A stretch of DNA of 55,800 bases, from assembly GCA_002453165.1 (NCBI GenBank), contig DKGH01000136.1:1522-57321 (forward strand), given 5' to 3'. Made by a program: the position numbers and the translations under genes. How positions within the stretch are numbered: the stretch's first letter is position 1; every line of letters begins with the position of its first letter. This document shows, one piece after another, positions 1-55,800 of this stretch. Below the pieces are notes generated by a model that ran no database searches, was not told where the DNA came from, and was given only the letters and a program-made list of their open reading frames with translations. The DNA comes from Verrucomicrobia bacterium UBA6775. Lineage in GTDB: Bacteria > Verrucomicrobiota > Verrucomicrobiia > Limisphaerales > UBA1096.

Positions 1-360
1 CTGCCCGTTCGTCACGGCGTCGGTGTGGATCGCGATGGTATTGCTGCCGTACTCGAGGTCGTAGCTCTCCTCGTGTGTCTGCCACGGGAGCTTCCCCTTC
101 TTGCGGATCGGCACAAAGCCGACTCCCAACTCGCGCGCCATGGCCGCGCCGAAAATAAACCCACGCGCATCAATGCCGGCGACCACGTCCACTATCTCCG
201 CAGTGTGATCGCCAAGCAGATGGCTGATGCTGCCGTCGAGCAACCGGGCGTTACCCAGCACCGGGGTGATGTCCTTGAATTGAATTCCCTCCTGCGGAAA
301 ATCCGGCACGTTGCGGATCGCCGCCTCCAATTCCTCCAGCGTGACGTCGGTTGAAGCCAT
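1..360 (-). CDS. apt: adenine phosphoribosyltransferase (partial; C-terminus beyond window edge)
   Basis: Own translation of the minus strand from ATG at 360-358: MASTDVTLEELEAAIRNVPDFPQEGIQFKDITPVLGN...VVAGIDARGFIFGAAMARELGVGFVPIRKKGKLP...YDLEYG. This is the typical Apt N-terminal two thirds. It is not in the ORF track because it runs off the window. Confidence 0.85.
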   Translation of the reverse strand, partial: MASTDVTLEELEAAIRNVPDFPQEGIQFKDITPVLGNARLLDGSISHLLGDHTAEIVDVVAGIDARGFIFGAAMARELGVGFVPIRKKGKLPWQTHEESYDLEYGSNTIAIHTDAVTNGQ

Positions 361-373
361 GGCGCAGTCTCCC

Positions 374-387
374 CGCTTGGCCAAGCG
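374..387. repeat. single copy of 14-bp perfect palindrome CGCTTGGCCAAGCG (intergenic, between apt start and sigma-factor 3' end)
   Basis: Exact self-complementary 14-mer read directly from the sequence. It is one of 14 exact copies in the window. Confidence 0.95.
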
Positions 388-462
388 GCGTCGAGACTAT
401 TGCGGGGGTTTTTCCAACTCGTCGATCTTGTGGCGCAGCTTGGCCAAGGCCGCGTTCTGCAG

Positions 463-1425
463 TTACCGCACCCGCTCGCGTGTCACGCCAAACTGTTTGC
501 CAATCTCCTCAAGCGTCGCCGTCTCATTGCCGTCCAGGCCAAAACGCCGGGTAAGGATTTCCACCTCGCGGTCCGGCAGCAACCGGATCAGCACGTGAAG
601 CAAAGTGCTGATGTTGTTATCGACCATTTCGCGATTAGGAATCACCGCTGCTTCATCCGGTACCAGTTCGCCAAGTGAGGTAATGGAATCGGCGCTCAAC
701 GGGGCATCCAGCGATGATGGCCGTCTGGCCACACGGCGCATGAGCGCGACTTTCCTTGGCGCTAGGCCAAGCGCTTGGCTAAGCTCGACATCACTAGGCT
801 CACGCCTCAACTCGTCGAGCAACCGCATCCGTTCGCGACGCATCCGCGCGATTTTTTCGACCAGATGAACCGGCAACCGGATCGTTTTCCCATGATTGGC
901 CAGAGCGCGCTTGATGCCCTGCTTGATCCACCACGAGCTGTACGTCGAAAGTTTCCCGCCCTTCTCCGGATCAAACTGCTCGACCGACTTCATCAGCCCA
1001 ATGTTGCCTTCATTGATGAGATCGGGCAGCGGCAGGCCAAGCCCCTCGTAATCGAGCGCGATCTTCACGACCAGACGCAGGTTCGCGTGGATCATCCGCT
1101 GCCGCGCCTCGTCGTCTCCCTGCCGGATGCGTTTGGCCAGACACACCTCCTCCTCGTGGGTAATGCGGTCGAAATGGCCGATTTCGCGAAAGTAGATTTT
1201 CTCCGCAGTGTGCTCGGTGGCGTCCCTGCAAACCTCCGGCGGGTCGTCCCCCGGACTGAGCGTGCGAGTCGGCGTCTCTGTTCCCAATTTTGGAATGACG
1301 ACCTGGAGCGAGCGGGGAACCGTCGCGTCAACCGACTGAAACGGAATGGACGCCGGGGTGATCCCTCGGCGGACATGCCCATTGCCGGCTTTTACCCTGG
1401 CAGGCCGCTTTACGGGCTTGGCCAT
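463..1425 (-). CDS. RNA polymerase sigma-70 family factor (RpoD/SigA-like); ORF ends at an in-frame TAA inside region 4.2
   Basis: Region 2 motifs are present: [15 protein letters not shown] and [37 protein letters not shown]. Region 4 is [15 protein letters not shown], followed by the stop. The same frame continues LQNAALAKLRHKIDELEKPPQ to a TAG at 397-399. Confidence 0.85.
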
Positions 1426-1511
1426 GTATGAATTCTTCTGCTGTCAAGGCAAGCGCGCAAGAAAAAAACGAAAACACTTGTCAGCGCTTTCAGTATCGTG
1501 GAATCTTGGAC

Positions 1512-3080
1512 ATGGCGGCAGAGCAAAACGCGCAGTCACTCGATTCAGCATTTTACCAGTCAGCGGACACCTTCTTTTCCGGCCAGGCCGGCACCGCGCT
1601 GACCTACGACGACCTCACCCTCGCCACGCTTTACTCTGAGATTTTACCCCGCAACGCCTTGCTCGACACCGAGCTGGCGGACGGCCTGACCCTGCACATC
1701 CCGATGGTCTCGGCCGACATGGACACCGTCACCGAGTCGCGCATGGCCATCGGCATGGCCCTAAACGGCGGGCTTGGCCTAATCCACTACAACATGGCGG
1801 ACAAGCAGCAACTCAAGGAGGTCAGCCGCGTCAAGAACCACATCCACGGCTTGATCCAGGAACCGATCACGGTCGCCCCCGATCAGACCGTCGGCGAGGT
1901 GCTCGAACGGATCGACGCCAAGAGCTACTCCTTCAGCACCTTCCCGGTTGTGGGCGACGACCAAAAACTGGTCGGCCTGCTTTCCGGCAATGTCATCAAG
2001 CCACGGTACGCGTCCAAGAAGATCACGGATGCACTCGTCCCCCGGGACCAGGTTCAGACGATTCAGGAAAAAAAACTGGGAGCCGACCCGATCACGATCG
2101 CCGACCAGTTCTTTACCGAGCATCCCGGCATCAACAAGCTGCTGGTGGTGGACTCGGAGGATCGACTCCGTGGCCTGTTCACCCTGAGCGACATCGAGCG
2201 GATCACTCTTGAGAAGCAGGCGCAGTTTCGCCCAGCCCGGGACGACCAGTTCCGGTTGCTCTGCGGCGCGGCGGTCTCCACACCGCGCACACCGGATGGC
2301 GCGCTTGACCGTGAGCGGATCGAGACGCATGTCGGCGGCTTAGTCGAGCGCGGAGCGGACGTCGTCGCCGTCTCCACGGCCCACGGACACACCAAGGGCG
2401 TCGGCGAGGCGGTCGAGTTGATCCGCACCGCCTATCCCTATTTACAAATCATCGCCGGGAATGTCACCGCAGCAGAAGGGGTTGAATTTCTCGCGGACAA
2501 GGGAGCGAACATCATCAAGATTGGCCAGGGGCCGGGATCGATCTGCACCACCCGCCTCGTGGCCGGAGTCGGTATTCCGCAAATGACCGCGCTTTACGTT
2601 GCCAGTCGCGTCGCCGAAGCCAAGGGAGTCAGCCTCCTTGCCGACGGCGGCATCACCAAGTCGGGCGACATCGTTAAGGCACTGACCCTGGCCAACGGCG
2701 TGATCTGCGGCGGACTGCTCGCCGGCTGTCCCGAGGCGCCCGGCAAGGTGATGGAAATCAGCGGTAAACTCTACAAACAGTACCGGGGCATGGGCAGTCT
2801 CGAGGCGATGAAAGCCGGCTCAGCCGCCCGCTACGGCCACGCGGCCAAGGACGCCGGGCGCAAAGTCGCCGCCGAGGGCATCGAAGCGCTCAAGGAGGTC
2901 TCAGACAATCTCGACCATCTGCTGGCCCAATTAATTGGCGGCATTCAGGCCGGCATGGGCTACCTCGGGGCCCCCTCCCTCCCCGAATTGCGTGAACGGG
3001 CGCGATACATCCGGGTCAGTCCCGCCGGGCAGCGCGAGGCCGCCGCACACGATGTCGTCGAGATGAAAGCCAGCCAGTAG
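1512..3080 (+). CDS. guaB: IMP dehydrogenase (with CBS pair)
   Basis: LTYDDLTL N-terminus, [10 protein letters not shown], the catalytic loop [11 protein letters not shown], and GMGSLEAM. The ORF track starts at 1428; the ATG at 1512 fits the family N-terminus better. Confidence 0.9.
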
Positions 3081-3146
3081 CCGATCACCGGACATCGCGT
3101 TTTACATGATTGCCAACCGGAATCGGCTTTGGCTAAAGTCGCCGAC

Positions 3147-5027
3147 GTGAAACGGTTTTCATTTCTAGCTTCCCTGTTGCTGGCCGCATGCGTTGTCCTC
3201 AGCCCGAGAGCAGCCGGGCCGGACGACCAGTTTATCCAGGCCTACATCCAGATCACCCAGGCCGACAATTTGGCCAAAAGCGCCCAAAACAGTTCAGCCG
3301 CCGAGAAATATCAGGATGCACTCAACACACTGAAGGCACTCAAGGCCGGCAATCCCGGGTGGAAAACCGGCGTCATCGACTTCCGGATCGACTATGTCAC
3401 CAAAAAACTCAAGGCCCTCAACGTCAGCACCCCGGATACACCGACCGCTCCCAAGCCGGTGGCCAAGCCGGCCGTGTTCGATGCCGAGACCGCGCGACTG
3501 AGAATCAGCGACCTGACCCGCCGACTCGAATCCCTCGAGAACAACCTCACGCTTAAGGACGCCCAACTCAAGGAAGCCCTTTCCGCGGTCCCCTCCGCAG
3601 ACGAAACCAAGCGCTTGGCCAAGCTCGAGAGTGACCTTGCCGGCTTGAAGCAAGAAAACAATTCACTCAAGGCATCCGTCGATACATCAACCGCCCAGTT
3701 GAAGGTCGCGCAGGCGGACTTGGCCAAGGCGCAAGCTAAGGCAACCAAGGCCACCGCCGACATGGCCAAGGCCCAGGCCAAGGCCGACGAGGTCGCACTC
3801 GAATTGTCCAACGCACAGGACCGCATCAAGGCCGCCGAGGCAAACGCCAGCGACAAGGAAATCAAGCGGCTTCAGGAAGCTCTCGCAGAGCGGCAAACCG
3901 AACTCAATGCAGCCAGCAGCGAGTTGACCACAGCCAAAGCCTCCGTTGCCTCCCTTGAGGAAAAACTCAAGTCGTACGACAAGGGCACCGCTGAAAAGGA
4001 TCTCGAGGCAAAAGTGGCCTCGCTGGAAAAACAGCTCAACAAAAGCCAGGGCGAACTGCAGCAGACCACCACCAAACTCAGCGATGCCGCCACTGCAAAC
4101 TCTGACCTCGAAAAAGAAATCAAGTCCCTCGAAAAAGAATCCCGCGAAAAAGAACTCACCAGCTACATCAATTCACTCGAAAAACGCTTAGCCAAGGCTG
4201 AGCGGGCCAATGTGGCATCCGGTAACAACCAGCCAAGAAGCAAGCGCAGTTTCCGGGACATGTTTAATTTCCGGGGCAGAAAGCGTGCCGAGAACGCTCA
4301 GGTCGCCGAGTTGCAAAACCAAGTCAAGACCCTCCGCGCCCGTTTGGAAATACTCGATGCCGAGAAGGTTCCGCTGACTGCGGAAGAACAAGAATTGCTC
4401 ACCGATCCGCAGGTAACGCCCGCCCCGGAAAATACGCTTGAAGCAAGACTCGCCAGCATCCCCGCTGGGCAAGTCGAAAACTTCAAGGCCGGAGAAGCCA
4501 ATCTCTTCAGGGATCATCAGTATGCCGAGGCCGAGGCGAAATTTATGCACGTCCTCAAGCTGGACGAGAATAATCCCCTCACCTTGTCCAATCTGGCTAT
4601 AGCACAGATGGAACAGGAAAAATACGAAGACGCTCAAGCCAGCCTAGATCGGGCACTCCAACAGGATCCGAACGACCCCTACGCGTTGAGGGGAATCGGC
4701 ATGTTGAGTTTTCGTAAAAAGGATTACGAGGCGGCACGGGACAATCTCGCGAGAGCGGTTCAGCTCATTCCGGGCGACGCTGTCACTCAGCATTTTCTCG
4801 GCTCCACCCTCCAGCTACTTGGCCAAGCGAAAGCGGCCGAGACCGCGCTACGCAAAGCCGTCCAACTCGAACCGGGACACGCCAAGTCGCACTTCAACCT
4901 CGCTGTGGTTTACGCCACCCAAAAACCACCGTTCGTCGCCTTGGCCAAGTTCCACTACAACAAGGCTCTCCAGGCGGGACACCCGAAAGACGATGCGTTG
5001 GACAAACGCATCAATGGGGAGAATTGA
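3147..5027 (+). CDS. secreted coiled-coil / TPR-repeat protein
   Basis: Signal-peptide-like start (GTG 3147: MKRFSFLASLLLAACVVLS). A long Ala/Lys/Glu-rich heptad-like region follows. The C-terminus has TPR-like repeats (AEAKFMHVLKLDENNP, ALQQDPNDPYALRGIG, AVQLEPGHAKSHFNLAVVY). Confidence 0.7.
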   Translation: MKRFSFLASLLLAACVVLSPRAAGPDDQFIQAYIQITQADNLAKSAQNSSAAEKYQDALNTLKALKAGNPGWKTGVIDFRIDYVTKKLKALNVSTPDTPTAPKPVAKPAVFDAETARLRISDLTRRLESLENNLTLKDAQLKEALSAVPSADETKRLAKLESDLAGLKQENNSLKASVDTSTAQLKVAQADLAKAQAKATKATADMAKAQAKADEVALELSNAQDRIKAAEANASDKEIKRLQEALAERQTELNAASSELTTAKASVASLEEKLKSYDKGTAEKDLEAKVASLEKQLNKSQGELQQTTTKLSDAATANSDLEKEIKSLEKESREKELTSYINSLEKRLAKAERANVASGNNQPRSKRSFRDMFNFRGRKRAENAQVAELQNQVKTLRARLEILDAEKVPLTAEEQELLTDPQVTPAPENTLEARLASIPAGQVENFKAGEANLFRDHQYAEAEAKFMHVLKLDENNPLTLSNLAIAQMEQEKYEDAQASLDRALQQDPNDPYALRGIGMLSFRKKDYEAARDNLARAVQLIPGDAVTQHFLGSTLQLLGQAKAAETALRKAVQLEPGHAKSHFNLAVVYATQKPPFVALAKFHYNKALQAGHPKDDALDKRINGEN

Positions 5028-5030
5028 CTC

Positions 5031-5453
5031 ATGATCGGGCAGTACGCCCACGAACTGAACATCCCAACCCGCGGACGCGCCTTTTACGAAATCACGCGGG
5101 ATGTCGATGACCACGTGGCTGCGGCTGGCTTTAAAACCGGGCTCGTCACCCTGCACGTCCGACACACCTCAGCATCGCTGTTGATTCAGGAGAACGCTGA
5201 CCCAAGCGTCCGCACCGACCTCGAGTCGATCTTCTCCCGTCTGGCCCCCGATGCCGACCCGGTTTACGAACACAACTACGAGGGCGACGACGACATGGCG
5301 GCCCACGTCCGCACTGCGCTAACGAATGTCAACCTGAGCGTACCCATCTCCGGAGGCTCCATGGTTCTAGGTACCTGGCAAGGCATCTACCTCTGGGAAC
5401 ACCGCACCCACCCGCACTCCCGCCGCATCCACCTCCACATCACCGGAGAATAA
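5031..5453 (+). CDS. YjbQ/UPF0047 family secondary thiamine-phosphate synthase-like protein
   Basis: HTSASLLIQENADPSV...HNYEGDDDMAAHVRTAL...GTWQGIYLWEHR matches the conserved UPF0047 signature. Confidence 0.85.
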   Translation: MIGQYAHELNIPTRGRAFYEITRDVDDHVAAAGFKTGLVTLHVRHTSASLLIQENADPSVRTDLESIFSRLAPDADPVYEHNYEGDDDMAAHVRTALTNVNLSVPISGGSMVLGTWQGIYLWEHRTHPHSRRIHLHITGE

Positions 5454-5492
5454 ACTGTTGACGCCTCAGCCGGCAGTCGGCTCAATCGGTGC

Positions 5493-6932
5493 ATGGCGAA
5501 CTCTGTTTCTTTTCTCCGTCGTATTGTCTTTGTAGCCGGTGCATTTGCGCTTGGCCAAGCGGCTGTTCAGGCCGACGTCAAACTCCCCTCCGTCTTTGGC
5601 GACCACATGGTCTTACAGCAGGGCCAAAGGCTCCCGGTCTGGGGTTGGGCCGAGCCCGGAGAGGCAGTGACCGTGGCCGTAGCCGGACAAACCAAGTCAA
5701 CCAAGGCCAACAAGAAAGGCGCTTGGCAGGTACGACTCAAGCCTCTCAAGGCCAGCAAGACTCCCGTCCCCTTTTCGGTGAAAGGCAAAAACACGATCGA
5801 GTACAAGGACGTGCTAGTCGGTGAGGTGTGGCTCTGCTCCGGTCAATCCAACATGGAATGGCGCGTCTCACAATCGGCCAACCCGCAGGAGGAGATTGCC
5901 AATGGCAAGCATCCTCTGATTCGTCACATCAAGGTTCCCCATCGCCCCTCCGACAAACCGGAGCGGGACGTCACTCCCCAGCGCGGAGGTTGGGAGGTGG
6001 CCAGCCCGGACACCGTCGCGAACTTCACTGCCGTCGGCTACTACTTCGCCCGCCACCTGAAGGGCGAACTCGACGTGCCGATCGGCCTGCTTGGCTCAAA
6101 CTGGGGTGGCACGCGCATCGAGCCGTGGACACCTCCCGCTGGATTCAAGTCCGTCCCCGCCCTGAAAGACATCGCCGAAAACCTCAAGGATTACCCGAAG
6201 AAAGGCGGCAACGGGAACATTCAACACCAGTCCGCGCTCGCGCTTTACAACGGCATGATCTCCCCGCTGAAACCGTACGGCATCCGAGGCGCAATCTGGT
6301 ATCAGGGCGAATCCAACAACGGCGAGGGCATGCTCTATTACGAGAAGAAAAAAGCCCTTATCAACGGCTGGCGCAGCGTCTGGAAAAACAAGAAGCTGCC
6401 GTTTTATTTCGTGCAGCTCGCGCCGTTCAAGTACGGCAACCGCAATCCGCACGATCTCGCCGGCATTTGGCAGGCACAACTCAGTGCTCTCGACATCCCG
6501 CACACCGGCATGGCTGTGACCACCGACATCAGCAACACCCGCGACATTCATCCGAAGAACAAGCAGGAAGTCGGACGCCGCCTTGCACTCTGGGCGCTCG
6601 CAAAGAATTACGGCAAGAAGGACCTCGTTTACTCCGGCCCGTTGTTCAAGTCGTTCAAGGAAAAGGACCGCCGCATCATCGTCAAGTTCGACCACGGCAA
6701 GGGCATCAAGTCCAGCAACGACAAGCCGCTCACTCACTTTGAACTACAGGGACCGGACGGCAAATGGTTCCCGGCCGGCGCCAACATCCACGAGGACGAA
6801 TTGATCGTCTCCAGTAAGGCGGTCCGCGAACCGAAAAACGTCCGCTTCGGATGGAACCAGGAGGCGGAACCGAATCTGGTCAACGGAGCCGGTCTACCGG
6901 CCTCGCCGTTCACCACTGAGAATATCAAGTAA
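5493..6932 (+). CDS. sialate O-acetylesterase-like SGNH/DUF303 hydrolase, secreted
   Basis: Signal peptide ending in ALGQAAVQA. The VWLCSGQSNMEW catalytic serine block and the GAIWYQGESN block are both present. Confidence 0.8.
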   Translation: MANSVSFLRRIVFVAGAFALGQAAVQADVKLPSVFGDHMVLQQGQRLPVWGWAEPGEAVTVAVAGQTKSTKANKKGAWQVRLKPLKASKTPVPFSVKGKNTIEYKDVLVGEVWLCSGQSNMEWRVSQSANPQEEIANGKHPLIRHIKVPHRPSDKPERDVTPQRGGWEVASPDTVANFTAVGYYFARHLKGELDVPIGLLGSNWGGTRIEPWTPPAGFKSVPALKDIAENLKDYPKKGGNGNIQHQSALALYNGMISPLKPYGIRGAIWYQGESNNGEGMLYYEKKKALINGWRSVWKNKKLPFYFVQLAPFKYGNRNPHDLAGIWQAQLSALDIPHTGMAVTTDISNTRDIHPKNKQEVGRRLALWALAKNYGKKDLVYSGPLFKSFKEKDRRIIVKFDHGKGIKSSNDKPLTHFELQGPDGKWFPAGANIHEDELIVSSKAVREPKNVRFGWNQEAEPNLVNGAGLPASPFTTENIK

Positions 6933-6933
6933 C

Positions 6934-6958
6934 CGCTTGGCCAAGCGCTTGGCCAAGC
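6934..6958. repeat. tandem dimer of the palindrome (CGCTTGGCCAAGCGCTTGGCCAAGC), 1 nt after the stop codon
   Basis: The TAA stop of the esterase gene is at 6930-6932. The 25-mer is almost perfectly self-complementary: GCTTGGCCAA GCGC TTGGCCAAGC gives a 10-bp stem with a 4-nt loop. Confidence 0.95.
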
Positions 6959-6962
6959 CGCC

Positions 6963-8069
6963 ATGAGCGCAGTCTCAAACCAACTTCGCAGGGCCGGTGC
7001 CATTTTTGGCACGGCCCTGTTTCTTTTGGCCGCAGCTCCGCTTGGCCAGGCGGATCAAAACACCGCTCCGGATTTCAAGATTCGCGAAGGTAAAAATGGG
7101 CGTCTGCCCAAGCTTAACACCGCCCTCCCGAGGTACGTTCAAGTTTTCGGGCTGTTCATTCACGCCACCAGCCGTGTACCGGAGGCCAAACTGCTCCACG
7201 CCGCCGACATCGCCGCCGATTTTCTGGACAACAATCGCGACGGGAAACCGGACAATCCGGAGGTAAACGACACGCTCTGGAGCGAACGCTCGGCCGTCGT
7301 CATGGGCTACAATGAACGTGAACTGGATCGGCTCCATGACCGACTGGACGATCAGGTTGATGACTACGCACTGCAGGGACTTTTCGCCACCGAGACGCTG
7401 CCCAAGGGCGGGCCGCACAATGCAAACTCCTCCGAGTTCGATGCCTCGATTGAGGAAATTCTTCACATCATTACCTCCATCGGTTATGCCGAGACTTACC
7501 CGGACGTGTTCGGCGAACGGCGCGGCTCTGAACTGGCCAAGGCGATGGACGTCGCGCGGGGCGGCTACTTTCGATCCGTCCCCCGCCGATATCCCGCCGG
7601 GGCGTGGTACTCGTACGATGATCGCACCTGCGACTACGGCTGTCAGGTGACCGAGTACGTTTACTGGTCGCTGACCAGTATGCTCGACGGGCAGGACTTC
7701 CGGAACCGCGGCCGCGACATCAGCCACGAGTGGAAACTCAACACGCCGGAAAAACTCCGCGCCAAGGACAAGGCCGTCGTCAAGATCCTGACCGATCCGA
7801 AATACAAGCTCCCCACACGTCTTCCCGATGGCAAATATCAGCAGGCCAGGAAACTTTCCTCCGTAAAACTGAACGCCTCACCCGGAACCGACAGCATCAC
7901 GCTCACCGCGAAATTCCCGCCGGACACCATCGTCCGATTGGAAAAAAGCCACGACCTCCAACAATGGATCGTGGCCCAAAATATTGACGACCACGACGGA
8001 ACAGTCAGCCTGCCCATGGACGCACGCGCATCGCAGGCACAGTTTTTCCGTCTGCGCTTCAGCGAATAG
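6963..8069 (+). CDS. hypothetical secreted protein
   Basis: A 368-aa ORF with a signal peptide (ALFLLAAAPLGQADQ). I recognise no family. Coding-like composition and tight spacing to its neighbours support it. Confidence 0.6.
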   Translation: MSAVSNQLRRAGAIFGTALFLLAAAPLGQADQNTAPDFKIREGKNGRLPKLNTALPRYVQVFGLFIHATSRVPEAKLLHAADIAADFLDNNRDGKPDNPEVNDTLWSERSAVVMGYNERELDRLHDRLDDQVDDYALQGLFATETLPKGGPHNANSSEFDASIEEILHIITSIGYAETYPDVFGERRGSELAKAMDVARGGYFRSVPRRYPAGAWYSYDDRTCDYGCQVTEYVYWSLTSMLDGQDFRNRGRDISHEWKLNTPEKLRAKDKAVVKILTDPKYKLPTRLPDGKYQQARKLSSVKLNASPGTDSITLTAKFPPDTIVRLEKSHDLQQWIVAQNIDDHDGTVSLPMDARASQAQFFRLRFSE

Positions 8070-8080
8070 ACGCCCACTCC

Positions 8081-8863
8081 ATGCGGCTGTTCGACGCTCA
8101 CAATCATTTACAGGACAACCGCTTCCCCGACGACACCGCTTCGATGCTCGCCGAATGCACGGAGGCCGGGCTGGTTCGAATGGTCGTCAACGGAACCCGC
8201 GAATCGGACTGGGACATGGTGGCCCAACTGGCCGGGCAACATCCGCAGGTCATACCCAGTTTTGGTCTGCACCCATGGTTTGTCCCCGAACGCTCCACGG
8301 ACTGGCTGTCCAGGCTCGAGCAACTGCTCGACGCTTGGCCAAGTGCGGTTGGCGAGATCGGGCTCGATCGATGGAAACCCGGACTACCCTACGACGAGCA
8401 GGAGGAGGTTTTTCTCGCGCAGTTGAGCCTCGCCGCCAGGCGCTATCTTCCCGTCAGCATACATTGCCTCAAGTCTTGGGGACGGCTCCTCGAGTTGCTC
8501 CGGGAAAACCGGACACCGGATCGTGGATTTCTGCTCCACAGCTACGGCGGCCCGGCTGAGATGGTCGAGCCGTTGGCCAAGTTGGGCGCCTACTTTGGCT
8601 TTCCCGGGTACTTTGCCCATGAGCGAAAAAAACGGCAGCACGAGGTGTTCCGGCGTGTGCCCGCCGACCGGCTGCTGATCGAGACCGATGCCCCCGACCA
8701 GACGCTGCCGGAAAACCGTGTCACCCATCCGCTTGGCCAAGGGCTCAATCACCCGGCGAATATCGCCGCCGTTTATGAGGCCGCCGCCGAGGCGCTTGGC
8801 CAAGCGCCCGAGTCACTAGCCGAACAGGCGGAGGAAAATTTTCTTCGGTTTTTTGGTGAATGA
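8081..8863 (+). CDS. TatD family metal-dependent hydrolase/DNase
   Basis: The N-terminal MRLFDAHNHL metal-binding motif, GEIGLD, SIHC and LLIETDAPD blocks are present. Confidence 0.85.
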   Translation: MRLFDAHNHLQDNRFPDDTASMLAECTEAGLVRMVVNGTRESDWDMVAQLAGQHPQVIPSFGLHPWFVPERSTDWLSRLEQLLDAWPSAVGEIGLDRWKPGLPYDEQEEVFLAQLSLAARRYLPVSIHCLKSWGRLLELLRENRTPDRGFLLHSYGGPAEMVEPLAKLGAYFGFPGYFAHERKKRQHEVFRRVPADRLLIETDAPDQTLPENRVTHPLGQGLNHPANIAAVYEAAAEALGQAPESLAEQAEENFLRFFGE

Positions 8864-8864
8864 C

Positions 8865-10928
8865 TCACCCGTGTCTCGCGACCAGTTCGCGGGCTTTTTG
8901 GATCAGGCGCCAGTCCTCGATGAGGTTACCGAACTTGAAATCCGGCAGGCCGCTCTGCGCCTGACCAAGCAGTTCGCCGGGGCCGCGCTGACGCAGGTCT
9001 TCCTCCGCCAACTCGAAGCCGTCGCTGATATTCTCCATCACGGCCAGCCGGTGTTGCCCCTCCTCGGTGGCATCCTCGGCAACGAGAATGCAAAACGACT
9101 CGTGCGAACCGCGCCCGATGCGTCCCCGGAGTTGATGCAGTTGCGCCAACCCAAACCGATCGGCATTCTCGATCAACATGATCGTGGCGTTGGGGATGTC
9201 CACGCCGACCTCGATCACGCTGGTGGAAAGCAGCGCCTTGATTTCGCACGACAAAAAACCGCCGATCACTGCCTCCTTTTCGTCCGATTTCAAACGACCA
9301 TGCAACAGCCCAACCGTGTGCGGGGCAAGCTGTTCCCGGACGGCATCAAACTCCTGATTGACCGCCTTAAGATTGCCGCTGCCCTGATCATCCACACGCG
9401 GATAAACAATGTACGCCTGACGGCCCTCGACGATTTTTTCGCGAATAAATCCCCACACCTTGGGCAGGCTTTCCGGGGTTCGGACGAACGTCCTCACGCG
9501 GCCCCGACCGGGCGGCAGTTCATCGATCACGGAGCAATCGAGATCCCCGTAAACAGTCAACCCGAGCGTGCGCGGAATCGGCGTGGCGGTCATCACCAAC
9601 ACGTGCGGATAGCGTCCCTTTTTCACCAGTTTCTTCCGCTGTTCCACGCCAAACTTGTGCTGTTCATCGATGATTGCCAACCCGATATTCTCGAGCGCAA
9701 ACCCCTCCTCCACCAGGGCATGCGTCCCGACCACGACCGGCGACAATGCTTCGTCATCCATCCCCAGTTCCCTCTGTGCCGGGTCGATTTCGCATAGTGT
9801 TTTTTTGCTGCCGGTGTGCAGGTGAACCGTGATGCCCAGCGGCGAAAACCAGTTCCCAAAAACCCGGTAATGCTGCTCCGCCAAAATCTCGGTTGGCGCG
9901 AGCACCACCGCGCTAAACCCGCTCTCGATCGCCCGCAACGCGGCGCAGGCAGCCACCGCGGTTTTTCCCGATCCGACATCCCCCTGCAACAGGCGACGCA
10001 TCGGAAACGACCCGGCCATGTCGCGGGCGACATCCTCCCATGCCCGCTGCTGCGCCCCGGTCAGTGTGAATCCCAGTCCCTCGATATACGGCTTCACCAG
10101 CCTCTCGTCCCCGGTGCAGTCGAGCGCCTGGATCGTCGATCGAAACCTTTTTCGTTTTTCCTGAATTTGAATTTGGAACCGGATGAACTCCTCCAGAGCC
10201 AGGCGTTCCCGCGCCATCTCCGTCTGCTCGATGTCATCCGGGAAGTGCACCGCCTTGAACGCCTCAGGAAGCGGGAGCCAATGACTGTCGTCGCCGGCCA
10301 GCCAAGATTCGCGTTCATCGATCATCTGCTCCGCGTATCCCTCCACCGCGCGCCACATGACTGCCCGCAGCCATCGTTGCTTAATGCCCTCGGTCAACCG
10401 GTACACCGGCACAACGCGCTTGAGGTGAATGAACTCCTCACCCTCCTCCGCCACCTCGGCCTCGGGATGATCCATCGAACGGGGTTTCTCATAGGAAAGT
10501 TTGCCGTGGACGTGAACCGTGTCGCCGGTTTTGTAATAGCGATTCATATACGGCATGTTCCACCAGCGGCAGTGAAGCCTCGCTGATCCGTCGTCGATGA
10601 TAAACTCAAACAGGCTGCGACCGCCACGCATGCGCTTGACGCCGGCCGCCACGATTGGCCCCGCCACGGTGGCAATGTCGCCCTTGGCAAGGCGCTTGAT
10701 CTCGTGTGGCTGGTTTCTATCCTCGTAACGCTTCGGCCCGTGCCAGAGCAGATCGCCAATCGTGCGAATGCCCAGCTTGGCCAAGCGCGACGCCCGTTCA
10801 CCCCCGACACCCCCAAGGGAGGCGACAGGCTGGTCGATGGGATGCGGTGGCGACTCGGACACTGGCGCGAGTCTACCGGCAACACCGCGCTTGGCCAAGC
10901 CGTGCCGGTTTACCTTTTGCTTGGCCAA
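8865..10928 (-). CDS. recG: ATP-dependent DNA helicase RecG
   Basis: The wedge-domain N-terminus, Walker A LLQGDVGSGKTAVA, the DEQH box IIDEQHKFGV, and QLHQLRGRIGRG are present. The start is uncertain: either TTG at 10928 (inside a palindrome copy) or GTG at 10862. Confidence 0.9.
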   Translation of the reverse strand: MAKQKVNRHGLAKRGVAGRLAPVSESPPHPIDQPVASLGGVGGERASRLAKLGIRTIGDLLWHGPKRYEDRNQPHEIKRLAKGDIATVAGPIVAAGVKRMRGGRSLFEFIIDDGSARLHCRWWNMPYMNRYYKTGDTVHVHGKLSYEKPRSMDHPEAEVAEEGEEFIHLKRVVPVYRLTEGIKQRWLRAVMWRAVEGYAEQMIDERESWLAGDDSHWLPLPEAFKAVHFPDDIEQTEMARERLALEEFIRFQIQIQEKRKRFRSTIQALDCTGDERLVKPYIEGLGFTLTGAQQRAWEDVARDMAGSFPMRRLLQGDVGSGKTAVAACAALRAIESGFSAVVLAPTEILAEQHYRVFGNWFSPLGITVHLHTGSKKTLCEIDPAQRELGMDDEALSPVVVGTHALVEEGFALENIGLAIIDEQHKFGVEQRKKLVKKGRYPHVLVMTATPIPRTLGLTVYGDLDCSVIDELPPGRGRVRTFVRTPESLPKVWGFIREKIVEGRQAYIVYPRVDDQGSGNLKAVNQEFDAVREQLAPHTVGLLHGRLKSDEKEAVIGGFLSCEIKALLSTSVIEVGVDIPNATIMLIENADRFGLAQLHQLRGRIGRGSHESFCILVAEDATEEGQHRLAVMENISDGFELAEEDLRQRGPGELLGQAQSGLPDFKFGNLIEDWRLIQKARELVARHG

Positions 10929-10952
10929 GCTGAGTCGTAGACTGCGCCGCCG

Positions 10953-11564
10953 ATGTCACGCGATCTCGAGCCCAAATTTGATCATCTCTGGAAGGAGTAC
11001 ACCGGTGTGTTCATGGCGATGGACGATCTGACGCTCGCGCGCTGGATGGCCCAGACGCTGGGCCAATTCGCCGGACGGGTTTGGCGGCTCTCCCATCCCC
11101 TGCTGTTGACCTACGAGCTGGCAGCTCGCGCCGCGCACGACCGGCAAATCTGGCTCAAGGGCATGGGCATCGTGCCGACCGACTACATTCCCGCCGAGTG
11201 CTGCCGCGCCCCGCTATTTCCGGTGCTGTCGCGGGATGTCGCAGAGGTCGGGCTTGTCTGCAAACACTGCGGCGAGGCCTGCGTCCACCCGGAGGATCTC
11301 CCGGTAGAAATGAAAAGCTCCCTCATCGAGTGGGCGGAAAAGTACGAAAAGGTGCACGCAGTCGCCCACTGGGAAGAAGACGGTATAAAACTCCCCCACA
11401 ACTACGACAGACAACTCGAAAAAGCTGCGATTAAGGCGGAAAAATATCTGCTCGAGAACGGTGACAAGCTCGCGCTGGATTTGCTGGACTATTACCCGGC
11501 AGTCGCTTGGGAGGATCAGGACGAATGCCTCTCGGTGCGCCCGGAGGATCTATGCGTCAAGTAA
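10953..11564 (+). CDS. hypothetical protein with Cys cluster (possible zinc ribbon)
   Basis: A 203-aa ORF containing the cysteine pattern ECCRAP...CKHCGEAC. I recognise no family. Confidence 0.55.
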   Translation: MSRDLEPKFDHLWKEYTGVFMAMDDLTLARWMAQTLGQFAGRVWRLSHPLLLTYELAARAAHDRQIWLKGMGIVPTDYIPAECCRAPLFPVLSRDVAEVGLVCKHCGEACVHPEDLPVEMKSSLIEWAEKYEKVHAVAHWEEDGIKLPHNYDRQLEKAAIKAEKYLLENGDKLALDLLDYYPAVAWEDQDECLSVRPEDLCVK

Positions 11565-11570
11565 CCCCAG

Positions 11571-11849
11571 TCAGACCTGATCTTTCTGGTCCGGGAACTT
11601 TTCCTTGATCGCACGGACAAGACGCTGCTCATCGGCCGGTTCCATCTTGCGGCGGGGAATCCGACGACGCACCCCGTCCAGCAACTCCAGCCAGTCGTCA
11701 AATTCCGGCTCGGGGTAAGATTCCCATTTTTCAAAACGGCGCTCGCGCTGAAAGAACTTCCAGACTCCACGCTCATTTCGGGCGTAGTATTCCATCCGCT
11801 CACCGTACTCGCCGCGGCGTTTCCAACTGATCTCGCCCTTTGCACCCAT
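11571..11849 (-). CDS. hypothetical small basic protein (92 aa)
   Basis: ATG at 11849 gives MGAKGEISWKRRGEYGERMEYYARNERGVWKFF.... The longer track ORF (to 12128) overlaps ispF and is rejected. Confidence 0.45.
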   Translation of the reverse strand: MGAKGEISWKRRGEYGERMEYYARNERGVWKFFQRERRFEKWESYPEPEFDDWLELLDGVRRRIPRRKMEPADEQRLVRAIKEKFPDQKDQV

Positions 11850-11851
11850 TG

Positions 11852-12331
11852 TTATTGCGGGAGGTTCACTGCCGCCACGGCCATCGCGGCCATGCCCTCT
11901 TCGCGGCCAAGAAAACCGAGCAACTCGTTGGTCGTTGCCTTGATGCCGATTTGGTCGGGCGAAATGTAAAGCGCCTGCGCGACCGCGATCTTCATTGCGG
12001 GTACATGGGGCAGAATCTTCGGGGCCTCCGCGATCAACGTCGCGTCGATATTGACGATCGCCCCGCCGACGTTGCCCACCAACTCGGAGGCTTTCTCGAG
12101 AAAAATGCGGCTGGGCGCGTTCTTCCACTGCGGATCACTGGGAGGAAAGTAAGTGCCAATATCGCCCTCGCCGATCGCCCCAAGCACGGCATCACAAATC
12201 GCGTGCAACAGCACGTCGGCATCCGAGTGACCGTTCAGCCCCTTCGTGTGCTCAATCTCCACGCCCCCAAGCCAAAGCGGTCGCCCCTCAACAAGGCGAT
12301 GCACATCGTAACCTATTCCGGTATGAACCAC
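11852..12331 (-). CDS. ispF: 2-C-methyl-D-erythritol 2,4-cyclodiphosphate synthase
   Basis: The sequence (V)VHTGIGYDVHRL...GHSDADVLLHAICDAVLGA...GDIG...FP is the IspF signature. The start is taken at the GTG at 12331. Confidence 0.9.
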   Translation of the reverse strand: MVHTGIGYDVHRLVEGRPLWLGGVEIEHTKGLNGHSDADVLLHAICDAVLGAIGEGDIGTYFPPSDPQWKNAPSRIFLEKASELVGNVGGAIVNIDATLIAEAPKILPHVPAMKIAVAQALYISPDQIGIKATTNELLGFLGREEGMAAMAVAAVNLPQ

Positions 12332-12348
12332 GGCCGAATTATAGTGAC

Positions 12349-13080
12349 CTATCTGGGCTGGCCAAGGGCGAACATCGCGATGCCGGCGGCGACCGAGGCG
12401 TTGAGCGAGTTGACACGCCCCTGTTGCTCGATACCCACCACGTCCTCCGCCATGTTCAGGATGAACTGCCCCACCGATCGATCCTCCCCGCCGATGACGA
12501 GCAGCAGTTTCTCGTGATTCGCCGCCGCCACTTCCCACAACGAAGCCTTACCGGCCATGTCCAGCGCCGCGATGCGGTAGCCGGCCTCGGCGGCCTTGCG
12601 CGCGTAGCCGTTGGCCGAATCGTCCCGGCAGATTTTCATGAACTCCGTTGCGCCGGTGCTCACCTTGACGACGGACGGATACACCTCCGGCACGCCCTTT
12701 TTGGGCAGGCACACCGAGGTAAATCCAAACACCTCCGCGGTGCGCAGGATGGCCCCGACGTTGTGCGGATCCTCCACGTTGTCGAGCAGCAGCATTCTCG
12801 GCACGCCGAGCAACTCGGTAAATTCCGCATACGGATAAAGCGTTGTCTTGAGCACAACACCCTGATGATCGCGGCTGCCGGAGAGTTGCATCAACCGCCC
12901 CTTGTCCGTCCACTCGATCTCGATCTCGTTGCGCTCCAGCAGGCTGACCAGTTTTTTTACGCGCGAGTTTTCGCGCATCCCCTCGTTCAAGTGAGCTGCG
13001 AAAACGCGCCGTTTCCCTGCTCGCAACACCTCAAACGCAGGGTTCAACCCATACACAAACTCTCGACTCGCCTTGGCCAT
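12349..13080 (-). CDS. rlmB: TrmH/SpoU family 23S rRNA (guanosine-2'-O)-methyltransferase (RlmB-like)
   Basis: EFVYGLNPAFEVL N-terminal domain, DNVEDPHNVGAILRTAEVFG, and the C-terminal knot motifs LVIGGEDRSV and NSLNASVAAGIAMF. ATG at 13080. Confidence 0.8.
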   Translation of the reverse strand: MAKASREFVYGLNPAFEVLRAGKRRVFAAHLNEGMRENSRVKKLVSLLERNEIEIEWTDKGRLMQLSGSRDHQGVVLKTTLYPYAEFTELLGVPRMLLLDNVEDPHNVGAILRTAEVFGFTSVCLPKKGVPEVYPSVVKVSTGATEFMKICRDDSANGYARKAAEAGYRIAALDMAGKASLWEVAAANHEKLLLVIGGEDRSVGQFILNMAEDVVGIEQQGRVNSLNASVAAGIAMFALGQPR

Positions 13081-13179
13081 CGTGGCGCAAAACCTACGGC
13101 AGCCTCGTGGCGAAACCAAGTCGCTTGGCCACTTTTGACTTTTGAGCCGGGCAGATTCGTTTTTGACTTGGCCAAGCCG

Positions 13180-13752
13180 ATGAGCAACAACGAATTTCAA
13201 TCCATACTCGATGGCATTTGGCAACGATTGGCCAAGGCGGCCAAAGACCCGGCCGATCCCTGGCGACTACCCACCCTTGCCGCACAGGGGCTAAATGGTC
13301 CCAGCGCGCGCACGATGGTGATGCGCAGCGCAGACTCCTCAGAAAGGTTACTCACTGCGCAAACCGATATCCGCTCCACCAAGATTTCCGGCTTCCGCAA
13401 AGATCCACGTGTCGCCTGGCTGTTCTTCGATCCAGCAAAACAGGAACAGGTGCGGGCGACCGGCCGTGCGATTATCCATCACGATGACGACATCACGCGG
13501 CGCGCTTGGCCAAGCGTGCCCGAGGCGAACCAATACAACTACGCCACGGGGCACGCACCGGGAGCGAGCATCGACGATCCCGCACAGGGTCAGGCAACGA
13601 GTGGCGATCTGGCAAAAGCCTACGACAACTTCGCCGTAATCCGGTGCGAAATCACCGCGATCGACTGGCTGCAACTCGGTACGACAGCCCACCGGCGTGC
13701 ACAGTTTTCATGGAACGGCACCGATTGGCTGGCTACTTGGGCCGTGCCATAA
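13180..13752 (+). CDS. pyridoxamine 5'-phosphate oxidase-like FMN-binding protein
   Basis: A 190-aa C-terminal part of track ORF 12424..13752, starting at ATG 13180. It has a PNPOx-like pattern (PSARTMVMRS...DIRSTKI...DPRVAWLFFD...QVRATG). The upstream part of the track ORF is antisense to rlmB and is rejected. Confidence 0.7.
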   Translation: MSNNEFQSILDGIWQRLAKAAKDPADPWRLPTLAAQGLNGPSARTMVMRSADSSERLLTAQTDIRSTKISGFRKDPRVAWLFFDPAKQEQVRATGRAIIHHDDDITRRAWPSVPEANQYNYATGHAPGASIDDPAQGQATSGDLAKAYDNFAVIRCEITAIDWLQLGTTAHRRAQFSWNGTDWLATWAVP

Positions 13753-13800
13753 ACGGGGGGTCTCCTTGCCATTTTCCCACAAAATGCCGATACTCGCGCC

Positions 13801-14703
13801 GTGAGCGAAAGCATCACCAAGTTGACCAATGACCTGATCGCCTCCTACGCCAAGGTGGGCGGGATCAATCATTTGGACGGCGGGAATCTGCCGTCGAAGT
13901 TTGCCATCGCCACGATCACCACCGACCTGCTGCGGCTGCTGCTGCCCGGTTTCTTTGACGATAAACCGATCCAGACCGCCGAATTGAAGGTCGATATCGC
14001 GATGTTGATGGACAGCGTCAGCGGCCGGCTTGAGGACGAAATCACCAAGAGCATCGAGTACAAACCGCCCGGCGGAAAAACGGCAGACCGCCCAAGACAA
14101 TTGGCCCGCGAGCTCACGATGGAATTTCTGGGCACCTTCCCTACCATCCGCGAACTGCTCAAGACCGACGTCGAGGCAGCCTACGCCGGCGACCCCGCCG
14201 CAATCAGCCACGAGGAAGTAGTCGTCGCCTACCCGTTCATCGAGACCATCGCCGTCCAGCGCATGGCACACGAACTATACAAGCAGGACGTCACGCTGAT
14301 CCCGCGCATCATGAGCGAGTGGGCGCACAGCCGAACCGGCATCGACCTACACCCAGGGGCAAAAATCGGCTCGCACTTCTTCATCGACCACGGCACCGGT
14401 ACGGTGGTAGGCGAAACTACCGTTATCGGCAACAACGTGAAAATCTACCACGGCGTCACCATCGGCGCGAAATCGACCTCGCGCGTGGAAGAACTCCGCG
14501 GCAGCAAACGCCACCCCACCATCGAAGACAGCGTAACGATCTACCCCGGCGCCACAATCCTCGGGGGAGAAACCGTCATCGGAGCAAACAGCACCATCGG
14601 CGGCAACGTTTTCTTAATCCAAAGCGTTCCAGAAAACTCCCTCGTTATCGCCGAAGACGTCAGTGTCAAAGTCACCAACAAAGCCACACAAGCCGAAATC
14701 TAA
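13801..14703 (+). CDS. cysE: serine O-acetyltransferase (long form)
   Basis: Hexapeptide-repeat core IDLHPGAKIGSHFFIDHGTGTVVGETTVIGNNVKIYHGVTIGA and HPTIEDSVTIYPGATILGG. GC content drops over the last ~100 nt. Confidence 0.85.
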   Translation: MSESITKLTNDLIASYAKVGGINHLDGGNLPSKFAIATITTDLLRLLLPGFFDDKPIQTAELKVDIAMLMDSVSGRLEDEITKSIEYKPPGGKTADRPRQLARELTMEFLGTFPTIRELLKTDVEAAYAGDPAAISHEEVVVAYPFIETIAVQRMAHELYKQDVTLIPRIMSEWAHSRTGIDLHPGAKIGSHFFIDHGTGTVVGETTVIGNNVKIYHGVTIGAKSTSRVEELRGSKRHPTIEDSVTIYPGATILGGETVIGANSTIGGNVFLIQSVPENSLVIAEDVSVKVTNKATQAEI

Positions 14704-14845
14704 TTAAGCACCTGGCCAATTACCTAAATTTTCAGGGTTTTTTTGAAACTTCCACTTCTGGAATGCGTATCTTACGATTTCGGGGTGTTGACAAGCTGAA
14801 CGGTTAACAACTGGAAATTGTGACTAAAAATATCTAAATTTTCGA

Positions 14846-16225
14846 ATGAAAAATGTTGTAATTACATTACTAGTACTAGCAGCAGGTTATCTTGCTTACC
14901 TGCAGTTTGGAGATAGCGAAAAAGCAAATAACAACGCTAATAATGAGAAATTCAAACAACGCCAAACAACCACTAAGGTGGAAAAAAGGGATATCAACTT
15001 TTCCGTAACTGTTGCTGGCGAACTCAGCCCTGCTGAAAAAGTTTCGGTAAGACCTGAGGTAAATGGTAAAATTGCAGAATTAGCAGTTGATATTTCCGAC
15101 TTTGTTAAAAAAGGGGATTTGCTTTTCAGACTGGATGATAAGGATATTCGAATTGAAATTGATTCACGCAAAAAACAAATAGACAGCGCTAATCTTCAAC
15201 TTGCTCAGTCTCAAAAAGAATTTGAAAGAGCAAGCCAGCTTTATCAGGATGATCTTGTTTCAAAGGAAGTCTATGAATCTGCCAAAAACAAATTCGAACT
15301 ATCAAAAATTTCAAGGGATCGGGCACAAAACGATTATGATCTAACATCAGAAAAACTGTCCAAAACAAGTGTTGTCGCTCCGTTTGATTGCACAGTACTT
15401 TCAAGACCCGTGTCGATTGGCCAAGCGGTATCAGGCTCAGGGGGACAAAGTGGGGGCACTGAGGTTATGGAGGTAGCAGATCTAAAGAACTTAATTATTC
15501 TATCCCATGTCAATCAGTCCGATGTGTCTAGGATGAAAGTAAATCAGTCAGTCTCAATTGAGATTGAAGCTGTGGCTGATTTAATCGTAGAAGGCGTTGT
15601 AGAAAGAATAGCACCACAAGCCACCATCAAAAGCGGAATTAAAGGTTTTTCTACTAGGATCAAATTAATTAACACTGATTCGTCAACCGTCAAAACCGGA
15701 ATGACAGCAACGATTAAAATACCAGTAGCAAACTCAAAAGGAGTGACCGCTGCAAAGCTAGCTTCAATCTTTACTGAAAGAAACGATAGCAAACAAAAAA
15801 CTGAAACTTTTGCGTATGTAAAACAAACAGACGGAAAATACGCAAAACAAATGATAGAAGTAGGTGTTAGCGACTTGAATTATGCTGAAATAAAAAGAGG
15901 ACTCAAAGAGGGAGATGAGGTTTCATTAGAAAAACCTGACGAGGAAAATATTCTTGATAAAGCGATCACATTGGATGGCGAAAAAGTTGAAGAAACTAAA
16001 AAAGAAGATCCTCTGGTAGCTAAGTATGATAAAAATGGTAATGGCAAACTAGATATGGATGAAATAATTGATGCAAGAGATAAGATGACTGAAGAAGAAA
16101 AAACAGCTTTAAAAGAAAAAATGCGAGAAAGATTCGGTAGCGGCCGACCTGGTGGAAGTGGACGTCCCAGAGGAAGTGGACGGCCTGGAGGCAGTGGGGG
16201 GCGTCCCGGCAGCGGAAGGCCATAA
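14846..16225 (+). CDS. HlyD/MacA-type periplasmic adaptor (membrane fusion protein) with C-terminal EF-hand loop and GSGRP repeats
   Basis: An N-terminal TM helix is followed by a lipoyl/hairpin pattern (GKIAELAVDISDFVKKGDLLFRLD ... VVAPFDCTVLSR). The C-terminus has DKNGNGKLDMDE, then GSGRPGGSGRPRGSGRPGGSGGRPGSGRP. Confidence 0.85.
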   Translation: MKNVVITLLVLAAGYLAYLQFGDSEKANNNANNEKFKQRQTTTKVEKRDINFSVTVAGELSPAEKVSVRPEVNGKIAELAVDISDFVKKGDLLFRLDDKDIRIEIDSRKKQIDSANLQLAQSQKEFERASQLYQDDLVSKEVYESAKNKFELSKISRDRAQNDYDLTSEKLSKTSVVAPFDCTVLSRPVSIGQAVSGSGGQSGGTEVMEVADLKNLIILSHVNQSDVSRMKVNQSVSIEIEAVADLIVEGVVERIAPQATIKSGIKGFSTRIKLINTDSSTVKTGMTATIKIPVANSKGVTAAKLASIFTERNDSKQKTETFAYVKQTDGKYAKQMIEVGVSDLNYAEIKRGLKEGDEVSLEKPDEENILDKAITLDGEKVEETKKEDPLVAKYDKNGNGKLDMDEIIDARDKMTEEEKTALKEKMRERFGSGRPGGSGRPRGSGRPGGSGGRPGSGRP

Positions 16226-16247
16226 GAATAAATTCCCACACAATAAA

Positions 16248-16973
16248 ATGCCCCTTCTTGAACTCAGGGATATTCACAAAACCTATTATCTTGGCGGTGA
16301 AACAATTCGAGCACTAGATGGCGTCACGTTGGATATCGACTCTGGAGAATTCATTTCGATTATCGGCCCATCTGGAAGTGGAAAATCGACATTAATGCAC
16401 ATTATTGGTTGTTTGGATTCCCCGACATCCGGAACTATCAATTTGGATGGCGTGATGATTCATAATGCATCCGCTCGACAATTAGCATCCATTCGGAATA
16501 AGAAAATCGGTTTTGTCTTTCAATTTTTTAATCTATTACCAAAGTTAACAGTACGCCAAAATGTTGAACTTCCGATGATTTACAGTGGATTTAGCAGCAA
16601 AGAAAGGCGTGAAAGAGCCATGAACGCTCTAGAATCTGTAAACATGGAAGACCGAAGCAAACATAGGCCTTCACAACTTTCAGGAGGACAACAGCAGAGA
16701 ACGGCAATTGCCAGAGCTTTAGTTAATAATCCAAAAATAATTTTCGCTGACGAGCCTACTGGGAATTTAGATTCCAACACTGGAGAACGAATTCTTCAGA
16801 TGTTTGACAAACTACATACCGAAGGCAAAACAGTCATGCTTGTAACACATGACCCTGAGATAGCTGCAGTTACTCCGAGACGAATCGAAATCAGAGATGG
16901 CAAGATAGCCAACGAAATTGATCCAAAACTTTCGGGACAAACTCCAAGATTTAATATTGGTACAAAAAATTAA
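16248..16973 (+). CDS. ABC transporter ATP-binding protein (MacB/LolD-type)
   Basis: Walker A GPSGSGKST, Q-loop, signature LSGGQQQR and Walker B IIFADEPT. ATG at 16248. Confidence 0.9.
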   Translation: MPLLELRDIHKTYYLGGETIRALDGVTLDIDSGEFISIIGPSGSGKSTLMHIIGCLDSPTSGTINLDGVMIHNASARQLASIRNKKIGFVFQFFNLLPKLTVRQNVELPMIYSGFSSKERRERAMNALESVNMEDRSKHRPSQLSGGQQQRTAIARALVNNPKIIFADEPTGNLDSNTGERILQMFDKLHTEGKTVMLVTHDPEIAAVTPRRIEIRDGKIANEIDPKLSGQTPRFNIGTKN

Positions 16974-16988
16974 AAGCCATCAAAGTAA

Positions 16989-18374
16989 ATGAATTTGCTT
17001 ACAATTATATTAAGTGGATTCAGGGAAATCAAAGCGCATTGGTTTCGCTCTGCTCTAACTATGTTTGGCGTTATATGCGGTGTTGCAAGCCTCGTTACAA
17101 TGGCAGCTTTTGTTAAAGGGAAAGAAAATCTCTTAAGGGAATCACTTGCGCAATCAGGAGGCTTGGAACGAATTACTATCGAATCTGAAGACGACTTACC
17201 TGATTACCAAAAACACCTGGAAGACGAAATAAGAGGCATAACGCTTAAAGATGTATACGCCTTAAAGAATAACGCGCCATTAGTATATAACGTAACACCA
17301 ATAATTCAAAAAAGGAGTTTCAGGAGTGATTTGCGAGTAACAAGGAAAGAGAAAAGCACTCGCTTCACACTTCTTCAGGGAACCTGGCCGGAATCCCTAG
17401 ACATCATGGATCATGAAATCGAACATGGAAGAATGTTTTCCGAAATAGAAGATCACCTCGCCAAAAATGTTTGCGTCATAGGAACAGAAGTTAGAAATTC
17501 ACTGTTCGGCGAATACGACGAAAACGGGGAAACCATAGTTCCCATTGATGAAACAATTTTTATCAACTATAAGCCATTTAAGATAGTGGGAATGCTCAAG
17601 GAATACATGACTGAAGCGGACCGAAAAAAGAAAGAGGAAGCAAAAAAGAACAAAGGGGCTACACAACGGGGTTTTGATTGGAGGAGCATGAGGTACAAAG
17701 ACAGCAATAGTAGGAGATCAATGATAGTTTACAGTTCAAAAAACAGCACAATATTGATCCCACTAAATACATTAGTTTCGAAACTGGATTCCAGCTTTGA
17801 GAGCGGCAGCAAAATGGACAGAAGCCTATCGGAATTAACAATGAAAATCTTTGATGTTTCGCTATTAGAAAAATCCTTACAACAAGTTCGAAATGTATTA
17901 TTAAGAACTCACAATGGACTTGAAGATTTTGAATTTGAAACCCAAGAGTCGTTCGCAGACGATATTACCCAAGCGATTTACAACGAGAGAACTAGCGGCA
18001 TGTTCATTGCGGGCATTTGCCTATTAGTTGGGGGCATAGGGATTATTAATATAATGCTCTCAAGTATTTCCGAACGAGTCAGGGAAATAGGTATTAGAAA
18101 ATCAATAGGCGCAACAAATCTTGATATGTTTTCACAGATATTAACTGAGAGTGTAGTACTGGCAGTCTCTGGCGGGATCATAGGATTAATAGCTTCTCCT
18201 TTCCTAATTGATGCGTTAGCTAGCTACGCCCCTGACACAACTCCTCCTATTATGACAGTAGAATCCATGTTTATAGGATTCTCATTCAGTGCGATAACAG
18301 GTAGCCTTGCTGGATTAATCCCTGCAATAAAAGCTGCTAAATTGGATCCAATTGAAGCATTAAGATACGATTAA
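16989..18374 (+). CDS. ABC transporter permease, FtsX/MacB family (paralogue 1)
   Basis: N-terminal TM segment, a large periplasmic domain, and a C-terminal FtsX block (ERVREIGIRKSIGAT ... KAAKLDPIEALRYD). Confidence 0.85.
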   Translation: MNLLTIILSGFREIKAHWFRSALTMFGVICGVASLVTMAAFVKGKENLLRESLAQSGGLERITIESEDDLPDYQKHLEDEIRGITLKDVYALKNNAPLVYNVTPIIQKRSFRSDLRVTRKEKSTRFTLLQGTWPESLDIMDHEIEHGRMFSEIEDHLAKNVCVIGTEVRNSLFGEYDENGETIVPIDETIFINYKPFKIVGMLKEYMTEADRKKKEEAKKNKGATQRGFDWRSMRYKDSNSRRSMIVYSSKNSTILIPLNTLVSKLDSSFESGSKMDRSLSELTMKIFDVSLLEKSLQQVRNVLLRTHNGLEDFEFETQESFADDITQAIYNERTSGMFIAGICLLVGGIGIINIMLSSISERVREIGIRKSIGATNLDMFSQILTESVVLAVSGGIIGLIASPFLIDALASYAPDTTPPIMTVESMFIGFSFSAITGSLAGLIPAIKAAKLDPIEALRYD

Positions 18375-18377
18375 AAC

Positions 18378-19784
18378 ATGTTTCTTTTTAATACTATTTT
18401 AATCGGCATCAGGGAAATTACATCTCATTGGTTCAGGTCAATACTTACCATCTTGGGTGTTGTTCTTGGCATTATGAGTTTGGTCACCATGTCTGCAATC
18501 GTCCAAGGCATGGAAAATGCAATGAAAGAACAAATGGCGACTTTCGGAGGAGCTGATAAAATTAATATTGATAAGGAAGACCCTCCTAGCTATCAGGATC
18601 ACAAAAAAGATTTTTCTCCTGGCATTACAGTAAAAGACGCATATGCCTTAAAGGAGGGATCAACACTACTAAAATGCATATCCCCTGAAATGTCAATTTC
18701 AAGGGCTCGAGCAACATACCAAGGCAAGCGGGCATACATTTCTGATTTTAGTGGTGTATGGGAAGAAATAATGGAAATGAACGCTCACGAAATTGGGGCC
18801 GGCAGATTTTTCTCAGCATATGAAGATTTTGCAGCAAAAAACGTATGCGTAATAGGGGCTGATATTTGCTCAAACTTATTTGGAGAAGATTCAGAAACAG
18901 GGGAACCTTTAAACGCTATTGGTAAAATAATTAACATTAATTATATTCCTTTTTCAGTAATTGGTGTATACAAAAAGATGGAAACAGAGGCCGAAAGAAA
19001 AAGCCGTGAAGCTCAATTGAAAAAGTCTCTAAATCAAAGCGGCCCAAAAAGAACAAGTAGATTCGGATCCAGAAGAGGTGGCCGTTATAGCCATAGAAAT
19101 AATGCCGTTCATATTCCCTTAAACACAATGTGGATGAAATTTAAAATGTCATCATCGAGTTCTTCATCAAGTTCCTTTCGAAGCAGATTCTCTAGCTCAT
19201 CCTCAGAACCAGAAGTATTTATACCCGATCCAACTTTAAGTGACTTGGATGTTAAGGTAGCCAATATTGACTACTTGGATAAAGCTATGGGTCAAATGAG
19301 AAACATTATGACGCGAACTCATAACGGTATTGAAGATTTCTCTTTTCGCACTCAGGAGAATGTTATTGCAACAATCAGTGAAAAACTAAACAGTGCAAAA
19401 GTGATTCGTGGAATAATAGCAGCCATGAGCTTGCTTGTCGGAGGGATTGGCATAATGAATATCATGCTTGCCAGTATTAACGAAAGAATTCGGGAAATTG
19501 GAACATTTAAAGCAATGGGAGCAACCGGGTTCATTGTGTTTGTTCAAATAATAATGGAAAGCTTAATGCTTGCAATTTTAGGGGGGCTCTTAGGTATCCC
19601 AGCATCATACGGTTCAGTATGGCTACTAACACAATTAGTACCTGCGGAGAATACGCCTGAGATAACAAGTGCAGCACTTTTGATGGGTGTAAGTTTCAGT
19701 GCAATTGTAGGTTTGGCGGCTGGATTATATCCAGCTTTTAGAGCCTCCCGACTCGACCCTATTGAAGCATTGCGCTACGAGTGA
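18378..19784 (+). CDS. ABC transporter permease, FtsX/MacB family (paralogue 2, poly-Ser insert)
   Basis: Same architecture as paralogue 1 (ERIREIGTFKAMGAT ... RASRLDPIEALRYE). It carries an SSSSSSSSSFRSRFSSSSSE insert. Confidence 0.85.
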   Translation: MFLFNTILIGIREITSHWFRSILTILGVVLGIMSLVTMSAIVQGMENAMKEQMATFGGADKINIDKEDPPSYQDHKKDFSPGITVKDAYALKEGSTLLKCISPEMSISRARATYQGKRAYISDFSGVWEEIMEMNAHEIGAGRFFSAYEDFAAKNVCVIGADICSNLFGEDSETGEPLNAIGKIININYIPFSVIGVYKKMETEAERKSREAQLKKSLNQSGPKRTSRFGSRRGGRYSHRNNAVHIPLNTMWMKFKMSSSSSSSSSFRSRFSSSSSEPEVFIPDPTLSDLDVKVANIDYLDKAMGQMRNIMTRTHNGIEDFSFRTQENVIATISEKLNSAKVIRGIIAAMSLLVGGIGIMNIMLASINERIREIGTFKAMGATGFIVFVQIIMESLMLAILGGLLGIPASYGSVWLLTQLVPAENTPEITSAALLMGVSFSAIVGLAAGLYPAFRASRLDPIEALRYE

Positions 19785-19787
19785 TGC

Positions 19788-19812
19788 CGCTTGGCCAAGC
19801 GCTTGGCCAAGC
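19788..19812. repeat. tandem dimer of the palindrome, 3 nt after the stop codon of the second permease, at the right edge of the low-GC island
   Basis: The TGA stop is at 19782-19784, followed by CGCTTGGCCAAGCGCTTGGCCAAGC. Confidence 0.95.
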
Positions 19813-20119
19813 CGGAATTATTTCTCCCATTCCTCGCCGTGCTCTTCGGAGTCGAGATCATTCCTCTCTTCATTTTGATGCTCCTGCTCCTCGTGCTTCT
19901 CTTCGCGATCAAGGTGGCGGCGCTTCCGATAACCACAATCTTCACCGTAGCCGAACAACGCCCCGACAGTTGACTCAATCGCCTTTTCCGGAACATCCAG
20001 CGTCGCGCCCCACCGCCTTGCGCGTGGCCTTGAAAGGATGAAACGGAGCCGCGATGGCTTAGCCGGTCATCCTAAACGGATAGCGAATCACCTTCCTGGT
20101 AAGGCTCTCCCGCTTGTGG

Positions 20120-20272
20120 TCACGATTCTGTTTGTGCTCCCGCTGCTCCGGAGTGGCGGTGTTCCTTCTCGCCATCTTCACGGTGGTGTTTGTGATGTCC
20201 GCAGCCGGTAACCACGAGCGAAACAAACAGGGCCAGAACTAAAGAATGCAATTTCAGCTCGAATGATACCAT
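20120..20272 (-). CDS. candidate small His-rich lipoprotein (50 aa; below ORF-track size cutoff)
   Basis: Own translation: MVSFELKLHSLVLALFVSLVVTGCGHHKHHREDGEKEHRHSGAAGAQTES. It has a hydrophobic signal segment, the lipobox VTGC, and a His/Glu-rich mature part. No clear SD is present. Confidence 0.35.
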   Translation of the reverse strand: MVSFELKLHSLVLALFVSLVVTGCGHHKHHREDGEKEHRHSGAAGAQTES

Positions 20273-20339
20273 TGATCATTGGATGAGGTTACGCCCTGCC
20301 AACGACGCAGCCTTGTGAAATCCCCGCCCCGGTTCCATC

Positions 20340-22085
20340 ATGGGCCAAGCGGTGAGCGACGAAACTCCCATCCACCCCGCCATCAGTCCCGGGCAACTCA
20401 GGCGGCTTTATCAGGTCAGCAAGGTGATCCACTCCACGCTGGATCAGCAGGAGGCACTTGACCTGATCGTTCGCGAGGCGGTCGGCCTCGTCAACGCCAC
20501 CTCCGGCTCAGTGGTTCTGATCAACCCGATCGACGGGTTTCTCGAGATTCAGGCGGCGCACGGTCTTTCTGCGGGCGCCAAACTGAAACTCCGCGTCGGC
20601 GAAGGCATCACCGGCTGGGTGGCCCAGCAGGGCAAGTCCGCCATCGTCCCCGATGTCAGTGCCGACAAACGCTACGTCCCCGTACACGAACACACCCGGT
20701 CGGAACTCGCCGTCCCGCTGGAAATTAACGGCGTGCTTAGCGGGGTTGTCAATGTGGACTCTGATCAACTTGAGGCATTCGATGAAAACGATCTCGCGCT
20801 GTTGACCGAGCTTGCTAGCCAGGCTGCCCTCGTCATTCACAATACGTTCCTCTACGAGAAATCCCTCATCCGCGCGAACCTGTTCGAGTCACTAATAACA
20901 GTTGGCCAGGCGATCAACTCCGCAGTCGATCTCGATGAGGCGCTGGCGGCTATAACCCGCGAAGCCGCCAGTCTGATGAATGCCAAGACCTGCGCGTTGC
21001 AACTGCTCGACGAGTCCTGCAACCACCTCACCCTTGTCGCCTCGCACGGTGCGGGCGAAGCCTACCTCAACAAGCCGGGCGTCGACATTACGGAAAGTTT
21101 CCTTGGCTCGGTCGTCGACCTGAAAAAACCGCTGCAAATCGAAAACGTACAAACATCCAACGCCTACCAGCAGCAGGACATAGCGCGCGAGGAAGGTCTC
21201 GTCGCCATGCTCAGCATTCCGCTGGTGTTCGGCGGAAACGCCATCGGCACACTAAACGTGTACAAGGAGGAGACTTACATTTTTTCAAACGACGAAATCC
21301 ACATTGCCACAGCGCTGGCCGAGCTTTCCGCGCTGGCGATCGAGAAGGCGCGACTGATTGAGCGCATCGTCGAGTCTGAGGAACTGCTCCGGCAAAACGA
21401 AAAACTGTCCGCCCTTGGGCTACTCGCCGGCGAGGTGGCCCATGAAATCCGGAACCCCCTGACAGTCCTCAAGATGCTCTACCATTCACTAGGGCTTGAG
21501 TTTCCGGAGAACGATCCCCGGACCGAGGACGTGCGGATCATGGGCGAAAAAATGGATCACCTGAACACAATCGTGGAGCAGATCCTCACCTTCGCCCGCA
21601 ACGCCGAGCCGTCGCTCAAGCCGACCGATATTAACAAACTGATCGACGACCTGCAGATTCTCGTTCGAAGAAAACTGGCCCAGCAAAATGTCGAACTGGA
21701 GATTCAGCCGGAGGCAAATCTGCCCCCGGTAAAAGCCGATGGCCCGCAGCTCAGTCAGGTATTCCTCAACCTCACACTCAACGCGCTTGAGGCGATGCCA
21801 AACGGGGGAACGTTGATCATCGAGTCGCGCACGATTCAATTAAACAAGGGCGATGCAGCGCCGACGCATGTCCGCATCGAGTTTCGTGACACCGGCTGCG
21901 GGATGGATGCAGAATCTCGCGAGCGGGCGTTCACCTCCCTGCTCAACACCAGCAAACCGGACGGCGCTGGCCTCGGCCTGGCCATCGTGGGGCGGATCAT
22001 TGAATCGCACGGCGGCCGCATCAAGATCAAGCCAGGCGACAGCGGCACAACCTTCAGCATCCTGCTGCCACTGACCGACCGGTAA
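20340..22085 (+). CDS. sensor histidine kinase with two GAF domains (soluble, no adjacent response regulator)
   Basis: Two GAF-like modules are present. The H-box is LLAGEVAHEIRNPL. The HATPase_c N/G boxes are LNLTLNALEAMPNGG, DTGCGM and GAGLGLAIV. Confidence 0.85.
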   Translation: MGQAVSDETPIHPAISPGQLRRLYQVSKVIHSTLDQQEALDLIVREAVGLVNATSGSVVLINPIDGFLEIQAAHGLSAGAKLKLRVGEGITGWVAQQGKSAIVPDVSADKRYVPVHEHTRSELAVPLEINGVLSGVVNVDSDQLEAFDENDLALLTELASQAALVIHNTFLYEKSLIRANLFESLITVGQAINSAVDLDEALAAITREAASLMNAKTCALQLLDESCNHLTLVASHGAGEAYLNKPGVDITESFLGSVVDLKKPLQIENVQTSNAYQQQDIAREEGLVAMLSIPLVFGGNAIGTLNVYKEETYIFSNDEIHIATALAELSALAIEKARLIERIVESEELLRQNEKLSALGLLAGEVAHEIRNPLTVLKMLYHSLGLEFPENDPRTEDVRIMGEKMDHLNTIVEQILTFARNAEPSLKPTDINKLIDDLQILVRRKLAQQNVELEIQPEANLPPVKADGPQLSQVFLNLTLNALEAMPNGGTLIIESRTIQLNKGDAAPTHVRIEFRDTGCGMDAESRERAFTSLLNTSKPDGAGLGLAIVGRIIESHGGRIKIKPGDSGTTFSILLPLTDR

Positions 22086-22111
22086 GTCCTTGGCAAAGCG
22101 ATTCGCGACGC

Positions 22112-22400
22112 TTAACGCCCGCGGGCCTCACGTCTACGCTTAGCCAATCCCCCGCTGGAGATCTCCTCGTTCCGGGTGCCGAACCACCACTCGTTTCCGA
22201 ACGGAACCAGGACTCTGCCGCCCCGGTCGCCGTAGAATTGACCCATCGGCTCCATCACCTTTTCCAACCGACTGCGATGGCTTTCGCTAGGAGGCATCGA
22301 GGGCCTCGAGAATAAAATCCAGCAGTTTGCCCACATCCTCTGTGAGCAGATAGGGCGTGACGCTGTGGTAACCGGCAGGAAGATAAGAGAGGTCAGACAT
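22112..22400 (-). pseudogene. decayed VOC/glyoxalase (PhnB-like) family gene: N- and C-terminal fragments in different frames
   Basis: From ATG 22400 the frame reads MSDLSYLPAGYHSVTPYLLTEDVGKLLDFILEALDAS and then stops. Another frame carries the family C-terminus MEPMGQFYGDRGGRVLVPFGNEWWFGT. The whole remnant spans only 289 nt, against roughly 400 nt for an intact member. Confidence 0.6.
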
Positions 22401-23760
22401 TTTCGGGCGTGGGATGAATCCAGGGTTCGCGATAGGGGCGGATGAGAAACCTGTTCGCCTCCTCGTCGCCAATGACGCGATGGGTTTGCGCATCCCATCG
22501 CAGCGAGCGTCCGCCAAGCCGCTGGGAGATGTTGGCCAACAGGCAGCTCACGGTGGAAATGTGCCCCTCCTCGATGTCCGCGACGGGGCGACTCCGCTTG
22601 GCCACGGCGTTGAGAAAATCAAGCATGTGGACGCGCACCGCTGGGGCAACATGGCGCTCGAGATCCTTCTCAGTCTTGTCCTCAGGGTATTCCTCCAGTT
22701 CCATTTTGCAATCACGATGGATCGGTTTCGCCTGGCCGCCGCGGTTGTTGCGCGGAATGAAATCAAAACTGTTCACGCTCAACTTGAGCGTGCCCTTGTC
22801 GCCGTAGAGGAAGGCCGCCCACGGGTACTTCGGATCCGGCGCGTGTCCCCACGCGCGGTGCTGCCAGACCACCTGCAGGTCGTCGAAATCAAAACAGGCG
22901 GTCTGAGTATCGGTCGTGTTGGCCTTGGCCTGTTTGTCGACAAGGATGCCGCCCTGCGAAACCACGCTCGTCGGCCAACCGAGGCCGAGCATCCAGCGCA
23001 CCGTGTCGAGCATGTGAATGCACATGTCGCCGACGATCCCGTTGCTATACTCCATGAACGCGCGCCAACCCCGGGGGTGACAGAGCTCATTGTAGGCACG
23101 CATCGGGGCCGGGCCGGTCCACATCTCGTAGTCCAAATTCTCCGGCGCCGTGGCATCCTCCGGGGTGCTTCGGTTGCGCATGTGATAGTAGCAGCAAACC
23201 TCCGCGTGGGCGATGTTACCGAGCAACCCGGCGTCGACGATCTTTTCCTTTGCTTCCATCAGGTGCGGAGTGCTGCGGCGCTGCGTGCCCACCTGCACAA
23301 CGCGATCGTACTTGCGTGCCGCTGCCAGCATCGCCTGACTTTCCAATACGTCGATGCTCGTCGGTTTTTGCACGTACACATCGCAGCCCGACTTGACGGC
23401 ATCGATCATCGGCAGTGCGTGCCAGTGATCCGGTGTGGCGATCAAAACCAAATCAAGGTCGTTCTCCTTGAGCAACGTCCGGTAGTCGGCGTAGGTCTTG
23501 GGGCGTTTGCCTGATTTTTGCCGCTTGGCCACCTCGCCGGCCGCTTCGGAAAGCATCGTGCTGTCCACGTCACACAACGCCACCACTTCGACCGGTGCCA
23601 CCTGAATGAGGCGGAATAAATCGATCTTGCCGTACCAGCCACTGCCGATCAGCGCGACCCGCTTGACCGGCCCCTTCGCGATCTCGGCCGCAGTGGTGGT
23701 AATCGAGGAGTAGGCCAAGCCAGCGGCGACGCTGGTTTCCAAAAATGTTCGACGCTTCAC
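22393..23760 (-). CDS. Gfo/Idh/MocA family oxidoreductase with Tat-type signal
   Basis: Tat-type signal MKRRTFLETSVAAGLA and the Rossmann motif VALIGSGWYG. GTG start at 23760. The stop overlaps the VOC remnant start (ATGTCTGA). Confidence 0.85.
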   Translation of the reverse strand: MKRRTFLETSVAAGLAYSSITTTAAEIAKGPVKRVALIGSGWYGKIDLFRLIQVAPVEVVALCDVDSTMLSEAAGEVAKRQKSGKRPKTYADYRTLLKENDLDLVLIATPDHWHALPMIDAVKSGCDVYVQKPTSIDVLESQAMLAAARKYDRVVQVGTQRRSTPHLMEAKEKIVDAGLLGNIAHAEVCCYYHMRNRSTPEDATAPENLDYEMWTGPAPMRAYNELCHPRGWRAFMEYSNGIVGDMCIHMLDTVRWMLGLGWPTSVVSQGGILVDKQAKANTTDTQTACFDFDDLQVVWQHRAWGHAPDPKYPWAAFLYGDKGTLKLSVNSFDFIPRNNRGGQAKPIHRDCKMELEEYPEDKTEKDLERHVAPAVRVHMLDFLNAVAKRSRPVADIEEGHISTVSCLLANISQRLGGRSLRWDAQTHRVIGDEEANRFLIRPYREPWIHPTPENV

Positions 23761-23774
23761 ACGCCCTGTTTAGC

Positions 23775-23839
23775 CGCTTGGCCAAGTGAACTCAAGCTTG
23801 GCCAAGCGCCTGGCCGCCCTCCTTGCGCTTGGCCAGGCG
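23775..23839. repeat. cluster of three palindrome copies in a divergent intergenic region
   Basis: CGCTTGGCCAAGTG (23775), AGCTTGGCCAAGCG (23795) and CGCTTGGCCAGGCG (23826). They lie between the oxidoreductase start (23760) and the LMW-PTP start (23858). Confidence 0.9.
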
Positions 23840-23857
23840 GGTCGGTAGTCTCCGCTC

Positions 23858-24340
23858 ATGCGCCCTTACCGGTTATTGTTTGTTTGCATGGGAAACATCT
23901 GCCGCTCCCCCGCCGGAGAAGCCGTGATGCGGCACGTCGTCGAGAACGAGGGGCTGGGCGAACAGATCGAGTGCGACTCCGCCGGAACCATCTCATTCCA
24001 CAACGGCGAACCGCCCGACCACCGCATGCACGCGGCGGCGCAAAACCGCAACATCATCACCGGGGGACAGGCGCGCCAGATCAACGAGGCCGACTACAAC
24101 GAGTTCGACCTGATCCTGACGATGGACGAGGACAACTACCAAAACGTCCTGAACATGGCCCCGGCCGGGAAATATTCAGCAGAGATCAAGCGCTTCTGCG
24201 ATTTCGTCACCGAGTCATCCACCAAGGAAGTGCCGGATCCCTATTACGGTGGTGCGCAGGGATTCGAAACCGTGCTCGACCTGCTCGAGGACGGCTGCGC
24301 GTCACTGCTGGAACACGTCCGCCAACAGATCGACCGTTAA
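23858..24340 (+). CDS. low molecular weight protein-tyrosine phosphatase
   Basis: P-loop LFVCMGNICRSPAGE and the DPYYG motif. Confidence 0.9.
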   Translation: MRPYRLLFVCMGNICRSPAGEAVMRHVVENEGLGEQIECDSAGTISFHNGEPPDHRMHAAAQNRNIITGGQARQINEADYNEFDLILTMDEDNYQNVLNMAPAGKYSAEIKRFCDFVTESSTKEVPDPYYGGAQGFETVLDLLEDGCASLLEHVRQQIDR

Positions 24341-24346
24341 CCGCTC

Positions 24347-25207
24347 ATGTGGGACGCGATCGCCACTCACATTTCGGAGACAACAGGAGAGCCGTTCGAG
24401 ATTCTCCAGAAACAAACTGTCGGTGGCGGTTGCATCAACGACGCCTACCGGCTCGAGGGGCGTAATCAGAATTACTTCGTGAAGCTGAACCATGCCGGGG
24501 CTATCGACATGTTCGAGGCAGAAGCGGACGGACTCCGCGAGATTGCCGGGACGAAAACCATCCGCGTCCCCTCCCCGATCTGCAGCGGCACGACCGGGGC
24601 ACAGGCTTATTTTGTGATGGAATTCATCAACCTGGGTGGCGGTGGTTCACAATTCCAACTCGGGGAACGTCTGGCCAGGCTGCATGCCGTTCCCCAGTCG
24701 AGGTACGGCTGGCATCGGGACAACACCATCGGCGCCACCCCTCAGCCGAATCTCGCCGGCGACGACTGGTTGGAGTTTCTGCGCGAACACCGGCTTGGCT
24801 TCCAATTCCGTCTGGCCAAACAAAACGGAATGGCATTCAACGGCAGCGAGGATTTGCTCCGACAACTGGACGACTTTTTTGACGGCTACCAGACGAAGCC
24901 ATCGCTATTGCATGGCGACCTTTGGAGCGGAAATGTTGCGTCCGATGAAAATGGTGGCCCTGTCATCTTCGACCCCGCCACGTACTGCGGCGATCGCGAA
25001 GCCGAGTTTGGCCTGACCGAGATGTTCGGAGGATTTAGAACGGATTTTTGGTCAGGCTACGAGTCGGTGCTGCCGCTTGAAGAAGGCTACGGCACTCGCA
25101 AACTGATTTATCGGCTTTATCACACGCTGAACCACTTCAACCTGTTCGGCAGCGGATACGCGGGGTCAGCCCAGTCACTCGTCAATCAACTGCTTCGCTT
25201 GGCCTGA
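24347..25207 (+). CDS. fructosamine/ketosamine-3-kinase family protein
   Basis: FVKLN, PSLLHGDLWSGN and DPATYCGDRE blocks. Confidence 0.85.
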   Translation: MWDAIATHISETTGEPFEILQKQTVGGGCINDAYRLEGRNQNYFVKLNHAGAIDMFEAEADGLREIAGTKTIRVPSPICSGTTGAQAYFVMEFINLGGGGSQFQLGERLARLHAVPQSRYGWHRDNTIGATPQPNLAGDDWLEFLREHRLGFQFRLAKQNGMAFNGSEDLLRQLDDFFDGYQTKPSLLHGDLWSGNVASDENGGPVIFDPATYCGDREAEFGLTEMFGGFRTDFWSGYESVLPLEEGYGTRKLIYRLYHTLNHFNLFGSGYAGSAQSLVNQLLRLA

Positions 25208-25215
25208 AAACAAAA

Positions 25216-25239
25216 CAGCCCGGCCAAGCAGCCGGGCTG
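25216..25239. terminator. hairpin between convergent genes (possible bidirectional terminator)
   Basis: CAGCCCGGC caagca GCCGGGCTG forms a 9-bp stem with a 6-nt loop. An A-rich tract precedes it, which becomes a U-tract for the minus-strand transcript. Confidence 0.5.
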
Positions 25240-25258
25240 AGAAAGGGTTCACAATAAT

Positions 25259-27247
25259 TTATTCAGCTTGTGAAGCCGGTGCCGGCTCGGCCGGAGCAGT
25301 TTCCTCCGCCTCTTCATCGTCTTCCGTCACGGTCGGGCCAGCGACGGTGTGGCGCTCGATGGTGTTGATGCGATAACGACGGGTGTCGTTGTCGATCTGG
25401 AACTCGGCCTCATCACCCGGCTTCTTTCCAAGGAACGCTTGGCCAAGCGGAGTGAGGTAGCTCAGAATCTGATTGTCCGGATCGCCATCCCATGCACCAA
25501 GCAGGACGAAGGTCTCTTCCTTGTTGCTCTCGAGATTGGTGACCACCAGCTTGTTTCCCACGCTGACCTGATCCACGGAGGCATCGCTGAAGTCAGTGCC
25601 CCGCGCGCGAGTAAGGTCGATCTCCAGTTCGCCCTTGCGAGCCATGAGCACCTTCTGCATTTCCTTGGCAGCCTTGAACTCGTGGTTCTCGCGAAGGTCA
25701 CCGTAGCTCCGAGCGATGGCGATTTCCTTTGAGTTGGCAGGAATCTTCTTTTTGACCAATTCCTCGTACTCATTCTTGCGACGCTCGAGGCTCGGCCAGG
25801 AGACGATCAAAAGATTGTCGTCCTTGGTCTGGTCACCGGAAATCATTGATTGAATCGACGGATAGGCCTTAACGATGCGACCCAGCAACGAGCGCTTGTC
25901 CATGTCGTCGAAACAAATGGTCGCCTGCAGTGCCCGCACCAGATCCTCCACCACCTCGACGTCCGCAGAGCCGATCAGGTCGGTGATCAATTCCTGATCG
26001 GACATGATGAAGTCGCCGAGTTTGCTGGTCTTTTTCTCGTTGAACCGATCCTGCTCAATCGCAGCCATCATGGCACCAAACACCTCCGGCCCAAGAATGT
26101 CGGCGAAGCTGTCCGAGCGATTTTTGCCCAACCAAAGCATCAGGTCTGTACTCGCCTCGTGTTTGCTAACCAACTGCTCAAGGTGAACCTTGAACCTATC
26201 AAAATGACCGGCGTCGATGAGCATCTGCGCCAACTCACCCGCCAGGCGCAGACCACTTGAATTCAAGATCTCGAGGTATTTGTCAACCCAGCTATCGGTG
26301 TGAGCCAGGCGGAAGGCATCCAGCGCCAGTTTTTGTTTCGCGGCGGAGAGGCCCTCTATCACCTCGGCCAAGTCCTCCGCTTTTTCAAAAACAGAAGAGG
26401 CCTCAATCTCGCCCTCCCCAGCCTCCATGCCAATGTCTGTGCGGATGGCATCCCGCAGCAGGATCGCTTCAAGCGAGAGCGACGGCTTGAGGTTCATGTG
26501 GTTCTTGATGGCGAGATTCAAAATCTTGATCACCTCGCCGATCACATCATGCTTGTTTTCCGCGTCGCCGATTCCCTTGTGAATCTCGGTGGCGGCAGCG
26601 ATCTGTGCCTTTAAGCCCTTGGCATCGCGGAGGTTGCTCAACAACTGGTCGTGAGCAGAGAGTTCCTGCACGTGGTAAATGATTGGTTCGGTTTTCTTGA
26701 CCGGCAACTGAAAGTGCCCGTCATTTTTCATCTCCTTCTTGGCATCGGCCCACCACTTTTTCCAGTCGTCCTCGATGACATCCGGCACGAGCGATTCCTG
26801 AATCTGAGCCACGGTGGCCTGCCCGCCAAAACTCGTAATAACCAGCTTGATCAACTCCAGGTGATCCAGCGCGCCCATGCGCTTGAGGCCGGCGAGGTCG
26901 GTCGCCTTGCGGGCGAGGATATGGTCGCCATCGAGCGGCTTTAGAATCTTCGCCGCAAAGCCGAGGTCCATCGAGTGCTCCGGCTTGGATTGAAAATCGA
27001 TGGTGATCTTCGCCATCAACGTGTCCACCGTGGTGATTTTTCCAAATCCCCACGAGCGGTGAATACAAAACCCGGCGCTCACCAGCGCGGTCAGCGCATC
27101 GGTTACTTTCGGGTCCAACTTGCCGTCCAAAACCAGACGCTTGAACTCGCTCTGGAGCTGATCCGACTGCTCAACCGTTTCAGTAGTTACGGTCGATTCG
27201 GTCTCTAATTCAGGGGTAGACATTCCTTCCTCTGTCATTGTGCTCAT
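25259..27247 (-). CDS. GreA/GreB-family transcription elongation factor with ~500-aa N-terminal extension
   Basis: The C-terminus, IARSYGDLRENHEFKAAKEMQ ... VSVGNKLVV ... LSYLTPLGQAFLGKKPGD, is a GreA coiled-coil plus FKBP-like domain. The ATG at 27247 (MSTMTEEG) is preferred over the track start at 27316. Confidence 0.75.
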   Translation of the reverse strand: MSTMTEEGMSTPELETESTVTTETVEQSDQLQSEFKRLVLDGKLDPKVTDALTALVSAGFCIHRSWGFGKITTVDTLMAKITIDFQSKPEHSMDLGFAAKILKPLDGDHILARKATDLAGLKRMGALDHLELIKLVITSFGGQATVAQIQESLVPDVIEDDWKKWWADAKKEMKNDGHFQLPVKKTEPIIYHVQELSAHDQLLSNLRDAKGLKAQIAAATEIHKGIGDAENKHDVIGEVIKILNLAIKNHMNLKPSLSLEAILLRDAIRTDIGMEAGEGEIEASSVFEKAEDLAEVIEGLSAAKQKLALDAFRLAHTDSWVDKYLEILNSSGLRLAGELAQMLIDAGHFDRFKVHLEQLVSKHEASTDLMLWLGKNRSDSFADILGPEVFGAMMAAIEQDRFNEKKTSKLGDFIMSDQELITDLIGSADVEVVEDLVRALQATICFDDMDKRSLLGRIVKAYPSIQSMISGDQTKDDNLLIVSWPSLERRKNEYEELVKKKIPANSKEIAIARSYGDLRENHEFKAAKEMQKVLMARKGELEIDLTRARGTDFSDASVDQVSVGNKLVVTNLESNKEETFVLLGAWDGDPDNQILSYLTPLGQAFLGKKPGDEAEFQIDNDTRRYRINTIERHTVAGPTVTEDDEEAEETAPAEPAPASQAE

Positions 27248-27262
27248 CAGGTATTTCTCGGC

Positions 27263-28588
27263 GTGACGCGCCGAAGCGGGCATCATACGCCCGTGGCAGG
27301 CGGGAAACCAAGACAAATTACGCTCGACACATTACTTCGTTCGCAACGGCAACAAGCCGCAGCCGAGAGGTTGCTGACTGACACTCTTCGCGAAGCCAAG
27401 CTGTCCTCTACCGATGCCGGTCTCGCCCGCGAACTGGTCTCCGGTTGTGTCCGCTGGAGGCGACTGCTGGACTGGCTCATCGAGCGGGCCACCGATGGCC
27501 GCGAACAAAAGCCGGCCGTGCAGGAAATTCTTCGGCTTGGTCTGTACCAGATTTTCTTTCTCAACCGCATTCCCGACCATGCCATCGCCGATGAGAGCGT
27601 GCGCTTGGCCAAGCGCAATAAATGCGTAGGTCAGGCAGGCTTCATCAACGCCATGATCCGCCGTTTCCTCCGGGAAAAGGAAACAATCTTTCGCGACATT
27701 TCCACCATTCAGGAGGATCGCCCAGCGCTTGGCCAATCGCACCCCGACTGGCTGTTCGACAACTGGGAGCAAAGCTGGGGGCGCGAGAAAACCATCCGAC
27801 TACTCGAGTGGAACAATCAACCCGCCCCGACCTACGCCCGGCTCAACCGACTGAAAACCAACGCGGAGACCTTGGCCAAGCGCTGGGACGAGGAGCAGGT
27901 CGAGGCCACCGTGTTCGACTGCGACTGGGCGCCAGCAAACACAGTCTACCGGCTCCGCAGCCACCCGCCCATCGAATCAGTCCCGAGTTTTCGTGACGGC
28001 CTATTTTACATACAGGATCCGAGCACGCTGTTATCCGTCGATATGCTCAACCCCAAGTCCAGCCAAGCGGTGCTCGACCTCTGCGCCGCGCCCGGTGGCA
28101 AAACCGGCCTGATCGCCGAGCGAATGAACAATGAAGGCCAACTCACCGCCACCGACACGAGTGACTCAAGGCTTGGCCTGCTGCGGGAAAACTGTGAACG
28201 ACTCGGAGTCACCTGCGCCACGCTTGGCCAAGCGGAGGCTACACTCGCCGATGCCACCCCGAGATTCGATCAGGCGCTGGTCGATGTCCCCTGCTCCAAC
28301 ACCGGGGTGATGCGACGGCGGCTCGACCTGCGTTGGAGGATTTCCCCGGAGGAAACCCGCTACCTCACCGATACGCAAATTCAACTGCTCGCGCGGGCGG
28401 CTGGATTCGTGCGTCCCGGCGGTGCGCTCGTCTACAGCACCTGCAGCATTGAGCCGGAGGAAAACGGGCAGATCGTAAAACGGTTTCTCGAGGAAAACAC
28501 GGGGTGGCAACTGGAAACGGAACGTACGCTGCACCCCGTCGAGGATCACACCGACGGAGCCTACGCCGCCCGGTTGACCAAGGACTGA
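27263..28588 (+). CDS. rsmB: 16S rRNA (cytosine967-C5)-methyltransferase RsmB/Sun
   Basis: NusB-like N-terminal domain, SAM motif DLCAAPGGKT, and the catalytic cysteines in DVPCSNTGVMRR and YSTCSIEPEEN. Confidence 0.85.
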   Translation: MTRRSGHHTPVAGGKPRQITLDTLLRSQRQQAAAERLLTDTLREAKLSSTDAGLARELVSGCVRWRRLLDWLIERATDGREQKPAVQEILRLGLYQIFFLNRIPDHAIADESVRLAKRNKCVGQAGFINAMIRRFLREKETIFRDISTIQEDRPALGQSHPDWLFDNWEQSWGREKTIRLLEWNNQPAPTYARLNRLKTNAETLAKRWDEEQVEATVFDCDWAPANTVYRLRSHPPIESVPSFRDGLFYIQDPSTLLSVDMLNPKSSQAVLDLCAAPGGKTGLIAERMNNEGQLTATDTSDSRLGLLRENCERLGVTCATLGQAEATLADATPRFDQALVDVPCSNTGVMRRRLDLRWRISPEETRYLTDTQIQLLARAAGFVRPGGALVYSTCSIEPEENGQIVKRFLEENTGWQLETERTLHPVEDHTDGAYAARLTKD

Positions 28589-28592
28589 TCCG

Positions 28593-28964
28593 CTAGGCGG
28601 AAGCCATCGGGTTGCGGGCGAATTGGTACTCCGCAACAACGCTACCCCCGATGAGGTGTTCCTGAATGATACGCTCGAGCACGTCCGGGGTGCAGGAGTG
28701 ATACCACGTGCCCTCCGGGTACACGACCGCGATCGGGCCGTTGGCGCACGCGCGAAGGCAGTTGGCCTTTGTCCGGAACACCGCCGGCTCGCTCCCAACG
28801 AGGCCGAGTTCCTTCAGCCGTTTTTTCAAAAACGCCCACGACTCGAGGCCGGCCTCCTTCGCGCAACACTTCGGCTCGCTTTGGTCAGCGCAAAGAAAAA
28901 TGTGGCGCTTGAACTTTTCCAGCCCAAGCGCCGCGGAAACTTTTTGCAATTGCTCGTCGGCCAC
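28593..28964 (-). CDS. thioredoxin-like [2Fe-2S] ferredoxin domain protein
   Basis: The [14 protein letters not shown] ... [20 protein letters not shown] pattern is present. Confidence 0.75.
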
Positions 28965-28966
28965 GC

Positions 28967-30229
28967 CTACTGGGTTGGCCTCAGTTCACGCACCCAGATG
29001 TTGCGGTAGCGCACCGGGTTACCGTGATCCTGCAACTGAATATGGCCGGGGCCGTGCTCACGGTAGGGGCGTGTACGCTTGTGGCCGAGCATGCCCGGGA
29101 TGTCCACGCCGTGCTGGACCACCACGCCGTTGTGCAGGACCGTGATCCTGGCTTTCTTCGCCACCTTGCCGTCCTTAAATTCCGGCATCTCGAAAATGAT
29201 ATCGTACGCCTGCCACTCACCCGGCGGCCGGGTGACGTTCACGCGCGGAGGCCGATAACCGTAAAGCGAACCGGCCTGCCCGTCAGGGTAAGTCAGGTTG
29301 TCGTAGTTGTCCTGCACCTGCACCTCGTACAAGCCGGCAAGGAATACACCGGAGTTGCCCCTCCCCTGACTGCTGCCCTTGACCTCTGTCGGCGCAGCCC
29401 ACTCGATGTGCAACTGCACGCTGCCAAATTTTTGTTTCGTGCGGATGGTCCCGGATTTTTTCTGGCACTCAAAAAAACCGTCACCCATCTTCCATTTGGG
29501 CGCCTTACCCTTGCCGTCTTCCCACGCATCGAGGTTGGTGCCGTCGAACAGTACGATGGCATCGGACGGCGGCATGCCGGGATTGTCGACCGGCGAAATG
29601 GTGCCGGGATTGATCTGGCGAGGCTGCGGTCGGAACGGATCGTGCACCACCCACGGTGTGCCGGGAATCTTCGGCGTGTCGGTGTAGCCGAAACGAACAC
29701 CGAGCAGGGAGTCGAGTTTGACCACTCGATAGTTGCTCATGTCGCTGGCGCGGTTGTTGGTGGAGATGCCGCCCCGATAGGAGACCAAACCGATGATGTC
29801 CGACTTGCCGAGGCGCGTCCACTTGTCGCCGCTGCGGTATTCGTAAATGAAAAATGCACCGTCGAAACCAATCCGAACCTCCGCCTTACCGGACACCTCC
29901 GCCTCGCCGATTACGGTCCGTTGGCCATCGCGGACGCGAATGGCGCGGATCGTCCCGTCCAAACGAAAAACGGAGGCGTGGTTATCACCGCCAGTGCTCA
30001 GGTAGACGCCGCCGGCCCCCTCGATGGTGACCTCCTGCACCACACCCTGCACGAGACCGCCCATTTCCCGGCTGCGCACCTCCCAGCCTGCGCCGTTTGA
30101 AATGTCCCGGAAATCGCTCCAACCGTCCTTGGAGAAATCCTTGTCCTCGAAGATGACTTCGTTGAGCGCTTGGCCTGAAATCAGGCTCAAACCAAGCGTA
30201 ACTACTGCAAATATCGCTTTTTTGTTCAT
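28967..30229 (-). CDS. DUF1080 (3-keto-disaccharide hydrolase-like) domain protein, secreted
   Basis: Signal peptide, and the C-terminal [22 protein letters not shown] that is characteristic of DUF1080. Confidence 0.8.
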
Positions 30230-30378
30230 TCTCAGTAAAATCGGGGCGGCAGTTGTAGCCGCTTGGCCAATCGGACTCCATCATAAAAAAGTGAAAAATG
30301 TTGGGGAAAAGGGCTTGATTCGGTTGGATGCTTTGCTTAGTTTTCCCGCCCTTTTTTGGGAGGAAGGGCCAATCACAG

Positions 30379-30591
30379 ATGCAAAGAAAACTGAAATCCA
30401 TCAAGACCCGTAAGGCGGTCGCCAAACGTTTCAAAATCACCGGCTCCGGCAAAATTGTCCGGAACCGCCCTGGTAAACGACATCTTTTGGCCAGCAAGAA
30501 TGCCAAGCGCCGCCGCAAGCTCGGCACCGCCACCCTCGTCGACAAGACCGACCACGCCCGTGTATTGGAGAACCTCCCGTTTTCCCACTAA
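30379..30591 (+). CDS. rpmI: 50S ribosomal protein L35
   Basis: MQRKLKSIKTRKAVAKRFKITGSGKIVRNRPGKRHLL. ATG at 30379. Confidence 0.9.
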   Translation: MQRKLKSIKTRKAVAKRFKITGSGKIVRNRPGKRHLLASKNAKRRRKLGTATLVDKTDHARVLENLPFSH

Positions 30592-30610
30592 TCAATTTCT
30601 GTAACAGACA

Positions 30611-30973
30611 ATGAGAGCTACAAACGCAGCCGCCTCCCGCAAACGCCGCAAGCGCACCCTCGAAGCCGCCAAGGGCTTTCGCCTTCGCCGCTCCAAGCTT
30701 TACCGCTATGCCAAGGACGCGCTCGAGCACGGTCGTCAATACGCCTATCGCGATCGCAAAAACAAGAAGCGCACCTTCCGCGCCTTGTGGAACCTGCGCA
30801 TCAACGCCGCCGCCCGAGAGGCCGGCATCACGTACAGCCGTTTCATCGAGGGCCTTAAGGCAGCCAACGTCGATGTGAACCGCAAGGTCCTCGCCGACCT
30901 GGCTGCGACCGACTCCGCCGCATTCGGCGAGTTGATCAACACCGCCAAGGGCGCGCTCGAGGCCAAGGGCTAA
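30611..30973 (+). CDS. rplT: 50S ribosomal protein L20
   Basis: RKRRKRTLEAAKGFRLRRSKLYRYAKDALEH ... WNLRINAAAREAGITYSRFI. Confidence 0.95.
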   Translation: MRATNAAASRKRRKRTLEAAKGFRLRRSKLYRYAKDALEHGRQYAYRDRKNKKRTFRALWNLRINAAAREAGITYSRFIEGLKAANVDVNRKVLADLAATDSAAFGELINTAKGALEAKG

Positions 30974-31000
30974 GCCACAGCCAAGTTTGACTTTTTACAC

Positions 31001-31033
31001 GGGCGGCTTTTAATGGCCGCCCTTTTTCTTTTT
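31001..31033 (+). terminator. intrinsic terminator after rplT
   Basis: GGGCGGC ttttaatg GCCGCCC followed by TTTTTCTTTTT. Confidence 0.6.
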
Positions 31034-31049
31034 GGAGAAACTGTTCCGA

Positions 31050-32054
31050 ATGACCTTCACCGACCAAATCGACCCGATCAAGGATGCCGCCCTGCAGGCG
31101 CTGCAGGCCGCCGACAGTCTGGCTGGACTGGATGATGTCCGCGTCCAGTACCTCGGCACCAACGGCCAATTCACCGGTCTGCTCAAGCAGATGGGCAGCC
31201 TTTCCAAGGAGGAACGCCCCGCCGTCGGCAAGGCCGTCAACCAGGCGAAGGTTGCGTTGACCGAAACGCTCAACCGCCGACGCGAGGAACTGGAACTGGC
31301 CGAGGCCGCCCCCAAGCACGCCACCGACTTCACCGCCCCGGGCCGACGCCGGCCGCTGGGCAAAAAACATCCGCTCTCACAGGTCACCGAGGACATCGTG
31401 CGCAGCTTCCGCAAAATCGGCTTCGCCGTGGCCGATGGCCCCGAGATTGAGACGGAACACTACTGCTTCGACGCGCTCAACACCCCGGCTGACCACCCCG
31501 CTCGCGACACGCAGGACACATTTTTCCTCAACACCAACGAGCGGCCGCTCCTGCGCACGCACACCTCCTCGGTTCAGATTCGCGTGATGGAAAAGACGCC
31601 CCCACCGGTGCGCATCATCGTGCCGGGCCGCGTGTATCGCCGGGACACGGCAGACGCCACACACAACCCCACTTTTCATCAGATTGAGGGGCTGTACGTC
31701 GACAAAAACGTCACCGTTGGCGACCTCAAGGGCACGGTGGAGTTTGTCTTCAAGGAACTGCTTGGCAAGGAAATGAAGCTGCGATTCCGGCCACACTACT
31801 TTTCCTACACCGAACCGAGCCTCGAGATCGATTTCAGCAGTCCGCTCGTCCGCAAGATGGGCAAGGAATGGCTCGAGATCGCCGGCTGCGGCATGGTGCA
31901 CCCTCGGGTGTTTGAGAATGTCGGCTACGATCCCGAGCAGTGGAGCGGCTGGGCGTTCGGCTTCGGCATCGAGCGCATCGCGATGATCCGCTACGGCATC
32001 AACGACATCCGCCTCTTATACGAAAACGACAAGCGCTTCCTCGAGCAATTCTAG
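31050..32054 (+). CDS. pheS: phenylalanine--tRNA ligase alpha subunit
   Basis: HPARDTQDTFF, LLRTHTSSVQIR, FRPHYFSYTEPS and GWAFGFGIERIAMIRYGI. No pheT follows. Confidence 0.9.
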   Translation: MTFTDQIDPIKDAALQALQAADSLAGLDDVRVQYLGTNGQFTGLLKQMGSLSKEERPAVGKAVNQAKVALTETLNRRREELELAEAAPKHATDFTAPGRRRPLGKKHPLSQVTEDIVRSFRKIGFAVADGPEIETEHYCFDALNTPADHPARDTQDTFFLNTNERPLLRTHTSSVQIRVMEKTPPPVRIIVPGRVYRRDTADATHNPTFHQIEGLYVDKNVTVGDLKGTVEFVFKELLGKEMKLRFRPHYFSYTEPSLEIDFSSPLVRKMGKEWLEIAGCGMVHPRVFENVGYDPEQWSGWAFGFGIERIAMIRYGINDIRLLYENDKRFLEQF

Positions 32055-32079
32055 CGCTTGCCCAAGCGCTTGGCCAAGT
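32055..32079. repeat. tandem dimer of the palindrome (first unit with one mismatch) directly abutting the pheS stop codon
   Basis: TAG at 32052-32054, then CGCTTGCCCAAGCGCTTGGCCAAGT. Confidence 0.9.
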
Positions 32080-32217
32080 AGTCGGGACCTTGGTTTTCAA
32101 AAAATATCCACATTCGTCTGAATGCGCTTGATTGGTGTTACTTAATTGTTACGTTTCGGTCCCAGTCGTGGGATGGCCCACGGTGATTGACAACTCCCTA
32201 ACCTGAACCAGACCGTC

Positions 32218-33162
32218 GTGAAAATTTTTGCCGGCAATTCGAACCTGCCCTTGGCCGAGTCCATTTGCAACACGATCGGCATCGAGCCGGGCAAGATTAC
32301 CCTCAAAGCATTCCCTGACGGGGAGACGTTTGCCAAGATCGAGGAGAACGTCCGCGGCGAGGATGTGTTCGTGGTGCAATCCTCCTGCCCCCCGACGAAT
32401 CATCACCTAATGGAGTTGTTCATCATCATCGACGCGCTCAAGCGAGCCAGCGCCGACCGCATCACCGCAGTGATGCCGTTCTACGGCTACGCCCGGCAGG
32501 ATCGCAAGGATCAACCGCGCGTCCCGATCTCGGCCAAGCTGGTGGCAAACCTTCTGGTGGCAGCCGGCGCGAACCGGCTCCTCACGATGGATCTCCATGC
32601 CCAGCAGATTCAGGGCTTTTTTGACATCCCGGTGGATCATCTATACGCATCGCCGGTAATGTTTGATTACCTGAAGTACAACAAAAACGGGGATCTCGTG
32701 GTGGTCAGCCCGGATGTGGGTGGATTGAAGATGGCCCACGCCTACTCGGAGATGCTTTCGGCCGATCTCGCCATCGTAGCCAAGCGCCGCACCAGCGCCA
32801 CGGAGACTGAGTCGGTGGGTATCATCGGTGAAATCGAGGAAAAAAACGCACTTTTGGTGGATGACATCACTGAAACAGCCGGAACACTCGTCAACGCGGC
32901 GGCGATTCTCAAGGAGCGAGGGGCACTGAGCGTCCGCGCCGTGGTTTCGCACGCGATTCTCAATGATTTGGGCATCGATCGCCTGAAAAATTCTTGTATT
33001 GACGAACTGATAACGACTGATACAGTCCCCCGCCCCGAAATCGAGGGGCTGAACGTGACGACCCTCTCTGTTGCGGGTTTGTTGGGCGAGGCGATCCAGC
33101 GGATTCACAATAATTCCTCAGTGAACTCGCTGTTTCGATTCAAGGGAGCCCGCACCACCTGA
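32218..33162 (+). CDS. prs: ribose-phosphate pyrophosphokinase
   Basis: GTG start giving MKIFAGNSNLPLAE, then YARQDRK and the PRPP-binding loop VVSPDVGG ... LVDDITETAGT. Confidence 0.95.
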   Translation: MKIFAGNSNLPLAESICNTIGIEPGKITLKAFPDGETFAKIEENVRGEDVFVVQSSCPPTNHHLMELFIIIDALKRASADRITAVMPFYGYARQDRKDQPRVPISAKLVANLLVAAGANRLLTMDLHAQQIQGFFDIPVDHLYASPVMFDYLKYNKNGDLVVVSPDVGGLKMAHAYSEMLSADLAIVAKRRTSATETESVGIIGEIEEKNALLVDDITETAGTLVNAAAILKERGALSVRAVVSHAILNDLGIDRLKNSCIDELITTDTVPRPEIEGLNVTTLSVAGLLGEAIQRIHNNSSVNSLFRFKGARTT

Positions 33163-33196
33163 AGCCCCCTGGGGAAGCCATTTTTAACAGACAGAC

Positions 33197-33859
33197 ATGA
33201 AAGCGATCTCTTTGGCCGCCAATGAGCGTACGTTGACCAAGACGACCGGAAGTAAAAAAGTCCGCAACTCCGGCCGTGTGCCCGGCGTCCTTTACGGCGA
33301 AGGCGACCCTCAAAATATCGAGCTGGAGTCCGTCCAGTTCGAGAACGCCGTCAAGTCCACCTCGGCGAAAAACTTCCTCGTGGAACTGGAGATGGATGGC
33401 ACCAATAGCATGGCGCTGGTGCAGGATGTGCAAAAGCACCCCATCACCCGCCTCTGCCTCCATGTCGATTTCCGACGCCTGACCGATGACAGCGTGATCA
33501 CCGCCAAGGTGCCACTCCTCGCCACCGGTAAGGCCGAGGGTGTAAAAGTCGGTGGTATTTTGCAGACTCTATTCCACACCATAACTCTTCAGGGCAAACC
33601 GGCGGACATTCCGGAAACAGTCGAAGCCGACACCAGTCACCTACAGGTGGGCGAAGGCATCCTGCTCGGTGATCTGGAACTCCCCGAGGGCGTTTCCGCA
33701 TTGGGCAATCCCAAGTCACGGGCAATCGCCGTGGCTGCCTCCCGTATCACGGCCAAGGCCGAAGAGACGGAAGGCGGGGAAGCTGGCGAGGCCGCACCCG
33801 CAGAGGGCGAAGCCTCCGCAGCCGGAGATGCTCCCGCAGAGGAAAAGAAGGAAGATTGA
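33197..33859 (+). CDS. ctc: 50S ribosomal protein L25/general stress protein Ctc
   Basis: RNSGRVPGVLYG ... VQDVQKHPI, with an acidic/Ala-rich C-terminal tail. Confidence 0.9.
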   Translation: MKAISLAANERTLTKTTGSKKVRNSGRVPGVLYGEGDPQNIELESVQFENAVKSTSAKNFLVELEMDGTNSMALVQDVQKHPITRLCLHVDFRRLTDDSVITAKVPLLATGKAEGVKVGGILQTLFHTITLQGKPADIPETVEADTSHLQVGEGILLGDLELPEGVSALGNPKSRAIAVAASRITAKAEETEGGEAGEAAPAEGEASAAGDAPAEEKKED

Positions 33860-33918
33860 TTTTGTTCGAACAGCGAACCGCTTGATGCCGTTCGCTTGGT
33901 TCTTTGAGACGGCCCACC

Positions 33919-34563
33919 ATGGAAGATACATTCCTCATCGTGGGTCTGGGCAATCCCGGAAGGGAATATGCCGGCACCCGACACAACATCGGGTTCATGA
34001 CGCTTGAGCGCTTGGCCAAGCGCTTGGCCTTGGATTGGCAGGTGAATAAAAAATTTACCGCCCACTTGGCCAAGAGCAATCAGGGAGATGCAACTCTCCT
34101 GCTATGCCAACCGCAGGGCTACATGAACGTAAGTGGCAAGACCGTTGCGCCGCTGGCCAGATTTTACCAAATCCCGGCCGATCGCATTGTTGTCGTGCTG
34201 GATGACTTGGATTTGCCGCTTGGCACGCTGCGCATGCGACCCGGTGGAGGCACCGGCGGCCACCGCGGACTCGAGTCCATCAGGGAGTGTCTCGGTACCG
34301 GTGAGTTTCCGCGATTGCGGATCGGGATCGGGCGACCTGCCCCGGCTCGGGATCTGTCCGGTTTTGTGCTCGGCAAATTCACCGAGGACGAATCCGGCCA
34401 ACTGGAAAAGGTGCTGGAAAAAGCGGCGGATCAGCTCGAATGCTGGATGAGCCGGGGCCTGCAGGCGGCCATGAACAATTACAACGGGGATATTTCCCCA
34501 CCGAAAGAGAAGAAAGATGACGAAATACGAAGGAACGATCATCCTGAAGGAAGCGGGACGTGA
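33919..34563 (+). CDS. pth: peptidyl-tRNA hydrolase
   Basis: LIVGLGNPGREYAGTRHNIGF and GGHRGLESI motifs. Its 3' end overlaps the rpsF start by 47 nt. It contains an in-CDS palindrome array at 34001-34030. Confidence 0.9.
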   Translation: MEDTFLIVGLGNPGREYAGTRHNIGFMTLERLAKRLALDWQVNKKFTAHLAKSNQGDATLLLCQPQGYMNVSGKTVAPLARFYQIPADRIVVVLDDLDLPLGTLRMRPGGGTGGHRGLESIRECLGTGEFPRLRIGIGRPAPARDLSGFVLGKFTEDESGQLEKVLEKAADQLECWMSRGLQAAMNNYNGDISPPKEKKDDEIRRNDHPEGSGT

Positions 34564-34804
34564 AAACACCGTCGAGGAGGTGCAGAACCTCATCTCGGCC
34601 GAGATCGACTCCGCCGGCGGCAAGGTCGGCGAGTTCAACGCGACCGGGCTTCAGGATTTCTCCCGTGTGGCCAACCGGAAAAACCCGAACGGCTACTACA
34701 TCGAGGTAAGCTTCGAGAGTAGCCCCGATGCGACAAACGACCTGAAGAAACGCCTGCTGAAAATCAGGGACATCTTCCGGGTGTTCTTCACCAAGCCGGC
34801 TTAA
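34517..34804 (+). CDS. rpsF: 30S ribosomal protein S6
   Basis: A 95-aa protein, MTKYEGTIILK..., with S6-like length and pattern. It sits immediately upstream of ssb. Confidence 0.85.
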   Translation: MTKYEGTIILKEAGRENTVEEVQNLISAEIDSAGGKVGEFNATGLQDFSRVANRKNPNGYYIEVSFESSPDATNDLKKRLLKIRDIFRVFFTKPA

Positions 34805-34845
34805 ACCGATTGATTTTTCACCGCGCAACCGCTTAACCTCCCGAC

Positions 34846-35286
34846 ATGGCAAGCTTCAACAAAGTCATCTTGATGGGCAACCTGACCCGGGATCCTGAAT
34901 TGCGCTACACCCCCAAGGGCACCGCGGTGGCCAAGCTGGCCCTTGCCGTTAACCGCGTGTGGCGGGATGCCGAGGGACAGCAGCAGGAAGAAGTCACTTT
35001 CGTGGATGTAGATGCTTGGGGCAAACAGGCTGAGACTATCGGCCAATATATGCAGAAGGGTAAACCGATCCTTATAGAAGGCCGACTCAAACTAGACCAA
35101 TGGGAAGATAAAAACACAGGGCAAAAACGGAGTCGCTTGGGTGTTGTACTGGATCGCTTTACATTCGTCGGTGGCGGTGGCCAAGCCGGTGGTGGCGGAG
35201 GAGCGCCCCAATCGCCCGCGCCCGCGCCTACATCCGACGTACCGCCGTTCGAAGACGGCCCCTCGGACGACGATGTCCCATTTTAA
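34846..35286 (+). CDS. ssb: single-stranded DNA-binding protein
   Basis: MASFNKVILMGNLTRDPELRYTPKG, a Gly-rich linker and the acidic tip DDDVPF. Confidence 0.9.
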   Translation: MASFNKVILMGNLTRDPELRYTPKGTAVAKLALAVNRVWRDAEGQQQEEVTFVDVDAWGKQAETIGQYMQKGKPILIEGRLKLDQWEDKNTGQKRSRLGVVLDRFTFVGGGGQAGGGGGAPQSPAPAPTSDVPPFEDGPSDDDVPF

Positions 35287-35316
35287 AACTAAAAACCAAT
35301 TTAACGACTTACAGAC

Positions 35317-35835
35317 ATGGCAAAGACCGACGTCATTTTAATCAAGAACGTGGAAGGGCTGGGTGCGGAATCCGATCAGGTCAACGTGGCCACCGGCTAC
35401 GCCCGCAATTTCCTGCTCCCGCAGGGCCTCGCAATTCCGCTGACACAGGGCAACGAACGCCGACTGGCAGCCCTCCGCAAACAACGGCAAGAACGCGAGT
35501 TGCGCGAAGCCAAGGACGCCAAGGAGTTGGCGGCCAGCTTCAAGCACCTGATGCTCGTCATTAAGGCCAAGACTGGCGAGACCGGCAAAATGTACGGCTC
35601 CGTCACCCCGGCGAATATCATCGACCAGCTTCTGGAGCAGTTCGAAATCAAGCTCGACCGCCGCAAACTCCACATCGAGGAACCCATCCGGACGGTGGGC
35701 GATCACGAGGTCGAGTTGCGCCTCCACTCAGAAGTCCGAACCACCCTCAAGGTTCGGGTGGAGAGCAGCAATCCCCTGCCGGAACCGGAACCCGAAACGG
35801 AGGCCGCACCCGCCGAGGAGGCCCCGGCAAGTTAA
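35317..35835 (+). CDS. rplI: 50S ribosomal protein L9
   Basis: VILIKNVEGLG ... VATGYARNFLLPQGLA. Confidence 0.9.
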   Translation: MAKTDVILIKNVEGLGAESDQVNVATGYARNFLLPQGLAIPLTQGNERRLAALRKQRQERELREAKDAKELAASFKHLMLVIKAKTGETGKMYGSVTPANIIDQLLEQFEIKLDRRKLHIEEPIRTVGDHEVELRLHSEVRTTLKVRVESSNPLPEPEPETEAAPAEEAPAS

Positions 35836-35849
35836 TCGATTTAATCATA

Positions 35850-36356
35850 ATGATGAAAAACAGGACAGCGCTTTTAATGGGAGCTGTCCTTTTTTTGTGC
35901 GGTTGTGAGTACGAGACACCCCTGACGGAAAAACATACCACTCCGATCGACCCGGCTGTGCTGGGCCTTTGGGAGACAGTTCCCGAAGACCGGGATGAGG
36001 AAAAGGAACGGATGATGATACTGAAATTCTCCAGCACCGAATACATCATCCACTATCCCGTCGGGGAAAACGCCATGTATTTCCGGGCCTAACCTGTCAA
36101 TGTCGGCGGAGTCTCATGCGTCCAGTTGCAGGCCATCGGTTCCAACGAGGGACCACCGGATCAGGGGGAGAAAGGCCTGTATCACGTTGCCTCCTACCAG
36201 CTATCGGACGCGAAACTCGAAATCAAACTTCTGAACGAGAAACTGGTGGATGATGAATTAAAGAAGACCGCCGAACTGACTCGCGCCTTCCTAGAGCACA
36301 AGGATAACAAAAACCTATTCGTCAACCCGGTCGAGTTTCGCCGGATCAAAAAGTAG
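35850..36356 (+). pseudogene. small lipoprotein gene interrupted by an in-frame TAA (36090-36092)
   Basis: Track ORFs 35850..36092 and 36126..36356 are in the same frame. The read-through sequence ...NAMYFRA*PVNVGGVSCVQLQAIGSNEG... is continuous. The signal and lipobox are LFLCGC. Confidence 0.5.
35862..35897 (+). terminator. intrinsic terminator after rplI, embedded in the first codons of the downstream lipoprotein ORF
   Basis: AGGACAGC gcttttaatggga GCTGTCCT followed by TTTTTTT. Confidence 0.5.
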
Positions 36357-36369
36357 CCCCAATTTCCTC

Positions 36370-36394
36370 CGCTTGGCCAAGCGCTTGGCCAAGT
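36370..36394. repeat. tandem dimer of the palindrome between convergent genes (abuts the carA stop codon)
   Basis: CGCTTGGCCAAGCGCTTGGCCAAGT. The carA stop (TAA, minus strand) is at 36394-36396 and the upstream gene's stop is at 36354-36356. Confidence 0.95.
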
Positions 36395-37572
36395 TATCCG
36401 TGCTTCTCAACCAACTGACGGAATTGCCCGAAAAGATCGCTTGAGTCGTGCGGCCCGGGCGACGCCTCGGGATGGTATTGCACACAGAAAACCGGCTTGG
36501 TCTTGTGGCGCAACCCCTCGACCGTCTGGTCATTGAGGTTGATCCGGTTCACCGCAACGTCATCCGGCAGTGAATCGGCGTCCACGGTGAAGCCGTGGTT
36601 TTGTGAAGTGATTTCCACCCGGCCGGAATCCAAATCCTTAACCGGCTGGTTTGCGCCGCGATGACCGAACTTGAGCTTGCTGGTCTTCCCGCCCATCGCG
36701 AGGCTGAGAATCTGGTGGCCAAGGCAGATGCCGAATGTCGGCAGCCCTTTTTTCAGCAACTCCGCCACGGCCTCCGCGGCATACGTCACCGCGGCCGGGT
36801 CGCCTGGGCCGTTCGACAGGAAAACACCAGCAGGGTTGTGCTTCAACGCCTCCTCGGCCGGTGTGTTCGCAGGCAGCACGGTCACCTTGAAGCCGCTCTG
36901 CCGCAGCATGCGCAGAATGTTGTATTTCACTCCGAAATCATAGGCGACGATCGGAATCTCCGCCGCCGGCATCGGATCACGCTGAATTCGCCCATCCAAT
37001 TCCTTCGGCCCGTAGGGCAATCGGAACGCCGGGCTCAACTCGTCGTTTTCATCCCAAGCGAACTCGGATTTGTGAGATACCTCCTTGACGTAATCCACCC
37101 CGACCAAGCCGTGCCACTCCTTGGCCTTGGCCAACGCGTCATCGGCCGTGGCGCCCTCTTCGGTGGTGAGATAGCCATTCATCGCGCCCCGAAGACGCAG
37201 TTTTTTAGTCAGCGCACGAGTATCGATACCCTGAATGCCCGGGATGCCGTTGCGCTCCATGTACTCCCCAAGCGAATAGTCAGCGCGGTAATTGCTGACC
37301 ACCGGCGAGAGCTCACGCACCACGAATCCGCTGGCATGGGTTTGGTACGACTCGACGTCCTGCTCGTTGACGCCATAGTTGCCGATCAACGGATACGTCA
37401 TCGTGACGATCTGCCCCTTGTAGGACGGATCGGTCAAAATCTCCTGATAACCCGTCATCGAGGTGTTGAAACAAACCTCCCCGGCGACTGACGCGGTTGC
37501 GCCAAACGCCTGCCCTTCGAAGATCGTCCCATCCTCCAGCGCGAGGATGGCTTTAGGCCCTGAGCCAGACAT
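36394..37572 (-). CDS. carA: carbamoyl-phosphate synthase small (glutaminase) subunit
   Basis: [28 protein letters not shown] and [12 protein letters not shown]. Confidence 0.95.
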
Positions 37573-37632
37573 CGCGGCAGACAGTAGAGAGACAAAGGCC
37601 GGTCGGCAAGCGTGTTACGCGATTGTGAACAA

Positions 37633-37683
37633 CTTGGCCAAGCGTAACTGAAAAACCAAGACGACCGTCCGCTTGGCCAAGCG
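37633..37683. repeat. two palindrome copies in the divergent carA/pgk intergenic region
   Basis: CTTGGCCAAGCG at 37633 and CGCTTGGCCAAGCG at 37670. Confidence 0.9.
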
Positions 37684-37724
37684 CTCAAACAGCGGAAAAT
37701 AGCCGTTTTTCAGGGACATAACCG

Positions 37725-37752
37725 TTGACACTCAATGCGGCACCGGTATGAT
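37725..37752 (+). promoter_or_regulatory. candidate sigma-70 promoter for pgk
   Basis: TTGACA (37725-37730), a 16-nt spacer, then TATGAT (37747-37752). It lies 25 nt upstream of the pgk ATG. Confidence 0.3.
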
Positions 37753-37776
37753 TTCCCGCCCTTTTCGGGGGAACGA

Positions 37777-39009
37777 ATGGCGAAACTCACAGTCAACGAT
37801 TTGGATTTGCAGGGCAAACGCGTATTTACACGCGTGGACTACAACGTGCCGATGGCCGAACAGGCCGGCGCGATGGTGATCAACGACGACACACGAATCC
37901 GCGCCACCCTCCCCACCCTCAAGGCCATGATCGACAAGGGCGCCAGGATTATCCTCGCCGCCCACCTCGGCCGACCCAAGGGCGAACGCGTCCCCTCCAT
38001 GAGCCTGCGCCCCGTGGCCGACAAGCTCGCCGAGCTTATCGGCCAACCGGTTGCATTTTGTGACCAGTGCGTCGGCGACTCGGTTGCCGAGGCCGTGAAT
38101 CAACTGGAGGACGGCGGTTTGTTGCTAATGGAAAACGTCCGCTACCACGCCGAGGAGGAATCCAACGACCCAGCCTTTGCCGAGCAACTCGCGGCCAATG
38201 CGGATGTCTACGTGAACGATGCTTTCGGGGCCGCCCACCGGGCGCACGCCTCCACCGCAGGCGTGGCCGGCGTCATCGCCGCCCGCGGCGGCCAATGCGC
38301 GGCCGGCCTGTTGATGGAGCGCGAACTGCAGTTCCTCGGCGACGAACTCGAATCTCCCGCAAGCCCGTTCGTCGTGATCCTTGGCGGCGCCAAGGTGTCC
38401 GACAAAATCAAGGTCATCGACCGCCTGCTTGAGAAGGCCGACACCATACTCATTGGTGGCGCCATGGCTTACACGTTCAAGCTGGCCAAGGGCCTCACGG
38501 TTGGCAAGTCGCTGGTGGAACGTGACAAGGTGGACGTTGCCCAGGCCGCCCTCGACAAAGCCGCTGAGCGAAACGTGCAGTTTCTCATTCCGACCGACAA
38601 CGTCGTAGCCGAGCCAACCGAGATTGATGGCAAGTTCGCCTTTGGCGATCATCGGGTGAACGATAGCGAAAACATCCCCGACGATGTCGAGGGCGTTGAC
38701 ATCGGCCCCAACTCCGCCGAAACCTTTAGCGAGGTTATCCGCGGTGCGAAGACAATTTTGTGGAACGGCCCGATGGGTATTTTTGAAGACGACCGCTTTT
38801 CCGCCGGCACATTCGCCGTGGCCCGTGCCGTATGCGACGCCACCGCATCCGGAGGCAAGAGCATCATCGGCGGAGGCGACAGCGTGAAAGCGCTGAACAA
38901 GGCCGGTCTCGGTGATCAAGTGACCTTCATGAGCACCGGCGGTGGAGCGAGCCTCGAGTTTCTCGAGGGCAAGGAACTCCCCGGCGTCGCCGCACTCACC
39001 GACAAATAA
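37777..39009 (+). CDS. pgk: phosphoglycerate kinase
   Basis: [21 protein letters not shown] and [17 protein letters not shown] at 37777. Confidence 0.95.
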
Positions 39010-39018
39010 TTTTATCGA

Positions 39019-39783
39019 ATGGACAAAGAACGAAAACTGATCATTGCCGGCAACTGGAAGATGAACAAGACCGTGGCCGAGTCGCTCGACCTGGCCAACG
39101 GCTTGGTTCGGGAACTCAAGGAAGTGAAGGAAGTGGACATCGCCATCTGCCCGCCGTTCACCGCACTGAGCGAAGTTTCCAAGGCGGTCATCGATTCCAA
39201 CATCCGCCTCGGCGCACAGAACATGAGCCAGAACGGCTACGGCGCCCACACCGGCGAAATCGCCGCCGGAATGCTCAAGGAATTTTCCACCAAGTACGTC
39301 ATCCTCGGCCACTCCGAGCGCCGCGAGTATCAGCGCGAATCGGACGAACTCATCGCTGGCAAGGCCAAGGCCGCCCACGAGGCCGGCCTAAAGCCGATCG
39401 TTTGCGTGGGCGAACAACTCGAGGAACGCGAGTCAGGCAACACCGAGAACGTTGTCGGCACACAGGTGCGCGGCAGCTTGGCGGGCTTGACCATGGAGGA
39501 AATGCTCGGCACGGTCATCGCCTACGAGCCGGTCTGGGCCATCGGTACAGGCAAAACTGCCACCGCCGAGCAGGCGCAGGAGGTTCACGCGTTCATTCGC
39601 AACCTATTGGCGGATTTGTTCGATGCCGACACAGCCAAGGCGGTGCGCATCCAGTATGGCGGCAGCGTGAAACCGGATAACGCCCGGGAACTGATGAGCC
39701 AACCGGACGTAGACGGCGCCCTGGTCGGCGGAGCCTCACTCGATGTGCGGGTCTTTTCCGAGCTGATTAAAAACTCAATTTAA
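39019..39783 (+). CDS. tpiA: triosephosphate isomerase
   Basis: [27 protein letters not shown] and QYGGSV. Confidence 0.95.
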
Positions 39784-39795
39784 CGACAAACGAAC

Positions 39796-40290
39796 ATGAG
39801 CATTCTTATCACATTATTAACCACCGTACTGGTTCTGAACTGTTTCTTCCTGGTGCTGTTGATCCTGATCCAGCTACCGAAAAAGGAATCCGGTTCCGGT
39901 CTGGCATTCGGAGGCGGCGCGCTCGACATGGCGCTTGGTGCCGGGGCGGGCAACGTCCTCACCCGTTTCACCAAATATTCCGCCTCCCTCTTCCTGATCC
40001 TCTGCCTTGTGCTGGCCGTCATCGGCAACAACGGGAACAAAAGCGTACTGGAGTCAGGATTGAGCGAGGCGCCCAAAGCCGCAAATTCGGAAGTCACCGA
40101 ACCGCCAACCGCGCCCGGGACTCAGGGCCCAGCCGGCACCGAGGTTCCGGCAACCGCACCGGGAACACCGGAAAACACGGACAACACCGAACCCCCGACT
40201 GGCACCGAGACCACACCGACACCGGACGCAGCCACCACAGAGACTCCGGAGACTCCGGCACAACCCGCCGAAGGCGAGGAAGAGAAGTAA
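39796..40290 (+). CDS. secG: preprotein translocase subunit SecG with long Pro/Thr/Glu-rich C-terminal tail
   Basis: Two TM segments and LIQLPKKESGSGLAFGGG. It sits in the conserved position after tpiA. Confidence 0.8.
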   Translation: MSILITLLTTVLVLNCFFLVLLILIQLPKKESGSGLAFGGGALDMALGAGAGNVLTRFTKYSASLFLILCLVLAVIGNNGNKSVLESGLSEAPKAANSEVTEPPTAPGTQGPAGTEVPATAPGTPENTDNTEPPTGTETTPTPDAATTETPETPAQPAEGEEEK

Positions 40291-40303
40291 CCGGAGGTCG
40301 CCC

Positions 40304-41905
40304 ATGACTTTCAAAAGCGTTCCTGTGCGATTGGCGGGAACGTTTTTTTTGTGCCTGTTGCTGCTTGGCCAAGCGGGCTGCTTTCAGCGGCATGACCGGG
40401 CCGACTTCACTGTCATCAATGGCCCCGACCCCGAGGCGCTTGACCCCGCGATCATCACCAGCCAGGCGGATGGCCGGATCGTCTCCGCGATGTTCGAGGG
40501 CCTCACCCGATTCAACGCCGTCACCGCCCAGGCTGAGCCGGCCTTGGCCAAGCGCTGGGAAATCTCGGACGACGGGACGGTCTATACTTTTCACCTTCGG
40601 GAGAATCTCCGCTGGTCCACCGGCGAGCCGATCACGGCCGCCGATATTGTCTACTCGTGGCAACGCGCCGTGAACCCGCTCACTGCCAGCGACTATGCCG
40701 GCATGCTTTTTTACGTCAAAAACGCCGAGGCGATTAACAGTGGCAAAATCTCCGACCTCACCCAACTCGGTGCCAAGTCCGTCGACCCACAGACCGTCCG
40801 AGTCGAACTGACCGGCCCCACCCCGTTTTTCCTCGAGTTGTGCGCGTTCTGGACGCTCGCTGTTGTGCCGCAAAAAACCATCGAGCAACACGGCGACCAA
40901 TGGTGCCTCAGCAACCCCCTCTCGGTCAGTGGCTCGCACACGCTCGACTTTTGGAACGTGCGCGACCGGGTTCGGCTGCGGAAAAACGAACAGTACTGGG
41001 ATGCCGCCAACACGAAAAACAACATCGTCGATTTTCTCCCGGTCGATTCCCCGGCTACTGCGATCAACCTGTTCGAGGCCGGCCAAGCGGATGTGATTTG
41101 GGACAAGAGCCTCGTGCCCACCGAGTTGCTCGACGCGCTCAGCACCCACCCCAGTTTTCACAAATTCGATTACCTCGGCAGTTACTTCGTGCGGTTCAAC
41201 ACAACCAAAAAACCGCTCGATGATCCCCGCGTGCGCAAGGCGATGGCGCTGGCAGTCGACAAGGCGAGGATCGTCGAGAAATACACCAAGGGCGGCGAGC
41301 GCTTGGCCCGGCACTTTGTCCCACCCGGCACCGGTAACTACACCTCGCCGGAGGGGCTGTCGCACGACGTCCGCTTGGCCAAGCGGCTGCTAGCCGAGGC
41401 CGGTTACCCGGACGGCAACGGTTTCCCCACCGACTTTGAATACCTCTTCAACTCAAGCGAACTCAACCGCAACATCGCCGTCGAGCTGCAGCGGATGTGG
41501 AAAGAGACGCTTGGCATCCAGATCAAGCTGCGACAGGCGGAAAACAAGGTCTACCTCTCCGCGCAAAGCGCGCTGGACTACCACGTCTCGCGCAGTAGTT
41601 GGATCGGCGACTACAACGACCCCAACACCTTTCTCGACATGTTCATGAGCCAGAACGGCAACAACCGCACCGGCTGGAGCAATGAGCAATACGACCAAAC
41701 CATCCGCTTGGCCAATGCCACCACCGATCCAACCAAGCGTCACGAATTGTTCCAACAGGCGGAGACCATGTTGATCAACGACGAACTGCCAATCTTCCCG
41801 CTTTTCTTTTATGTCGGCATCAACATTTATCATCCTGATCGCATTGGCGGCATCCACCCGAACATCCTCGACATCCACCCAATCAACGCCATCTACGCGA
41901 AATAG
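40304..41905 (+). CDS. ABC transporter substrate-binding lipoprotein, family 5 (oligopeptide/dipeptide-type)
   Basis: Lipobox LLLLGQAGC and the SBP_bac_5 pattern (EGLTRFN ... LAKRWEISDDGTVYTFHLRENLRWS). No permease or ATPase genes are adjacent. Confidence 0.85.
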   Translation: MTFKSVPVRLAGTFFLCLLLLGQAGCFQRHDRADFTVINGPDPEALDPAIITSQADGRIVSAMFEGLTRFNAVTAQAEPALAKRWEISDDGTVYTFHLRENLRWSTGEPITAADIVYSWQRAVNPLTASDYAGMLFYVKNAEAINSGKISDLTQLGAKSVDPQTVRVELTGPTPFFLELCAFWTLAVVPQKTIEQHGDQWCLSNPLSVSGSHTLDFWNVRDRVRLRKNEQYWDAANTKNNIVDFLPVDSPATAINLFEAGQADVIWDKSLVPTELLDALSTHPSFHKFDYLGSYFVRFNTTKKPLDDPRVRKAMALAVDKARIVEKYTKGGERLARHFVPPGTGNYTSPEGLSHDVRLAKRLLAEAGYPDGNGFPTDFEYLFNSSELNRNIAVELQRMWKETLGIQIKLRQAENKVYLSAQSALDYHVSRSSWIGDYNDPNTFLDMFMSQNGNNRTGWSNEQYDQTIRLANATTDPTKRHELFQQAETMLINDELPIFPLFFYVGINIYHPDRIGGIHPNILDIHPINAIYAK

Positions 41906-42062
41906 CGCTTGGACAAGCGGAAAAGAAAAATCGGTTTTGGCCCTTTTAACGCTTTTCTTTTAGCCCAGTTTTTACGAGATTTGCCGCCCTTTTTCGCCAA
42001 GGAGTGTGAACGTCGCGGCAAACTTTCATCGCACGATGCACTCATTTGGCCAGTAGAATATC

Positions 42063-43046
42063 ATGAGTGAACCGAAAGAAAACGCGCCTTGGGTGACATT
42101 CCGCCCGGAAATAAAGGTGCTCGACTGCACCGTCCGTGATGGTGGCCTGATCAACGCCCACAAGTTCGAGGACAATTTCGTCAAGGCCGTCTACGACACC
42201 TGCATCGAGTCTGGCATCGACTACATGGAACTCGGCTACAAGGCCTCCAAGGATCAATTTGCCCGGGCCGATTTTGGCGACTGGAAATTTTGCGACGAGG
42301 ACGACATCCGCCGCATCGTCGGTGAAAACGACACACCCCTCAAACTCACCGCAATGGCCGACGCCGGAAAAACCGACTACAAAACCGACATCCTCCCGTC
42401 CGACGAGAGCGTGCTCGACTGCATCCGTGTGGCCACCTACGCACACCAGATTCCTACCGCGGTGGAAATGATCAAGGACGCACACGATAAGGGTTACGAG
42501 ACCTGCTGCAACATCATGGCGATCAGCACCGTGGCCGACTCCGAGATCGACAAGGCCCTCGAGACTCTTGCCGAGACACCGGTCGAGACCGTGGTGGTTG
42601 TGGACAGTTACGGCGCGCTTTACCACGAGCAAATCCGCGCACTGGTGAAGAAGTATGTCGCCATGGCCAACGCCACCGGTAAGGAGGTCGGCATTCACAC
42701 GCACAACAACATGCAGCTCGCCTTCGCCAACACCATCGAGGCGATCATCCAAGGCGCCAACCGGATCGACGCCACTATGCTCGGCCTTGGCCGGGGCGCT
42801 GGCAACTGCCCGATGGAACTGCTACTTGGCTTCCTGAAAAACCCCAAGTTCAACCTGCGCCCCATTTTCAAGCTGTTGCAGGATCACCTCATGCCGCTCC
42901 GGCGAACCAAGGAGTGGGGCGCCCTCATCCCCTACGTCGTCACCGGCATTCTGAACCAGCACCCACGAGCCGCGATGCGCGTCCGCGACACCGAGGAAAA
43001 AAACCAATTCCTCGAATTCTACGACGCCTGCACCTCAGAAGTCTAA
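42063..43046 (+). CDS. HMGL-like / DRE-TIM aldolase family protein (pyruvate carboxyltransferase domain)
   Basis: LDCTVRDGG at the N-terminus and the metal-binding GIHTHNN motif. The specific function is not assignable. Confidence 0.7.
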   Translation: MSEPKENAPWVTFRPEIKVLDCTVRDGGLINAHKFEDNFVKAVYDTCIESGIDYMELGYKASKDQFARADFGDWKFCDEDDIRRIVGENDTPLKLTAMADAGKTDYKTDILPSDESVLDCIRVATYAHQIPTAVEMIKDAHDKGYETCCNIMAISTVADSEIDKALETLAETPVETVVVVDSYGALYHEQIRALVKKYVAMANATGKEVGIHTHNNMQLAFANTIEAIIQGANRIDATMLGLGRGAGNCPMELLLGFLKNPKFNLRPIFKLLQDHLMPLRRTKEWGALIPYVVTGILNQHPRAAMRVRDTEEKNQFLEFYDACTSEV

Positions 43047-43069
43047 CAACGCCCAACATCTTTCCAAAA

Positions 43070-43094
43070 GGCGGCCGAACGGCCGTCTTTTTTG
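43070..43094 (+). terminator. intrinsic terminator after the aldolase-like gene
   Basis: GGCGGCC gaac GGCCGTC (7 bp, one G-U pair) followed by TTTTTTGTTGGTTTTT. Confidence 0.55.
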
Positions 43095-43129
43095 TTGGTT
43101 TTTCTTCCATCCGTTTTTAGTTTCCAGCC

Positions 43130-44218
43130 ATGACTCCACGTGAGGCTTTGGTGGTTTTGAATTTACTCGAGGGAATCGGGCCGATTCGGACCCGCCAACT
43201 GCTCGAGTTTTTCGGGGCGGCAACCAAGGTGCTCGAGGCACCGCTCCCTGCGCTCAGGCGTGTGAAGGGAATCGGGGATGATCTGGCCTCAACCATTCGA
43301 CAGTGGGAAACCACAACCGACCTGACCGGTGAACTGAAACGAGTCGAGGAATTCGGGGCGCGGCTCGTTTTTCAGGAGGACGACGAGTATCCCGAGTTGC
43401 TGCGGGAAATCTACGATCCTCCAATCGTGCTTTACGTGAAAGGCCGGCTGTTGCCGGAGGATCGCAACAGCATCTCGATGGTCGGCGCGCGCCGGACGAC
43501 CCACTACGGCCAGGACACCGCCCGCAAACTCGCGTACCAACTTGCCGGCGCAGGCATCACGGTGGTCAGCGGCGGCGCGCGCGGCATCGACTCCGCCTCG
43601 CATCAGGGCGCCCTCTCGGCCAAGGGCCGAACCCTCGCCGTGCTCGGCACCGGCATCAACATTGTTTACCCGGCGGAAAACGCGGAGCTGTACGAACGCA
43701 TCTCGGAGAACGGCGCCGTGCTTACCCAGTTCCCCTTCAACCGGAAGGGCGACAAGCAGAGCTTCCCAATCCGCAACCGCATCGTTGCCGGGATGACGCT
43801 TGGCACCGTGGTGGTGGAGGCCGACCTGAAAAGCGGCTCGCTGATCACCGCCAATATGGCGGCGGACAACAACCGGCAGGTGTTCGCCGTGCCCGGTCGG
43901 GTGGACTCGCCGCAGAGCCGCGGCTGCCACAACTTGATCCGCGAGGGCGCAGTCCTCTGCGAAAATGCGGATGACATTCTCGCGGAGTTCGAAAATCTGG
44001 CGCTTGGCCAAGCGGACGACTCACCCAACCTGCCCCTGGCTAACCTCACCGAGACGGAGCAAAAGATCCTCGACGTATTGGACGCAACCGAGCAGCCGAT
44101 CGATACGCTCATTGACAGGACCGGCCTCCCGGTGTCGAGCGTCTCTGTGGCGTTGTTGGGATTGGAAATGAAGCGCCTGGCCAAGCAGTTGCCCGGCAAG
44201 CTATTCGCCCGTCGGTAA
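43130..44218 (+). CDS. dprA: DNA-processing protein DprA (Smf)
   Basis: GARGIDSASHQGAL, FPIRNRIVAG and LITANMAADNNRQVFAVPG. Confidence 0.9.
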   Translation: MTPREALVVLNLLEGIGPIRTRQLLEFFGAATKVLEAPLPALRRVKGIGDDLASTIRQWETTTDLTGELKRVEEFGARLVFQEDDEYPELLREIYDPPIVLYVKGRLLPEDRNSISMVGARRTTHYGQDTARKLAYQLAGAGITVVSGGARGIDSASHQGALSAKGRTLAVLGTGINIVYPAENAELYERISENGAVLTQFPFNRKGDKQSFPIRNRIVAGMTLGTVVVEADLKSGSLITANMAADNNRQVFAVPGRVDSPQSRGCHNLIREGAVLCENADDILAEFENLALGQADDSPNLPLANLTETEQKILDVLDATEQPIDTLIDRTGLPVSSVSVALLGLEMKRLAKQLPGKLFARR

Positions 44219-44227
44219 GCCCGTGGT

Positions 44228-45709
44228 TTACTTGCTGGTTACCCCCACCTTGGCGGCGGTTTCAGCCCACTTGACCGGCTTGTTCGGGAGCAGGCCAAGG
44301 TAAAGCATCGCCGCCACACAGCACCCGAGCACGATGCGAACCGGCAGCCCAATGGTCACCGGCGGTGGAGTCGGTTCATCCGCTTTTCTCCTTCCCCAGA
44401 AAATCGTCCGGACGATCCCAAAGTAATAATAGATGGAAACGACCACGCCAAAAACAGCCACGGCCAGCAGTACAAAAAAGCAGGTGTTACCGAACGCTTC
44501 GGTGGCGACGGACTTGACCAGCAGGAATTTACCGAAAAACCCGGCCAACGGCGGGATGCCGGCCAGCGACACCGCAGCCAGCGTCATCGCGAACGCAAGG
44601 AACGGGGAGCGCTTGCTAAGACCGGAGAGGCAGGAGATGTCTTCGCCCTCACCCTCTTTCGTCAGCAGGTTGATGATCATGAAGGCAGCCATCACCGTGA
44701 ACAGGTAACCGGCAAGATAGTAGAGGATTGCCACGGTGCCCTCCTCCGACTGCGCCACAATGCCCATGAGCAGGTAACCGGCGTTCGCAATTCCGGAGTA
44801 GGCGAGGAGGCGCTTGAGGTTGCGCTGCGGCAGGGCGCAGAGATTTCCGTAAAGGATTGTCAGGGCAGAGATGACCAGCAATACGCTCGTCCATTCCGCC
44901 GTCACTTCCGGAACCGCAGCAACCAAAAGCCGAATCAACAAAACAAAACCGGCCGCCTTGGATCCCACGGCAAGGAAGGCCGTGGTTGGGGTCGGGGCAC
45001 CCTGATACACGTCCGGCGCCCAGACCTGAAACGGAAAGGCGGATATCTTGAACGCCAACCCGGCAAACAGGAACAGCATGCCGAAAAGAAACACCTTGCT
45101 CTGGATCAACTCGGACTGCTGCGCGTGCAAATCGTCGAACTGCAGGCTGCCCGCCACGCCGAACACCAGCGCGATTCCGTAAATCATGAACGCCGACGAG
45201 ACCGCTCCGAGAATCAGGTACTTCACCCCTGCTTCAAGTGAGTGGAGTCGGTGCCGCTGAAAACTAACAAGGATATAAAACGTGATCGTGATCAACTCGA
45301 TCGACACGAAAAGCATGCTGAAATCATTGGCCGACGCGGCGAACATCATTCCCGACAGGGCGAAAACGATGAACGAATAATACTCGGCCATGCCGGAGCG
45401 CAATCGCTCGGAAAAATCGACGGCGAACACGAGCACGAAAATTCCCGCGATCAAAAAGAAGCGTTTAAAAAACAGCGCCAGGCCGTCGACCTTGTAGCGC
45501 GAATTGAAAAACGCCTCGGTACTTTCGTTGACGAGCGCCGTGTATCCATCACGGAAACTGAGTAGGAACACCACGAACAAGCCAGCCGCGGACAGGTAAC
45601 CCAACAGGCGTCGACGCGACGGCGCCATGGCGAGGTCAGCAATCAGCACCAGCAGGCCAAGCGCCACCACCATCATTTCCAGTTGGACAAATTTTAGTTG
45701 ATCGCCCAT
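44228..45709 (-). CDS. nuoN: NADH-quinone oxidoreductase subunit N
   Basis: A polytopic antiporter-like subunit, last in the nuo gene order. Confidence 0.9.
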   Translation of the reverse strand: MGDQLKFVQLEMMVVALGLLVLIADLAMAPSRRRLLGYLSAAGLFVVFLLSFRDGYTALVNESTEAFFNSRYKVDGLALFFKRFFLIAGIFVLVFAVDFSERLRSGMAEYYSFIVFALSGMMFAASANDFSMLFVSIELITITFYILVSFQRHRLHSLEAGVKYLILGAVSSAFMIYGIALVFGVAGSLQFDDLHAQQSELIQSKVFLFGMLFLFAGLAFKISAFPFQVWAPDVYQGAPTPTTAFLAVGSKAAGFVLLIRLLVAAVPEVTAEWTSVLLVISALTILYGNLCALPQRNLKRLLAYSGIANAGYLLMGIVAQSEEGTVAILYYLAGYLFTVMAAFMIINLLTKEGEGEDISCLSGLSKRSPFLAFAMTLAAVSLAGIPPLAGFFGKFLLVKSVATEAFGNTCFFVLLAVAVFGVVVSIYYYFGIVRTIFWGRRKADEPTPPPVTIGLPVRIVLGCCVAAMLYLGLLPNKPVKWAETAAKVGVTSK

Positions 45710-45713
45710 GCCG

Positions 45714-47228
45714 CTATCTCCTCACAACCTCCACTTTTTCCGGCGCAGCGCCTTCCGGCTTGGCCAAGCGCACGATTTTTTCCACCTCGCCATTGATGCG
45801 CTTGGTTAACAGGTTCGGTGCAAAACCGAACACCAGCAACATCGCCAAAAGCAGGCCAAACGCTGTCGCCACCAACGGCTTGGCATCGGACGCGTTGTCC
45901 CAATCGTCGCCCTGTGGACCGTGTAAAATATTTCGGATAGCCCGCAGCATGTAGAGGCCGCCAATGACCAGCGCACTCCACGCGGCGATCACGGTGATGG
46001 TCTGAAAACCAGCCGACCACGCTGCAAAAAAGATGGTGATCTCTCCGGCAAAGTTGGCAAAACCCGGTAGACCGCATCCGGCCATCATCGCCATCAGCAA
46101 CGCCGTCCCGGCCAAGGGCATCTTGCGCAACAGACCGCCCATCCGTGTCATATCGAGTGATCGGTGTTGCTGATAGAGGTGGCCGCTCAAGCCAAACGCA
46201 AGTGCCGCAAGCAACCCGTGGGCGATCATCACCAGCACCGCGCCGGTCAACCCGATGACGTTAAGGCTGGCGATACCCAAAAAGATGAAGCCCATGTGCG
46301 CCACACTCGAGTTACCGATCAGCAGGTTCAAATCCTTTTGCCGTACAGCAACCAAGCCACAAAACAGGAGGTTGGCCAAGGCCAACCAAGCCATCACCTC
46401 GAGCCAGCCTTGCGCCCCGACCGGTGCCATCGGGATCGCCACGCGGATGAGTCCGTACAAACCGAATTTTTTCAGCACCCCGGCGTGCAGCATGGCGGTG
46501 GCCGTGGGTGCGGCACCGTAACCGAGCGGTGCCCATGTGTGAAACGGCCAAAGTGAAACGAGAATACCAAAACCAAACATCAGCAGCGGAAAAATCCACT
46601 GTTGCGCGGATTCCGTGATCGGTTTCTCCTCCACCGCTTTCATCAAATCCGGAATACTGAATGATTCTGCACCGGTTTGCACGTAGACGCCAATCAAGCC
46701 GATCAACGCCAGCAGCGCCCCGAAGCTCAAATAAAGCGTTATTTTGTAGGTGGCGTAATTCCGGTTCTGCCCCCTGCCCCACACTCCGATCATGATAAAG
46801 GTCGGCACAAGCGCCAGCTCGTGGAAAAAGTAAAAGAAAAACAAATCCATCGAGGCGAACGCACCGAGGATACCGCAGATCATGAGATTGAGCAGAAAGT
46901 AAAATTCCTTGATACGATGCGTGACATCACCCGCACAACAAACCGCCGCAAACGCCACCACGGCTCCCATGAAAATGATCCCGATGTTGATGCCATCCGC
47001 CGCCAGGTAAAATTTCAAACCAAGGCTCTCCACCCAGGTCCATTCAGTTACAAACTGCAAACCACCATTTGGATCGAACGAACAAAAAGCAATTAGTGAG
47101 AGCAGAGCCGTCAACCACGATGCGCCAAGTGTGACACCTCGGATGGCACCGATCCGGTCGCCGGGAATGACCCCAACCACCAGACCCGCTAATAGCGGCA
47201 GCATCACTATGAAAAACAGGTAGTCCAT
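45714..47228 (-). CDS. nuoM: NADH-quinone oxidoreductase subunit M
   Basis: Antiporter-like subunit with the HTWAPLGYGAAPTATAMLHAGVLKKFG block. Confidence 0.9.
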   Translation of the reverse strand: MDYLFFIVMLPLLAGLVVGVIPGDRIGAIRGVTLGASWLTALLSLIAFCSFDPNGGLQFVTEWTWVESLGLKFYLAADGINIGIIFMGAVVAFAAVCCAGDVTHRIKEFYFLLNLMICGILGAFASMDLFFFYFFHELALVPTFIMIGVWGRGQNRNYATYKITLYLSFGALLALIGLIGVYVQTGAESFSIPDLMKAVEEKPITESAQQWIFPLLMFGFGILVSLWPFHTWAPLGYGAAPTATAMLHAGVLKKFGLYGLIRVAIPMAPVGAQGWLEVMAWLALANLLFCGLVAVRQKDLNLLIGNSSVAHMGFIFLGIASLNVIGLTGAVLVMIAHGLLAALAFGLSGHLYQQHRSLDMTRMGGLLRKMPLAGTALLMAMMAGCGLPGFANFAGEITIFFAAWSAGFQTITVIAAWSALVIGGLYMLRAIRNILHGPQGDDWDNASDAKPLVATAFGLLLAMLLVFGFAPNLLTKRINGEVEKIVRLAKPEGAAPEKVEVVRR

Positions 47229-47229
47229 T

Positions 47230-49047
47230 CTAACTCAACGCAAACACCAATACCGCAGCCAAGCCGGCGGCAAACCAGAAGGCGTACGTCTGCAGGTTGC
47301 CGGTCTGGGCCAGGCGCAACACACGCCCAGCAAACTCGGTCGAGCCGTGCGCGCCACGAACCAGCAGCCCGGCGATGATCCATCGGTCAATGATGTCGGC
47401 CAGCTTGGCCAAGCGCTCCTGCACCTTGTCGATGAACCATTGATAAATTTCATCGAACCAAAACCGGGCCTTCATCGCTCTGGCAATAAAACCAAGCCTG
47501 ACCGGCAACGGATCGTCGGTTGCATTTCGATAAATCGAGTTGGCCAACAGAGCACCGAACACCACCGCGATCAACGAGGCGAACAGGATCAACGGATCCG
47601 GCGCGTGCATATTGAAGTAACCGGCGACCACCGACGGCACAGCGAGGATCAACAGCGGCAAGGTCATCACGACCGGACTTTCCTTCGCGTGCTCCGCGTG
47701 TTTCGAGCGCGGCTCGCCGCAAAACGCGACAAGGAACAATCGGGTCATGTAAAACGTCGTCAGCACGGCCACCGCGACTGCGATCAAAAACAACGGCATA
47801 CTCTCCTTGTACGCCACTGTGAGGATCGCTTCCTTGCTGAAAAAACCACTGAACAACGGCACCCCGCACAGCGCCAGTGTACCGATTAAAAAAGTCCAGT
47901 ATGTCCTCGGCATCCGCCTGCGCAGACCGCCCATTTTCCAGATATCCTGTTCATGGTGGCAGGCGTAGATCACCGACCCGGCCCCGAGAAACAGCATCGC
48001 CTTGAAAAAGGCGTGGGTCGTCAGGTGAAACATTGCTGCATCAGTTCCGGCGACATTGGTGATTTTATAATAGTCGCTATTAGTCTCTCCGCCCAACCCC
48101 ACCACCATCACCATGTAGCCCAGTTGCGAAAGCGTTGAGTAGGCGAGGATCCGTTTGATGTCATCCTGCTGAACCGCCATGAGAGCGGCCATAAGAGAGG
48201 TGATGCCACCGATCCATGCAATCGCCTCCATCGCCCATGTGCCCTCAATCAGGAAAAACACACGGCACAACATATACACGCCAGCCGCAACCATCGTCGC
48301 CGCGTGAATGAGTGCGCTAACCGGGGTCGGGCCCTCCATCGCGTCCGGCAGCCAGACGTGAAGAGGTGCCTGCGCGGACTTGCCTATCGCACCACAGAAA
48401 ATCAGAAAACCGGCCAAGCCACAAAGTACCGTCGCCTTCTCCTTTTCCAGAACATCAAAACTAACCGAACCGAACGCCGCCCACACCATGAGGATACCCA
48501 GCAGAAAACCGAAATCCCCGACGCGGTTCGTCATGAACGCCTTTTTCGCCGCATCGGCTGCGCTTGGTTTATCAAACCAAAAGCCGATCAACAGGTAACT
48601 CGAAACGCCGACCAACTCCCAAAAGATGAACATCATCACGAAGTTGTCGGCCAACACGATGCCGAGCATCGAAAAAATGAACAAACTCAGGAAAGCAAAA
48701 TAACGGGAGAAGTCGCGATCCTCCTTCATATAGCCAAGCGAGAAAATGTGAATCAGGCTGCCAACGCCGGTCACAACGCAGAGCATGAGTTTGCTCAACC
48801 CATCGATCTTCAAACCGATGTCCACACTTAGTCCATCTAACCGCAGCCAACTGACCTTAGGACTTGGACCTTGCCCATCTGGGAACTCCGAGCCGTTGGC
48901 CACCATAACAAATGTCAGGATAAATGACCCCACAACTGCTGCGATGGATATGCCCGCGCTGATCGGTTTAGAGCGGAACGCACCAATACCGATCGTCACA
49001 GCTGAAATCAGCGGCAGCAAGAAGATGAGCCATGCAGCGAGTTCCAT
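47230..49047 (-). CDS. nuoL: NADH-quinone oxidoreductase subunit L
   Basis: FWELVGVSSYLLIGFW and HVWLPDAMEGPTPVSALIHAATMV, plus a long C-terminal amphipathic arm. Confidence 0.9.
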   Translation of the reverse strand: MELAAWLIFLLPLISAVTIGIGAFRSKPISAGISIAAVVGSFILTFVMVANGSEFPDGQGPSPKVSWLRLDGLSVDIGLKIDGLSKLMLCVVTGVGSLIHIFSLGYMKEDRDFSRYFAFLSLFIFSMLGIVLADNFVMMFIFWELVGVSSYLLIGFWFDKPSAADAAKKAFMTNRVGDFGFLLGILMVWAAFGSVSFDVLEKEKATVLCGLAGFLIFCGAIGKSAQAPLHVWLPDAMEGPTPVSALIHAATMVAAGVYMLCRVFFLIEGTWAMEAIAWIGGITSLMAALMAVQQDDIKRILAYSTLSQLGYMVMVVGLGGETNSDYYKITNVAGTDAAMFHLTTHAFFKAMLFLGAGSVIYACHHEQDIWKMGGLRRRMPRTYWTFLIGTLALCGVPLFSGFFSKEAILTVAYKESMPLFLIAVAVAVLTTFYMTRLFLVAFCGEPRSKHAEHAKESPVVMTLPLLILAVPSVVAGYFNMHAPDPLILFASLIAVVFGALLANSIYRNATDDPLPVRLGFIARAMKARFWFDEIYQWFIDKVQERLAKLADIIDRWIIAGLLVRGAHGSTEFAGRVLRLAQTGNLQTYAFWFAAGLAAVLVFALS

Positions 49048-49048
49048 C

Positions 49049-49357
49049 TTAAAGTTTCATCGTCGCCAAATCCTCCACCTCGGCGGTTTGGCGTTTTCGG
49101 TACAGGGCTACGATCAGCGCAAGACCAACTGCCACCTCGGCAGCAGCCACGGTGATGATGAAAAACACCATAACCTGCCCGTCCAATTTTCCGTAGAATC
49201 GCGACATGGCAACCAGCGCCACATTCGCACTATTGAGCATCAACTCGAGCGACATGTAGATGATCAACAGGTTACGCCTCACGATCACACCCAACAGGCC
49301 GATCGAGAACAATGCCCCACTTACCAACAGGTAATGACTCAAGGTGGGTTCCATCAT
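49049..49357 (-). CDS. nuoK: NADH-quinone oxidoreductase subunit K
   Basis: A 102-aa protein with three TM segments. SLELMLNSAN ... AAAEVAVGLA. Confidence 0.9.
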   Translation of the reverse strand: MMEPTLSHYLLVSGALFSIGLLGVIVRRNLLIIYMSLELMLNSANVALVAMSRFYGKLDGQVMVFFIITVAAAEVAVGLALIVALYRKRQTAEVEDLATMKL

Positions 49358-49866
49358 CGCAGTTCCTTTTTACTCAACAGAATTGCCCCGATCATTGCAA
49401 CTAACAACAAGATCGAGACAATCTCGAACGGCAGTATAAATCCGTTATCTTTACTGAATAGCCCTCTGGCAAGCGCTTCCGTACTACCAACAACTACTTC
49501 ATCAACGGCTTCGACATCTTCATAGGTAGCCTCGACCGAACTCTTATAGACTCCAAACAAAGCCCCCACAGCAACAAAGCCCATCACGAGGCTAACAATC
49601 CGTAGCTTCCGCCGGGCTGTTTCCTGAACGTCCAGCAGCATGATGACAAACAGGAACAGAACCATCACCGCCCCGGCGTAAACTAGGATCTGCACAGCAG
49701 CGAGGAAATACGCATTCAGCAGCACAAATAGCCCGGAAATAGAGATCATCGTAGTAACGAGAAACATCGCGCTCGTCACCGGGCTTCTGCTCAAAGGGTT
49801 CACCACAACTAAGAGCGCGCTCAGCACGGCCAGCACAGCGAAGATGTTGAACAAAATGGATTCCAT
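49354..49866 (-). CDS. nuoJ: NADH-quinone oxidoreductase subunit J
   Basis: Position and TM pattern support it (AAVQILVYAGAVMVLFLFVIML). It overlaps nuoK by 4 nt. Confidence 0.85.
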   Translation of the reverse strand: MESILFNIFAVLAVLSALLVVVNPLSRSPVTSAMFLVTTMISISGLFVLLNAYFLAAVQILVYAGAVMVLFLFVIMLLDVQETARRKLRIVSLVMGFVAVGALFGVYKSSVEATYEDVEAVDEVVVGSTEALARGLFSKDNGFILPFEIVSILLLVAMIGAILLSKKELR

Positions 49867-49871
49867 TTTCT

Positions 49872-50486
49872 CTAGTGAAACTCAGCTTGGTTTTTAGCGT
49901 CCTGAGTTTTCTTTTCCCACTTTTTGATGCCCTCATCAACACCCTCCTGAACATGGTGATTGTAGGCACGTTGATCCAATCCACCTAGCGAGAGTAATTT
50001 CTCCTTGTCGTAAATTAACTCCTCACGATTCTCCCCAGTGATAACATAATCCTTGAGTAAAAAAATTGCCTCCTCTGGGCAAACTTCTTGGCAAAAACCA
50101 CAATAAATGCAACGGAGCATATTGATATCAAATGCTTCGGGCATTTTTTCCGCCCCCTCCCGATCAACATCACCGTCTCTTCCAGGCGGCGTAATTCGAA
50201 TGGCCTTAGGAGGACAGACAAATTCGCATAGCTGACAAGAGACACACTTCGTACTGTTGTCGACATCCTTTACCAAATAAGGCGCGCCGCGATATCCGGT
50301 TGGCACAGGCCATTTTTCCTCCGGATACTGCATCGTCGTCTTGGCGGCAAAATTAGACTGTTTGTCCGCGTAAACCTCAGATCGTTTCCATGAAAAAAAG
50401 TGCCGCATCGTTACCTTAAACCCGTTCAGTATCGAAGGGATATAGAGACGCTCAAGCCAGCTTAGTTTTGCACGTTTTACTTTCAT
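49872..50486 (-). CDS. nuoI: NADH-quinone oxidoreductase subunit I (2x[4Fe-4S])
   Basis: CVSCQLCEFVCP and CIYCGFCQEVCP ferredoxin motifs. Confidence 0.9.
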   Translation of the reverse strand: MKVKRAKLSWLERLYIPSILNGFKVTMRHFFSWKRSEVYADKQSNFAAKTTMQYPEEKWPVPTGYRGAPYLVKDVDNSTKCVSCQLCEFVCPPKAIRITPPGRDGDVDREGAEKMPEAFDINMLRCIYCGFCQEVCPEEAIFLLKDYVITGENREELIYDKEKLLSLGGLDQRAYNHHVQEGVDEGIKKWEKKTQDAKNQAEFH

Positions 50487-50495
50487 TTACGACCT

Positions 50496-51626
50496 CTACG
50501 CTGCCGCCCAAAGCACAATGGCGGTCAGGATAATGTTTGCCAGGCTTACCGGCAGGAACCGTTTCCAGCCGATATTCATCAACTGATCATACCTAAAACG
50601 CGGCAACATCCATCGTACCCAGATCATTAGACCAAGAAAAACAGCGATTTTGCCTATAAAAACGAGGATGTGAATAATTCCCTGAACAAGCCCTTGAGCT
50701 GGAGTATTAAAATATTCTCCAAATGGTAGAGTCCAACCTCCACAAAACAGTACAACCATCAGAGCAGATCCAGCTATCATAGCAGCATATTCACCCATAA
50801 AAAAAAGGGCGAATCTCATTGAGCTGTATTCCGTGTTGTATCCTGAAACCAATTCAGTTTCAGACTCCGGAAGGTCAAACGGAAGGCGATTGGTCTCTGC
50901 GAAAATTGAAATAAGAAAAATCCAAAAGGCAATAGGCTGTTTAAAAATCAACCAGCTAAATAGGCTGTCACTCTGATAAGCAACCACACTGGAAAGATTC
51001 AACAACCCTGTGCCCTCAAGGTATGCCTTCCAGTCTGACGTTAATCCATCACGCCAAGCTGGATCCGCAGCAAGCATAAAAACAGGAACTACCGACATGC
51101 CCATCGCAATCTCATATGAAATCATCTGAGCACTAGACCGAATCCCACCCAGAAAAGGATATTTAGAATTTGCTGAATAGCCAGCTAATACAATGCCGTA
51201 AACACCCAACGAAACTATACCGAAAGTAAAAAGTATACCTACGTTCAAATCGGCGATTACCATTTTCTGCATCCCCAGCATAGAACCAAACGGGATCACA
51301 GCAAAGACGATGAACGACGGAGTCATCGATACAGCAGGTGCCATCCAGTAATAAATTCGCTTCACATGACCCGGTGTGAAATCTTCCTTCAAAAACGACT
51401 TTAGACCATCAGCCAAAGGTTGACCCAGACCTAGCAACTTTATATTTGTGAATGGGATTCCTACCCGGTTCGGCCCGACTCGATCCTGAATAAACGCAGA
51501 AATACGCCGCTCCGCAACCACCGAATAAGCCACCATAGGCATCACCACCGCGAACACACCCAGCACCTTGATGGCCACGATCAGCCACGGGTGGTTGGTC
51601 AGCAGTTCTGTGATAAACTCCGGCAT
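50496..51626 (-). CDS. nuoH: NADH-quinone oxidoreductase subunit H
   Basis: VAERRISAFIQDRVGPNRVG and ETNRLPFDLPESETELVSGYNTEYS. The ATG at 51626 overlaps the nuoG stop by 1 nt. Confidence 0.9.
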   Translation of the reverse strand: MPEFITELLTNHPWLIVAIKVLGVFAVVMPMVAYSVVAERRISAFIQDRVGPNRVGIPFTNIKLLGLGQPLADGLKSFLKEDFTPGHVKRIYYWMAPAVSMTPSFIVFAVIPFGSMLGMQKMVIADLNVGILFTFGIVSLGVYGIVLAGYSANSKYPFLGGIRSSAQMISYEIAMGMSVVPVFMLAADPAWRDGLTSDWKAYLEGTGLLNLSSVVAYQSDSLFSWLIFKQPIAFWIFLISIFAETNRLPFDLPESETELVSGYNTEYSSMRFALFFMGEYAAMIAGSALMVVLFCGGWTLPFGEYFNTPAQGLVQGIIHILVFIGKIAVFLGLMIWVRWMLPRFRYDQLMNIGWKRFLPVSLANIILTAIVLWAAA

Positions 51627-53323
51627 TACAACTTTACGTCTGCACCGAGATCGCCTAGGCCAGCCCAAGTCAGTTCAGCCTCCTTGAACGACTTCACCTC
51701 GCCGGCCATATGGTTGAACAAACCCTCGATACTCTTGAATCCGTCCAACCCGGTCACGTTGTGAACAAGCTCGTGCAGCACCTCCCATTCCGGCAGTGCG
51801 TCGCCAGGCGGTTCCAATGCCTTCATGAATTTCTGTACTCGGCCCTTCACGTTAGTAAATGTGCCGCGCTTCTCCGCATGCGCACAACCGGGAAGTAAGT
51901 AATCCGCCAACTTTGTGGTTTCGTTCGGCAGGATGTCACTTACGATGAGTGTGACATTATTCAGCAAATTTGAATCAATGCCGTACTTCGTGACGTCCTC
52001 ACCAAAAACAATCAGAGTCTTCACCTTGCCATCTCTGATACTCTTCGCAATCGACGACAGTTTCGAGCCCACGCGCTTGGTCGTAATCCCGGTGAGCTGC
52101 GCCCCGGTCGTGTTAGTGTTCCGGTCCTCGACGATCATTAGGTGATCTGCCTTGCCACGGCGCGGTACAGAATCAGTCGTCGCACCCAGGTGCTTTGCCA
52201 AGTGGTTAAGCAGGTAAAGCTCTTCATTGGTTTGCCTAGCTGAAGCCACAATCGCAACTGAACCTCTTTCAACGGAACCAAGGTGCTCGGATATTTCCTT
52301 AAGAACCATGGGCCAAGGGATGGCACCCTTTGGGCTTTTGATCGTATTTAGGCGATCCTCACGCCCAATCCACTTATAGTTCAATCGACCAGAATCACAC
52401 ATCCAATGACCGTTTACCGCATCGTTTTGCCGAGGCTCATAACGGTACATCTTATTCTCACGGGAACCGATCAACACGTTGCAACCACTGCCGCAGTCAG
52501 TACAAATACTTTTGGTTTCCTTTAAAAACCAGACACGCATCTGGAATCTAAAATCATTTGATGTCAATGCCCCAACCGGACATATGTCCACAGTGTTTAA
52601 GGTATAATTGTTATTAAAAGACTCTCCGGGATAGGTGGAAATTGTATTATAGCTACCACGATTCACGATACCCAACGCATCATCTCCAACTATATCCTTT
52701 GTAAAACGAATGCAGCGGGTACATAGGATACACCTCTCAGCATCTAGAGTTATTCTTGGGCCCAAATTTACTGCCTTGGGTTTATGAACTTTAAACTCCT
52801 CAAACTCACTCTTAGCTTGACCATGATCATACGAGTACTCCTGCAATTTGCATTCACCAGCTTGATCGCAAATCGAACAATCGAGAGGGTGATTGATGAG
52901 CAAGGATTCCATTATTGCCTCGCGCATCTCCTTAGTCTCAGGGCTACTCGCGTAAATTTCCATTCCTGGAACAAGTGGAGTGGCGCACCCTATTACTCCT
53001 CGTGGTGTCTGAGGCTCATAGGGCAACTGCATCGGGAAAACCTTGGGTGAACCATCATCATTCATAGGGGCCTTTCCGTCAGGGCCGGGGCGCCCCGGCA
53101 TAGCCACGTGAACGAGGCACATTCGGCAATTACCCGACACGGGTAATTTTGGATGATAGCAATAATGAGGAATCTCGATTCCTACCTGCTTACAGGCCTG
53201 CAAAACGGTGGTCGGCTCAGGTTTCCCCTCCCAATTCGGAGTCATGCGGGGAACTTCGACGGGGCGCCCATCCACCTTCACCGTCACGGTTTCGACTGCC
53301 GGTTTTATGTCCTTGGCCGCCAT
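51626..53323 (-). CDS. nuoG: NADH-quinone oxidoreductase subunit G
   Basis: N-terminal 2Fe-2S and 4Fe-4S cysteine motifs (CYHPKLPVSGNCRMC, CSICDQAGECKLQ, CILCTRCIRF). The ATG at 53323 is preferred over the track start at 53380. Confidence 0.85.
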   Translation of the reverse strand: MAAKDIKPAVETVTVKVDGRPVEVPRMTPNWEGKPEPTTVLQACKQVGIEIPHYCYHPKLPVSGNCRMCLVHVAMPGRPGPDGKAPMNDDGSPKVFPMQLPYEPQTPRGVIGCATPLVPGMEIYASSPETKEMREAIMESLLINHPLDCSICDQAGECKLQEYSYDHGQAKSEFEEFKVHKPKAVNLGPRITLDAERCILCTRCIRFTKDIVGDDALGIVNRGSYNTISTYPGESFNNNYTLNTVDICPVGALTSNDFRFQMRVWFLKETKSICTDCGSGCNVLIGSRENKMYRYEPRQNDAVNGHWMCDSGRLNYKWIGREDRLNTIKSPKGAIPWPMVLKEISEHLGSVERGSVAIVASARQTNEELYLLNHLAKHLGATTDSVPRRGKADHLMIVEDRNTNTTGAQLTGITTKRVGSKLSSIAKSIRDGKVKTLIVFGEDVTKYGIDSNLLNNVTLIVSDILPNETTKLADYLLPGCAHAEKRGTFTNVKGRVQKFMKALEPPGDALPEWEVLHELVHNVTGLDGFKSIEGLFNHMAGEVKSFKEAELTWAGLGDLGADVKL

Positions 53324-53324
53324 G

Positions 53325-54728
53325 CTAGTTTGACGCCTCCTCTTTTTGCTGGTTGGCCAAACTGGCCTCGTCTTCAGCACCTTTCTTCACAAAGTCATCG
53401 CGGAACTTGTCAACGAAACTCAGCACAGGCCAAGCGCATGCCTCACCAAACGCACAGATTGTCCGCCCCTGGATGTTGTGCGCGATGTGCTTGAGATAAT
53501 CCGCATCGGCCTTACGCGCTTGGCCGCTGCGCATGCGCTTGAGCGCCTTAGCCATCCAGAGCGAACCTTCGCGGCAAGGTGTACATTGGCCGCAACTCTC
53601 GTGCGCATAAAAATCAGACAAATTGCCAAGAGCTTCAACTATATCAACCGAGTCATCGATCACTATGATCGCGCTCGATCCAGACATTGACCCGCATTTC
53701 ATGAGCGTGTCGAAGTCGTAGGGAATATCCAGCAGTTCGAGTTTTTCTTCGACGTCCTTTCCCTGTTTGTCCTTGGCCTTGATCTTGAAGGACTCGCCAG
53801 CCTTAAATACTTTTGATGAGGAGCCGCCGGGTATAATCGCCTGCAACTTTCTCCCGGGGAGCAAGCCTTGGCCAAACTCCTCGCCATGGATTAAATCGCC
53901 GAGAGTAGCCTTACCAACTTCGATCTCATAATATCCGGGGCGCTTAACCTGTCCGCTAAGGCTAACTATGCGCGTGCCTGTATTACCTGGAGTACCAAGC
54001 GCGGCGTAGGTTTCCCCTCCCATCTCCATCACGTGCCGAACATTGCAAAGAGTCTCAACATTGTTAACTATGGTCGGACACATGTAAAGACCAAGTGCAG
54101 CGGGGAAGTACGGGGGCTTGATCCTGGGATAGGGCCGCTTGCCTTCCAAAGACTCGATCAAACTGGTTTCTTCACCACAAATATACGCGCCCGCACCGCG
54201 ATGCACATGAATCTCGAGGTTAAATTTGGTTCCACAAATACCTTCACCCAAATAACCGGCATCACGTGCCTCCTGTATCGCCCGGTTCAGGATCTTCGCA
54301 CCCTCGGGAAATTCGCCGCGAATGTATATGTAGGCTAAGTTGATATCGTTGGCGTAGCATGCGATCACCATGCCCTCAATTAGCTGATGAGGGTCCTTAT
54401 GAATGATTTGACGATCCTTGAAAGTGCCTGGCTCAGACTCATCAGCATTACAGAGCAGATAGATCGGTTTGCCTGACTTGCGATTCACGAAGTTCCACTT
54501 CATGCCGGCGGAAAAACCGGCTCCACCCCGGCCCCGCAGCCCGGAAGTCAGAACTTCCTTGCGAATCACCTCCTGCGGAGTAACAGTGCCATCCTTGGTT
54601 TTCTTCGCCTTAAGCTTAAAAACCTTTTTCATGGTTTTGTAACCGCCGTGCTTTTGGTAACACTTGATATCGTTCGTGTACCCCGCCTCGTCGACGTGCC
54701 TCAAAACCAGTTTGTATTCGCTTGGCAT
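53325..54728 (-). CDS. nuoF: NADH-quinone oxidoreductase subunit F
   Basis: GLRGRGGAGFSAGMKW, the FMN/NADH site GEETSLIESLEG, and ESCGQCTPCREG. Confidence 0.95.
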   Translation of the reverse strand: MPSEYKLVLRHVDEAGYTNDIKCYQKHGGYKTMKKVFKLKAKKTKDGTVTPQEVIRKEVLTSGLRGRGGAGFSAGMKWNFVNRKSGKPIYLLCNADESEPGTFKDRQIIHKDPHQLIEGMVIACYANDINLAYIYIRGEFPEGAKILNRAIQEARDAGYLGEGICGTKFNLEIHVHRGAGAYICGEETSLIESLEGKRPYPRIKPPYFPAALGLYMCPTIVNNVETLCNVRHVMEMGGETYAALGTPGNTGTRIVSLSGQVKRPGYYEIEVGKATLGDLIHGEEFGQGLLPGRKLQAIIPGGSSSKVFKAGESFKIKAKDKQGKDVEEKLELLDIPYDFDTLMKCGSMSGSSAIIVIDDSVDIVEALGNLSDFYAHESCGQCTPCREGSLWMAKALKRMRSGQARKADADYLKHIAHNIQGRTICAFGEACAWPVLSFVDKFRDDFVKKGAEDEASLANQQKEEASN

Positions 54729-54781
54729 CTGCTTTCGCCTTGACTCCTAACCCTAAATCAATCTTTATCCCGCGACGGCGC

Positions 54782-54855
54782 TGCCGAATGGTGTAACGGT
54801 AGCACGAGTGACTCTGACTCACTTTGTCTAGGTTCGAATCCTAGTTCGGCAACCA
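54782..54855 (+). tRNA. tRNA-Gln (anticodon CTG), CCA encoded
   Basis: Hand-folded cloverleaf. The acceptor stem is TGCCGAA/TTCGGCA. The D arm is GTGT-AACGGTA-GCAC. The anticodon arm is AGTGA-CTCTGAC-TCACT. The variable region is TTGT and the T arm is CTAGG-TTCGAAT-CCTAG. The discriminator is A, followed by CCA. Confidence 0.85.
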
Positions 54856-54858
54856 TCT

Positions 54859-55356
54859 TCATGCGTCGTATTTCTTCAGGATCTCCTCCGATGCCTCGTT
54901 GGAGACGGCTTCGTAAAAATCATCGTTGCACATCATCACCGGCCCCGTGCCGCAACTGGCCAGGCACTCGGCAAATTCGACACCGAACTTGCCGTCCCTC
55001 GTCCGCTGCAGGCCATGACCATTTTTATCCAAGCCAAGCTTGTCGCAGATGTGCCCGTGCAACTTGTGGCTCCCCGCCAACGCACAACTCAGCGTCCGGC
55101 AAACACGCACTACGGTCTTACCGGGATCGTGCTCGCGTAACATTGGGTAAAAAGTAACCAACTCGTGGATGTTGATCGGCTTCAGTCCCAACTTCTCAGC
55201 AGCCCACACTTCAGCCTCCTTGGAGATGTAGCCAAACTCTTCCTGGATAGCATGCAACACCATCAATGAAGCGCTTCGTTTTTCCGGATAGTTTTTGACC
55301 AAGCGATTCGCTTCTCTATCAATTGTCTTAGTAACCTTAAAACTCATCGATCGCAT
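54859..55356 (-). CDS. nuoE: NADH-quinone oxidoreductase subunit E (2Fe-2S)
   Basis: [18 protein letters not shown] and the cysteines in [11 protein letters not shown] ... [12 protein letters not shown]. Confidence 0.9.
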
Positions 55357-55800
55357 TCCCCCATCACGAAATCTAATGATCCAAGAATCGCGACGATATC
55401 GCTCATCATATGGCCGGGGAGCATGTGCTCTAATATAGATAGATTCACAAAAGATGGAGCTCTTATCTTCATTCTGTAAGGAACACCACCCCCTTTGCTA
55501 TTAATGTAAAAACCTAATTCGCCTTTTGGGTTTTCAGCTCCAAAGTATATTTCACCAACAGGGGCGTTTTGCCCCTGAGTAACTAGCATAAATTGGTGAA
55601 TTAATTCCTCCATGCTAGATAGAACTTTTTGTTTATCAGGCAATACAATTTTACCATCATCAATATTAATCGGGCCTTTTGGCAACTTAGCTAGACATTG
55701 ATCGAGGATACGGACACTCTGCCGCATCTCTTCCATTCTGATAAGATAACGATCGTAACAGTCCCCAACTTCACCATAGGGTATGTCGAAATCTAATTGG
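55344..55800 (-). CDS. nuoD: NADH-quinone oxidoreductase subunit D (partial; N-terminus beyond window edge)
   Basis: The C-terminal block [39 protein letters not shown] ... [13 protein letters not shown]. The frame stays open to the window end. Confidence 0.85.

Follow-up and report, generated by a model that had tools for sequence, protein, structure and literature searches.

Why does one short palindrome recur about once per kb along the window (the whole stretch of 55,800 nucleotides analysed here), and what keeps its copies intact? A preliminary description had proposed an autonomous short palindrome, actively generated or selected, which its author did not recognise as any described element. 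Both proposals stand. The word is in excess over every null used and belongs to no longer mobile unit, and literature searches gave no prior description of the CTTGGCCAAG word.

Abundance and form of the palindrome

The word is a perfect palindrome of 10–14 bp with the core CTTGGCCAAG and the extended form CGCTTGGCCAAGCG. The core occurs exactly 38 times in the window, at the starts reported in the preliminary description, against a mean of 0.12 (maximum 1) in dinucleotide shuffles. The extended form occurs 14 times (shuffle mean 0.00, maximum 0); this count and the starts given earlier were confirmed except for 41382, a typographical error for the copy at 41372. All six one-mismatch 14-mers listed previously (7039, 23826, 27726, 30260, 32055 and 41906) were found together with 14 others, and 14-mers with at most one mismatch number 34 where 0.02 are expected. 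The density of CTTGGCCAAG in the source bacterium, which is marine, and in its relatives is roughly 700–900 per Mb.

The excess over expectation claimed earlier was seen under every null. An order-3 Markov model predicts 6.4 copies for the window and its relatives, where 667 are observed, and shuffling of synonymous codons predicts 0.95 where 25 coding copies are observed. Across 80 loci from other Verrucomicrobiota, an outgroup of the same G+C (1.29 Mb, GC 0.58), the 10-mer occurs once and the 14-mer not at all, a core density ∼590-fold lower. A maximal-order Markov comparison says little here because the motif itself dominates every sub-word; it is the three nulls above that decide.

The consensus can be written S-CG-CTTGGCCAAG-CG-S. 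The hard core is the 8–10-mer (C)TTGGCCAA(G), the flanking CG is softer, single-base deviations pile up at the outer positions and both halves are equally conserved. As had been noted, there are no conserved flanks, the alignment showing none beyond ∼3 bases on each side, and copies map both to intergenic DNA and to CDSs of either strand, Table 1. About 69% are coding and use all three frames (L-A-K 253, L-G-Q 181, W-P 23). The excess in coding sequence is not driven by the protein, 17 of 27 L-A-K tripeptides being written as TTGGCCAAG. Permissive locations are favoured: spacers are enriched ∼3-fold for the motif and the distribution of copies along genes is U-shaped (P ∼1e-6).

Table 1. Copies of the palindrome and related features in the window.
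Feature	Position	Strand	Context
Perfect 14-mer	374..387	.	Within CDS 1-396(-), reads R-L-A-K-R
10-mer core	439..448	.	Intergenic, 16 nt past stop of sigma-70 gene (463-1425, -)
Decayed tandem dimer GCGCTAGGCCAAGCGCTTGGCTAAGC	759..784	.	In sigma-70 gene; perfect core there in relative L035
Core	3614..3623	.	TPR protein gene, L-A-K
Core	3719..3728	.	TPR protein gene, L-A-K; kept in far relatives
Core	4818..4827	.	TPR protein gene, L-G-Q
Core	4940..4949	.	TPR protein gene, L-A-K
Perfect 14-mer	5548..5561	.	SASA-esterase gene, L-G-Q; 10-mer core exact in 8/13 relatives
Tandem dimer	6934..6959	.	12-bp period, palindromic at 24/26 positions
One-off copy CGCTTGGCCAGGCG	7039..7052	.	Perfect core in relative L035
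Core	8334..8343	.	TatD gene, W-P
Core	8732..8741	.	TatD gene, L-G-Q
Perfect 14-mer	8793..8806	.	TatD gene, L-G-Q
Core	10776..10785	.	recG N-terminal ∼50 codons (poorly conserved), L-A-K
Core	10890..10899	.	recG 5' end, L-A-K; exact in 10/12 relatives
Core	10920..10929	.	recG 5' end, L-A-K
Core	13167..13176	.	SpoU methylase gene, L-G-Q
Perfect 14-mer	13503..13516	.	ORF 13348-13692(-)
Low-GC island without cores	14846..19784	+	HlyD, ABC ATPase, 2x MacB/FtsX; negative control for motif
13/14 copy CGATTGGCCAAGCG	15414..15427	.	Sole motif-like site within low-GC island
Tandem dimer	19788..19813	.	3 nt past stop of last island gene
Two cores (23777, 23797) and one-off copy (23826)	23775..23839	.	Cluster in divergent intergenic region
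Perfect 14-mer	25436..25449	.	GreA-domain protein gene, L-G-Q
Perfect 14-mer	27602..27615	.	rsmB, L-A-K
One-off copy	27726..27739	.	rsmB
Core	27871..27880	.	rsmB, L-A-K
Perfect 14-mer	28221..28234	.	rsmB, L-G-Q
One-off copy	30260..30273	.	Intergenic
Slightly decayed dimer (one-off unit + perfect core)	32053..32078	.	pheS 3' end
Perfect 14-mer + partial second unit	34007..34029	.	In pth, E-R-L-A-K-R-L-A
Core	34065..34074	.	pth, L-A-K
Tandem dimer	36370..36393	.	Fills spacer between two convergent stop codons
Core 37633 + perfect 14-mer 37670	37633..37683	.	39 nt apart, divergent carA/pgk spacer
Core	40364..40373	.	Solute-binding protein gene, L-G-Q
Core	40543..40552	.	Solute-binding protein gene, L-A-K
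Perfect 14-mer	41372..41385	.	L-A-K
One-off copy CGCTTGGACAAGCG	41906..41919	.	Immediately 3' of solute-binding protein gene stop (40304-41905)
Perfect 14-mer	44001..44014	.	In dprA, L-G-Q
Core	45759..45768	.	nuoM-like gene, L-A-K
Core, last of window	47404..47413	.	nuoL-like gene, L-A-K

Copies arise in place and are conserved

Orthologous alignments show copies being gained and lost through point substitution and not by insertion. Some sites are perfect in the window though far relatives differ at 2–6 of the 10 core positions. The core at 3614 probably arose de novo, since far relatives differ at 2–4 positions there, and the copy at 13503, where 5 of 10 core positions differ in far relatives, suggests convergence on the consensus. 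Copies thus arise in situ by point substitutions, both in coding sequence, in three frames, and in spacers.

Neutral decay predicts that one-off copies far outnumber perfect ones; core copies with 0, 1 and 2 mismatches number 38, 26 and 68. Full conservation is seen for monomer cores in 49/69/79% of pairwise comparisons and for background 10-mers in 12/24/50%, counts in which genome pairs are non-independent, loci were partly chosen for carrying a dimer and the dimers themselves are left out. Divergence at four-fold degenerate sites is 0.138/0.070/0.000 inside cores and 0.514/0.395/0.179 elsewhere, that is, 3.7–5.6 times slower inside them. Perfect copies are held by a force acting at the DNA level that is stronger than synonymous drift. 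The pattern fits selection on each site and a biased repair or conversion ratchet alike.

Distribution among relatives

Relatives carry the word down to ∼58–70% identity at the protein level; Opitutia and other phyla lack it. It is the mark of a deep clade of MAGs from uncultured marine Verrucomicrobiota, one subclade of which writes it in a ‘dialect’, CCTGGCCAAG. Two low-GC relatives have zero copies, yet a decayed relic of a conserved dimer remains. Low-GC DNA (12.9 kb) has 0 cores where 11.4 are expected (P ∼1e-5). A relative with 84% identity also has the low-GC island of the window, and distant relatives lack it at this position; the island is recently inserted or acquired DNA from which the word is missing.

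What maintains the word

The copies could be a functionless by-product of biased mismatch repair linked to methylation, as Elhai's model for HIP1 reportedly has it, or of a Vsr-like very-short-patch repair: a methyltransferase would mark GGCC/TGGCCA and near-cognate mismatches would be repaired towards the full word. Classical methylation targets are indeed nested in the palindrome, as they are in HIP1. Where orthologous copies differ by a single base, C-to-T changes number 59 at the inner C of GGCC and 19 at the outer C, a three-fold bias that would fit an inner cytosine that is methylated and prone to deamination. The clade has MutL, and the word would be expected to disappear, as it has from both low-GC relatives, on loss of a repair or methylation function. 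The crowding of one-base deviations at outer positions is likewise described for HIP1 (PMC4390886). However, the ∼0.9 Mb of clade DNA that was sampled gave neither a DNA methyltransferase nor a Vsr, though the sample is small and the test weak. The known repair endonucleases and methyltransferases, to our knowledge, read 4–8 bp and not a word of 10–14 bp, and known Vsr-type biases are modest whereas the excess here is several hundred-fold. Moreover, transition variants, which a Vsr-type system ought to remove, show no depletion and rank among the commoner one-off forms, and the conserved dimers at gene ends are left unexplained. Such a ratchet is unlikely, though it is the strongest competitor.

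Slightly less likely again is that the copies bind an abundant protein, either nucleoid-associated or chromosome-organising, and that selection for chromosome architecture keeps each of them, which is said to have been proposed by Xu et al. as the function of HIP1. Homodimeric DNA-binding proteins typically have two-fold symmetric sites of 14–16 bp, and what is conserved, site by site and with four-fold degenerate positions included, is sequence and not structure. For HIP1, a periodicity of 10–90 kb is reported (PMC5861425). There is, however, no obvious reason why organiser sites should be missing from an island common to the 84%-identical relative. Those palindromic organiser sites that are known (parS, matS, Noc, SlmA) moreover number tens per genome, far from the density found here.

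On a further reading, a hairpin or cruciform would be selected as a terminator or stabiliser of mRNA 3' ends, with monomers as decayed or incipient halves. Dimers are predicted to fold strongly, at -15 to -22 kcal/mol (z-scores -2.9 to -3.8); RNA hairpin energies are -17.5, -22.1 and -15.6 kcal/mol for 6934, 19788 and 36370. These three dimers of the window all adjoin stop codons, and about one-third of 122 dimers are ≤20 nt from the stop codon of a long ORF. The slightly decayed dimer at 32053 takes in the final two bases of the stop codon of pheS, which ends at 32054. Dimer 6934 begins 1 nt past a stop codon, with the next ATG 3 nt on, and its site is kept clade-wide, surviving as a decayed relic in the low-GC relative L320. 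Against this, most copies are intragenic monomers without a significant fold (-5.8 kcal/mol, z = +1.2). No U-tract follows 6934 or 36370, with only a short U-rich stretch after 19788, and the alignment of dimer 6934 has no compensatory changes. Double variants show 2.5x enrichment when palindromically compensated and 2.0x when uncompensated; since compensated variants are not favoured, the thing maintained is the exact sequence and not the capacity to form a hairpin. This comparison rules out the hairpin as sole explanation, and as an account of the word the selection of hairpins is very improbable.

A miniature element of the REP, REPIN or MITE kind, moved by a transposase, would account for the high copy number and palindromic form, for the tandem 12-bp units and for a single 13-bp unit indel between the window and a relative, near 22090. 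It is nevertheless effectively refuted, and we give it almost no credence: conserved flank extends for ∼3 bp at most, most copies are coding and occupy every frame, and orthologous sites differ through substitutions and not through presence/absence indels. The dimer was found in none of 2.9 million viral contigs. The earlier claim of an autonomous word, outside any longer mobile unit, accordingly holds.

Least credible of all, and refuted, is an effect of composition, codon usage or peptides, or else an artefact of assembly or library. There is nothing unusual in L-A-K and L-G-Q as peptides, and the codons GCC, AAG and GGC are preferred. Yet synonymous shuffles fall far short of the coding copies observed, the outgroup of the same GC is essentially without the word, and the same copies are found again in independently made assemblies that come from separate projects and oceans.

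The preferred explanation

The palindrome is very probably a lineage-specific, highly iterated word of the HIP/DUS type that is maintained at the DNA level. Its two-fold symmetry over ∼14–16 bp and its equally conserved halves suggest that a sequence-specific protein, itself symmetric (homodimeric), would recognise the duplex, perhaps accompanied by methylation of the GGCC/TGGCCA centre. We infer as the most likely role that the word tags conspecific DNA in natural transformation or homologous recombination. Uptake, processing or recombination would favour the fragments that match the word better, so that molecular drive and selection would both drive and maintain the word, and the 3' dimers may secondarily serve as transcript-end hairpins. 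Taken whole, as a self word of the HIP/DUS class with a symmetric protein and a role in transformation or recombination, this account falls a little short of being probable; transformation or recombination as the specific mechanism is more tentative still. The sampled ∼0.9 Mb yielded no candidate receptor either, and the copies are mildly clustered and not evenly spaced (9 short gaps where 4.1 are expected, P = 0.016), both of which count against it. The dprA gene reported earlier is indeed present, at 43130-44218, but DprA is widespread among bacteria whether or not they are competent and by itself is no sign of competence in this clade; like the restriction-modification targets pointed out earlier, it is at most a possible lead.

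Comparison with known systems

Of the analogues offered in the preliminary description, REP fails because REPs are extragenic and mobile. The likeness to HIP1 and to uptake sequences is upheld, as the word shows hallmarks listed for both (HIP1, PMC5861425 and PMC4390886; DUS/USS, PMC2397512). Like cyanobacterial HIP1 it is a palindrome with nested methylation targets and deviations at the outer positions. Methylated HIP1 reportedly enhances natural transformation (bioRxiv 10.1101/2024.09.10.611283) and, as another preprint proposes, may be an uptake sequence (bioRxiv 10.64898/2026.06.24.733823). The canonical DUS/USS of Neisseria/Haemophilus and Pasteurellaceae are asymmetric whereas the word here is palindromic, a difference that weighs against the preferred explanation, but 3' dimers acting as transcript-end hairpins would resemble paired DUS/USS. 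The word thus appears to be a second and independent example of genome-wide ‘self’ words besides HIP1 and the Neisseria/Haemophilus uptake sequences.

Abundance of the palindrome

The 14-mer CGCTTGGCCAAGCG is present in the window as 14 exact copies and its 10-bp core CTTGGCCAAG as 38, whereas shuffles preserving the dinucleotide composition contain a mean of 0.00 and 0.12 copies, respectively. Exact searching recovered all 38 core starts of the preliminary description and its coordinates for the 14-mer, apart from the copy placed at 41382, which lies at 41372. When up to one mismatch is allowed, 34 copies of the 14-mer are found against 0.02 expected, and the six one-mismatch copies recognised previously are all among them. 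More than half of all TGGCCA sites belong to TTGGCCAA, which is present 51 times. The core has a density of 680 per Mb over the window as a whole; without the 12.9 kb of low-GC DNA, i.e. in native DNA, the density is 890 per Mb.

A comparison with a maximal-order Markov expectation had been suggested in the preliminary description. This model is uninformative because the sub-words are themselves mostly copies of the motif, and an order-3 Markov model, a synonymous-codon shuffle and an empirical outgroup were therefore used instead. The order-3 model, trained on the window plus relatives, predicted 6.4 cores, and 667 were observed. The synonymous-codon shuffle, which retains each protein and its codon usage, produced 0.95 cores in the native genes (maximum 4 in 300 shuffles) as against 25 observed in coding sequence. 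The outgroup, 80 loci of other Verrucomicrobiota (1.29 Mb, GC 0.58), contained one 10-mer and no 14-mer; it came from a RecG search in which, among the matches listed, relatives were at most 59% identical, making these loci unusable as orthologues but of the same GC. The excess of the 10-mer is thus ∼300-fold over shuffles and ∼590-fold over the outgroup. Codon or peptide bias as the source of the word is rejected by the synonymous shuffle and the same-GC outgroup. It is the word that skews the choice of codons and peptides: in the window it spells the majority of L-A-K tripeptides, TTGGCCAAG encoding 17 of the 27 where ∼6% would be predicted from codon usage. An assembly artefact is also rejected because independent marine assemblies, Tara Oceans among them, contain contigs with 99.9% identity to the window.

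Symmetry, dimers and folding

Alignment of the copies showed that the flanks are not conserved beyond ∼3 bases per side, giving the consensus S-CG-CTTGGCCAAG-CG-S, and that one-base deviations are biased to the outermost positions. No Rfam family matched at any copy. Three overlapping tandem dimers are found in the window, together with several more that have decayed. The full two-unit dimer bounded by CG, CGCTTGGCCAAGCGCTTGGCCAAGCG, is a perfect palindrome of 26 bp, which the window dimers match save for the last one or two bases.

Location of the tandem dimers and of the low-GC island in the window.
Feature	Position	Content	Basis or GC
Tandem dimer	6934	12-bp period	copy alignment
Tandem dimer	19788	12-bp period	copy alignment
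Tandem dimer	36370	12-bp period	copy alignment
Low-GC island	14846-19784	HlyD, ABC ATPase, two MacB/FtsX permeases	GC 0.40-0.45

The fold of a single copy is insignificant (−5.8 kcal/mol, z = +1.2) and the dimers can form hairpins with a 10-bp stem at −15.6 to −22.1 kcal/mol. Palindromic double variants in which the second change compensates the first are enriched 2.5-fold compared with 2.0-fold for uncompensated ones, and the changes in a dimer conserved across relatives are single and uncompensated. Since compensated double variants are not favoured, the capacity to form a hairpin or cruciform is not what is selected, and generic selection for structure is rejected. It is the exact word, not the structure, that is kept. 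Its two-fold symmetry over 14–16 bp suggests that it is recognised in duplex DNA by a symmetric protein. An oriented word of the Chi or KOPS type is rejected because the word is palindromic, and a CRISPR origin because there are no arrays.

Position relative to genes

The window is ordinary chromosome, carrying genes for sigma-70, IMP dehydrogenase and ribosomal proteins together with recG, tatD, rsmB, pheS, prs, pth, ssb, carA, pgk, tpiA, secG, dprA and the nuo operon. Copies had been reported in both intergenic DNA and coding sequences and this is indeed the case. Fourteen of the 51 TTGGCCAA sites are intergenic compared with ∼6–10% intergenic DNA, and the coding sites use all three frames (L-A-K 22, L-G-Q 12, W-P 3). 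The same is seen for the 667 cores of the window and relatives, 31% of which are intergenic against 11% intergenic DNA, with 253, 181 and 23 in the respective frames. Mapping of the copies on the genes, as the preliminary description had proposed, showed that coding copies are commonest near the ends of genes (n = 317, P about 1e-6), although miscalled start codons may inflate the excess at 5′ ends. The dimers mark the ends of genes: all three in the window lie 1–13 nt past stop codons and, of 122 dimers in relatives, about a third have the stop codon of a long open reading frame no more than 20 nt away.

Some features of the annotation were observed in passing. The gene at 25259-27316 encodes a 685-residue protein with GreA/GreB N- and C-terminal domains only in the last ∼180 residues, and its long N-terminal part had no Pfam match. 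A tRNA-Gln(CTG) gene lies on the plus strand at 54782-54855, inside the nuo operon between the minus-strand nuoF-like and nuoE-like genes. The nuoG-like gene (51626-53380, corresponding to ∼18500-20199 of the population contigs L304-L309) is called in those public contigs as a fragment of 170 residues with ∼1.2 kb uncalled upstream; in the window this region is an open frame of 584 codons overlapping both neighbouring genes.

Origin and persistence of the copies

In alignments to relatives at 83–95% identity, sites are either occupied alike or changed by point substitution, and no insertions are seen. The sole exception is near 22090, where the window and the locus L019 of a relative differ by an indel of 13 bp, the length of one motif unit. 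A decayed dimer in the relative is matched by a decayed monomer in the window, which suggests that dimers arise or collapse by slippage. The sites at 3614, 8334 and 13505 are perfect in the window and differ at 2–6 core positions in far relatives, a pattern which indicates convergence on the consensus in place. The preliminary description had recognised that the copies might prove to be parts of a longer mobile unit. The unconserved flanks, the copies within coding sequence and the substitutions in place of insertions reject such a unit and, with it, a REP or MITE mobile element.

Individual copies are conserved above background, the comparison for which the preliminary description had called. 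In relatives at ∼70–75% identity, 56 of 174 site-by-genome cells for the window sites have an exact copy and 112 a copy with at most one mismatch, compared with 5–9% conservation of background 10-mers. In 44 pairwise alignments divided into three identity bands, the cores of monomers remain intact in 49%, 69% and 79% of comparisons against 12%, 24% and 50% for background 10-mers; the genome pairs are non-independent, and the presence of a dimer was the reason for retrieving many of the loci. The dimers themselves were left out of these counts, and the window-centred tests, namely the 174-cell table and the four-fold degenerate sites, are independent of this ascertainment. In the cleanest of the tests, four-fold degenerate divergence is 0.138, 0.070 and 0.000 in cores and 0.514, 0.395 and 0.179 elsewhere in the same alignments, that is 3.7–5.6 times slower inside cores, and the constraint is therefore on DNA and not on protein. 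Perfect 10-mers in the window outnumber one-off copies, those with a single mismatch, by 38 to 26. If mutation were neutral, the rate at which a perfect 10-mer leaves its class would be ∼30 times that at which a given one-off copy re-enters it, so this ratio argues for a strong bias toward perfection. Six Tara-type population contigs 99.9% identical to the window contain no variable core sites against 0.4 expected, a comparison which has no power.

Low-GC and acquired DNA

Native DNA contains 0.89 cores per kb and the 12.9 kb of low-GC DNA contains none, against 11.4 expected (P about 1e-5). The low-GC island is inserted after a hexapeptide-transferase gene and is motif-free except for one 13/14 near-copy at 15414. 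It is present in a relative at 84% identity; the gene order of distant relatives departs from that of the window precisely at the left edge of the island, ∼14700, and the insertion is therefore comparatively recent.

A further observation concerns the nuo operon (44228-55800, minus strand), along which the G+C content declines from ∼0.58 to 0.47 and in which no copies are found past 47404. The arrangement is not a chimera since it is repeated in six independent marine assemblies. The distal half of the operon may be either foreign or merely constrained.

Distribution of the word

The 24-mer dimer matched more than 100 contigs in a collection of species-representative genomes, all of them metagenome-assembled genomes (MAGs) of marine Verrucomicrobiota. 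It was absent from 2.9 million viral contigs, which hold only single chance 14-mers and give no link to phage. In relatives found through a clade-specific hypothetical protein, the word occurs at 0.2–1.8 per kb down to ∼58–70% protein identity, and one of the MAGs bearing it is labelled Pedosphaerales. Opitutia, Planctomycetes and other phyla had zero copies. The word is of practical use in MAGs of the clade, where it is a sharp marker of taxonomy in binning and helps to spot foreign DNA.

Two relatives of GC 0.41–0.42, L320 (ETNP1_MAG_3) and L323 (XB_MAG217), have no copies. At the position of a conserved dimer one low-GC relative has the decayed relic CTTGGCTAG-CTATTGGCTAAG. The word-bearing relatives together with this relic indicate that the word is ancestral to the clade, and the relic that it decays where its maintaining factor was lost. 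Decayed relics at orthologous positions were observed in both L320 and L323. These are natural loss-of-maintenance lineages and should help in the search for the machinery. A reader protein, a methyltransferase or uptake machinery should be revealed by genes whose occurrence follows that of the word among relatives with and without it. In some deeper relatives (L312, L314, L316, L317, L322 and L326) the one-sided variant CCTGGCCAAG is nearly as frequent as the perfect core, and the symmetric double variant CCTGGCCAGG is absent from the subclade using it. This looks like a dialect or a relaxation of position 2/9.

Possible role and machinery

Taken as a class, the palindrome is very probably a self-DNA word of the HIP/DUS type. 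Its copies originate by substitution, are kept up at the DNA level, are enriched in permissive positions, form hairpin pairs at the ends of genes and are missing from acquired DNA; the word is specific to a clade, has dialects and was lost in derived relatives. Because these hallmarks match DUS/USS and HIP1, and in view of recent work on HIP1 in transformation, a role in transformation or recombination is tentatively proposed, with odds somewhat against it. Copies arise in place by substitution and the exact symmetric word is then maintained at the DNA level. It would tag self DNA in transformation or recombination and would be recognised by a symmetric protein, perhaps depending on methylation.

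One main rival is a ratchet of methyl-directed biased repair, under which the sites would have no function of their own. C-to-T changes at the inner versus the outer cytosine of GGCC stand at 3:1, a weak hint of methylation. Screens with motif regular expressions for m5C, N4 and N6 methyltransferases and Vsr, plus Pfam, found no DNA methyltransferase, Vsr or receptor in ∼0.9 Mb from ∼20 MAGs, a few percent of each genome. The 10 best candidates gave only sulfatases, oxidoreductases, a heparinase II/III-like protein, a TPR protein, MutL and planctomycete cytochrome/DUF1549-DUF1553 proteins in Pfam. The sole competence-related gene seen was the dprA of the window, and dprA is not diagnostic of competence.

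A more specific form of the self-DNA reading is doubtful at present: a deep clade of abundant, uncultured marine Verrucomicrobiota might use the 10–14 bp palindrome as a species-group 'password' for natural transformation or recombination, with a symmetric receptor or methyl-dependent factor. If true, this would be a third, independently evolved system of uptake or self-recognition, after Neisseriaceae/Pasteurellaceae and, putatively, Cyanobacteria. Self-biased DNA exchange would then be common among free-living ocean bacteria and the two motif-free low-GC relatives would be a natural knockout for finding the machinery.

Comparison with known systems

To our knowledge, hyper-abundant self words occur in very few lineages: Cyanobacteria have HIP1, Neisseriaceae DUS and Pasteurellaceae USS. 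What HIP1 does has been under debate for thirty years. A further, independent case would make this single-lineage puzzle a comparative one, and the present case is distinct in its other phylum, longer word, clear gain and loss, and close relatives without it. It should be of interest to workers on HIP1, uptake sequences and marine Verrucomicrobiota. Full-text literature searches gave no description of the word as a genomic repeat, the only matches being primers and oligonucleotides, and no link between HIPs and Verrucomicrobia. The palindrome therefore appears to be new, as had been supposed.

Restriction-modification targets are avoided in their host or protected by a cognate methyltransferase encoded beside a nuclease, unlike the massively enriched word, and the window contains no restriction-modification genes. 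REP, BIME and REPIN elements of Proteobacteria, to which the word had also been likened, are similarly abundant and palindromic, some lying just downstream of genes. However, REPs are strictly extragenic, imperfect palindromes of 20–40 nt, mobilised by RAYT transposases and polymorphic for presence or absence, none of which is true of the word, and the REP analogy fails. Nor does the word have the extragenic location, the conserved unit of more than 20 nt or the presence/absence polymorphism that define REP, REPIN and MITE elements in general.

The other main rival is that the copies are binding sites of a nucleoid organiser. Like the word, parS, the Noc-binding site, matS and the SlmA-binding site have two-fold symmetry over 13–16 bp, dimeric readers and conservation as sequence. 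They number tens per chromosome and are regionally confined, whereas the word is estimated at ∼700–900 per Mb.

The analogy with HIP1 and uptake sequences drawn in the preliminary description holds for substitution origin, density, conservation and absence from acquired DNA. Preferential DNA uptake by the DUS/USS systems needs the word, a cognate receptor (e.g. ComP) and competence machinery. Conserved copies in permissive positions, paired gene-end hairpins and lineage dialects are hallmarks of DUS/USS (PMC2397512, PMC3630211). The word resembles them in having ∼1 copy per kb in resident DNA and none in recently acquired DNA, in its highly conserved copies at permissive positions, in its hairpin pairs at gene 3′ ends and in its dialects. 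However, DUS/USS are asymmetric and read by a pilin or other receptor, and the perfectly palindromic word fails as DUS/USS proper; by analogy, it may work like both HIP1 and DUS/USS.

The HIP class consists of short GC-rich perfect palindromes over-represented 15- to 300-fold at roughly 300–2700 copies per Mb. HIP1 itself is GCGATCGC, with alternates such as GGGATCCC and CAGGCCTG (PMC4390886, PMC5861425), and it is quasi-periodic at the 10–90 kb scale (PMC5861425). Methylated HIP1 sites are reported to raise the efficiency of natural transformation (bioRxiv 10.1101/2024.09.10.611283) and HIP1 has been proposed as an uptake or recombination signal (bioRxiv 10.64898/2026.06.24.733823). The word likewise is a short GC-rich perfect palindrome with hundreds to thousands of copies per Mb, occupies genes in all frames as well as spacers, spreads by nucleotide substitution and not by insertion, and is conserved at orthologous sites above background independently of protein coding. 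Its deviations are mostly in the outer bases, classical methylation targets are nested within it, some derived lineages have lost it, and it shares the GGCC centre of the alternate HIP CAGGCCTG (PMC4390886, PMC5861425). Members of the HIP class have a cognate, often orphan, methyltransferase reading an internal sub-sequence; none was found in the small sample, ∼0.9 Mb, of the word's clade. HIP1 differs in being an 8-mer, the word having a hard core of 10 bp graded to 14–16 bp, and the word often forms tandem 12-bp dimers at the ends of genes. Since both the sequence, which is not GCGATCGC, and the phylum, Verrucomicrobiota, differ, the word is an analogue of HIP1 and not HIP1 itself.
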